From: Perna viridis
Lineage: Eukaryota
DNA length: 64,000 bases
Direction: 5' to 3'
Assembly: GCA_037379345.1 (NCBI GenBank)
Contig: CM074525.1
Location: 18,092,618-18,156,617 of the forward strand
Under the pieces are notes generated by a model. It ran no database searches. It was not told where the DNA came from and saw only the letters and a program-made list of their open reading frames with translations. The first letter of the stretch is position 1; each line of letters starts with the position of its first letter. The translations under genes and the position numbers were made by a program. This document shows positions 1 through 64,000 of the stretch, piece by piece.

Positions 1-518
1 GCGTTCTTGAATATCTATCATTCGCTCCCTCACCTTTTCGTTCTCTCTGCGCATTTCATCTCTCATATTCAATATCTGTTAATCTTCGATTCATGTTCAT
101 GCAGTTACCCTCTGTACCTGAAAGCCTTTCATTCAGATGAGCCATATCTAATTTCATTTGACGCATTTCACTCTCGATACTCAATCCTTGATAGTCAATC
201 ATTAATGGCGGGTAATGATTAAAGTTGTTTCACAATGCCAGGTATAGAATCAAGTGCACTCATTCTTGAATACATGTCTGATATTACGTCTTCTAGACAT
301 GTAATTCGAGAAGTAGTGGAGTGTATCGTATTTCGTGAGAAAGTAATTAAAAGTACTACGAGCTAACATGCTAAGTTATATACTGTATTTCCTAATGTAA
401 CAAATGACAATCATATTAAAATATTTTAAATTCAAAAACATTACTCTTTATCATTATCAGTTTACAAGGTCCATATTCACTCGGTGATATTCGTGATATC
501 ATCTCGATATACTGTACA

Positions 519-662
519 ATTTATGGCAGCTCAGTGCATGCGATATCATGTTTTATGGAACACTTAAGAGATATTAAAATTAACGAGGCCCATGGCCGAT
601 TTCGATACCTCTTTTCAGTGTTCCATAAAATATAATATTGCATTCAGTGAGCTGCCATAATT
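519..662. repeat. ~45-bp imperfect inverted repeat; one arm recurs near 4605-4655
   Basis: TTATGGCAGCTCA...TTTTATGGAACACT / AGTGTTCCATAAAA...TGAGCTGCCATAA. Confidence 0.75.
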
Positions 663-1484
663 GATTTAAGTGAACAAGTTTAGGCAAATACCACAAATAG
701 ATATTTGACCAATTAATATTGACTCTTACACAGGAAACAAGTTTGAGGTGAATTAGCCGTGCAATACTAGTATAATTTGTAATCAAAACGCCAGGTCTGA
801 TCTTATCGGTAGGGCTTGGAGTAAAATGGAAAAAAATGTACCCATACTTCACCGAAAAATCACTTAAATTGACATATTTTTCAATGTCAAAAACCCTAGA
901 ATATTTATGCTTCAGTAAAAAATGATCTATTTGGTATTTCCTGTTTAGTACCAACACAATTTATACTTCTTGGGGTTCTTTTGGTGACTTGTGGCAATTT
1001 TCATATCCAGACTTTGTCAAAAAATGCATAAGATGGGATTTTCGACTTCTTCTTAAAAAGTCGTATAAATTCGGCTCTACAAGTTATTGCTTAACTAAAT
1101 TGTCTTACGTTTGATAATTTAATTTGCTACATTTGTCCCTAAATGAACCACGAAAAACTAATTTTCAAGGAAGAGTTTTCAAAAAATGTTAAAAATATTA
1201 CCCCTTTCTCAGTATCAAAAAGAATTCTAATTCACACCATACAGACCCTGTGAAAGTCATGTTTTAGGCACACATATCTAAACTAATGGTGTGCCCAACA
1301 TATCTGATGAATTCAGGCGCTTATATTTTCTTGTATCTTTTTTCACTGAAAAGCGTTTGTTATACGGTCTTCAATAATTATTTAAACTCATATAGTTTTA
1401 TTTTTCGTTTCCGACATGCCATATGCATAAGAGTTGGCTTGTTTGGCTTTTGAGCAAGAAATGCCGAAGTACGAACATTAAGTA

Positions 1485-1568
1485 TCAATCTCCGAAACAG
1501 AGGTCCATGTATCTCTTACGTCAAAGTACAGGGACGAAGGAGCTACCAGCCTCTGTTTCGGAGATTGA
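1485..1568. repeat. 84-bp element with perfect 19-bp IRs
   Basis: TCAATCTCCGAAACAGAGG / CCTCTGTTTCGGAGATTGA. Confidence 0.8.
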
Positions 1569-1583
1569 CTAAGTAATACCGTC

Positions 1584-1640
1584 CGGCCTCACTAATTAGC
1601 GACAAGAAGTGTCTTGAGAAGTGACAAGAGCCAACACCAA
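1584..1640 (+). mobile_element. Solo terminus of the same MULE family
   Basis: CGGCCTCACTAATTAGCGACAAGAAG resembles the TIR at 32729/35836. Confidence 0.65.
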
Positions 1641-2449
1641 GTCTAGAAAAAGCCACCAGGATATTTTTGAATATATGTATTATATTCAACTTTGTCTTCC
1701 TACAGGTGACACCTACCTCATATTAATAATAATTATTTTGGTTAAAACATGATATAAATGTACATTTTTATAATGGCGTCGACTTGAGGCATTCATTTCA
1801 TATTAATTAAAACAAAAACAAAAACAAAAAACAAAAAAAAACATTAATTTTGTCTCCTTGACGCATTAAATAATACCGCGAACAGGAGGAATTATTTTGC
1901 GTCAATTACATTAAGTAAAATCAAATCTAACACACCGGTCAATCTTTTCTGTCATCTTGAAAAATATATACAGTAGCAATGAGCAAAAGGAGTTTGAAAT
2001 GATCCAGAAAATGTGTCTTTGAATTTACACACACACAAAAATAAAAGATATTTCATGAACCAATAAGTTAAAATGATAAGCACTATGTTCAAAAACCTTC
2101 TTTCAAGGGGGATATAATTAGAATTTTAATTATTTCCAATTTTACAAGACAAAACGTTTGGTGACCCCAATTTTCTTTTCGAAATATGAAATAATATCAG
2201 TATTCTTTATACAAATTTTTAAGAAATCTGATCTACCAGTTCTATAATAGTTAGTGAAACGGTGAAAATGCATTACATAATCTGTATAAAATGTTGTAAA
2301 AAAGTGCATATATTACGGCTCAATTGTCTCGATATTAAGTTCGGTGACCTTTGTTTTTTGTCTTAAAATTTTACAGAATGTTTTCCAAGGTCGTTTTTTT
2401 TTTTCAGACAAATTAGGAAAACGTAACTACTAGGTATGAGCTACCTTGA

Positions 2450-4337
2450 GGAGTGTTTCTAACATTGTCTACTGTACATGACAAATATGATGTCGCACCA
2501 ACAGACGAAGTCCAAAACAACATTGTATTGTCTGCAAAGACGTATTACATCCATGCAATGTTTATCATCAGAGGTAGACATAGAAAATAGAGGCAGTAAT
2601 AAGACCTATACTGCTAGTACTCTCTCAAGAAAAAATAGTGGAAAACCATAAATCCGTGCTATCCTCTTTTGGTCTCTCCACCAAAGACGACGGTTGTGTT
2701 CTATCGTCTATGTACCGGATTCCTAAACTCCACACGAATCCATACAAATAATGCTACATAGCTTGATCGGCAAAATGTACCACCAAGCCTTTTGAAAACG
2801 TTTTATTTCTATCCTCACAGCTGTCAGAGAAGATCTCCATTCCTACCACGACACTGTAATGGTACTAATTCAATGTGGATCCTGAAAAATTCGAAAGATC
2901 ATCTGGAAACTCGCAATTAAAGATTATTTTCAGAATATAATACCATTAAAACCTATGATTTTTCAACTCTTTATACTTCTATTTCCCTTACTTAGTTAAA
3001 ATCCCGACCCCCAAAAACATTATACATCGTTGTTACTCCAGAAAAGACGGTACATCTAGATACAAATATGTAGTTGATGGTAGAGATTCCTCATACTTTG
3101 TAAAAAAAACAATTCAAAATCATCTTCCAAATAAACCGAAGATGTTTCAAAATGCTTGAAAATTTGATCGACAATATATTTGTTCAGTATGGTGGACGCG
3201 TCATTTTCAACAAACGGTCGGCATTTCAATGGGAACAAATTGTGCTCCTATACTTCTTCACTGTTATGAGGCTGATTTAATAGTTGACCAGACCCAGAAG
3301 AAGGAACATCGTTTAACTAGATCTTTTAATCTCAGTTTCCGCTATATATATTACGTATTATCGTTGAACAATCCTAGTTTCGATGATTTTATTCATCGCA
3401 TTTACCCAAAGAACTTGAGATAAAGAATACTACAGACACTGTGAAGTCAGCCTTATATCTTGACCTACATTAAGAGATAGATGGTAAAAGAAAACTACTG
3501 ACCAAACCATACGAAAAACGCGATGATTGTTCATTCCGTATTGTCAATTTTCCCTTCATCTGTGGTAATATCCCTTCCGTACCATGCGTATGGAGTTTTC
3601 ATATCACAACTCGTACGTTGCCAGAGCTTGCCGTTACTACGCAGACAGACTTTTACCGGGCTTTAAGCAGGACCAGGTGCACCGGTAGGGTAAGCGTAAA
3701 TTAACTATTTCGAACGAAAGTCGACAAATATCTTTTTATGATACAGAATAATACTGAACCCTTTAATTATAACGTATTGTCAATTTTCTTTTCATCTTCG
3801 GCAACATCCCTTCAACACCTGCGTTTGAAGTTTTCATATCACAACTCGTATGTTAAGCCAGAGCTTGTCGTATCTATTAGCACCTTTTTTGTACCGCGCT
3901 GGACTTTTCTTGCGGTTAGGCTTCTGCAGCGGGCTATGTTGCTACAAAATTAAAGTCCTCACTTCAGAAGTTTTGTGGTCGTCATGAACTCGTGGATCGT
4001 TGCGGTAAATCCAACTGCACCATGAGAACTGATTTGTTCAACGTGTCATAGTTTTCCACTCCTCTTTCGGCTACCCTGGAATTGACTTTTTTAGCAACTC
4101 AAAGGGTGTTTCTAGAAGAGGACACGCTTGTCCCAGTGTTTGCCCTACCGATGCACCTGGTCCGTGATTCCAGTTTTTAGTGGAGTCCGAGTTGCTCATT
4201 TACTTTTGTTACTTTCTATGTATTATTTTAGTTACTTTATGTTCTTTGATGTGCTTGTGTTTTCCATGTCTGGTCTTTGTCCCTAGATTGCATTCTTTTG
4301 ATTTCCGCTAGAATCTGGGTTCCCTTGATTACTCTTT
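2450..4337 (+). mobile_element. Decayed Penelope-like retroelement (RT, probably Naiad/Chlamys type) with a partial tandem duplication and 3' UTR
   Basis: Frameshifted peptides IPKLH, MWILKNS, IKTYDFSTLYT, QTVGISMGTNCAP, SFRYI..VLSLNN, YLDLH, KRDD.SFRIVNFPFICGNIPS; 3537-3660 is repeated at ~3775-3900. Confidence 0.85.
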
Positions 4338-4865
4338 CTAAAATATTAATGTATTACCCGCAATTATCAGTGATTAAAATAAAATATTATAGCTCATAAA
4401 ACCTAAGATTATCATATAAAAATTCAGAATTAGTGCCATACTCCTATTTTAAGTGTTTTTTTTTATCCGACTGTAATTTGGTAGTCGAAATTCATCAGAA
4501 TCCAATTCAGTACGAGGCATAAATAAATAATAAGGATCATTGGCGCATTATAAGTAATGGCTCAGCATACATGTAACTCAGTAATATAAAAAGAATATCC
4601 CTTTTAAATGTTCCATAAAATACGATATCACATTTACTAGGTTGCCATAATTGTATAGTATCTCGAATATCAAATCTGAAAAGGGCGGTGCAAAAATACC
4701 CTAAGCATACAAATTCAATTAGGTCAAATGTTTGTGACCATCAAAAATCAATAAAAAGGAAAGAACAGGCACCTTGATCAGCATCCCATTTAGCTCCTCA
4801 CATACCAACAATCATACTTAGAATGGCAAGTTTTTTTGGGAAACAGTAGCTGAAAAGCAGAGGAA

Positions 4866-5520
4866 TACTAGAAATCAAATCGATCTCCGTGGGCCCCGCG
4901 GTGGCAATTAAGCCATATATGTGAAATGGAAATACGATTTAGGTGATTTACCTACATCAATAGTCCACATCGAAAGACAAAAAAGTTACCTCCTTGGACA
5001 AGAGTGAAAAAAAAATTTGCCCTTGAGGTCAAAGTTCAAGGTCATAGGCCACTATCGATGGTACGTGACACACCATCTTTACATAATTTAATCATGCCAA
5101 ATATCTAAACCCTAAACTGAAAGATGAAAAATTACAGCCCTGACATAAGTTTGTTACTGAAAAACAGGAATTTTAACCTTAAGTCAAAGTTCAAGTTCAT
5201 TGGCCACTATAAATGGTACGGGGCACATTGCCATTACATGATCTACCCACATGCCGAATATGAAAAGCCCACATCAAAAGATAAAAAAAAAGTCCGCGCA
5301 GTCACGAGTTAGTCAGTGAAAAACAGAAATTTGACCTTGAGGTCTAAGTTCAAGGTCATAGGCCACTATCCATGGTATGCAATGCATTGTTTTCGGGTGA
5401 TCTACCCACTAGCCTACTTCGAAAAACAAACAAAATTACAGCCTGGACACAAGTTTGTAACAGACAGACAGGATGATTACTGCAGGACAACTGCCACTTT
5501 TGGTGGCAGGGCCCTTATAA
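4866..5520 (-). mobile_element. HINE-like element with ~150-bp internal tandem units, GACA microsatellite and terminal hairpin
   Basis: Three units carrying (G)AGGTCAAAGTTCAAGGTCATAGGCCACTAT variants; ACAGACAGACAG; CTGCCAC..GTGGCAG hairpin. Confidence 0.6.
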
Positions 5521-7324
5521 AACAATATGTCTGGCAGGTGTATGGTGAGGTAAAAGAAAATAAAACAAATCTACATAAAATCTGTATTCATAAAAATTCT
5601 ATTTTTAAAACAGCATAGAATCACAATAATGGACAATTACAATAAATTTAACAATGATCTGATTCATTCTAACAAGAAAAGAATTAGAAAATGAATCATG
5701 CATTCCATTTCTAAAGCACTGAATATTATAATACACAGTATAATTAATAACCAATGGAAACCATAGTAATAAAGTAACCATTCAGAATTATTTTAACAAC
5801 ATGACCACTACACGAAGATCCACGTGTTGTCGTGCTAGGTATACCCCCACTTTTACAAATCTCACGAAACAGGAAGTTAGTACTGAACAACAAAAAATTA
5901 CTTTCCATCTATAATATAAAGCCCGATACCAAATTTGAAATAAAATTCATCCATTGGGAGGGGACATAATTGTGACAAACTTATGATGGATCATGGAATG
6001 ACAGATAGGGTAGTTGTTACAAAAATACCACAGCTCACTCATCACTCAGAGTGAGAGGGGGTGGGGTTGGGGTAGGTATATCATTTTGAGAGGTTGGTTT
6101 ATATTCACGTCTCAAAAATGGGTATTTTTTAAAACCCATAACTAAAATCAACTTTAAGATATCAGGAATACAATGATTACACCGGATTTAGAACTTTTAG
6201 CAAAGTTTACTGAGTTAAAAAATAAGTTAGATGTTGGGACAAAAGAAAAACTGGGTTGTATATTTCAGTGATGTAGCTTAACCTAAAAATTCTAGCTATG
6301 GCTAAAACAGACTTAAAACTTTCAAAGGGATGATGTAAATTTGAAGATAATTCTAAGGTAAAACTAACTCTAGGATGAGAAAATGAAGCAGGAATTAACT
6401 TAAAATATGGACGGAAAAACTCAATGGAATGAAAATAAAATAAATAGCTATGTTAAATAAGAGAGTATTAAAACTACACATAAATACTTCTATAAATAGA
6501 AAAAAAAACAAACAGAAACTTGTAACAAAGAAATATAGGAAGGCATAATACATGGTTGCACTTAGTGTACACAAGAAAAATTGTAACACATCATTTCTCC
6601 CCTTTCCAGACTCACTTCTCCCTATCACTCCTGAAAGGGAGAAGTCACTTCTCCTATTCATTGAATCCTAGATTATGCCCTGCGTATGTATTGAAAACAC
6701 CTGAAAACAAAGTTCTCGTGTGTTTTTCATTTGTAAAGTACTACCATGAAAACAAATGCTTAAAACTTCATGAAAAACAAGTTGTTGAAAATTATATGAT
6801 GATTATAAGTCTTCTTTAGGAAGCGATGTGATTTTCATGTAATTTTTGAAAACATTTTCTTCCATCTGGATTTATAGGCACTAAAACCTTCTATGGCTCT
6901 AAAAAAATGATTCCATCTGTTTTAAATATAAGGAGAATATTTCACAGAGACAGCACCCCACCAGGATGAGAAAAGTCAGCTCAAGGCAACCCGTGGGTTT
7001 TCAATGAACGAGGAATCCCTCAAAACATTTTGCAATTTTTCTTGTGTAATAAACATAGTGAGATAATTTTTTTAAAACAATTTACAATAAAATCTTCCGA
7101 CATAAAACAGAATAAAGCATGCAATTTTTATCTCTGATTATGACATAAATTATTAGGGTAAAATTTATGAAAAATTACTGAACCATAACCATACAAGGGC
7201 ATCAAATCTTTCAAGGGGGAGGGGGGTTCACATGCTTCAAATGGTCAACAAGTTAAAGACCAACATTTAAGGTAAGGCAAGAGGTCAATTATTGAAACGA
7301 AGAAACTACAGATGAGATCAGTTT

Positions 7325-7700
7325 TAACCTCTCATAAAACTGTTCTAGAACAGTCAAAACAACTGTTCTAGAACAGTCAAAACAACAGTTCTATGACAGA
7401 TTTAGAACAGTTCTCATACTGTTCTAGAGCCAGCTCATCTGACAGATTTAGAACAGTTCGCATACTGTTCTAGAGCCAGCTCATCTGACAGTTCTTGCAG
7501 AGCCGACTCTATTAGTAAAAATGTTCTTGAAGAGCTGGCTCTGCTACACCTGTCAGAAGAAGTGGCTCTAGTAGTAGAACTGTTATTGCAAAGCTGGTTT
7601 TGCTTGTAGAACTGGCTCTATAACTGTTCTATGACACCTGTAGAACTGTCATAGAGCCACCTCTTCTGACAGTTCCCCTGAGATGTTAGAACTGTATGCA
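7325..7700. repeat. Array of palindromic CTGTTCTAGAACAG / AGAGCC..GGCTCT subunits with imperfect inverted ends
   Basis: Visible direct and inverted subrepeats. Confidence 0.7.
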
Positions 7701-9119
7701 CCAATAACTGTTCCCAAAGAAAGGCTCAACACAGGTAATAATGTATCTAATTCCTATATATAAAATCTTAACCTTATTCCAAATTTCAAGAAATTTGTTC
7801 TGATGCGGACTATCTTTGTTCATCAACATTTTTGACTCATGTAAATAAATATTTCTTCTTATTTTCTGCAAATCTTTTTTTGCAGACTTAGTTTTGCCTA
7901 TCAGAGGACTGAACACAACAATAAAAACTAGTACTGATTAATTAAAAGGATATACATGTAACAATGAGATCAAGGAAATATAAATTATCACTATACAAAC
8001 TATATATACTTTACTATATATAACAAGGAACAATTCTGTACAGTGAAACCTGGGTTCACCTAGGCAGGATCCAGGATTTTAAAAACATGGGGAAAAATAC
8101 TTCCCCATCCCCCCCCCCAAAAAAAAAAAAAAAAAGAATTGTCTAGATTGTAATACTCCCAATTTTGTCATACACGTTCTTTGAATTAAGCCAAAAAATT
8201 GAAAAAAATCATAGCCAACCACGAAGGCACATATAGGCACCAGACCAATATCCCCTTTTGTAAGATGGCTGCAGTTAAAATTAAATTAACATCAATGTTA
8301 ACCAACCAATCTACATCTGGACCATTTCTGGAGTTTTTTTTTCTTTCTTTCTAAAACATTTTATGGTGGAAGATCTACAGTTAGCACGGATCCAATTTTA
8401 TAATTTTCATAGCTGGATAAAACCATGAATTGAAAAGTTCAAAACTTTAATTGTTTACTTAAATACAAGAAACAACAAAATGTCAACAAAATTTGAAATT
8501 AGTTACTGAACAGATGAGTTACTTTAAATAAAAGTGACTTTCCAGTATTCAGTTAAAGCTGGACTCCCCTGATTGGTGTGATCCAAGTTTCACTACATTT
8601 GTTAGACATGCTATATATCACAAGGCAAACATTCTAAGCCGACCTGATTTCACGAGGTCAACAAACAAAGCGATAATTGAAGGAAATGTACAGTAAAAAA
8701 AAATTATAACGGTAATATATGAATTTGAAAAAGTGGAGTTTCACATTAAAGCGGGAGAAAATCAGGTTTGCTTAAGCTAACGCTGGTTAGTTATATAGAA
8801 ATCACAATTTTAAGCAAAAAAGTAACTAATACAGCTATTGTATTTTATATATTACTTATGTAAACCTTACACTGACATATTTGAAACACTGATATATAAA
8901 AGAATGACCCTCCTGAGAGTTGGGAGAATTTCTCGTCTATTCTGAATCCAATTTGAAAGGAAATGAGTGAATTTACCTTAAATATCAAACACTAATGAAA
9001 TACTTCACATGGTGCAGCTTGATACAATTACAAATGTACAAATAGTACTTTAAAATTGGAAATTGGATACAGGAATAATGAAATGTAAACAATGTTTCAG
9101 AAAAAAATGTATTTGGACA

Positions 9120-9315
9120 GGAGGTAGAAGTAACACTTGAAATCAGTGAAATGTTTGTATCATATTCAATTTCACCAAAGCCTCTCAGGCTTTCATTTGA
9201 AACAGAAGAAATCAGTCCAAGTTACTTTGATGCTTACGTGAGATTGATGTTACATGCTGAATACAAACGTTCCAATGATTTGCAAGAGTTATGTCCCTTA
9301 CCTAGGTCTACCTCC
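9120..9315. mobile_element. Kolobok-like MITE, left end degraded
   Basis: Internal match to the 50345 copy; right end CTACCTCC|TTAA. Confidence 0.7.
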
Positions 9316-9472
9316 TTAACGTTGACTAATAACTGTCTAACCTTATTTGATATTGAACTTCATAGAACAATTTCTTACAGACCCATATAGTATTATTTAA
9401 GCTATTGTCTAATTAACCCCCCCCCTCCTCCGCCCCAAATGCTTGTTTTAGTCTTTTTTTCAGTCCACAATC

Positions 9473-9478
9473 TTTATT
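9473..9478 (-). other. Candidate RFX7 polyadenylation signal (AATAAA), implying a ~3-kb 3' UTR
   Basis: AATAAA on the minus strand; the 9.5-12.5 kb region is U-rich with many TGTA elements on that strand. Confidence 0.3.
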
Positions 9479-9860
9479 CAAGTTATTGCACAAAAAGCCA
9501 AGCATCTACTGCAAAGACATGGACAATGACAGCACCATATCATTAAACAATATAAAGATATCCAATGCTTAAGAAATTTTCTTTCTTTTTTTCAGTGGAT
9601 CCTTAAAAACAGTAATTTCAACACCAGCGGAAAGTACACTTATTTTGAATGGATTTCTCTTCATTCTAGCAGGAATTACAAAACTACATATATTCTCAAA
9701 TATTAAATGAATAGAAATGTTTGATGAAAAAACTAAAGTATAATGTACACAATACATAGCGCTTTAACATTCAACTTCTAAGTCTTGTTGTTCATATTTG
9801 GCTTTATACCTAAGGAGCTAAATCTATCCTATATGTACAGCAAAGGACCAAATTTCATGT

Positions 9861-9961
9861 AATGTCGAAAATATACTTTGTTGATATAGGTGCAATGTCA
9901 AAAATATACTTTGTTGATATAGGTGCAATGTCGAAAATATACTTTGTTGATATAGTTGCAA
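9861..9961. repeat. 33-bp tandem repeat x3
   Basis: AATGTCRAAAATATACTTTGTTGATATAGGTGC. Confidence 0.95.
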
Positions 9962-11895
9962 ACTCTTCTTAATCTTTTTAAGAAAAAAAAATTATGAAAA
10001 ACTTAAACCTACTAATTTTTCAAATTATTGGTTCATTAACCACAGACTATTTGGTTGAAAATACTGTATAATTTTCTAATAATGTCACCTGTAAAAAATA
10101 AAGGTAACATCTGCATGTGATGATTAGAAAAGACCATAGAAAAGTTAGCACCAGAGTAAGTTTATTGTCATAATAACAATAGCGAAATAAAAACCAAAGT
10201 TACTGACATAGTATGAAGAGTTTTGCTGTACATACTGGATGGTTATAGCTGTATATGAGACATATGTGGGTGCAGATCCAAGGACTGGGTGTGCCAGACT
10301 TACGCCCCTTAAATCAGTAAGAAGACAAATTTTCATTGCAAGTTTCACCCCATAATATTTTATGCCCATCAGAGCATCAAAGTCACTTGGATCGTTTCAT
10401 ACTTCTTCAAACAGATGCTTGATAGCCCTTGGAAAATTGAATATGATACAGACACATCACAAATATCAAGAGTTACATCCCTTAGCCTAGGTCTACCTCC
10501 TTGGGAACACAAATGGATAATGGTAGAGACATCAAAAACAGAATCATTTGAACCTGGAACTATTATAGATTTGTACAAATGAACACAAAACAGAATAAAA
10601 AAAAGAAATATAAAATTTCAAAACATCAATAAACCAATTTTCTGCCTCTTGGTCCAAAGACCCCAGTGGCTGATCCAAGGGGTATAGAGGCTGTATGTCT
10701 GTCAACAGGCATATAAAAATTAAAAAGAATTCCAGATTCAAAATATACAAATACCATGTTAAAATTAAAAATACTGTACAAAAAAACTCATTGGCATTTC
10801 TCTGTAATAAGGAACACTTATACAGCACTTATCTTTGTATAAAAAGCACTAACTACTTCTCAAAAGTTCAGTAAAAAATATGTACTTTGTAAAAATTCAC
10901 AAATTGTACATTGGAACTTATAGACAGGCCCCCTTTTTATCATCTTTCACTGGGTCTGCCTACCGTTTACACATATATATACGAGTAACTCTGTATAAAA
11001 AGGAGGCACAATTGTTCACTTAACAGAATCAGTAGGCAGCCCCAATGTGGCTAAAAAAGGCGTCATTTCTATCAGTTCACATGAAAAATTGTTCAAACAA
11101 TGATAACTCAAAGGAACTATATCATTAAATACCAACCATTTTTTCATGTTGGGGGTGGGGGTGGTTTCCACAGCAACCATAAAAATACTTTTATTTGTAT
11201 ATCTGCCTTGTAAGGTAATTAGGAAAATACAAAATTTTAATTCTTTTTTAATGGGTGAGTAAAATTTTTTTCAAAAATTTTGAACCCCAATTTCTCCAAA
11301 AATCACAGGACCTCCCTCACCAATAAAATGGTTGGTGCCTTAAAGGATATATTCATTTGTGTTTTTAAACTATGAAAACACATTTCTATTAAAAATGGTG
11401 GAATTAAGCAGGTTTTGAAACTCACACAAACTCTATGAACAAGTAGAAATGACAAAAATTGGTATTAGCTGTAATGTACATAAATGTCTAAATGCAACTT
11501 GGAATGGCAGTGCTCAACTTAAAACAAAGCTCACAAATCCATGTATACAATAATTTCCTGCCCAAAATAAATACAATGCCAGAAAAATAAAATCCCAAAT
11601 TACCAATTTTAAACAGGTAAATACATGTATAAAAAACAAAAATCAAACCTACCCCACAACAGACACAAAATGTCATGGTCAAAAATGCCTTAAATTTACA
11701 CATGAAGTTGCAGTCAAAATATTCTTGTTTCAAGGGTACCAATGTTTGCATTTTTTTTTCAATTTTTGGTTTCTTGAACAAATATAAAATTTTCATTGAT
11801 GTTTTAGAGGCTATTCAAAAATCCACTCAAAAAATTTTGACAGACCACAAATATTGTTAAGGAAAAATAAAAGTGCTTAACAGCACAGAAATGTT

Positions 11896-11897
<2 letters not shown>

Positions 11898-11928
<31 letters not shown>
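11898..11928. repeat. (CA)n microsatellite
   Basis: About 15 CA units. Confidence 0.95.
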
Positions 11929-11930
<2 letters not shown>

Positions 11931-12479
11931 TATCCTTAAATTAAAGAAAAAAATCTGCCTGTACTTTTAACCTTAGAAGAATAAAAATTTGGTAAATTAA
12001 TTTACTTTTGACATGATCCACTAATAAAAATTTTGAATTCTGATCAAAGGGAACTACCACTTGATTTTTATGGGTGGAGGTGCAAGGATCAAATTTAAAA
12101 TAAAATGCAGGATTGAAATTTTCAAAAAATAAAAAGGCAGGATATATTACTGTCCTAAAAATATGTTTTTTATCAAAAACAAAAAAAACCTATATTTTCT
12201 CAATATATTTAAAAAATAAGAAGACAGGATATATTACTGTTCTAAAAATATTTTTGTATCAAAAATTAAAAAAAAGGCAGGACCTATATTTTCTCAATAA
12301 TAAGTCAGGATAGAAAATTTGATCTTATCCCCATAAAAATTTAAATGGTTGCTCCCTGACAAACACAATCAAACAATAAAATGTATGACTAAATTTTGAA
12401 TTAAGAAAATGTAGACTTAATTTAGCACAGCTTCTTCACGTAAATTAGAACAAGAACTTGTATGTGTACAACACAAGTT

Positions 12480-15400
12480 CTACTGTCTTTGAAAATCACA
12501 CATGTTATCTTGTGTGAAGTATTGTCCATCTAGGGATTTTAAATCCTCCAGGGTTGTTTCCAAGTCATCTTCATTAAAACTTGTATTCTGCTCTAAATCG
12601 AGAGAGAGATTTTTCTTGGCAGCCATAAATTCAATGTCATCATCCACTACATCATTAACCATGTGGTCATCAATTCTTCCATGACTGAACTTTCTTTGTG
12701 GCTTCATGACCTGTGAACTTGGGTCTGAAATAACCTCTTGTTCATTGAAATTTGAAATGTAATTGGGAGCTTGCATTGAGCTATTTTGCAAGCTTGCTTT
12801 GATAGACTCAATTTGAAATGATTTTTCCTTTTCGTCATCAGTCAGAGGTAGATTGTGTCGTACATCATTACTCTGTAACAAATGTTCTGGCAATGAGAGA
12901 TTGTGTAAATCTGTTGATGGGCGCGACTTTTTCAAATCATACTTGTTGGACATCATTGCTAACTTGTACGAAAACGGAGCTGCGAGCACCTGGTCCGAAC
13001 TACTATTATGATCCTCCGTTACCACAGCCTCTTTCTGATGTGGTGCATTAAATGCTCCCTTGTTGTTAGGCAACACCCTTTTATCAACTGTACCCTGAAG
13101 TTGTGACAATAGAGCATCACTGTAAGATGGGGGAGGCCTCTGTGACGAATGTTCATTTCTGGGTAGAATGCTACCTATACCTATAAGATCTTTCCTTAAT
13201 TTGCCCTGCTCCCTGGCTTGCATGGAGAGTACTGCTGAGTTTGGCTGAGAGCTGGCTACAGTAACAACTGGTTTGATCAGGGTTACATTACTACTGATCT
13301 GAAGTTGTGAGCCTTGAATTGGAACAAAAGACTGACCTGGTCCAACAGCATCAATTGGACTCTGCATAATATTCCGACTTGGGGTCGGGCAAGGCGATTG
13401 TAACGGGTAAGGAGTAGATGTTTGGAAACGTGGAGATATAGTCAATGATACCGGACTGAACATATTGGCATCACTAGCAATGCTCTGAGCCGAGTCTGCT
13501 CTTGTTGACATAAAACTCGAGTTATATCCTGATGTAACTGATGTGTCACATGTTAGAGTATGAGACACAGGTGTGGGATTGAGTATAGGGCTTGCCCCTA
13601 CGCTACCATAACCAGGGTCTGAGAATGGTGTCTGATTGGTTACTCTATCGACAGAAGGTTCCCGTCTCTTCATTGTTGAGGAATGTATTGGACTAGGGAA
13701 AAGTGTTGGCGTTTGAACAGATCGTCTATCAACAGCAGAACTGGTCCGTTCCACTGATGGTGTTCTCTGTCTTCTACTGACTGGTCTTTGTGGACTAGCA
13801 AACTTTCCCTCATCCAGATTTGTAGGTTTTTCAAATCTCTGAACTGACCCAGACTTGTTTGTTTCCATGATTAAATTTTGACTAGCAAGCATTGCACTTG
13901 GCAAACTTTGGCTATGAATTGAGATTGTGTTAGTATTTCCCATAGGTGAAAGATCATTTGTAAATGTTGAGCTCCGGTTCAAACCTTCAGAGTAGTCCAT
14001 ATTTTGTTGTTTTAAGCCCAATTTGTCAATAACTTGATTATTGCCATCAAAACTGGAATAATTGGCACCGTTACTTTCAATCTCTGCAGAAATTCTACCC
14101 GTTACAATATCTGTTATGAAATCAGCTACATCTTTGGGCAAGTCACTGTCTTCTTCCATCGGTGTGTTTTCATCAGAGGTCATACTAAAACCTGAACTAC
14201 TCTGAAGAATCCTAGAGAGATCTTGTTCTTGGAGATTTTCAATATTGTTCATATTCTGATGTGATTTAGTAGCTGTTTCATTAACTGACTGAGCTGGTGT
14301 TAGTAGAATATGGGTGTCACCTAACTGATTTGCCTGGAAACTCTCACAGAGATGAGTAGAAACGTAAGTGGAGACTATAGCATCACCTGTAGCACAGTTA
14401 AGCCGAGGCTGTGGAGAAGGTACTGAATTAGGCTGACTAAACCCTGTCTCATGTTTGTCCATTTTTTGAAGGAAAGTTCTGACACTTTGATCAAGCTTTG
14501 ATTTTTCCTTCAACAATTGTTGTTGAGATTTCCTCCATGATAAAGAGTTCACCCCAACTGATGCAGATTGGACTATTTTCTGTGGATGATTATTTGTAGG
14601 ATGTTCTTGCTTATCGAGATCTACCAAGGCATCAATCTCAAGCATGCTTATATCAGGATAATGCTGGCTTCTGCTTTGTTTCAATGCTGATGTTTTTGAC
14701 ATTATACCAGAATATCCTTTATCTATCTCAATTGTACATGATCTGCTTTCTTTCCTGCTGTCATTGTTTTCTTCAAACAGATCCAATTCTATGATATCAT
14801 TTTCATCAGCAGAATTAAGACGTTTTCTTCCAAAACATCTAAATGGAGCTCCATCAGAGTTAAGGAACTTTCTTTTCCTACCACCAGGTGGCTCAATCTC
14901 AGAAGAACATCTGGATCCTGGTCTAGAATGTACTATCTGGTCCCCATCTTCAATTTTAGCAAACTTTGATGGTGTTTCACAACTAACTTCATCCATTTTT
15001 CCACCTTGCATTCTAATCAGATCATCAATATCCATTGTGTCCTCATCATTCAAGTTGGGACTTTCGACACTCTTCTTTTTCTCCCAGGATTCTTCGTTTT
15101 TCTTCTCACCATCTTTATCTAAGCAGAGTGTATTTGGTCTGGTTGCAGGAGATTTCTCAAGCGCCTTTTCTACCATCTGTGGAACTGGGTTAATTACATA
15201 AACTATGTCCCCAGACTTGCCAACAGGAATGAGGCCAGGAGGTATAACCTGTCCACTCTGAAACTTTTCTATCATTTCAGCACTGGCAATTAACGTGTTA
15301 GGTGTAGGCTGTTTTGGCATGCCTATGGCAAACAGATTTTTCACGCTAGCAGGCCCATCACCTCTCTCTGCTGGAATAATGAATGATCCAGCAGATGGTA

Positions 15401-17731
15401 AAACAGACTTACCATCTGCAGTTGAACACACCTGTGGATTGGCAGTACCAGAAGGCTTCAGTATTGATGATATGTTTTGGCCAGTGGTCCCAGTGACATT
15501 TTGAGCATCTAAATTCTTTTGTTTGTTTTTAAGTTCAGCTTCCCTTGCTCGTTTTTCTTTTAACAATTCAGAAACAGATTTAGATTTGTCATAAACAAAT
15601 GGCTCTGATGGCATGACTTTTGTATCCTTTAAAATTGATGAAATAGTAGAGGATGTCTTCACAGGTGAAGCTTTAGGACGAATAGATACAAATCGACTCT
15701 TTGAGGATTTCTTAGGTGTGGATGGATTGTTTGAATTTGAACTATTCGTTTCAGTCACTTCTACAAGGCTACTTGCAGAAGAAATTGAACTTGTTGTTGA
15801 TGTTGAGCATACACCTGTGAAAGATGGTGCTGATGATCTGCATGGTGAAGAAACTACTTTTGTAGAAGATGAAGATGAAACTATAATTGGAATATTTGTC
15901 ATGGTGATGCTGATTGGTGTTGTTGGAGTGACGGGCTGCTTGTGTGAAGCTACGGCTCGGGAAAATGAGGCAGTAGTCACAGAAGGCATGGCTACTGTAA
16001 TAGGTACAGAGGTACAAGGTGATAGTAGACTGGATACCACACTTCCTAGAGACGGCCTTGACCTGTTGACAACAGCTGAACTTTCACCTTTTGAACATAT
16101 ATTTGGATTAGCCTGGGATGTTGACTGAATTACAATATTTTGAATATGTGAGCTTTCAGTTTGGACAACAACTCCAGGCAAATTTTGTGCCATTTTGGAA
16201 TCTTGGCATGAAGTTGGCTGATTGGTTGGAATTGAAACGGACTGAGTTGGAACCTGCAATGGAAGAGGTGCCATTACTTGTGCTGGCAGAGAGGCAACAT
16301 TCTTTCCAATTTCGGGCAAATTAGTTTGCCCAACTATAATGCCCGTGCTTCCACCAATATTGATATTTGCAGGCAGAATAATTTTTCCATCCACAGCTAC
16401 AATTTGTTGGGATATTAAGCTGCTATTGTTCACAACGTAAGAATTCAACGCTTTATGTGAAGCTGGGGAAACAGATACTTGATCACTAGTGGAAATATTT
16501 GCCACTGAAGTTGCCATGCTACTGGGAGCTATTATCCCACTCTGTACCACTGGTTGAAATGCTATTTTAGAAACTGGTTCAGCACAGTTGGGGGTTATTT
16601 CAGAAACACTCACTTTGGTATCTTCGACTTTGACCAATTGGCTGGGACCAACAACTTGTTCTATTTGTTCAAGTAAGTGGGACGGAAGTTTAGTGATATC
16701 AAAGTTATTAGGAACAGTAACATAAATCTGACCATCACTTTGTGTCAAACTTATTGGCGGACTCTTACACATATCGGCATTGCCCTCTTTCCTATTGTGT
16801 ATCTGAGAGAATGGGACAAAAGCACTCCTAGATGAATGGCTGGAAGTTTTGATCAGAGTCGTAGCATCACTATCATTACTTTCTCTATTAGTCTGACCAT
16901 TGTCATTTCTTGAATTGTCATTGACAGACTGAATGTTTTTATTTGACGGAGAATTGTGCCAGTCATTGGCAGAGATAACGGACGGTTTCCTAATGACATG
17001 ATGTGACGGACTAGACAGATTGTCAGGATTTATTTCTATAGACACAACACTTTTTTTAATTGGACGGTTTCCATCAACTTCATCAGAAGTCCTCCTTTCG
17101 TCTTGTATAATTCTATTCAAAGACCCAATTTCACATGAATCTATTGAAGGAATAGTACCAAAGTCTTTGTTTTGTTCAGTTTTTCTAGCAACACAATTTG
17201 TAACTTGAACACTTCTGGCTTGATTAGGAATGCCTTGTGTTATAACAGAAGTTTGGGGGTTTTCTATGAACACATTTTGTATATCTTTTGTCTGTTTATC
17301 AATTTTTGGCTCAGATATATTACTTTGCACCTTTTTAATTGATTGCAAAGATGGTTCCTTTTCAACACTAATCATTTCAACATCAGCATCAGAGATTGAC
17401 TTTGAACGTTCATTTTTCTCACTGTTTTTTTGCTCAACAATAAATGCTTGACTTTGCAGAACTTTCCCTTGCACACTTTTTGACCTCCCAATGTTGCTAT
17501 CTTCGAACAGCCTTTTAGCGGGAGATTTCATCACATGTACTGACGGGGAAGTGATAAAAGGAGTCTGCCTATCCTGACATTCTTTTAACTTGAGTTCATT
17601 TTCCTCTCTTTGCTGCTGAAGTTTTTTCTTCTGCTCACGAAGAAGTTTACCCTCCTGTATTTTCCTCTGAAGAAGCATTTGTGTTTCTCTGCGTCTGTCT
17701 CCACCAGTGATATTGGAAAACAAGGATGGCT
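12480..17731 (-). CDS. RFX7: RFX7 terminal coding exon, 5252 nt, S/T/P/Q-rich and probably disordered
   Basis: TTTTAG acceptor at 17732-33 in phase 1 with exon 7; uninterrupted 1747-aa ORF ending in TAG at 12480. Confidence 0.92.
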
Positions 17732-20700
17732 CTAAAACAGATAAAAAGTTACAATGACACAGTGTTTCACATATCAGTCTAGGTAAGAATCAAGCCTTTG
17801 GTGAAACCCCACCATTTTGACAGTGTATTTCTTGTGCAATCAGGCAAGCACTTAAAAGTGTCTGAAGTTCAAAATTTACTCTAGATGCGGCAGCCAGCCT
17901 TCTCTTAAATTGCAAGAATCTTGCAAAGTCGGGAAAAGGTGAATGATTTTACAATTGTCAAATGACATATGGTTTGAATAACGCCTGAGTTTCGAAAGGC
18001 CTGTCTGCTGCGGTAAGTAAGAGAGGAAACGAACTTCTGCTGTCACGTTGAGCTTGACAATCATGATCAAGGAATAAGAATATTTTTTTTATTTTTGGTC
18101 AAATGAGTTACAACATAAGTGTTTTTATTTAGAGCTGGATGATGGCAAAAATCACTGGATATTGGTGTAATATTTCCAGTTATTCTGATTTCCCCAGCCC
18201 GTGAATTCTTTTCTTCCTGAGATGTTCCTTCTATTCAAAAACTTAATGAATACACTGTAACATCATTGAAATGCAATGCCATTGAACATTTCATGGGCAG
18301 ATAACTGTGTCACAATCCTTAATCTTTCATCATTCTAATGAATAATTTTCATATACAGTGATGCAGATATCAAGAAAAAATAATTTAATACAGAGAACAC
18401 TTCCTCAATTGAAACTATATTGGCATATCACTACATTCTTACATGCATGTTTCAGATATTTCCCATTTTGCCTGATTCTTACATAGGCTTATACCATGTA
18501 CATGATGACTGATTAAGGAGGTAGATCTAGGGTAAGGGACACAACTCTTAAAAATCATTGGAACGTTTGTATTCAGAATTTTACATCAATCTTACATTTT
18601 TGTTTATAAGCATCTAATTAACTTGGATTCATTTTATTCTGCTTCAATGAAAGCTTGAAAGACTTTGGTGAAATTGAATATGTCCCTTACACTAGGTCTA
18701 CCTCCTTAAAATAACGATGTGCTAGTAATAGGTTACAATTACATTATGGTTCATTAAATAATTCCATTGACAGAGGGATTCATTCAACAGTTACAATGAC
18801 TTATTGATTGAATGTTAGTTACAACAGTATCAGTTTTGTATGCAGTCTAGTTTTCTTCTCTTCAGTTTGTACGTTTTATATTTTTCTGTAGTGAACTCAT
18901 CACTACAGAAGTTCTATGGTCGTCATCATGAACTTGTGGATCGTTCAGGTGTATCCATCTGTGCCATGAAAACTGTTCAGCTTTCCTTTCCTTTTCCTTG
19001 TATTTTATTCATTTCAATGTCATATATTTCAATGATTAGTTACAGTGACACTTTTTTTTGTAGTTATGTTTCTCAATCGGGCTTTAGAAAATGATTTTAT
19101 GTTCCAAAATAAGTGCAGTCCATATTATCACCTATTGGTATCATTACCTACACAATGTAATCATATTCTACAATGTGTAAACAGAAAATAACAGACAGAC
19201 AGTTTTACTATAAAAGACCTGTCAACTGAGAGATATAAGTAAAAAGCAGTGGAAGAGCTGAAAACACCTAGCGAAGGGGAGGGTTGCAATTGTCATGCTG
19301 CAGAGTGAGTGATATTAGCCATCTGATTATTTCTAAATGCATAAAGAAGAAGGGGAGAGTTGCATTTGTCAAAGGAGACTACTGTTGGCTTTAAAACATT
19401 TAAATGCATTTTCAAGAAGCATCAAATTGAAATTGAATATTTGGAAAAACTAAAACATCAAACAAATTTGGATAAGAAATGAAAAAAAAAGGTCTTTTTT
19501 TTTTAAACTGTAATATGAACATTTAAATGCATAAAACAGTAGTATGAGCCAAACGTCATGAACATTACACTTAAATAGTATTGGCTGACAGGTCTACAAT
19601 AATAAAATCTTTTTAAAGTCATACATGACTTGTACACGAAAAACCAACCTTTAATGTTCTGAATGCCGGCATCTTCCATGGCAGCGATGACAGTGAACGC
19701 TGCCACAGATTTACTGTTAACACATAGATTACTGATGAGGTACTCTGCCAAGTCTTTGATTCCCTGGAAGTTAGCATTAAGTAACTTGTGTGCCCATTCA
19801 CAGACTAATTGGCAGGAGGCTGTGTGGATTTCATCATCTTCATTTCCTGGCTGTGAAGTTAAAACAATATGTATAATAGATTACTGAAACAAGAAGTTGT
19901 CAGTCTAAAATTTGTTGTAGGTATTGAAGTCACAATGATTTGTTTATGAAATCATTAATTAAAACTAATTTTACATGTACAACTTACAAAAGATTCCTTA
20001 TATTGTCTATTGGACTGCCATTAGGTCAATTAATATGAAGCAGGTTTAATCTATAAGAGGATGAGGTTGAATAATCATGCCTTTTACAGTTTTCCATCAA
20101 CTATGATAAATTCTTTTTCGTATTTTAACAAAATTTTAAAATGGTAGTCATTAACTGACAAAGATTTTGTTTTTGTTAAAGATATGAAACTAAAAAGGAT
20201 CCTCACTCAATATAACAGGTTAACTTCCAGTTGGACTCAAACTGGACTTTCAGTGCTTCTAAGGTTAAAGTTTAAATCTGTACAGTAATGAGGACTTCAT
20301 CCTTTATATACTTTGGATTATCTCCCTTATAAGCATTTAACTTCATATATATCTTCATATGATGTCCAACTTTCATTCCAAATCACATCACAAATTCATT
20401 GACAAGTTGATGTACATGTAAGTAAAGTTTACAAGGACCACTGATGGATAAATATTCCAATATAACTCTGTAACGGTTTGTAAGAGTACATGTACGAACA
20501 AAAATGTCTTAGTTAAAACTCCTATATCACAACCTAACTGAAAATAAGACAATTAGGACAGAATATAATAATAGGAGGTGTGTTATGACTGCCAATGAGA
20601 TAGTAATCCACCAAATGCCAAGCAACGAAGAATAAAAGTTCTACAGGTCATCAGAAGCTGGGGAGAACATTCTTTCTACTTTAATGCAATTAAAGTTAAG

Positions 20701-23700
20701 ATATTATAGGTGTGATAAATAGGCCTATCTAAATAGCCATACTGATTAGTACAAAAAATCAACATATTACTGAAAATATAACACACAAACATGTAAACTG
20801 AGGAAACCACTCTCAGAAAACAGCAATAAGTATTGTGAAATTAAATTCAAGGGGTCATACCAACTACCAATTAGGTATCCATTAACCCAAATTTTTAAAC
20901 TGATTTCTTTTTTTGTACTTAAACAATACTTACAGTAGTCGTGGGTGCGATCTCCAGTTCTGGTAATGTAGGAGGCTGTACATCAAGCTTCTTTCTGAGC
21001 CCTCCATAACAATATGTGCAACAGAGTCAAGGATAAAAATATCGATATTTTTGATAGGTCATAAATAGGTCAAGTGAACATCAAAACAAAAATTCATTCT
21101 GTACAAATGACATCAAATGAAAGAAGGATTTATTGTGTAAAAATATATTCTATATTGTCATTTAAAAAAAAAACCTACAAAATACAATTTTAAGCCTTTT
21201 TTTCTTAATCAATTTTTATCAGTTGTATTTCACAGGAATACTGTGAAAGTACTTTTATTTGTGGGTACCAATTTTTGTGGTTTAGGGGAAATTGATCAGT
21301 TCATAGATTCTTGAATTTGTGAATTTGACAACTCTATCATACAAATGGGGAACTTCCTTTATGTTGAGAACCCAAATTTCGTGGTTTACAAGACCAACAA
21401 AAAAATGGTACCTGACGAACAATAATAATTTCACAGTATCAAAAATTGTTAATTTGTCAGTCATGCTGTTAAAAATTTTAGTTATCTACTTTGAAGTACA
21501 ATTACTTAAAATTGTTTATTCTAATTTCAATTAATTTCAACCATATTAAAAATCAAGAAATTGAGCAGAAGACTTTTTCAATATCTGCAATACACTCAAA
21601 AAGATTTAGACAGCTTCGAGCATAAATAATTTGAGCTGACTTTGAACTTAGGTTAAATGACCGGTAATACATGCACAGAATAAGAGATTTTTACGTCAAG
21701 ACAGAAAATATCCGTATAAGGCTGATAGGACAAAATGTGATGCTTCATTGAGACAATCCAGGGATGATTTAACCAGGTCTACAAACAAAGCAGAAATTGG
21801 CAAAATTGGAAATAAATATATAGTAAAAAAAGAATCTGACAGTAAAATCTGAATGAAACAGGGAATTCCGTGAAAAAACGGAAAAAAAAGCATCACTGAC
21901 ATTCAAATCTGGTGTTACTCTGTTCATTGTCAATTCTACTTAAAATTGTAAGCGTAAATCACAGTATAATATGTTTGAGTATCGCGACAGTTTACTGAAA
22001 TAAAATATTAGGTAGTAAGTACAAAAAAAAACGTTTTTTTACTATATATTTATTTCCAATTTAAGTATCACGACAGTTTACTGAAATAAAATATTAGGTA
22101 GTAAGTACAAAAAAAAAACTTTTTTTACTATATATTTATTTCCAATTTAAGTATCACGACAGTTTACTGAAATAAAATATTAGGTAGTAAGTACAAAAAA
22201 AACGTTTTTTTTACTATATATTTATTTCCAATTTAAGTACCACGACAGTTTACTGAAATAAAATATTAGGTAGTAAGTACAAAAAGAACGGTTAAAGTTG
22301 ATGGTAGTCAAGGATATCTAGATTGTCCTCGTTGCCCAAGTCTTCGTGGTTTAACGTTTGGAAAGACGGATTTCATTAACTTCCCAAAGTCCGCTGTACT
22401 TAAAGCCTTGATATCATGGGTTTCACAATACCATCTGAAAAAATATAAATATCTATCTATAAGTAAAAATAAAGATCCATGGCCTTTGTTCAATTTTCTG
22501 TGAAATAAAATGGCTCTTGTGATCTGACAATAGTGTGCTCAAGTGGGATGACAACCTAATATTGTACATTAGTACATTCAGTGTTTTGAGGAGTTGCTTC
22601 TATTACCTAGGACTGCACACTGAAAGTAAGGTTATAGGTAAGTGTGTCAACCATATGAGTCTGCTTAACTGATCCAACTTTAGGGGTAAATATTAGGAAA
22701 TACAAGCAAGTATATATTTTCTTTATGTTCAACTAAATTTTACCCAAAAGTTTGGTAAACCAGCTTAAAATCTACAGGCCATGGACTACTTGGCGACTGA
22801 CAATTTTTATCCCAGATTTGTTACTCTGTAGGTATGATTTTAGTTACTTTATGTTCTTTGCAGTGTATGTCTGTTTTCCATGTTTGGTCTTTGTCCCTGG
22901 ATTACATTCTTTTGATTTCCACTAGAACCTTGGTTCCCTTGATTACTCTTTTTGTCCTTATGCAATATGTATTTTGTTGTTTTGGAGTTACTAGTAACGG
23001 TGGTCTAAATCTTGTAGAAAGCCGCTTTAACAGTAGAAAAGTCACATTGCATTCTGAATAAGGGATCCCAATCAACTTCACATCCGGTCATACAAAATAT
23101 CATGATTTAAGGAGGTAGATCTACGGTAAGGAACATAACTCTTATAAATCATTGAAACATTAGTATTCAACATTTTACATCAATCTCATGTAAACATCAA
23201 AGTAACTTGGACTGATTTCATTCAGTTTCAAATGAAGGCTTGGTAGGCTGAGGTAAAATTGAATATGATACAAACATATCACTGATTTAAATAGTTATGT
23301 CCCTTACCCTAGGTCTACTTCCTTAAGCATTTACAGTGTTTCATGGTTATTAGGGTATTTTTTGGTCTGTTTGGAAAAATAAATGTGTCTTTTAAAACTT
23401 AAATAAACCTTTAAAATATGAATAAAATTGAAGTATATAGATATACATGAAGTTGATTTGTAACAAGCATTCTTATTGGACATTCCCTTTATGCAAATCT
23501 GGTTTTTTTGTATAATGTTTTGGTCTGTGACATTATTAACATAGATTATTTCACACTCTGCAATTCTAATAATAATAATAATAAATTATACAAAATGTTA
23601 AAATCAGAAACATTGCTTAAAAAATGATTTTGAAATATGTCATTTACAAAACAGTGTACATGTATTGTAATAACGATGTCACAACTAGTGACTTGTACAT

Positions 23701-26700
23701 GCGTGGAAAATAAAATTAGTTTAGCCGTACTTATAATCCTCATAGACATCCTGTTTGGGTAGACATATTTGTTCATCTTCCTCCAGGTGTGATTTTATCC
23801 ATGTATATGTCTGAGCCTGCTGTGTTCTGTTTGGTTTCTGTATTCCCACTGATGTAGGAGTTCTGAGAAAATAGAAAAAAAATGTACATGTACATGTATA
23901 TGTGCTGATAACTAGATACATGTAATCTAGATATCAAAGACAAGGAAAAGTTTTAGTGAATTCTTTTTGAAAAATAACAAATTGGCTTTTCGTCTATGTT
24001 ATCTATTACAAAAACTTCTGTCAAAGATAAATGGAAGAAGTTAGCACAAACAAGGAGAAGTTATCGCTCATTTTTTTTTTTTCATTTACATCTAAAATAG
24101 GCCTTGGTTCATTGTATGTTTACTATTAACTCAAACATCTGGTAATTCTGACTGTGATGGATAATATCTACTGGTTATAATCTTCATTGATTCTTCCAAC
24201 CTTATTTTATTCAAACTTGCCAAAGGTGCAAACTAATGTCGGTCCGAGGTCAGGGACTAACAGTCTCTGACCTAGGACCTCTGAAATTTTTTTTACATGT
24301 TACCTAGCTTTTGTTCTTACTTTCTTAAATCTTTGCAGGAGTCCCCTGTAGGTAACTTCAGATACAGAAACAGCTTCTCTACATCTGATAAACTTTTTAC
24401 TTCACTCTGAAAAAAAAAACCAAAAAAAAAAAACAGTAAAATTGACATTGATTTTTGTAAAATGGTTCGGTACAATGTGCCTACTTCAGCATTCATTCAG
24501 ACCTAATTTTCAATGGTTTAAAAATTCATGTAGCAAAAAGCAAAAATAATATCTATAAGGCCAAAATAAAAATATATGTGTTTCCCATTTACAAGTACAT
24601 TGTTTCAAAATGGGATAGGTAGGTATTTTTTTTGTTCTTTTTTGACAGGGTTGAATGAACATGGACATAGTATGTTGACACAAAACTGACCAGTTTGACT
24701 TGCATACAATCCATACTAAATCTTTAACTAGTAAATGGGACTGTACCTCAAAAGCATTTTCTGGTTTTGGGGTCAGTGCACGTGTTGCACTCTACAACAA
24801 GTGTGTGGCATTTAGGTAATTCTCTGTGGCATATTGTGAAAACCAGCAATGTTTGATGGTAAGCAGGCAAAGAATACTGTTCCAAGTTGTTTCCAAATGC
24901 ACAGCCAGCAGACTTCTTGTGGCCAACAAGTGTGCTGCCATTGTTGTTTTGGACAGGAACACAGACATATCATAATTTTTTGCTGGATTTTTTATTTTAC
25001 CCCAAAAAGCGTAAAAAAAAACTATGGGACCAGATAGGGTAAGTCGGGTAATCAAAAACACACCAACTTTTTTGGCCTGATAATCATATAAAAATTCTAG
25101 AAAATTTGATTGGCTGTTGTGTTATTGTCTACAAAATCTGATTGGTTGTTTGTTTCACATTGTTTATAACACCGCATTGGTTGGAAGCCACATTGTGATA
25201 TTTCTCATGCCATTTTCCAGCAACAAATGGTGACCTCATTGTTGGAAGAGTAATCAAGGAAACCAAGGTTATAGGGGTAATCAAAAGAACGCAATCCAGG
25301 GACAAAGACCAGACATGGAAAACAGACATACACAACAAAGAACATAAAGTAACTAAAATCATACATACAAAGTAACAAAAGCAAATGAGCAACTCGGATG
25401 AAGGCATAAATTTCTGCCATGGCAGATGTTGAATGTCAAGCAGATAAATATTCACAGAGAAAAAGGTTTTATTACTTTTAAAATATAAATATCACAAAAC
25501 ATCAACTAAGTGTAACTTTATATATTTACAATATCTAACCAAACTAGTCAAAATATTTATTGATTCACTTTTTATATCTATTAGATAATAAATTGACATA
25601 TATGATGTAATAATATCAATATTTCAACAAAGAAGTCATCTTCACATCAAAGCTATTTTTTTTGTTATAAAACACAGATGGCAATATACGTATACCTGAA
25701 CATGTACATGTATATACATTTTGTACTATAATTTCATGGAATGTAATATAAATTTTGGAAATCTCTCTAATAATCAGATGGGGTGATTCATTCAAAAACC
25801 TGCAATTTAATGTACCAAATTCACTTCTTTTTCGTATTCAGAAACAGTTACAGAACGTATAATCAGTCTTAGGCCATACAAAAAAAAATGCCTAAGTTCT
25901 CATGTCACTTTTTTTTTCAATTGATGCAGGAGGGAGGCTTTTTTATTTTTTTTTGATCAGTAGCAAGTTTTCTTTTTTTTTTGAGAAATTTCAATGAATT
26001 GAACAATTCTGTAAACGTGCAGTGGGTTGAGAAGTTAAATAAAATACTTCATGGCATTGAAACTTTACTGCAATATGAGATGTGGCAAGTAATAAAAGCC
26101 ATCTCTCAGCCACGAGACAAACTTTTTTAAATGTTCAATGATAAATAACAGCCTCATTCGCATCATACTTTTTACCTTTCTGTTAAGCGCGCAGATGACT
26201 CCGTTAACTAAATAAGGGTCAATTCTGGACTGAATATGGAAATTTCCGGTACAGATATCAAATTTATGGATTTTACCGTAATAAAAACCCCAGATGCAGG
26301 ATTGTTTTTAGGGATGCAGCGGGGCCTGAGAACCTAGCATTTCTTTTAGCCTTATTCAGTTGTGCACTTCCAAGATAAAAATTCTATAGTCACTTTGAGA
26401 AAGTTAAATTGTTTTGGATTCAGTTTAAATTGGTTGATTTCAGTGAGAGATGAACGCATGGGTTTCTCTAAAAGATCTGTATACAGAAAGGACTAATGTT
26501 AAGTAGCAAATGTAGACCCTAAAGCATCCTTCTGTTCCTTTGGGGTTTTTTCTACAGACATGAATCACCTCCACTATACATTGCACGTAGTGTCTGAATT
26601 TTATATGGATTGGTACTAAATACATGTTGTGTACACTTACTACTATTCTGTTGATTGTATTCTGAGCTTCTTTGCTACAATTAGAAAAAACAGATACAAA

Positions 26701-28370
26701 TAAGTTATATATTATGTAATGTCCCCAAAAAAATACACCGTCCATGCGAGACCAGACAGGGCAAATTTTGTTTTCATCATTCTGTGCTAATTTGCAAGTG
26801 CCTGTTGTTGTAGAGTAGTAGAGCTACATGTAAACGTATCTGCTTTCTTTGTAAGTTTGTCTCACCCTGAACTATAATCACTAATAAAAACTGAGTATAA
26901 AAAGTTGTTAACTCCATAATGCAGATTGGGAATATCATAACCAGTCAAAATAAGGCCAAAATACACATGTACATATGTACATGTACATGTCCATGAATAT
27001 AATCAATATTTTTATTTTTCAAATTGCCTAAATGGTAATAGGTGATGAAGCTCATTCTTAAATGTATAGAAATTCATCTAAATTTTTATCATAATGACCA
27101 CATGAGAAACTTTAATCAAAGCAAAAGGCTACATCTCTATCTATTAAAGCTTTTGCAATGTAGTAAAACACCTGCTAAATTAAACATTTTGAAGACCCAC
27201 ATGTTATTTGATTGGAACTCTTGGGACATTATCAAAAAAATCTACTTCTGATTTTAGTAAAACAAGACTCTTTGCTGTACCGAGAACTGCTTTACCAATA
27301 AAATTACAAATATTTGGAATGTCCTTTTTTTCTGGGTTATCCTAAATCAAATGTTGTACAAACGGTAAATGAAATTAATTCCTAATCCATTTTATTCAAA
27401 AGGGAACCTATTCAATGCTTCACTTGCACTTAAGGTAAATGCCTTACTCATATTAAGATATCATTTTTTTGTTTTATTTCATTTTGAAAATAGACAGATA
27501 GATAGCTTTATTTAGATTGAATATCAACATACATTTTTACTATTACATTCATACATCACAAATACATTCACATCACAATATAAATACACTTAGATCATAA
27601 TATAAATACATTTATACATTACTAAGTTCACATTCGTATTGATACTTAAAATATTACCTAGCCAATAATGTATCTAGGCCAAATGTAAAAATTCAAAGTT
27701 TAAGCCATAAAAGTATGTAACAGTTGTTGATATTTAACCTAGGATGGCCCATAAAAACTTTACAGCTTATTTCCAATGGGGTCCTTTATAGCAATTAAGG
27801 TTTTAAAAAAATAATGCATACTGCACATGCTCTTTGTGGGAAACACTATAATGTTGTAAATATCTATGGTTCCTCTTAAAAAAATATTTTGCAATCTGTG
27901 ATCTGGTAAATTAGGATCCATTAACTGAAATTAACCTCTAATACAATCAAATAAGTTGGACATACAACAGTTAACTGTTAAAATAGGCATTTGAAAAAGC
28001 ACTGAACTACAAAATTAAGAAAATACAGTCACTGGAATGAGTAATTCATTATTTGTCATGAAACTGGGTCACACTGAAGTGAAGGTACATACATCATTGT
28101 CATGTATTGGCAACCCGTTTTGGGCAATGACAAGCTATTAATCTAGTCACAAATTTACCTGAGAGATGATTCGAGGCCTTCCTCTATGTGGGAGAACCTA
28201 GATTTTGTCTCCTTCTCTCCTACATCACTATTATTCGACGGTGACATTTTGTAAACATTAGCATTGTCAGAAATTTGTGTTGCTTGTTTCGCATTTTGTG
28301 GCCAAAAAACAGGATCGATTTGAACAATATCTACTCTAAATGCATCTTGACATGCCAATACACTATTCAT
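12480..28370 (-). CDS. RFX7: RFX7-like (RFX5/RFX7 subfamily) winged-helix transcription factor; join(complement 28159-28370, 26641-26674, 24321-24406, 23731-23862, 22318-22434, 20934-21015, 19649-19850, 12480-17731), ~2038 aa
   Basis: The exons splice in phase (6117 nt) and give VEKLFLYLKLPTG, the RFX DBD [74 protein letters not shown] and ASCQLVCEWAHKLL. These match the recalled human RFX7 N-terminus block by block. The start Met is uncertain (28370, or the downstream MSPSNN). Confidence 0.93.
18517..18705. mobile_element. Kolobok-like MITE with TTAA TSD
   Basis: TTAA|GGAGGTAGA...TCTACCTCC|TTAA; TIR ~25 bp. Confidence 0.8.
18894..18975 (+). mobile_element. Penelope-like fragment encoding SSLQKFYGRHHELVDR
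   Basis: Matches ~3955-4030. Confidence 0.7.
19649..19850 (-). CDS. RFX7: RFX7 exon 7 (PGNEDDEIHTASCQLVCEWAHKLL...AAFTVIAAMEDAGIQNIK)
   Basis: CACAG acceptor, G|GTTGG donor; conserved post-DBD helical domain of RFX5/7. Confidence 0.92.
20934..21015 (-). CDS. RFX7: RFX7 exon 6 ([27 protein letters not shown])
   Basis: Follows the AC acceptor of the U12 intron; GTAAGT donor; completes the DBD and carries a PxLPxL motif. Confidence 0.93.
21241..21436. mobile_element. TA-flanked MITE (Tc1/mariner-like) inside the U12 intron; related pieces near 38320-38490 and 51230-51350
   Basis: TA|CTGTGAAA...TTTCACAG|TA with an extended imperfect IR. Confidence 0.7.
21978..22287. repeat. Minisatellite, ~87-bp unit x ~3.5, near-identical copies
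   Basis: CGACAGTTTACTGAAATAAAATATTAGGTAGTAAGTACAAAAA occurs four times. Confidence 0.95.
22318..22434 (-). CDS. RFX7: RFX7 exon 5, second half of RFX DBD
   Basis: TTTCAG acceptor; [38 protein letters not shown]; ends at the ATATCCTT U12 donor. Confidence 0.95.
22817..22951 (+). mobile_element. 3'-end fragment of the Penelope-like element (RFX7 intron 4)
   Basis: Matches ~4205-4337. Confidence 0.8.
23111..23322. mobile_element. Kolobok-like MITE, same family
   Basis: TTAA|GGAGGTAGA...TCTACTTCC|TTAA. Confidence 0.8.
23731..23862 (-). CDS. RFX7: RFX7 exon 4, first half of RFX DBD
   Basis: TTCTCAG acceptor, GTACGG donor; [30 protein letters not shown]. Confidence 0.95.
24321..24406 (-). CDS. 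RFX7: RFX7 exon 3 (SEVKSLSDVEKLFLYLKLPTGDSCKDLR)
   Basis: polyT-CAG acceptor, GTAAGA donor; RFX5/7 N-terminal EKLYLYLQLP-type motif; missed by the ORF track. Confidence 0.92.
25246..25400 (-). mobile_element. 3'-end fragment of the Penelope-like element (RFX7 intron 2)
   Basis: Reverse complement of ~4185-4337. Confidence 0.8.
26641..26674 (-). CDS. RFX7: RFX7 exon 2, 34-nt micro-exon (KEAQNTINRIV)
   Basis: TTGTAG acceptor and GTAAGT donor; phase-consistent; positionally equivalent to the recalled human KTVQSKVDCIL segment. Confidence 0.75.
28159..28370 (-). CDS. RFX7: RFX7 coding exon 1 (MNSVLACQ...IEEGLESSL)
   Basis: Open frame ending at donor AG|GTAAA; phase 2 fits the next exon; lies at the edge of a CpG-containing promoter-like region. 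Confidence 0.65.
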
Positions 28371-28465
28371 GCTGCAAATCACAGCTATGTAACGTCTTCA
28401 ACGGAATAAAATTTAAAAGTTTTTACAATCAAGCGATTTAGTTTGATCTCCATTGTTGGTATTTT

Positions 28466-28480
28466 TACTGCGCATGCTCT
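28466..28480. promoter_or_regulatory. NRF1-like motif TGCGCATGC in the putative RFX7 proximal promoter
   Basis: About 100 bp upstream of the putative start, in a locally CpG-retaining stretch; partial match to YGCGCATGCGCR. Confidence 0.4.
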
Positions 28481-29269
28481 TTGAGCGAAACGCTCTAATG
28501 TCGTAAACATTTATGGTCCCTCTTAAAAAAATTGAGATGTGCTTTACTTACGTTTTCTTTTCTTTTTTCGTATTGTCAATAGATGGCATTGATTTTCAAC
28601 AATTAATATATTCCAAAAAATTTCAAATACTAAAATTACGACATTTATCTAAATTCATGCTCAGTTCCGCTCTCGATCCCGTTTTCTTTTATCACATAAC
28701 CGGTAAGGATTTTTTATTCACATTTATTTTTTTACAAGGGCTGAGCGAATATTTCAGATTAGATGCCCTTAATGCCGAGCGCATCGAGCCAAACGATTTA
28801 GGCCGGGTAAATTTGTGGAAAATCGATCAAGATTTCGTGCTAAAATATACATTTGTTTCAATAAAACGTGGACACGAGCGCCCCTCCGCCCTATTTGAAT
28901 CTTCCACTGCGTAATTCAAAAGATAATTTGCATGAATGTTGTGAATTAAAATATGCCAGTGGAAATCAAGTGCCCGACCTAGACTCTTTTCAAAACTCAA
29001 AATGTCTATTAAAAAATATGTACAGCCTGGAATCCCGCAAGGAAAGGCTTGATTTGAAATCAGGTTTACTTTCCATTTCACATTATGTTCTAGACAATTG
29101 TCACTTATGAGTTGCTTTATAGTACCGTTGGTTTTGCACTTATTCATTCACTTACACTTGTATCAATCTTAAACTTAAACATAGGACAGTTATCTGTTTA
29201 TAATGTACATGTACTTGTATCAGTAGTTGTAAGGTGGAGGTGTGACATATGTCGAGATGTCCAACGGCT

Positions 29270-29455
29270 GATATACCAGACAAGCTGCATGGGGCCGAAG
29301 ACGTCAGAGCTTGTCCCATACCAAAAACATGAGACTTTTCTAGAAAGTCGAAATTCTGTAAATTCAAGGAAATACAGTTTTTTTTTATTATTATTTTATG
29401 TACATCAGACAACACTATTGACATGTTTTTCACTCTGTGCTAAATTTACACACCG
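29270..29455 (+). repeat. Dispersed repeat, second copy at ~60172-60360
   Basis: Shared ACGTCAGA.CTTGTCC..GAATTCTGTAAAT..TACATCAGACAACACTA.TG.CATGTTTTTCACT. Confidence 0.7.
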
Positions 29456-30033
29456 TCTATTTTTATAAAATTATACAATAGTTTACTCCATGATTCTCGT
29501 GATTCAACCATTGACCGTATGAGCAATCTCGGAATACTATCGTATAACCCCTATACAAAAATATTACAAAATGCAGTCTACGGGGACAAAATAAAAAGCT
29601 TTTTAGTTTTATTTTTGCAATTGTAAACTTTTCAATCATTAAGCTAAAACATTGTGTGTCGTGAAGCATACATTTTTTCATTATAACCTTACTTATACAA
29701 CTATGTTCTTTTAAACGATCTAATTCTATCAATATCTAAGTTGAAAATGTTTCATACGATTATACGGAAAATTGATTGTTAAATGGTGGTACATAGTTTC
29801 CTTTCGTTGTTATTTTCTATGTGGGTATAATTTTGCATTTAAGGGAAAGACCACCTTTGCATTAAGTTAGGCTCTTCTGAAAAATCATACACATGTAAGA
29901 CTCATGTAACCTAAAATAAATAGCCTTTAATGCAAAATGCTCTTTTGTAAAATGCACACAGCTATGCGAAATTCGAAATCCTTGAGATATATGTGAATAG
30001 CCAAAACTCTTCTATCTGAACATGGGGGTTTGC

Positions 30034-30136
30034 TATCAAATATGCAGCCCCACTAGTATATAACCACGGGGCTATATCAAGGAATTAAATATATTTAACT
30101 CTTTGGTTATATACTAGTGGGGCTGTATATTTGATA
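30034..30136. repeat. 33-bp inverted repeat (hairpin); single arms recur near 55195 and 60915
   Basis: TATCAAATATGCAGCCCCACTAGTATATAACCA ... TGGTTATATACTAGTGGGGCTGTATATTTGATA. Confidence 0.85.
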
Positions 30137-30398
30137 ATGGGAGCAAACCCCTCTGATTAGATTCCTACATCCTTTCTGTGAAAGAAATATACACGCAAAA
30201 CAATCATTAGAAATAATAAAGTTACTATTTAAGACTCCGGAAACCCCTAAAAAATCAATGCAACTGTTTCTGTTCATTTTTTGCTGTATACACCTTCTGT
30301 AGTTTGTGGCATGCTGTCTTTATACCTGTATTTAAACGAGAGAATTATTACATATGATATGAACACACGATCATATCCTGTGTATTTTCCTACAAAAT

Positions 30399-30785
30399 TA
30401 AGTCATCACTACAGAAGTTTTATAGTCGTCTTCATGAACTCGTGGATCGTAACGGTGTATCCATGCATCTGCACCATACATGAAAACTGATTTGTTCTAC
30501 GTGGTTCGACGTGTCATAGTTGGTCTACACTTGACTTGACTTTTTATGAGCAACTCGGCGAGTCAAAAGCAGAGGACGCTTACCCTTCCAATGCACCTGG
30601 TCCATGCTTCCAGTTTTTAGTGGAGTCAGAGTTGCTCATTTACTTTTGTTACTTTGTATGTATTATTTTGGTTATTTTATGTTCCTTGTTGTGTGTGTGT
30701 GTGTGCGTTTTCCATGTCTGGTCTTTGTCCATGGATTGCATTCTTTTGATTTCCGCTAGAATCTTGGTTCCCTTGATTACTCTTC
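30399..30785 (+). mobile_element. 5'-truncated 3' end of the same Penelope-like element
   Basis: Colinear with ~3950-4337, ending in CCCTTGATTACTCTT. Confidence 0.85.
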
Positions 30786-31773
30786 CATACTACTACCAAT
30801 GTTGAAATATCATTATAGAACAGGAATGGGTTTACATACTTTCAAAAATAATTTAATACTTTCAATTACTTTGGAAATTTGTCAAATACATTACATTGCA
30901 ATTATTTTGACTTTTAAAATGTATTTGGCTTTTTCATATACGTTTCAAAATGTAATAGAAAGGAATTCACCTTTATAACACACTATTTTATAATTTTTTG
31001 TTTGACACTTTCTTAATCACTTTCACACCTTTTCTAATTCAAAATAATGTTGATATTTGGGTGTCTAAATATGTCCTCAGGGCACTGTGGAGAGACAATT
31101 TTAATGACTGTCTAATGTGGATTAGTAGATTAAACAAAGACCGGAACATAACTAATTAATATGTATCAAATGATCAAAGGTGTGATAACTTTATTAGGTG
31201 TCATCCTGGTTTGCCCACTTTTAATTAATGGATTAAATAAACATATAATATAACAAATATGCATTATATATGTGCACTATGTTACTATACAGTACGAAGC
31301 ATTAAGAGAAAAAATATAATGTATGGTACCATGTCTTGCCGACAACATTTAATGCAAGCAGTTGATGTAATCTGAAAGTTTCTCAGCATTTAATTTTATT
31401 CGGCTGCAGTGCGTATGACGTGTATAACACAAGATTAAACCATCAACACCCGAGTTAAGGAACGAAGCAACACAAAAATGTGACGTATAAAAAGTTACAT
31501 AAAAAAGTCGCGGTAAATAAAGTCACTCTTTATATATAGTGAGGTTTTTAGTGAAAATATCCATTGTAAATTTTAAAAATTTGTTCTTCATCATACCTTT
31601 TATATCATTTAATACTGAAATTAAATAATTTTACAGTGTGTTTGCATATTAATGTCTGATAAGTTGAAAGTTTAATTTTTAAATAAAAAAATCCAATTTT
31701 CATAGTAGCCATTTAGTTTCTTACTTGTACTTATAAAGTGGCCACATCTACCAGTACATTTGGAAGACAAGTG

Positions 31774-31895
31774 AAAGAGTAATCAAGAGAACCAAGGTTA
31801 TAGCGGTAATCAACAAAATGTAATCCAGGTAAAAAGACCAGACATGGAAAACAGACATACACAACAAAGAACATAAAGTAACTAAAATCATACAT
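31774..31895 (-). mobile_element. 3'-end fragment of the Penelope-like element
   Basis: Reverse complement of ~4220-4337. Confidence 0.75.
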
Positions 31896-33384
31896 GAAGA
31901 ATAAGAAACATTATTGCGTCAGCATTTACAAAAAATATCAATTATGAGCGGCTTGACAATAATATAAACAAGGAGTTAAATGTAAATCCTTGATATAAAT
32001 AAAGAAAATATTTGCAATCACGAAATATTATACATAAACAATTATACGGGGTTGAGTAGTAACTTAGTAACTGCAGAGAGCAAAATTGCATGTAATTTAG
32101 ATATACTGTAAATAGCTATGAATGTAAATGAGACCTAATACCCCAACTCACTCTTAAGAAGCACACGATGTTGTATTTTTTTTTTTTTTAGATTTGGCCA
32201 CTAACAATAATCAATAATAATTGGAAAAAAAATATTTTAACCTTAACAGGCGATATGCTGGGCCATCTATAGCACAAAATGATACTCATTTTCAATACTC
32301 TGCATATAATCTATCTTGTTGAATCTGGTTAATATATCGCCCAAGAAGTCACAGAAAATACTACCATAGTTATTATGATTGAAATCAATTACTTACATGT
32401 ATATAGTTATAATTCTGAATATTCTCTATATATTGGCTCTGCCCCATCCCACAATTGTTATTGAACATCGTTTATCCATCACACTGTCTCCATATGTCTT
32501 AATTAATAATGTCAATCACTTGTATGTAATTCTCTGCTCTATCAAAGGGTCTTTTCATGGGAATAAACGATCTTATCTTATCTTCTGACCATGCTGAATA
32601 AATGACAATTTATTGGTATCACATGTGACACTGTAATTTGGCAGACGGAAGGAAAAGGAACAGGTATGGTAAAACGCAACAAATGCACCATCGTATAACT
32701 GCAGGGAGCAGAGAAACTACCAATATTGGGGTCTCACTAATTGCCGACAAGAAGCGTCAAGAAGCAACAAGAAATTGATATTGTAAGAAGTTATATTATA
32801 AAAAAAAAACAATTTGCGCATGCATTGTTGATATGAATAAGCCATTTAAGGTTAAAATACAAAAGATAGTGACAAAAGAATGAAGAGGAAATGATTCTTT
32901 GAGCAAAATAAATTTTGTGACTTTAATAGTAAAGTTATACATCTGTATATATACAAATTTAAGATGCTATATTTCTTTGTGGTTTTTGCGTTATACACGT
33001 GCTTAGAGTTGACCAGAGTTCCAAAATGATCGTTGTTTTGTTTTTGTTTTGTTTTGTTTTTGCTTTTGTTTTTTGGGTTTTTTTGGGTTTTTTTTCTCAA
33101 TTTCTTTATTTTTTAATTTTAAAATGAAATAAAAATGTTTAAAAATTTTGAGGCACGTGTTCCAGCTATTTAAGTCTCATCAGTAACGCTTTGCCAAAAA
33201 TAACAGAATTAAATGCAAATTTAAAAAGACCAAATTATTTCTTCGGATTTTCTTTGTTTTATAAATTTGTAATTTGTTCAATTTTTGAATTTAGAGATAT
33301 TGAAGTAACTTGTGTTTTCTAATTTTTATTTTATTTTTGTTAGTCTCATCTGGAGCGCTTTGCAAATTTGGAATAGGTTTTTAT

Positions 33385-34482
33385 ATTAGATACTTTAAAT
33401 TCTGAATATATTTTAAGTCTCTAGGTTGGTGGTCAGAATTAAAATTTTCAGTGAAAACCTGTTTCACTGTTTTACCTCATTCAATATCATTTTGCACTTT
33501 ATTTTTGGTAGCTGGCGAAGTGCGAATGTACTTTTGCTTTGTAATTCTTGCGTTCCCATGTCTATTTATGTCATCAATGGGATAAGAACTAATATATTCG
33601 GCATATGCTTTAGAAATAGTGTCATTTGAATGGCCAGGCATTTTCTCAAACCAACATATTCTCTTCTTGTATTGCTTATCCCTTTTTAGAGATACGTAGT
33701 AACGCTTTAGCACCAATAAATTATAATCGTCTGGTTGAGGTTCTAAAGGAATAAATTCCTTTTTTATTTCTTTGCAATAAAGGCCATTCATGTTGACACA
33801 TGACTGAAGAGTGCCGTCAACTTTTCGTACATAATATGTAGTTTTGGTGGATGTTGTTTTGGAATCCAATGTTCCACAATCATCCCAATACCCCACTTTC
33901 TTTGATTGTGCTCTCTTATTTGTGTTTGCAGTATGATCTAACCCAATTCTAGGTGGATAGACTGACTGAATCGGACAGCCAATAACTGTTGCTGCCCCTA
34001 CGATGGCCCAGGCTGATGACCAGCTTTTGTTTGTGGCAGCACTTTTGCATGCCTGATCATAAATATTAGATACAAGTTTTATACTATCATATTTATGAGT
34101 GTCTTGTTTTGCTTTATTGGTTACAAGTTCAATGCAAGTTAAAACCCAGAGCCGACTTGCTAGGTTTTCATTGCCCGTAATATCAACCGACAGTGCATTA
34201 AAGAGACAATTGCCATTGCTAGAGACATTGATCGGTTTTCTGTCAATGAAAGATATTTTGTGCTCATTCAGGGTCTGTTTAGATACATTGTCTTGTACCA
34301 AAGCAGATTGAGCTGAATAAGTTAAGTCAGTCTCATCTATACTTCTACAGTGCGTTAAGGTATTGGACTGGTCTTTCTTTATTTTTTTTACATTTATTGT
34401 GAAACCATGATTCACATGATTCACAGTAAACACAAAGGCTTGTGCAATTTTTGCCGCAGTCTCCACAAGGATACTTTGCCAT
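33385..34482 (-). pseudogene. Frameshifted transposon ORF: PHD-like finger + vertnin-like OTU cysteine protease + N-terminal part of a MULE transposase (DDE domain missing)
   Basis: ATG at 34482 gives MAKYPCGDCGKNCTSLCVYCESCESWFHNKC. The track ORF has NGNCLFNALS..SWSSAWAI..IQSVYPP, then HGNA..KYIRT. After another frameshift comes PRDLKYIQNLKY. Confidence 0.8.
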
Positions 34483-34486
34483 TTTG

Positions 34487-34695
34487 ATTCCCTTGTCCAA
34501 GGGGAAAACCGTCTACCAAAGGGTTTGTAATACCGATGGTATTATATAACTTCACTCCCCTTACCAAAGGGGAACCCTGTTCAAAAGAATTTGGACTAAC
34601 ACCGATGGTATTAATCTTAAAAAAATTTTATTCCCTTGCCCAAGGGGAAGCCCTGCTCCTGGGAGTATCTATTTATTAACACCGATGGTATTAAT
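34487..34695. repeat. Three ~70-bp direct repeats upstream of the MULE ORF
   Basis: Each has the hairpin TCCCTTG(n)CCAAGGGGA (or a variant) and ACCGATGGTATTA. Confidence 0.8.
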
Positions 34696-36017
34696 GTCAG
34701 CGTATCAAAGCGACACTGTATGCAAATACGTAGCAAAGATTCTTACAAACGCACAGAGTCGTACTTTTGCAAGAACCAGAGTGACTGATTTGGGTCCGGT
34801 ATTTATATTAAAGATGAATAAAAAGTTCGGCTTCTTCAGCTTGGGTGTATTGAATGGATGTATAAGATGAGTTAAGTTTTGGTTTTTGTCAGCTTGTTAG
34901 AAAAAAAAATTCTGTACTAGTTACCCTTCGAACGCAAATGACGAACAAAACAACCACGCTTAGAATCATCAGCAGTGTTTTTACTTTACTTAGTTTTCTG
35001 GTCTATGGCTTCATAAATTATGATGCTAAAAAAACTTACTACGGCACATATTATTTTTAATTTTCACATCAAAAGAATCAATGTGTTTAATTCTGAAGGT
35101 TACAACTACAATTCTAGCAACCAAAACTCTTGATTGTGAGATCAAAGGGTGAGTGGCTTCTCTTAGGTAATTAATATCATAACTACCCCAATTAACAATT
35201 TAACGACCTACATGCCGAGGAAAGCCCACGTGCCAACATAAGTCAGTGGTTAACGCCTTGTTGACTGGCGCGTGGATGAATGTCATAACTTAATTAATCC
35301 GATTGGCTGATATGCATAAATATACAAATCTATCGAAATGTAGAATGATCTAGAATCCTGACATATCTGCATTCTTTAAGAATGATTTCAAATAATTTTT
35401 AAAAGTAAAAATAGCATATAACATCAAAGAAATAGATAACATATATCTTAATCTTTTGATAAAAACAGAGCATTTTTAAACTCAAATCTTTGCAAATTAC
35501 GTTATTTTCACCCTTTTCATCAATTTATTTCTTTATCATATTTTAAAATGTCATTTACAATGACATATTTGATTAATATTAGTTTCTCGAAATTTTAAAA
35601 CTTATATGGCAAATTTTTGCCAGAGACATTAATGTCTCTGTTTTTATCAACTTTGCAAACAAATAGAACCAGGGATTTATAAAATCTTACAATTACTACT
35701 ATTTTTTTCATCTTTTTATAATTCAAGCAGCAAATAAATATAGTCTCTCTCCTCTTGTCGGTATTTTTTAGTTTCCTGTCGCTAATACAATTTCTTGTCG
35801 CTTCTTGACGCCTCTTGTCGGTAATTAGTGAGACCGCAATATTGTGATGCAACAAAATAACAAAAAAAGACAGAAAAAAATATACGGTGCTTATTGGTGA
35901 ATCAATATTGATGGTCCATGCAACCGTACCATATATATTAGAACGATAGCACCCAAATGCCGTCCGAGTTTAGAAGGTAGGTGCAAATTCGCCCTCCTCG
36001 TTTTAGGTATATTCGCC

Positions 36018-36046
36018 GATTTACGGCAACAATAGTATGCGTCAAA

Positions 36047-36053
<7 letters not shown>
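36018..36053 (+). promoter_or_regulatory. TEX9 start region: X-box half-site (GGCAAC) and YY1-like AAAATGGCGG over the ATG
   Basis: Motifs read directly from the sequence; the left X-box half is poor. Confidence 0.3.
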
Positions 36054-50800
<14,747 letters not shown>

Positions 50801-51550
50801 TCTAAGGGGAGATAACTTAACTGTGACAAGGGAGATAATTCTACATGTAGTCTGTGATTGATATTTTTATGTTATTTATTCATTAAATTATAACATTTTA
50901 TGATAATTTTACTTAAATATCATACATTCTTTATGAATTAGTCTTATAACTATTTCTTGGATGGCTACATAATCATCGAACCATGTACAGTGTGATAGAA
51001 ACATGTGACTTAAAAAATGCTGATGCAGTTGGTTGTATGATTGCATGGCATTGTCTTTGAAAGCTGATTGGTTGAATGATTCTCACATTGTTCTCCTATA
51101 ACAAGTAGTGACATCATAGACAGATAATCATATGAATTTCTGTCACAACAGATGCTAAATATGCAAGTCTAATACTCCAACAGTATCATAGAAAAAAAGT
51201 TGTATGACTATTGAAATAATATTCAAAATTCTGTGAAAGTACTATTGTTTGTGGGGTACCAATTTTCGTAGTTTTCATGGATTGGGCAAACCACAAAATT
51301 TTGTCTCCAACAAAAAGAATAATTCCATTGTTGTGTTTACTGAAAACCACATATTATAAAACCAATATAACTATTATATAGAATATGTTGTACTATCTTT
51401 GACAGGCTAACAATATACAGCTATTCAGAAAATCAACTTCCATCATCCTAAAAACTTTGCATCTTTACAGCATCCTCGTAAAACAGTTTGACCATTGAGG
51501 AATGTCTTGAATAATAGCAATCCCAGAATGCAATATATTTTCTGAATCAG

Positions 51551-51836
51551 TCCATTTACATATCTTACTTGACATATTTCCTTCTGCCCTTCAGGAGAAT
51601 CCTGTGGTTTATAAGTCCTCCATTTACATATCTTAGTTGGCATATTTCCGTCTCCCCTTCAGGAGAATCCGGTTATTTATAAGTCCTCTCCATTTACATA
51701 TCTTACTTGACATATTTCCTTCTCTCCTTCAGGAGAATCCTGTGATTTATAAGTCCTGTCCATTTACATATCTTACTTGACATATTTCCCTCTCCCCTTC
51801 AGGAGAATCCTGTGATTTATAAGTCCTCTCCATTTG
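51551..51836. repeat. Minisatellite, ~70-bp unit x4
   Basis: CCATTTACATATCTTA..CTTCAGGAGAATCC..TTTATAAGTCCT repeated. Confidence 0.95.
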
Positions 51837-52784
51837 TCTCTTTTATGTTGCTATTTTGGTACCTTCAGTCCTTGACTTAATGCCCACATCTTTTCTATCA
51901 TTTTCCCCCATTTTTTCTTGGGTAATCCTCTTTTCCCCCTCAAGAATCCTGAGTTTACAGGATTTTTAAAAATGATGTATTCATCCATTTTGTCCACAAA
52001 ACTTGTAAGCACAACTTCTTAGACTAATTAAAACATTTTAATGGTTTTAAGCTGTTAAGTGTGCCTCATTTCCCATATTTTTCACCAACTGAATAAAATA
52101 AAAACAAAAAGTTACCATTCAACATTTTTTCTAAATGTGAGCAATTTAAAAAGTTACTCTCATCACTTTGTGCACCATTTAAATAGCCTCCCTATATCTT
52201 TGGTTTTCATAAAAATGGCATGAAAACTAATGCATAAAATTAACTTTGTATGGCCTTATAAACTACTCCATGATTTTTGATAACCTTAAATGATTAGGTT
52301 AAAAATCAGAAAAAAAAAGATTTTTGTCAGATATTGTCATGGGAAACACTAATATTTTACATATATGAAAGTGCACAACTTTCTTCACACAGGCTTCTGA
52401 GGATTTGTAAAGGTATAACGGTAGTCTTGTGGTAACATGTCCATGCATTTTGAGAGTGGGAGATTATGTGTATGATCTTATGATTTTACTAAACTGAGAT
52501 TATGCTCGTCTGTGAAATTGTATCACTAGGTTTTTTACCGAATTCATATTCAAATTCTTATTATTCCAATCATGGTCCCGTAGGGAACATTTAAACTCAA
52601 CATTAATATCCATCAGATATTCTAAAAAGAAGGTCAGACTGGGATTGTTTTTGAGGATTATTACCTAACTTGATTTTGTGGGTTGTGGATTGAAAAGGGC
52701 CAAGAGCAAACATTTTCAGTTTCCAAACAATAACGTAGGAACAAGTGTATGGATTTCTATGAAGTTATACCACATAGTCCCTTA

Positions 52785-52988
52785 CACAGGCAAATATTTT
52801 TCACGTGAAATTCATGTTAATCGAGCTTCACATGAAATTCATGTGAAATTAGCTAAACACGAACTTCATGTGAACATTTCGTGTGAATTTCACGTGAAGG
52901 CTCCATTCGCCCGAATTTCACGTGAACTCTGTCACTTAGTTTATTTACTCAATTCAGGTGAAAATCATGTGAAATAATTTTGCCTGTG
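52785..52988. mobile_element. CMC/EnSpm-like MITE with internal TTCACGTGAA/TTCATGTGAA palindromes
   Basis: TA|CACAGGCAAA...TTTGCCTGTG|TA; inserted in a HINE-type repeat unit. Confidence 0.7.
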
Positions 52989-53098
52989 TACCATGGTTTT
53001 ACGGAATTTGGCTGTTACCTGTAGGACTTGCAGACCAAATAGCAGTTTTTAACTCCTTTAAATTATACCTTGACAGTGGATTAAAAATAAAAAATGGA

Positions 53099-53172
53099 CA
53101 GCATTGTTCTACATGTATACTCCATCGGTATAATATTGCAGCATTGTTCTACATGTATACTCCATCGGTATA
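53099..53172. repeat. 40-bp tandem duplication
   Basis: CAGCATTGTTCTACATGTATACTCCATCGGTATA twice. Confidence 0.9.
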
Positions 53173-53263
53173 TTGACAATATCTAATAAGAGGTGCGGAC
53201 CATTTTCTGACGATGAAAGACGCTGGGTTTAATTGCTATGCAGGATATGAACCCGTCTAGTGT

Positions 53264-53414
53264 CAGTGGTAGATCCATGCCCCCCCCCTTTTTAGAAAAA
53301 AAATGTTGAAAAATTGCGTGTGTTAAATCATGAAAAACACTCACTTCGTAATCCTCACCGGTAATCCTGTCAAGAATTTTTTTTGCCCCCTATCTAAAAC
53401 TGTATCCGCCACTG
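53264..53414. mobile_element. CAG-ended MITE with 5-bp TSD AGTGT
   Basis: CAGTGGTAGAT...ATCCGCCACTG flanked by AGTGT on both sides. Confidence 0.65.
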
Positions 53415-54897
53415 AGTGTGTGTTTATAAACCAGTCAGGCTGGATATTTTAAAATGGAAGCAATTCATGAGGATAGGCGGGAAAATCATTGCATTTAGCT
53501 ATGTGGGATTAGTTATTGAAGGGTTTAGTTTACTTCAGATTTAAAGGCTAATATCTGAACATACCACCTTGAAGGTATAAAAGAGTGGAAGTTGAACATC
53601 GTACGTTTTACGTGTATGGTTATACATGTAAGTCGATCGTTAGAAAATTGAGGTTTTTGGCCAAGTTATCCGTCCCGGAAATGTCCCATTACAGTGCATT
53701 AAAATGGTATTGTGATATGGGAAGTGTTTCCCTTATTACTTAGTCCTGGTGGTACAAATAGTCCTACTTTGTAATATTGGTGTTTTTTTAGACTATTTAT
53801 CACTCACTGCCGCTTCTTACAGAAACTTGTGCTTTATAAATACACGTAAACTGCACACCAAGGAATAAATGCACCATGCAAGGGGAGAAAGTGAAGTCAC
53901 GATATATAGCAGAACAGAAAGGTTCCTATTATGTGAGGTAACTAAACAAACAACAAATAGAATATCAATTTTATTCAGGTCATGATTTTCCCAAAAAAAT
54001 CCTGACCTTCGCCACTTGACCTGTTTTTCTGTATCAGTTAGGCTAGCACCCTGATAAAAAATTCTGGAACCGCCTTGCAAACAGACTAGCTTAATGAAAC
54101 ATCGATTTTGTGTTCGGATTGCTTCTGTTTTTATTTTTATTTTTAGGTACAATGCAAACACTAAGCTTGATGATCTTCGTAACCAAATCTACACTACAAA
54201 AAGCACGCATAGAATTAAATAATTGAAATACAATGGATAGAGTGAAAAGTTACAAAATGTTTATACCAATCGCCCTCGAAGTCGGTTTTATTTATTGGAG
54301 TTTTCAACCTTGATTCGTGTCAAAAAGCTATAGACTATATTTTTCGTGCTTAGCTGGATAATTACAGAGAAAACTTCAGCCGACCCTGTTCATTATTAAT
54401 GAAGCAAGACCATAAATGCGGAAAACAAGAAGATATACACCCATTCGGAAATTCCCTTTCTATACGATAAAGCACGAGAGTCTTGCATATTTTATTAAAC
54501 CGCATGTATAACTATTGTGATTACAAAGAAAAGATTAATTAACCTAGAGCATTGTAAATTAGTAATGTATGGTGCTTTTTATCAATTTCATTACTACTTG
54601 GATCAGTCACTAGAGCTGAGAGAAAATTTTTTACAAGTCCATTCTGCGTGAGATTTAGTATTAGTTGAAAATAATACCGAAATATCGGAAAAGTTGTTTT
54701 TGAGAGCCCAGGGGCAGTTCTTGGATTTCAGTTTGAGGCGCAAGTACGTGTAATTTGAAAGCTCGTCCGGGGTAAGGCAGGATAATTTGTGAAAAACCAA
54801 GATTTCATGCAAAAATATCTTTTCTAATTTTTGGGAAGGGGTGCATGCTGGGTCGGCTCTCTATGAATCTATGCAATGAGCTGACACTTCGCAGTAA

Positions 54898-55026
54898 GGC
54901 ATCGACCATTTTATTAGCAGGAGGAGGACTTGATTCTTTTTGAAAAAAAATAAATGTTCCAAATTGTTTATCCATTGTTAAATATATAAAAGCTCCCTCC
55001 TTATCAGGATAAAAATGGTCGATGCC
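54898..55026. mobile_element. Small Harbinger-like MITE; related element at ~12047-12357
   Basis: TAA GGCATCGACCATTTT...AAAATGGTCGATGCC TTA. Confidence 0.65.
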
Positions 55027-55671
55027 TTACAAAGTTGCGAATTAGGTATTCCGTAGGAGGTGTTATACTTAGACAACATGCAAAAAGCGTCTAGTCAGTG
55101 GTATAAAAATTGCTAAAATCGGATACTGACGTAAACATTGAAACTTTTCGATTACTGTTATAGTATAACATCTATCATTATGACAAATCTCGATATACTA
55201 GTCGGGTAGTCGGGTTGCATATTTGATGCAGTGGGTGCAAGTTCATGTGCTCACTCCATGCAGCTTGCAACAGCCCGAGTCAGAATAAGGGCGATTTTTG
55301 CGCAATGAAAATGGCATTTGGATGCAAGATGTTAGAGTACGTAGAAACGGACTTCCAATCTCTCACAAAGTAGGAGTAATGCGTACGTCTGTGTGAAATA
55401 TTTGTCCATGCAACTGCGAAGGTCTGTAGAACAACTGAGACAGGCATTCCTCCTGCTATTCGTGAGAAAAAAGTGTTTTATTTAGACAAGACGTTTCACA
55501 GAATCTGCGGTAGTTGTTTGTCACTACATCCGGAATAAATCAAAATTGTCTGCATCATATAGTTTTCTGTCTAGGTCCAAAATCGTCGTAGTCGTTTTGG
55601 GTTTTTGTTTTTGTTTTTTTTTTTTTTTAAAGAATTAATTTTCATTTTGGTTTGTACTTTTTTGAAAGCTA

Positions 55672-56880
55672 ATTAGGTGTGTGCTTTATAGACGACCGCA
55701 CAAAATGAGGTCGTGTAATGGTATGACACCGTCGTCGTCGTCGCTGTCTTTTGTAGGCACTTGATTTTTGTTCGATAACATGAATTTTATTTGGTTGTTC
55801 TTTATAAAATTTTATAAAATGTCTCTAAACCGCAAAAGGAAGATTGGTATTGATTTTAGAAGTTATTGCTCAAACTTTTTTGGAATAGCATACAGACGTT
55901 TGTGATTTTACTCCAAAATATTCTATATCACAAAAGTCAGACTGGGGTTGATTCTAGAAGTTAAGACTTGCACCATTTGGGAATGAGTGGCCAGTAACGA
56001 ATATTTTACTGATGTCCAGACGATAACTTGAGAAAAGGTAATTGATTTTTTTTTATTTTACCACAGGGTTCCATACCATGAAAAGAAGGCTGGAATTAAT
56101 TTTAGGGGTTGTGACTAGAAAGGATTGGGAATTATGGGCCAAAAATCGAACAGAAACAAGCGTTTCCTGATCTGCATGTATACAAAATTTTTAAAAGTAC
56201 ACAACAAGATGCCATACCTCAAGCCCCGTGCAGGTTCGGGTGTCAAAAGAATAGGCCTACAGCAGCGCAAAGCTTGTCGTAAAAGGCGACTGAATAGTGC
56301 TCAGAACTCTAGCCGGGGGCTAGGGCGCTCTGCCCACAGAGCAACTGGGATGTGTGCCCCAGGTGGTGGAATGGGGTACCCCTGGCGTGTTATATGCTGG
56401 GGTTGTCAGGCTATAATACGGAAAACCTGACCGCAAACCATAGTGGTTCACCGTGTTGGGAAAGATGCCACTTTCCTCGCACGTTAAAGAATCCTACTGT
56501 GGTTTTCTCCCGGAGTAGGAACCATAGGGCTCCGCCACAGGGGGCTAAATTGCCCGGCCCTACCCACCTCTCCCTATTTCCAGTGGCAATCAAAATTTGT
56601 CGACCCCCATTGTCATTGTGTCCCATCCCTTTTTCATTTCATCATCATTTCATGTTCATTTTATCATCAATTTCATGTTCATCGTCTGAATATAGCTGAA
56701 TTATTGCTGCTCGGACGATAAACCCCAACAAAGAAACAAACCATATCTCAAAAAGACTTAGATTGATTGTTGGGATTGTGACTAGGGCCAATTAAGAATG
56801 AGCGACCACAAAAGGGGTCAGAAAGATTGGATGAAAACTTCAGTAAAATGGAATTGCTCTTTTCAAAATTCTTCCACGAA
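55672..56880 (+). mobile_element. HINE-like element with (GTC)n and degenerate tandem units, interrupted by a SINE-like insertion
   Basis: ACGACC..GGTCGT hairpin, CGTCGTCGTCGTCG, repeated (A)AAAGRAG..TGG..TTGATTTTAG unit that is also seen at ~52620-52780. Confidence 0.5.
56223..56740 (+). mobile_element. SINE-like non-autonomous retroposon with (CAAA)-type tail and 11-bp TSD
   Basis: CCATACCTCAA (56212-22) / CCATATCTCAA (56741-51); GC-rich body with GTCGTAAAAGGCGACT and CACGTTAAAGAATCC motifs. Confidence 0.7.
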
Positions 56881-59800
56881 GTACCACACCCCTAATGAAA
56901 GGCTGTGAAACTAGAACCATTTAGAAATCTGGCGCCAAAAAGGCTCGAATTCTTATCCTGTATCAAGATGTCTAACACAATAAAAACCAAGGCTGTATCA
57001 TGTTTGAATGATATGTCCATACGTTGCCCCCACGTTGGCCCCACTGATCAGAGTTCAGCCTCTGTGGTCGTATCAAACTGTGTTCCGTGAAGCATTTTAT
57101 TGACAACTGATTTGGTATGTACGTTTTTGACGGCTGATTTTAAACTTGCAGTAGTCCCGTTATCGTTGAATAATTTCAGGAAAAGCCCCGACGTTAATTA
57201 ATAAGGAAGCGTTTAACAGTAATGAGTTAAATCACCTTGACTAAGCAAAATATTGATAATTAGGACAGTGGCAGTACTGAGAATTAAAATCATTAATTGT
57301 TTAATTAATGCATGCCTTGTGTGCATGATTGGAATGAGGAAAAGGGAGTTACCGAATCCTAGCTTGTTAGAATGTGAATTGTATGAAGCTGATTATATTC
57401 GAAAAAGATACGGATGTGCATGGTTCTTTTTTCTAGAATCAGCTACTTTTACGTACTACCGTACAGGTGCGGGTTCAAAAGGGTTCCCTAAAAGTGGGAT
57501 TTTTTGGGGCATCAAATCTAGAATTTTCATAAATTCGACTAAAAATTTTTCTAGCCTCGATTCTTTCGATTTTTTTTTTATTTACGCCCCCTTACTTGAA
57601 ATCATTGATACGCCCCTACTTTTTCACTTAAAACATGTAGAACAAAGCTCTTATTTATGAAGTACAAAGTAAGCATTTTTTTCAGTGTCCAACGGAATGA
57701 AATGATTGTTTCTTTAAAACCGTTACTTAGTTATCCGATTAAAGCTATACAGTAAGTACAGTTGTCCCAATAATAAATGCCTCGTGGTGGAGATTTAGTT
57801 GTTTAAAATACATGTCCGTATCAGAACCAGATAGGAGGCATGCCTAATTCTAATCCGAGTTTTCCCTGACCATGCAACCCTCCTCTTTTTTATCTAGATA
57901 TGATGTTGGGTCAGTGCGATCGATTCAAGAAGTCAACAAAACGGGTCTCTAATATAAGAAGATCAGAAATGAGAAATTGAAAAGAAAAATGTGAGGTTTT
58001 TCCGACGCAGTCGATGTAGTTTCGTATCTTACCTTTTGACCTCAAAGACGCTCTTCTATGGAAACGCAAGTCATCTGATCGCAATTGTATAATTTTCCCG
58101 ATTGGGCAAAAACTGATAAATCAGTGGCCTTCGAGAAAACTGTATCGGAAATTGAAATAGCGTACTGACAGGCGTTATTTTCTTTAAAGAATTGTTGAAA
58201 ATTATAAATAAAAAGAATAAAGTCTACTGCGTCGGCTATCTTTTTTAAAGATAGTATTTGTTTTTGCAATGAACATGGTATCAGCATACAATAAGATGAA
58301 TCTGGTGTTGAACTATAGGTAGTTGTGACATGCACGATTTAAACCTGAAAGACATTAGAAGCGTTTGCAGTGCAGTTCTCTGCGAAACCGCTAAATCTCC
58401 ATAAATCTAACCACCAACCTGACATATCAATGATCCAAAGTTGCAGGGTCAATGCAAATTCGTTCTAGCTTAATTATGCGCAGTTTGAATTTTATTTAGA
58501 TGCATTTATCTTTGGTCAATTGCTTATTCTCTTGTGGTTCTCAAAAAAAAAATATTGCCATTCTCATGCATTTGCGTCTTGAAAGCTTGACTACCCGAGA
58601 AGATGATTTTTAAGGTGATACACCTAAAATTGTGAGCGGAGCTTTGTACTATTTTTTAATTATTGCTGTGCATTTCTACAAGCATCTCTACTTAGTCTAA
58701 TTTTTCTTTTATCAATGTACATACTGTTGTTGGTGGAGATTTAGTTGGTTTAAATTACAAGTCCATATCAGAACCAGACAGGATGTTTGCATTATTCTAA
58801 TCAGAGTTCTCCTACAAAACTCCTACTGGTTTCAAATTTGAAGTTATTTTGCCTGAATAGAACCAAACAGTGACTCTTTCATACTTACATCTTTATTATT
58901 TAAGTCTGCATGTCCCTCACTTTAACAGAGATGAACCACTCAGGTCGTTGGCTGCTACCAAATATACATATGCAGTGGATGAGGTTTCCATGTTTAAGTA
59001 GTGTTATCTCCATGGTCTTTTAATTTTCTTCCGTATTTTTACAGAAAAGCAAATCACGCTTACCCTACCGACGCACCTAGTAGGAATAAGCCCTGTGTTT
59101 GCAGCGCCATTTTACATCGTCAGTCATACTAAAAATTGTTTTCTAAGAGTTCATTTGATGAGTAAATGCTTAACACCAAGTTACGAAAATAAGGTAATAG
59201 GACTGAAATAATAATAAAAAAAAACCGTGAGCAAAATGCATTTGGTGATATCGATATCCCTGCTTCCTCCGTGGAAACCATATAGGAAACCCCAAAAGTT
59301 ATTTAGATCGACAAAAATAGAACGTATACACAATGTCATCATGTGACAAAGAATGTGTGTAAGTTTCAAATTTAGAGGAGTAGCGGATTAGAACTTGGGA
59401 TGAATGTCTGGCGGAAGAACAGACACCGTAATCATTATTCCAAGCGGGTGTACAAAAAGACACAAGAAAAATAGAAAATGAATTCGATGACATAAATGAG
59501 GGTCGATGAATAACGGCAATTAAAACACAACGTCATTTGGAATCATGAAAAGATAGGAGGTATACAATCTTGAAAAGGCGTACATGTAATCCACCAGGGT
59601 ACAATATATTAAATGGACTCTTTAATACATTAACTTTCGATACAATAACAATGCTACGATTGAACAACGGGCCAAATTATAAACAAGGGCGAGCAAGTCT
59701 GGCTGAAACCCTACTCAATTAAAATGATGAAGATGTACGTACAGCTTGTAACAATTTATTGGAGAAAAAGTACATATGTACTTTATTTTGGAAATCACAT

Positions 59801-62030
59801 CTCTCCGCTGGCACCGTAATCAACAACTCATATATGACCGATTCTGTATAAGAACTCGAGCTGGCATTGTTAAAAGTCAAGAACTACAGTAGTGTGAACT
59901 ACAATTACAAACTATTAGTTTTATGACAGCAATCTTTGTCTGTATTTCACGGCAAAGATTTGTTGAAGAAAATAGTAAGAATTGCGAAAAACTTTATGCA
60001 TCAAATTAGTAGAGAATCAAATTATTTATACACGCATGAGAATAACCTCCCATTCGCAGGATCCGGCCAGTTTTTTTTTGTGTTTTTGTTTGTTTGTTTT
60101 TGGTTTTTTAGGCGTACGCAGTATCAGTCCGATATTGCTCTGACGCCCGACGGCTGATTAACCAGACTAGCTGGAGCCGTGGTACGTCAGATCTTGTCCA
60201 TATTTATAAAAAAAAAACAAAAAAAAAAAAAAAAAAAACACGGGATTTGTCTGTAAAATCGAATTCTGTAAATCATAAGAAAGACAGTTATTTGTTGTTA
60301 CATGTACATCAGACAACACTACTGGCATGTTTTTCACACTACATGAAAATTGCACATTACTTATTTTTTTCAATTTCATATTTGACTCCGTGAATTCGAA
60401 CTTCATAAAGTTCAAATTCACGATATTTTTATTCAACTTCCTTTCGCAAAACATCAATAACTGCAGAAAAATCAATACATAATATTGTTGATAGTATAAA
60501 CTTTCATTATTATACCTAGTTTTAACTTTTTTAGAGCCAAATAGTCTCCGGGTGATGCGCATCAAAATTGGTGCGCTAAATCTCGTGTTTTGATATTGGA
60601 CAAGCACTGATGTCCCACGGCCCAGCTTGTTTGACAAATCATCCGTTGGACGTCATAGCAATCTCAGACTATATATACTCCCATGTGCGAGTACCGGACG
60701 CAAGAGCGGACTATTGTACGCTGGAGTCCAAATTTTAGGCCGTAGGCAGGACTCGTCGTAATTTTTACAGCGTTCGCTGCACTCAAGGGGGAGGGGTCAC
60801 AAACCCTTGGAAGTACCTCTGCGTGGTCAGAAAGTATCTTTAGTTATATACATGTTTTATATTCACTATGTGACTCTCAGTCTTACGTTATATCACAGGG
60901 ACTTGCCCCATTATTAAATATGCTGCACAACTAGTATATAAACACTAGATGTCATTATATATTAAAGTTTCATCGGCGGATCCGTGGGAATTTGCAAATT
61001 CGTTTGATTTTTTTTTCAAAATATGCATTTCGTGTTATATTTGGGCACATATATTTTTTTACCTATTCTATTCTGTGTCGCCGTGTATAGACCTAATTTT
61101 TTAGTTGAAATTTGAGGTAATAGCCAATAGAGGTGTACCTTGATTAAGTCCCGCTTCATTCCCGTGCATGCCTAGATCATTGCCTGATTTCAGTTACTCT
61201 TTTATGTTCAATATTTCAAGTGGTTTGTGTTTGTTATATATTTTACGTGAATGTATACAAATGCATAAAAATAATATCAAGGGTTTTAATTAAAATTGCA
61301 CCCTTGCTTATTTTATTTGCGAATAATTCAGAATTCATAGCAATTTTCCTAGGTAAAAGTATTGATTCAAAGCACAGTTAAAACTACAAAAGATAATTTA
61401 GTGAGATAAACTACACGTATTAAATAAAAAAGAAATGGTCTTTTAAATTAGATTTTAAATTGAAATAAAAATAATTATAATATTAATGTTAAATAGCGTG
61501 GACACAATTAGTTAAGTGCGCGTTTCAATGGGGACTTTGTGTATGCTCTTTTAAAATTTCATTAATATTTTCAAAGTATAGAACTTTAAAATTGTTTTGG
61601 TCTTGTAGTTGTAATATTGACACCTCCTACACTTTTATCGTAGTGTTGTAAAAGTGGCGTTGCAAGTTCGCTCGCTTTCCGTGTTTTAGTGGGACGGGGT
61701 TGAAGTCACTCTACAATTTAAGAGGTTGGAAACCCCAATGGAATCCAGGAACGGATCCAGAAATAAGAGGGGGAGTTCAGACCCAGACATTTAAATAAAA
61801 AAGATTGTTTCAAGCTATCATTTGCCCGTATTGTCCAATATTTGTAATAAATTAAACAAATGAACAAAATTTTCCATAAATGTATTGGCCAACACCCAGA
61901 ACTTTCCGCCTGTATAGTTTTTGGGTTGGTCAGGTCATTTTATTTTGGGCATATATTTCCTCGGAATATAGGGGTTCAATAATTAGGGTTTTAGATATTT
62001 TCTCTGAATTACACTATGTAAACATATATA

Positions 62031-62395
62031 GTAGGGTGGACAGGGGGTGGGGATACGGGGGTTAAGGGGGGCGGGAATCGCTGGTTGAAGGGGTGGGGAA
62101 CGATGGTGGAGGGAACGGAGAACGGTGGTTGAAGGGGTGGGGAACGGTGGTTGAAGGGATGGGGAACGGTGGTGGACGGAACGGAGAACGGTGGTTGAAG
62201 GGGTGGGGAACGGTGGTGGAGGGAACGGGGAACGGTGGTTGAAGGGGTTGAAATACAAATACCGGTACCGGGAATTATGGTTTGGAACAATAATCGGGGG
62301 TAAAATGAAAAGGGTCGGGAATCACTGGTCAGGAGGGTAGCAAGCAGTGGTCTAGGGGAGGGAAGCGGGAATAAGTGTCTCCCTGTCCACTCCTC
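62031..62395. mobile_element. TIR element with a G-rich minisatellite (GGAACGGTGGTTGAAGGGGTGG units)
   Basis: GTGGACAGGG / CCCTGTCCAC inverted ends in ATAT context. Confidence 0.55.
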
Positions 62396-63351
62396 ATATA
62401 TGTGTAGGACCTGTATTAAAGGGTGAAAATTGCATATAAATTAACATAATTTTACAAAATACTTGTGCGTTTTAATTTCATTTAAGAAATAACATAAAAA
62501 ATGTTTTAACCAAAATTTGTTTTTTAAGTCCTAAATATAGTGTTTCATGTTGGCTTGAAAACCACATAAAAATTATTTACTGTGTAGGGAAGCTTTATGA
62601 TTTCACCGATTTTACAGAATCTGTCATCTTTTCAATGATTTTGTTGTACTTTGAACATACCTAACTCTTTTGTTGTTTTTTTTTAATAAAACGAACAATC
62701 ACATTCATTTACAATTTGATTCGTCATATATATTTCCCGGTTTACTTTATCCGAGAGACCCACATGGTAATGAGATATCACTCTAACTATTGCTTAATTT
62801 GGCATGGTTTCTTGCTCCGTCGCTCACTTTCTCTGGGTCATAACACTCACTATCAGAGAACTCAAACTAGCGCCAGGCAATGTGGCTTTTGACGTCTCTT
62901 ATCACATAATCTTTTGTTTGGCGTTACGCCTGTTTGAAACAGAGTTATCTTATCTGTATTTTCTCTGTTTCCCTTTTATTTTTAAACTTTCAAAGTTGTT
63001 CTTTTTTACAAAACGACGTTCCGAGTCTATAGTTTTCAATTAAACGTTTTACACGTAAAAGTATTTAATGAACGAAAACTCAAGGTTAATTTATCTATGA
63101 CATTCATCGTGTAACAATGCAGCACGCTTTTGCCAATTTCTAAATGGTACGAGCATACAAGGGGCATTCAAATGTCACGAAGCTTTTGTTCAACTGTATG
63201 CATCATTGCTAAACAATATCCTTTCTTCGTTCTTTGCTTTTGTTTTTTCGATGGATTTTATCGAAACTTTGTACTAACTTACCTTCTTGTGGAAAGGGTG
63301 TCAGTGACACATGGGTCTGTTAAATATGGGATGATCGTCTGATTTATAATA

Positions 63352-63486
63352 NNNNNNNNNNNNNNNNNNNNNNNNNNNNNNNNNNNNNNNNNNNNNNNNN
63401 NNNNNNNNNNNNNNNNNNNNNNNNNNNNNNNNNNNNNNNNNNNNNNNNNNNNNNNNNNNNNNNNNNNNNNNNNNNNNNNNNNNNNN
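63352..63486. other. Assembly gap (135 N)
   Basis: Run of n. Confidence 1.
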
Positions 63487-64000
63487 AGTGTGTATAAATG
63501 CAAAACTTGGTAATTAAACTTTTCATGATTCTGACAAAATGGCAAAGGCAAACATATGGTAAGCGAAAAGGCTGTGTCCGCTCCTCTTCGTCTGTAATCA
63601 AAATTGTATAGTATAACAATTGCCTCCCCAAACCCCATCACTGCTGACATCAAAACGCAATTGATTCCCTTCCCCGTTTAATATTTTTATATTGACTTTG
63701 CTCCTAAATGCTGTTCAACGGGCATCAGCATTGACACATTCTGTTGTTTTCGGTGTTGCACGTCGGCCGAGTACGTATCCTCATCCAATCCGAACACCAC
63801 ACGGTCTTTTCCGTGGAATTTTTCCCTTGAAAGGTCGAGTGATATTCTGATGGAGGAAAAGTAAATTTGACTTATTATAGTTCGGATATACATTTATCAT
63901 GCATAACTTCAAAACAATCTTTGAACTTCTTTCCCTCCATACAGATTCGTAGGGTAAAAGTATATCCCTTTATACAGCAATCCAAACAACGGTAATTTCT

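What the first reader, a model, noticed from the sequence alone, without database searches (positions are those of the whole stretch)
12480..50800. RFX7 and TEX9 head-to-head in an invertebrate, apparently the same pairing as in human
Seen: the two genes diverge with start codons 7.7 kb apart, and much of the spacer is transposon DNA. Recalled: human RFX7 (-) and TEX9 (+) are divergent neighbours on 15q21. Inference: the pair has been kept since the bilaterian ancestor, which would suggest shared cis-regulation between an RFX factor (RFX7 is implicated in ciliogenesis) and a cilium/centriole-associated coiled-coil gene. I do not know of a description of this pair as an ancient regulatory unit.
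Basis: partly seen in the sequence, partly recalled or inferred. Interest (0 to 1): 0.75.

Follow-up and report, generated by a model that had tools for sequence, protein, structure and literature searches.

The report
RFX7-type and TEX9 genes head-to-head
In this mussel-like genome a transcription-factor gene of the RFX5/RFX7 type and the cilium-base gene TEX9 sit back to back and point away from each other, a neighbourhood also kept in many other molluscs and in birds, which makes it one more example of an old conserved gene pair.

Summary
A single-copy RFX5/7-class gene (RFX5_N plus RFX DNA-binding domain) runs on the minus strand from ATG 28370 to stop 12480. A single-copy TEX9 gene runs on the plus strand from ATG 36047 to stop 50800. 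The start codons are 7,677 bp apart, and at least 55% of the spacer is repeated DNA, including a 3.1-kb element with 57-nt inverted ends.

The pairing is not a coincidence. Both proteins were seen in 22 species. RFX and TEX9 carry strictly consecutive annotation identifiers in 7 of them (three Mytilus, Mizuhopecten, Potamilus, Sinanodonta, Patella caerulea) and lie two apart in 2 more. A duck GWAS paper places one variant between RFX7 and TEX9. A 2009 paper lists human TEX9 among pairs about 1 kb apart at their 5' ends, partner unnamed. Exceptions are Pinctada, Bradybaena and a crinoid.

An ancestral bilaterian pair is likely, but no intermediate phylum could be surveyed, and orientation outside this window was not checked. 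Shared cis-regulation is unproven: there are two separate CpG-rich patches about 7 kb apart and no X-box above chance, and the transcript contigs were uninformative.

This belongs to the known class of conserved head-to-head microsyntenic pairs, of which 593 bilaterian pairs were described in 2012. Interest is moderate to low.

The parts
12480..28370 (-). RFX5/7-class transcription-factor gene, from start codon to stop codon (7 coding exons)
   Evidence: tblastn with Mytilus RFX7-like proteins P0001, P0002 and P0006. Pfam RFX5_N and RFX_DNA_binding. Splice sites read.
28159..28370 (-). RFX coding exon 1. ATG at 28370, second in-frame ATG at 28247, donor GTAAAT.
   Evidence: 74% identity over 67 residues to P0002, and 83% over 29 residues to P0001. 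Sequence read. The string TGATTTGCAG directly before the ATG looks like a splice acceptor, so a non-coding exon further upstream is possible (inference).
24321..24406 (-). RFX exon 2, encoding part of the RFX5_N domain
   Evidence: Pfam PF18326 at 28.7 bits, cut-off 25. It is the only PF18326 match in the whole genome.
23731..23862 (-). RFX exon 3, first third of the RFX DNA-binding domain
   Evidence: Pfam PF02257 positions 1-30, 24.4 bits. tblastn.
22318..22434 (-). RFX exon 4, core of the RFX DNA-binding domain
   Evidence: Pfam PF02257 positions 31-70, 56 bits.
21016..22317 (-). AT-AC (U12-type) intron inside the DNA-binding domain
   Evidence: The donor reads ATATCCTT. TCCTTGAC lies shortly before the terminal AC.
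20934..21015 (-). RFX exon 5
   Evidence: tblastn at 75-95% identity to mollusc RFX proteins. Donor GTAAGT.
19649..19883 (-). RFX exon 6, a conserved region after the DNA-binding domain
   Evidence: tblastn at 87-88% identity to Mytilus.
12480..17731 (-). RFX last exon (about 1,750 codons, no Pfam domain) with its stop codon
   Evidence: ORF. No Pfam family. 46-49% identity over its whole length to Mytilus RFX7-like proteins. 81-96% of its sampled words are held in 14 runs guessed to be RNA.
28371..36046 (.). Spacer between the two start codons (7,676 bp)
   Evidence: Coordinates. At least 55% is repeated elsewhere in the genome. No Pfam-recognisable host gene.
28200..29100 (.). CpG-rich patch at the RFX 5' end (promoter-like)
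   Evidence: CpG observed/expected is 0.98-1.79 in 300-bp windows, against 0.53 for the whole window.
32721..35844 (.). Transposon-like element with 57-nt terminal inverted repeats, ending about 200 bp before the TEX9 ATG
   Evidence: Inverted repeat I4, 93% complementary. Many copies on other contigs. A 354-codon ORF gives a weak OTU hit below cut-off. No target-site duplication found.
35800..36300 (.). CpG-rich patch at the TEX9 5' end (promoter-like)
   Evidence: CpG observed/expected is 1.40-1.48, against 0.53 background.
36047..50800 (+). TEX9 gene, from start codon to stop codon (10 coding exons found; one short exon between 39800 and 41724 may be missing)
   Evidence: tblastn with six TEX9 proteins. 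Own-genome search with Mytilus coruscus TEX9 gave 8 matches, all here. Splice sites.
36047..36091 (+). TEX9 exon 1 (15 codons), inferred
   Evidence: Donor GTAAGA. 7 of 15 identities to the Mytilus TEX9 N-terminus, best of 76 candidates. It lies inside a CpG-rich patch. No transcript contig covers it in 4 of 4 runs.
45437..45693 (+). TEX9 exon 7, the best conserved coiled-coil exon, used as search query
   Evidence: 151 proteins at E up to 0.001. Ten were looked up; 6 carry a source name, 5 of those read TEX9 and 1 amphioxus entry reads 'Golgin sub A member 2'.
50726..50800 (+). TEX9 last exon with the conserved C-terminal end and the stop codon
   Evidence: 57-84% identity to the C-termini of mollusc, amphioxus, fish and gecko TEX9.

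Best explanation
This is a real, old, head-to-head neighbour pair. The genome's only RFX5/7-class transcription-factor gene and its only TEX9 gene (a basal-body and centriolar-satellite coiled-coil protein) are transcribed away from each other from a common spacer. The neighbourhood most likely dates from before the mollusc-vertebrate split. It has probably persisted because a break between the two 5' ends would damage promoter-proximal control DNA of one or both genes. This is the co-regulation class of conserved microsyntenic pairs. In this mussel-like genome the spacer has been inflated by transposon insertions, and each gene appears to have its own CpG-rich promoter patch.

Shown: gene identities, single-copy status, arrangement, repeat content, and adjacency in other molluscs.

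Inferred: bilaterian age, transcription start positions, and any selective constraint.
For: Gene identities.

Single copy: all 8 TEX9 matches in the genome lie in this locus. RFX5_N matches once in the genome. The Mytilus orthologue matches PDB RFX5 at 120.5 bits, against 48.1 bits for the RFX1 DNA-binding domain.

Adjacency elsewhere, read. Both proteins were seen in 22 species. In 19 of them both lie on contigs of identical length.
- Identifiers are strictly consecutive in 7 species: M. coruscus (CAC5422921/22), M. galloprovincialis (VDI78612-14 and XP_076081395/96), M. edulis (XP_071140191/92), Mizuhopecten (OWF49322/23, on a 201,633-bp scaffold), Potamilus (CHS0354_034069/70), Sinanodonta (ACJMK2_025152/53) and Patella caerulea (SNE40_007271/72).
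- Identifiers are two apart in M. trossulus and Mactra.
- Both genes lie on one 198,820-bp scaffold in Ylistrum.

Vertebrates: in duck an intergenic variant lies 8.94 kb from RFX7 and 16.60 kb from TEX9. TEX9 is one of ten gene pairs with about 1 kb between 5' ends in human, and the cow gene was re-annotated by a 54,675-bp 5' extension.

Framework: 593 bilaterian conserved pairs, 54.8% of them 5'-5' in human, are explained by co-regulation or regulatory blocks (PMC3514665, passages read).

TEX9 function: a basal-body role in Drosophila (passages) and shortened cilia after planarian RNAi (abstract).
Against: - No RFX5/7 gene of an annelid, echinoderm, hemichordate, amphioxus or cnidarian could be placed.
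- In the crinoid Anneissia the genes sit on different scaffolds (3.2 Mb and 0.62 Mb).
- In Bradybaena they sit on different chromosome-size contigs.
- In Pinctada the accession numbers are 855 apart on the same chromosome. The link can therefore be broken.
- Orientation was seen only here.
- The two CpG-rich patches are about 7 kb apart, so the under-1-kb mark of a bidirectional promoter is not seen.
- X-box-like sites in 27800-38100 number 4-11 per spacing variant, against 4.6-7.0 in shuffles. The strict pattern has one match in the whole window, outside the spacer, against 2.7 expected.
- In four runs that hold the RFX exon well, the TEX9 5' exons have depth 0 to about 1 and no exon 1-exon 2 joint is listed. 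That gives no sign of coupled expression. The tool warns that contigs cannot rank expression, and the runs were chosen by the RFX exon.
Confidence: 0.6

Rival explanations
1. Passive retention. The pair is ancestral but has been kept without any shared regulation. The spacer was short, so it offered little target for breakage, and molluscs and vertebrates rearrange slowly. It would be one of many neutral leftovers of ancestral gene order.
For: The link is lost in Bradybaena and loosened in Pinctada without loss of either gene. There are two separate promoter-like patches. There is no X-box. The spacer tolerates a 3.1-kb insertion 200 bp from the TEX9 ATG. Nineteen of 22 species keep both genes on contigs of the same length, as general macrosynteny would also give.
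Against: Strict adjacency is seen in five mollusc orders that split in the Cambrian, and also in birds. That is more than scrambling within a chromosome would leave for a random pair. Conserved pairs as a class exceed neutral expectation and are enriched in 5'-5' orientation (PMC3514665).
Confidence: 0.25
2. Regulatory-block model. Enhancers of the transcription-factor gene lie inside TEX9 introns, or in its long first intron in mammals. TEX9 would then be a bystander that cannot be moved away without misregulating the RFX gene.
For: The pair is a transcription factor plus a non-regulatory gene, the composition enriched among conserved pairs. Bystanders have long introns (PMC3514665). Mammalian TEX9 has a first intron of tens of kb abutting a partner's start site (PMC2688522). 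TEX9 here has 9 or more introns over 14.7 kb.
Against: No conserved non-coding element or enhancer was tested. RFX7 is not shown here to be a patterned developmental gene.
Confidence: 0.1
3. Coincidence or convergence. Molluscs and vertebrates acquired the adjacency independently.
For: Intermediate phyla were not surveyed. The crinoid has the genes on different scaffolds.
Against: For two given single-copy genes, chance adjacency is of the order of one in thousands per lineage, even within one ancestral linkage group (own estimate, not computed by a tool). The same pair is adjacent in at least 9 molluscs and in duck.
Confidence: 0.05

Closest known systems
Conserved ancestral microsyntenic pairs of the co-regulation class (Irimia et al. 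2012, PMC3514665), for example HSPE1-HSPD1
   Same: Two unrelated single-copy genes in 5'-5' orientation, with adjacency kept across distant animal lineages.
   Different: HSPE1-HSPD1 share a proven promoter of under 1 kb and are strongly co-expressed. Here the start codons are 7.7 kb apart, with two CpG-rich patches, and co-expression is untested. Whether RFX7-TEX9 is among the 593 listed pairs could not be seen, because the supplements are closed.
Mammalian bidirectional-promoter pairs with a long first intron (Piontkivska et al. 2009, PMC2688522)
   Same: TEX9 is listed there as one of ten pairs about 1 kb apart at the 5' ends in human. It needed a 54,675-bp 5' extension in cow.
   Different: The partner gene is not named in the text that I read. 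That it is RFX7 is my recollection of the human map. In the bivalve no upstream non-coding exon was demonstrated.
Genomic regulatory blocks (a developmental transcription-factor gene plus a bystander gene)
   Same: A transcription-factor gene next to an intron-rich non-regulatory gene, with the linkage kept over long times.
   Different: No conserved non-coding elements or enhancers are known or were tested here.
RFX control of ciliary genes through X-box promoter motifs (RFX1-3, DAF-19)
   Same: An RFX-family gene sits beside a ciliary or basal-body gene.
   Different: The RFX5/7 class is not the main ciliogenic class. No X-box above chance lies in the spacer or at the TEX9 5' end. The relation is one of position, not of a demonstrated regulator and its target.

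Membership tests
RFX5/RFX7 subfamily of RFX transcription factors | RFX winged-helix DNA-binding domain | tested here: met
   PF02257 at 56 bits (exon 4) and 24.4 bits (exon 3), cut-off 27. Also found by the own-genome family search at this locus.
RFX5/RFX7 subfamily of RFX transcription factors | N-terminal RFX5_N domain before the DNA-binding domain | tested here: met
   PF18326 at 28.7 bits, cut-off 25. It is the only match in the 723-Mb genome. The Mytilus orthologue matches PDB RFX5 chain 8zjr_M at E 4.7e-34.
RFX5/RFX7 subfamily of RFX transcription factors | Placement inside the RFX5/7 clade in a tree with RFX1-4, 6 and 8 | not tested
   No tree was built, because no vertebrate RFX paralogue sequences were fetched. 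About seven RFX-domain loci exist in this genome.
RFX7 proper (as opposed to RFX5) | One-to-one orthology to vertebrate RFX7, with similarity in the long C-terminal region | tested here: inconclusive
   The 1,747-codon last exon found only 12 proteins, all named ones from molluscs, and none from vertebrates. That search is word-limited. Sources name relatives both RFX7 and Rfx5. It is treated here as co-orthologue of both.
TEX9 (testis-expressed protein 9) | Collinear similarity over the whole protein, including the conserved C-terminal end | tested here: met
   Nine exons align in order to mollusc, amphioxus, fish and gecko TEX9 and to M. coruscus TEX9 at 63-92%.
TEX9 (testis-expressed protein 9) | Best hits are TEX9 and there is no paralogue in the genome | tested here: met
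   Of the 10 top hits looked up, 6 carry a name and 5 of those read TEX9. All 8 own-genome matches lie in this locus.
Conserved ancestral microsyntenic pair | Adjacency of orthologues in distant lineages | tested here: met
   Consecutive identifiers in 7 mollusc species of 4 orders, plus this window. Duck by print. Phyla between molluscs and vertebrates were not tested.
Conserved ancestral microsyntenic pair | Conserved 5'-5' orientation | not testable with these tools
   Orientation was seen only in this window. The human orientation is recalled.
Bidirectional promoter pair | Transcription start sites less than 1 kb apart on opposite strands | tested here: inconclusive
   The ATGs are 7,677 bp apart and the two CpG-rich patches about 7 kb apart, which argues against it. 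Start sites were not mapped, and the contigs gave nothing at either 5' end. Possible upstream non-coding exons are not excluded.
RFX target gene (X-box promoter) | X-box motif near the start of the target gene | tested here: not met
   There is no match with at most 1 mismatch in the spacer. Relaxed variants are at chance level.

The most novel reading that the evidence does not exclude
The RFX5/7-TEX9 divergent pair is a bilaterian-wide cis-regulatory unit. A shared control region would couple an RFX-family regulator to a basal-body gene, and would have been kept for more than 550 million years from molluscs to mammals. In mammals the TEX9 start site is still held within about 1 kb of the RFX7 start by a very long first intron.
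Probability: 0.15. Interest if true: 0.6.

Novelty: new member of a known kind. Interest (0 to 1): 0.35.

Why it matters
If the pair is ancestral and constrained, it is a compact natural test case. It would show how a head-to-head arrangement survives large changes in spacer size: 7.7 kb with transposons here, about 25 kb in duck, and a start-to-start distance of about 1 kb with a very long first intron in mammals. It would also test whether an RFX-family gene is tied in cis to a cilium-base gene.

It also fixes the annotation of two genes in a bivalve genome. Several public mollusc records name this RFX gene 'mucin-like' or 'serine-rich adhesin'.

On present evidence it adds one example to a class with hundreds of members, so the gain is modest.

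Tried and rejected
1. The look-up of encoding contigs was to give neighbours and strands in other animals. It was closed.

2. Transcript evidence. One read-laying run covered 34101-40100 in four runs from four studies. It showed no contig on TEX9 exon 1 and none of the expected splice joints. Depth was about 1 or 0 on exons 2-4, and most laid pieces came from repeats. It neither confirms nor contradicts the TEX9 5' end, and it did not cover the RFX 5' end. All runs are only guessed to be RNA.

3. X-box search, both strict and relaxed, stayed at chance level.

4. Target-site duplication of the 3.1-kb element: none found.

5. Extension of the block to MNS1, recalled as the human neighbour of TEX9. 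The only TPH-domain locus found lies on contig C5, not C15. Its identity as MNS1 was not checked.

6. RefSeq XP-number distance as a measure of non-adjacency was rejected. Patella vulgata numbers are 1,427 apart, while the sister species P. caerulea has consecutive locus tags. Pinctada is the exception, because its GenBank accessions are 855 apart.

7. The cattle BLV paper lists both genes among the genes nearest to integration sites, but does not show them flanking one site. It was not counted. The mouse thalamus paper and the lymphoma paper hold the names only in gene lists.

Searches used single exons of the window or database proteins.

9. Supplementary tables of PMC3514665 and PMC2688522 may name this pair. 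They were closed and were not requested.
Full report
**What the window is.** The window is G000:C15:18092618-18156617 of a 723-Mb assembly in 46 contigs. It is 34% G+C, with one run of 135 N at 63352-63486 that I left alone. The nearest proteins are from Mytilus: 46-49% identity over the long disordered RFX exon, 74-93% over the RFX N-terminal exons, and 63-92% over the TEX9 exons. I take it for a mytilid-like bivalve. The species was not determined.

**The RFX gene.** A 1,747-codon ORF on the minus strand (12480-17723) has no Pfam domain. Over its whole length it matches Mytilus proteins that carry PF02257 and PF18326, one of them named 'DNA-binding protein RFX7, DNA-binding protein Rfx5'.
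- tblastn of those proteins on the window finds six further upstream exons.
- Reading the splice sites gives 28370-28159, 24406-24321, 23862-23731, 22434-22318, 21015-20934, 19883-19649 and 17731-12483.
- Pfam scores the exons separately: RFX5_N at 28.7 bits (cut-off 25), and RFX_DNA_binding at 24.4 and 56 bits (cut-off 27).
- In the whole genome RFX5_N matches only here, whereas the RFX DNA-binding domain matches about seven loci.
- The Mytilus orthologue matches the solved RFX5 chain 8zjr_M at 120.5 bits and the RFX1 domain 1dp7 at 48.1 bits.

The gene is therefore the single RFX5/7-class gene. I built no tree. From recalled family history I treat it as co-orthologous to vertebrate RFX5 and RFX7, not to RFX7 alone.

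**The TEX9 gene.**
- The coiled-coil exon 45437-45693 found 151 proteins at E up to 0.001 in the representative library, mostly 300-420 residues long with the match near residues 200-290.
- Ten of these were looked up. Six carry a source name: five read TEX9 (Aplysia, two fishes, a gecko, a bird) and one amphioxus entry reads 'Golgin sub A member 2'.
- tblastn of six of these proteins maps nine exons in order, up to a stop at 50798-50800.
- The own-genome search with M. coruscus TEX9 gives 8 matches, all in this locus, so the gene is single copy.
- Exon 1 (36047-36091) is an inference. It has an ATG, 15 codons and a GTAAGA donor, phase-0 continuity with exon 2, and 7 of 15 ungapped identities to the Mytilus N-terminus. 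That is the best of 76 candidates; the next best has 4.
- A full-length TEX9 query returns 1,002 proteins at E up to 1e-10, of which the best 120 are listed. They run from sea anemones to tetrapods.

**The arrangement.** The two genes diverge. The ATG-to-ATG distance is 7,677 bp, or 7,800 bp with the second RFX ATG at 28247. The finding's limits, 12480 and 50800, are exactly the two stop codons.

The spacer holds an element with 57-nt inverted ends (32721-32777 and 35788-35844). This element has dozens of copies on other contigs at 74-96% identity. Two further repeated stretches are present. Together the listed repeats cover about 55% of the spacer, which is a lower bound. The element ends about 200 bp before the TEX9 ATG.

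Of the ten longest spacer ORFs, nine have no Pfam hit, and the element's ORF has a sub-threshold OTU hit.

CpG observed/expected peaks at 28200-29100 (up to 1.79) and at 35800-36300 (up to 1.48), against 0.53 for the window. I read these as two separate promoter-like patches. This is an inference from the usual CpG depletion of methylated invertebrate DNA.

Directly before the RFX ATG the sequence reads like a splice acceptor, and a GTAAGT lies about 180 nt further upstream. A short non-coding first exon inside the same patch is therefore possible.

I used instead the source names, accession numbers and contig lengths that the protein tools return.

Both proteins were seen in 22 species.

Strictly consecutive identifiers, 7 species:
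- Mytilus coruscus: CAC5422921 TEX9 and CAC5422922 RFX, on a contig of 2,061,550 bp.
- M. galloprovincialis: VDI78612/13 RFX and VDI78614 TEX9, on a scaffold of 385,445 bp; also XP_076081395/96.
- M. edulis: XP_071140191/92.
- Mizuhopecten yessoensis: OWF49322/23 and XP_021355894/95, on a scaffold of 201,633 bp.
- Potamilus streckersoni: CHS0354_034069/70.
- Sinanodonta woodiana: ACJMK2_025152/53. A second TEX9 entry, ACJMK2_025238, lies on the same contig.
- Patella caerulea: SNE40_007271/72.

Two apart:
- M. trossulus
- Mactra antiquata

Both on one 198,820-bp scaffold:
- Ylistrum balloti

Contigs of the same length only:
- M. californianus (XP numbers 16 apart)
- Patella vulgata
- Mercenaria
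- Liolophura (a chiton)
- Gigantopelta
- two Haliotis species
- Saccostrea echinata
- Pinctada imbricata

Against adjacency:
- Pinctada GenBank accessions are 855 apart.
- Bradybaena has the genes on contigs of 75.7 and 53.2 Mb.
- The crinoid Anneissia has them on scaffolds of 3.2 Mb and 0.62 Mb.
- Saccostrea cucullata is too fragmented to judge.

Identifiers give order, not strand.

The RFX search listed only the best 120 of 219 hits, mostly arthropods. No deuterostome, annelid or cnidarian RFX5/7 gene was available to pair with its TEX9.

**Vertebrates, from print.**
- Four papers in the searched library hold both names.
- A duck GWAS table annotates one intergenic indel as 'RFX7 8.94, TEX9 16.60', next to an intronic RFX7 variant 11 kb away (PMC11577198, passage read). 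The genes are therefore neighbours about 25.5 kb apart in duck. That intronic variant lies about 2 kb inside the gene end that faces TEX9. This fits the 5' end of RFX7 better than its long last exon, which is my inference.
- A 2009 study of bidirectional promoters describes ten gene pairs more than 50 kb apart at their 5' ends in cow, 'compared to a 1 kb intergenic distance in human'. It lists TEX9 with a 54,675-bp extension, and nine of the ten were validated after re-annotation (PMC2688522, section 7 read). The partner is not named there. A search for RFXDC2 with TEX9 found no paper.
- The other three papers give only gene lists.

**Function and mechanism.**
- TEX9 is a cilium-base protein in print. 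There is a basal-body localisation and axoneme defects in Drosophila (gene CG4681), with earlier localisation to centriolar satellites (preprint 10.1101/2022.12.28.522111, passages read). Planarian RNAi shortens cilia (PMC13133735, abstract and legend read).
- The framework for such pairs is that of Irimia et al. (PMC3514665, passages read). It describes 593 bilaterian conserved pairs, 54.8% of them 5'-5' in human, explained by co-regulation or by regulatory blocks with bystander genes.
- My best reading is an ancestral 5'-5' pair held by promoter-proximal constraint.
- Passive retention is the main rival, and a regulatory block with TEX9 as bystander is a lesser one.
- Nothing tested here shows shared regulation. 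There is no X-box above chance (one match in the window, outside the spacer, against 2.7 expected; 4-11 relaxed matches against 4.6-7.0 in shuffles). The two CpG patches are about 7 kb apart.
- Transcript contigs cover the RFX exon well in 14 runs guessed to be RNA, but barely touch the TEX9 5' exons in the four runs laid. This comparison is biased by how the runs were chosen, and the tool says it cannot rank expression.

**Novelty.** The searched full texts do not discuss this pair. Main-text searches of the microsynteny survey show no mention of either gene (listing). The kind of thing is well known. I file it as a new member of a known kind, with moderate to low interest.

**Earlier notes of this scan.**
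- One concerns the transposon at 32729-35836. My inverted-repeat and copy-number results agree with a DNA transposon. I did not test its Mutator, PHD or transposase assignment.
- The other concerns an AT-AC intron at 21016-22317. The ATATCCTT donor and the TCCTTGAC branch-like site that I saw agree with it.

Noticed in passing
window 21016-22317 (minus strand): The intron inside the RFX DNA-binding domain begins ATATCCTT, has TCCTTGAC shortly before its end, and ends in AC. These are the marks of a U12-type AT-AC intron. A 2026 preprint title reports a minor intron in zebrafish rfx7b (10.64898/2026.08.20.745718, search listing only). Whether it sits at the same position was not checked.
   Followed up: partly
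window 38700-39300: A stretch in TEX9 intron 3 has summed contig depths of about 4,700-18,700 in all four runs laid, against 0-350 elsewhere. Many short contigs and loose ends map there. It is probably a highly represented, possibly transcribed, short repeat.
   Followed up: no
window 27819-27885 and 28466-28532: A 67-nt direct repeat (87% identical) flanks RFX coding exon 1. One copy lies in intron 1 and one in the CpG-rich patch upstream of the ATG. Both contain a GCGCATGC or GCACATGC core.
   Followed up: no
window 25243-25398, 30626-30787, 31772-31908: Three copies, direct and inverted and 85-90% alike, of a repeat of about 90-140 nt lie in RFX intron 1 and in the spacer. Matching pieces occur elsewhere in the genome.
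   Followed up: partly
G000:C5:13340777-13343217: This is the only TPH-domain (PF13868) locus found in the genome. If it is the MNS1 orthologue, the human TEX9-MNS1 neighbourhood (recalled) is not kept here. Identity was not checked.
   Followed up: partly
public records of mollusc RFX5/7 proteins: Several RefSeq names for this gene are misleading: 'mucin-2-like' (Liolophura), 'mucin-4' (Patella vulgata) and 'serine-rich adhesin for platelets-like' (Haliotis, Gigantopelta). All of these carry the RFX domains. Two TEX9 entries are named 'Golgin subfamily A member 2' (Mactra, Branchiostoma belcheri).
   Followed up: no
Sinanodonta woodiana entries ACJMK2_025152 and ACJMK2_025238: Two TEX9 entries lie on the same 190-Mb contig. 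The partial one is next to the RFX gene and a full-length one is 86 locus tags away. This may be a local duplication or an assembly duplicate.
   Followed up: no

Follow-up and report, generated by a model that had tools for sequence, protein, structure and literature searches.

An internally deleted Mutator-like element in Perna viridis and a transposase family with predicted PHD finger and OTU protease domains

What kind of genetic element occupies positions 32729-35836 of the window (the whole 64,000-nucleotide stretch of Perna viridis contig CM074525.1 analyzed here), and what might the protein of its intact parent have done? The initial annotation described a Mutator-like transposon carrying a PHD finger, a vertnin-like OTU protease and a transposase in one decayed open reading frame. 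We consider it almost certain that the window copy is a non-autonomous, internally deleted invertebrate Mutator-like (MULE) DNA transposon, whose parent encoded a protein in the order PHD, OTU, linker, central region, DDE; the best explanation as a whole, identity together with mechanism, we regard as likely. None of the findings named beforehand as counting against the annotation (no PHD, OTU or MULE match, another transposase superfamily, or the domains in separate genes) was observed.

The proposed boundaries are upheld by terminal inverted repeats (TIRs) and a target-site duplication. The TIRs, each 49 bp long, lie at 32729-32777 (3′ end of the coding strand) and 35788-35836 (5′ end); they are identical at 45 of 49 positions, with the terminal base among the four mismatches. 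Immediately outside, an 8-bp palindromic sequence (32721-32728) is repeated perfectly (8/8) at 35837-35844. The chance probability of such a duplication is ~4e-5 per register, with five end registers and eight lengths tried; the sole alternatives were two 9-bp registers, each with a single mismatch. The palindrome could instead be part of a 57-bp TIR, although no duplication would then flank the element. A duplication of 8 bp, seen in one copy only, falls within the MULE/MuDR range of 8-11 bp, and a TIR of 49 bp within the MULE range of 14-500 bp (PMC6446971). Because the search for an intact DNA copy found none with both TIRs, the duplication length and TIRs of the family rest on the single window copy.

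Between these ends, coding sequence survives on the minus strand in three pieces, which derive from a PHD finger (most of it left), an OTU protease (two-thirds left) and the central region of a transposase. They are preceded by a non-coding leader of about 1.3 kb (34483-35787, minus strand) that has no Rfam match and contains three imperfect ~70-bp repeats (34483-34700) directly upstream of the start codon. As annotated, the ATG at 34482 opens a Cys/His finger; this PHD remnant (34355-34482, minus strand) matches Pfam PHD at E 2.5e-4 and 21.4 bits, under the 24-bit cut-off, and aligns by tblastn with residues 3-31 of P0002, an intact relative of 1102 amino acids. Six of eight zinc ligands are present, as are the Tyr and Trp of an aromatic cage; Cys7 and Cys8 (the last CxxC) are deleted, together with a stretch that we put at about 50-60 residues. 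The second remnant (33939-34340, minus strand) covers two-thirds of a vertnin-type OTU from its N-terminus, matching Pfam OTU at E 0.0057 (under the cut-off) and corresponding to residues 102-234 of P0002; it is 48-54% identical to P0001 and P0002 and 64% identical to P0156 of Mytilus edulis. Its catalytic Cys is retained at 34208-34206, while the catalytic His segment and the linker have been lost in frame at about 33940; judged from this missing segment, the window OTU is dead. The third remnant (33381-33941, minus strand) comprises the central region and a following helical segment, equivalent to residues about 531-707 of P0002, and matches relatives by tblastn at E 1e-41 to 1e-53 with 41-54% identity. 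The OTU, SVYP, HGN..YIRT and PRD..QN.KY motifs all lie where the annotation had placed them, and the three remnants follow the order of P0002.

Two parts of the original description do not hold. The reading frame is not single: the frame shifts within the A8 run (34389-34382), which puts the PHD in a different frame from the OTU, and the central region has an internal TGA at 33479-33477 before its final TAA at 33383-33381. Nor does the window hold a transposase catalytic domain. The DDE domain expected in the AT-rich 3′ remainder (32778-33380, minus strand; 26% GC over 32729-33392) is deleted; the remainder gave no tblastn or HMM match and contains a pair of 25-bp direct repeats at 33173 and 33342. 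A tblastn search with 166 family proteins found no match in the window beyond 33380-34490, in none of its six frames did a family DDE profile reach 0 bits, and no DDE remnant was found in the 3′ region or the leader. Three deletions thus account for the missing parts: one took the end of the PHD finger, one the His segment of the OTU with the linker, and one the entire DDE core. An autonomous MULE requires an intact transposase frame with a DDE core, which this copy lacks; its ends are intact, and it could therefore move only in trans. We estimate the parent element at about 4.8-5.4 kb, encoding one protein of about 1000 amino acids.

The assignment to the MULE superfamily is backed by intact relatives. 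These proteins, 935-1184 amino acids long, combine all four parts, from PHD and OTU through the central region to the MULE DDE, in one polypeptide, so the single-protein arrangement claimed for the locus is true of the relatives and not of the window copy. The family has 1903 representatives at E<=1e-10. Among 153 proteins, the full PHD-OTU-central-DDE order was found in 16 and OTU-central-DDE in 26, as counted with our own profiles, seeded from the same protein set; wherever the central and DDE domains had 280 or more residues upstream, an OTU was present (44 of 44 proteins). We aligned 31 of the 42 OTU-central-DDE proteins with or without a PHD, mostly untruncated ones. A PHD was seen in 14 of these 31; most others have short N-termini and may be truncated gene models. 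The positions of the DDE triad are kept in 30, 31 and 30 of the 31 members, and the Cys and His of CxxH, a signature of MULEs, in 31 and 30. Pfam MULE or Transposase_mut was matched at the curated cut-off by 12 of 30 members, and IS256 at E<=0.05 by 28 of 31.

The central region is probably the DNA- and TIR-binding part of the transposase. It has no Pfam family name in the 31 members and no meaningful match in the PDB; one Cys and one His are conserved, and no more. WRKY-GCM1, FLYWCH and SWIM fingers were absent among the best 25 of 36 Pfam families listed (31 members, E<=10), and no such zinc-finger family was matched by two or more of the 31; such a finger is common in MULEs and not required. 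A possible likeness to the CG-1/WRKY-GCM1 fold found no support in Pfam or the PDB.

Gene fragments are familiar cargo of MULEs, and the window copy is itself fragmentary; could the PHD and OTU be recently captured pieces of host genes, as in Pack-MULEs, that contribute nothing to transposition? Both domains are joined in frame to the DDE in dozens of relatives (25-40% identity), and the OTU catalytic residues are invariant in the alignment (Cys 31/31, His 31/31). OTU distances also co-vary with DDE distances (Mantel r 0.36; 0 of 999 permutations as high). All three observations argue against capture, which we consider largely refuted already and attach almost no probability to.

If the domains are working parts, their sequences may indicate what they do. 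The C4HC3 ligand pattern is complete in 29 of 32 family PHDs; 27 of these 29 have an aromatic residue or His two positions before Cys1, and 27 have Trp two before the His. In sequence alignment these two correspond to Y341 and W366 of Pygo, which form the walls of the K4me cage. The best matches of the family PHD profile are MLL1 PHD3, DIDO, BPTF, Pygo and CXXC1, which are readers of methylated H3K4. The family PHDs lack the EVND loop of Pygo, and cage residues alone are no proof of binding; nor do they have the acidic patch ahead of Cys1 typical of PHDs that read unmodified K4. With an aromatic cage and no acidic patch, the PHD should therefore prefer active chromatin over silenced copies.

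The OTU resembles deubiquitinases. Pfam OTU is matched by 30 of 31 members at E<=10 (best 4.9e-9), Atlas features for OTU stand at 0.94, and the closest solved relatives are OTUD1 (E 2e-8), OTUD5, VCPIP1 and OTUD7B. Taken together with the PHD, this leads us to propose for the intact element a mechanism of targeting to active chromatin with local deubiquitination, a tentative reading to which we give somewhat less than an even chance. The central region would bind the TIRs and the DDE core would cut and paste the element, leaving the 8-bp duplication. The PHD would dock the complex on open, H3K4-methylated chromatin, so that insertions fall preferentially in active regions. The OTU, tethered in the complex, might strip ubiquitin from the transposase or from nearby chromatin or repair proteins, allowing the complex to survive and the break to be resolved in the element's favor. 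Transposon OTU domains are described in PMC9741609 as untested for catalysis.

The initial annotation had offered anti-silencing or targeting as the role of the module. Of the two, targeting fits better and anti-silencing less well, since the PHD keeps the cage residues of readers of methylated, that is active, H3K4. Under anti-silencing, the PHD and OTU would act at the element's own copies, stripping repressive ubiquitin such as H2AK119ub and keeping the transposase gene expressed. Host chromatin enzymes likewise pair a reader with an eraser, the fused DNA-binding region could carry the enzyme to the TIRs, and the invariance of the catalytic residues agrees with such a role. Besides the methyl-K4 cage in place of the acidic patch of unmodified-K4 readers, however, no transposon-encoded H2AK119 deubiquitinase appears among the best 15 of 757 literature matches, and we think this role unlikely. 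Still less credit goes to the idea of self-processing, in which the OTU would cut itself and the PHD off the transposase at the variable linker, as proposed for OTU-bearing Medicago MULEs (PMC1702500). The linker between OTU and central region is long and poorly conserved across the alignment, as self-processing would allow, yet its consensus has no conserved cleavage motif; the nearest solved relatives are the deubiquitinases listed above; and unrelated transposases carry this OTU too, at either the N- or the C-terminal end.

The OTU raises a further question, that of kinship with vertebrate VRTN. Its annotation as vertnin-like is supported: for the OTU of the 64%-identical relative, the top row of a structure search is a chordate vertnin cluster (TM 0.82 over 148 residues), compared with TM 0.66-0.69 for named OTU clusters, all of these being predicted models of the relative and not of the window copy. 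This type of OTU looks like a working cousin of the dead domain of VRTN. Was the MULE clade then the direct donor? The structural match, the proteins named Vertnin or VRTN-like that OTU searches return, and a Ciona protein that falls within the clade would all suit this. Against it, a second Atlas row of the structure search, a fungal cluster without a name, reached TM 0.85, and the length of the VRTN insert disagrees. The spacing from the catalytic Cys to the Pro of SxYP is 81-93 in 65 members of the MULE clade (84 in the window copy), 105-117 in 30 proteins of another DDE family and 108-122 in four of five hAT proteins; in VRTN it is 107, counted by eye from a published alignment. In an OTU tree in which VRTN is absent, the OTUs with long inserts group on a supported branch (96/89), and none of 24 clade rows falls on it. 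VRTN, moreover, continues with five HTH domains and not with the clade's central or DDE region. The clade proteins themselves have active-site residues, a short insert and no HTH_Tnp_1 or HTH_23 match, all at odds with VRTN orthology, and vertebrate VRTN was not among the best 120 of 197 matches listed. We regard direct donation as improbable. The vertnin-like OTU also rides on hAT, Helitron-like and another DDE family of elements. Because the same OTU occurs on these other elements and the VRTN insert matches the long form, the MULE clade is probably a cousin of the source of VRTN and not its donor. The suggested kinship therefore stands as far as the wider pool of transposon-borne OTUs, while the insert length argues against this clade. 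A broader scenario is conceivable, though we doubt it more than we credit it: an active vertnin-type deubiquitinase lineage swapped among four or more kinds of element (the present MULE clade with FLYWCH MULEs, hAT, Helitron-like and the unnamed DDE family), joined here to a PHD that reads H3K4me, the two forming a reader-eraser module that would steer insertion and cancel ubiquitin-based host control, with VRTN as a domesticated, catalytically dead long-insert offshoot.

Elements of this general kind have been described. An OTU on a Hydra MULE, and a PHD with a protease on transposases, are already reported. Among the closest by published description are two animal MULEs that, like the window family, have one ORF: MuDR-6_HM of Hydra (group 14; 5227 bp), listed with an 'Ovarian Tumour Gene' motif, and MULE-Cg/MuDR-1_CGi of the Pacific oyster (group 15; 4318 bp, 48-bp TIRs) (PMC6446971). 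Their sizes bracket our estimate for the parent; no PHD is listed for either, and no TIRs for MuDR-6_HM. Rehavkus joins a MULE-related transposase and a PHD finger in one ORF, but has a 9-bp duplication and a 3′ minisatellite, no listed OTU, and arthropod and annelid hosts (PMC6446971). Ginger1 with OTU or with Ulp1 and PHD, and Mutator with Ulp1, also fuse a protease, sometimes with a PHD, to a DDE transposase, and a role in DNA-repair signalling was proposed for that cargo, as here; Ginger, however, belongs to a Gypsy-integrase-related superfamily, its cargo is C-terminal and its PHD is paired with Ulp1, not OTU (PMC2836005). Medicago MULEs with OTU and Ciona and C. elegans MULEs with PHD share the MULE transposase, but place the cargo C-terminally, on separate elements, and have a WRKY-GCM1 finger that Pfam does not find in the window family (PMC1702500). 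Helitrons and Helentrons with OTU and VTD likewise carry deubiquitinase cargo, with activity shown for VTD; they are rolling-circle elements, and VTD is another protease class (PMC9741609, PMC6431247). PMC6875170 and PMC10294476 hold nothing on OTU or PHD cargo. VRTN (C14orf115), the nearest named structural match by its OTU-like fold, shares motifs in a published alignment and differs in being catalytically dead, with a long insert, five HTH domains and neither DDE nor PHD. Separately, many invertebrate database entries named 'Vertnin' are transposon proteins, not VRTN orthologues.

Within the window, self-BLAST found no further copies or MITEs, and the TIR pattern gave three matches: the two real ends and one at chance level. 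No structured RNA was matched by Rfam in 30000-38500. A 5′ exon of the neighboring RFX-like gene was sought and not found; the element lies in an intron or upstream. A GTDB scan for an intact copy returned 75 pattern matches, of which 12, at seven loci, were confirmed. Two loci (L001 and L002) encode transposases of the family; they lie on contigs of 2.6 and 4.6 kb from a metagenome-assembled bacterial genome, where they most probably represent contamination from an animal host; L002 has a 926-residue open frame and no clear TIR pair. Another locus, L006, reads as an OTU of a different kind.

The window copy is an ordinary decayed transposon, and the family is of greater interest. As predicted from its proteins, the family is widespread in invertebrates, a host range drawn from few named matches, and its intact members fuse a putative histone-reading finger and a putative ubiquitin-cutting protease to a transposase. 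That ubiquitin proteases help transposons past host control is a long-standing idea (PMC2836005, PMC9741609), for which the family supplies many intact, conserved examples, and in it the protease is joined to a histone reader for which a likely mark is predictable. VRTN sets vertebra number in pigs, and its OTU-like domain has no known role; the transposon OTU lineage offers a possible origin for it.

The transposon at 32729-35836, coding on the minus strand, is a true element with exactly the ends that the initial annotation had assigned to it: the inverted repeats there (32729-32777 and 35788-35836) are identical at 45 of 49 positions, and a perfectly matching 8-bp duplication flanks them both. 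The chance of such a duplication is approximately 4e-5 per register; 40 combinations of register and length were tried, and the only fits were the 8-bp duplication and two readings of 9 bp, each with a single mismatch. The 57-bp arm called by the repeat finder, which arose because the palindromic 8-bp duplication was counted into it, was rejected since it leaves no duplication at the flanks. No further copy of the element was found within the 64-kb window.

An ATG at 34482 (minus strand) opens a PHD remnant that stays under the Pfam cut-off (E 2.5e-4), as does an OTU remnant (E 0.0057) in a different minus-strand frame, 33477-34541. A homolog search returned three proteins from 1376 candidates, including P0002, an intact relative of 1102 aa that carries PHD, OTU, central region and DDE domain in a single chain. 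Only aa 3-31, 102-234 and ~531-707 of P0002 are present in the window; compared with P0002, three deletions have removed PHD Cys7/8 plus the helices after them, the OTU His segment plus linker, and everything from ~aa 710 onward, DDE core included. The minus strand also carries a frameshift in an A8 run (34389-34382) and a TGA stop (33479-33477). At the OTU/central junction Leu-Asp occurs in both parent segments, which suggests a microhomology-mediated deletion. The residue ahead of the OTU catalytic Cys (34217-34215) is Asn instead of Asp, as it is in three family proteins (P0156, P0252 and P0010), and is therefore a sub-lineage variant rather than decay.

Searches with 166 family proteins at E<=0.01 gave no matches beyond 33380-34490, and each of the six frames received a negative score from the family's DDE profile. 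The transposase of the initial annotation is thus present just as its N-terminal, non-catalytic part, and no working enzyme is encoded; both the observation of PHD, vertnin-like OTU and transposase in one decayed ORF and the interpretation placed on it hold in part. The window copy is a decayed, non-autonomous MULE, and adding back the missing residues gives a parent element of about 4.8-5.4 kb.

The transposon lies ~8.3 kb upstream of, and on the same strand as, the exon at 24.4 kb of what we take, from its motifs, to be an RFX5/7-like transcription factor gene (12480-24410, minus strand). Its presumed exons lie near 24373, 23801, 22394, 21014 and 19.5-19.9 kb, with a 1769-codon frame at 12480-17789; Pfam gave no support on the two frames scanned, and no first exon was found. 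Segments of ~70-87% similarity, inverted and direct, flank the transposon ~10 kb apart (27047-27463 and 37060-37792); they represent either a dispersed repeat that is present twice or what decay has left of the arms of a larger and older element. A dispersed repeat of 135-400 bp (77-92% identical; 3935-4344, 22817-22951, 25243-25398, 30383-30787, 31772-31908) presumably resembles mollusc non-autonomous Helentron-type repeats. There are also at least seven copies of a MITE-like repeat of ~220 bp with inverted ends (9131-9319, 10373-10502, 18513-18682, 23105-23326, 41889-42056, 48870-49091, 50340-50558), and tandem arrays with units of 159, 86, 70 and 22/66 bp (5003-5377, 21974-22285, 51551-51835 and 62044-62248).

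Searching with P0002 recovered 4534 representatives at E<=1e-3, 1903 at E<=1e-10 and 429 at E<=1e-30, and the family was examined through the best 150 of these matches. With domain profiles seeded from the same protein set, 16 of 153 proteins show the full PHD-OTU-central-DDE order and 26 lack the PHD only; the remainder are mostly fragments. An OTU occurs in 44/44 proteins having central and DDE domains and space for it. In an alignment of 31 of the 42 ordered proteins (the 11 left out being mostly truncated), every protein has the OTU catalytic Cys and His (31/31 for both), the residues of the DDE triad are kept in 30/31, 31/31 and 30/31, and CxxH in 31/31 and 30/31. The Pfam MULE or Transposase_mut cut-off is reached by 12/30 members, and the IS256 model matches 28/31 at E<=0.05, with P0002 scoring far under that model's cut-off; on these matches and the 8-bp duplication we file the family under MULE. 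Mean identity is 31% for the OTU, 33% for the central region and 36% for the DDE domain, and distances between OTUs vary together with those between DDE domains (Mantel r 0.36; 0/999 permutations as high), so the cargo is old and has been inherited together with the transposase. The PHD is seen in 14 of the 31; because most of the others have short N-termini, truncation of gene models is a possible, though unproven, cause of its absence. Named relatives are few, namely P0156 of Mytilus edulis (64% identity across 102 aa of OTU) and one Ciona intestinalis protein; the window itself probably comes from a bivalve-like mollusc. The central region found no family name in Pfam (31 members) or the PDB. 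One protein of 815 aa, P0079, has four central-region copies and no DDE match; it may have been domesticated to bind DNA. Transposon genes of animal type also occur on short contigs in metagenome-assembled genomes that bear the label Sedimenticola (loci L001, 94-1737, and L002, 445-3225; protein P0200), and are most likely host contamination of a public bacterial collection.

Cut-and-paste transposition is established for MULEs, and is implied here by the DDE core and inverted repeats. As to the cargo, 29 of 32 family PHDs have a complete C4HC3; 27 of these 29 have Tyr, Phe, Trp or His at the second position ahead of Cys1, and 27 have Trp at the second position ahead of the His. These positions align with Y341 and W366 of Pygo, which form its K4me cage (available part of PMC2726290). 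The initial annotation offered an anti-silencing or a targeting module, and the former we consider unlikely: readers of unmodified K4 have an acidic patch in place of an aromatic cage (available part of PMC3241642), whereas the family PHDs keep the cage positions. For this reason we tentatively prefer, from residue patterns, a role in which the PHD would dock the transposase complex on active chromatin and the OTU would strip ubiquitin locally; that the OTU is instead a self-cleaving protease seems distinctly improbable.

The suggested kinship with vertebrate VRTN was pursued through the OTU. The Atlas structure model of P0156 has a chordate vertnin cluster as its first row (TM 0.82, 148 residues), with an unnamed fungal cluster at TM 0.85 and named OTU clusters at 0.66-0.69. 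Sequence searches return mollusc and rotifer proteins labelled Vertnin or VRTN-like, many of which belong to other mobile elements. By Pfam names and accession numbers (the tie of the latter to Helitrons being partly our assumption), 204 OTU-bearing proteins divide into 77 of the MULE clade, 36 Helitron-like, 30 of another DDE family, 5 hAT, 2 FLYWCH and 54 without label. After removal of 14 short or His-less segments, 190 were left. The Cys-to-Pro(SxYP) spacing is 81-93 in the MULE clade (65 rows), and the window copy has 84; the other DDE family shows 105-117 (30 rows), hAT 90-122 (5 rows), and Helitron-like proteins 80 (31 rows) or 111-113 (5 rows). For VRTN, an alignment in supplement 9, from the available part of PMC3024977, gives 107 by eye, with catalytic Cys and His both replaced; their loss is also reported in the accessible text of PMC10318531.

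A tree of 58 of these 190 segments, 24 of them from the MULE clade and VRTN not among them, contains a branch of 21 OTUs, most of them with the long insert (14 from the other DDE family, 4 hAT, 3 Helitron-like; support 96/89), that includes 0/24 MULE-clade rows; support is weak at deep nodes, and the OTUs of the MULE clade do not form a single group (3 changes). VRTN itself was absent from the 120 of 197 OTU-search matches listed (7999 candidates scored), and its placement is thus indirect. We consider that the VRTN domain probably belongs to the same transposon-borne OTU pool; descent from this MULE clade is very unlikely. A distinct family of DDE-like proteins of ~1000-1300 aa (P0168, P0170, P0171, P0173, P0175, P0178, part of P0181-P0222, P0247) bears a C-terminal long-insert OTU and frequently the label 'Vertnin'; a Pfam transposase family was found in 0/20 scanned. 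This family is the best lead to VRTN's nearest mobile relatives.

Protease or reader cargo on a DDE transposase, as in this family, is likewise described for Ginger1 (OTU, Ulp1, or Ulp1 plus PHD) and Mutator (Ulp1) in the available part of PMC2836005, and for MULEs bearing OTU and PHD on separate elements in that of PMC1702500. The accessible text of PMC6446971 gives an OTU motif for Hydra MuDR-6_HM, 48-bp inverted repeats for oyster MuDR-1_CGi and a PHD for Rehavkus; its sequence sets may hold members of the family. Deubiquitinases of Helitrons are covered in the accessible parts of PMC9741609 and PMC6431247, and those of PMC10294476 and PMC6875170 held nothing further on these points. In the open-access literature, with Repbase Reports outside its scope, we found no work that describes an N-terminal PHD and OTU arrangement in MULEs or that traces the OTU of VRTN to transposons. 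The significance of the element rests not on the window copy, but on the conserved reader-plus-deubiquitinase design of its family and on the lead to VRTN.
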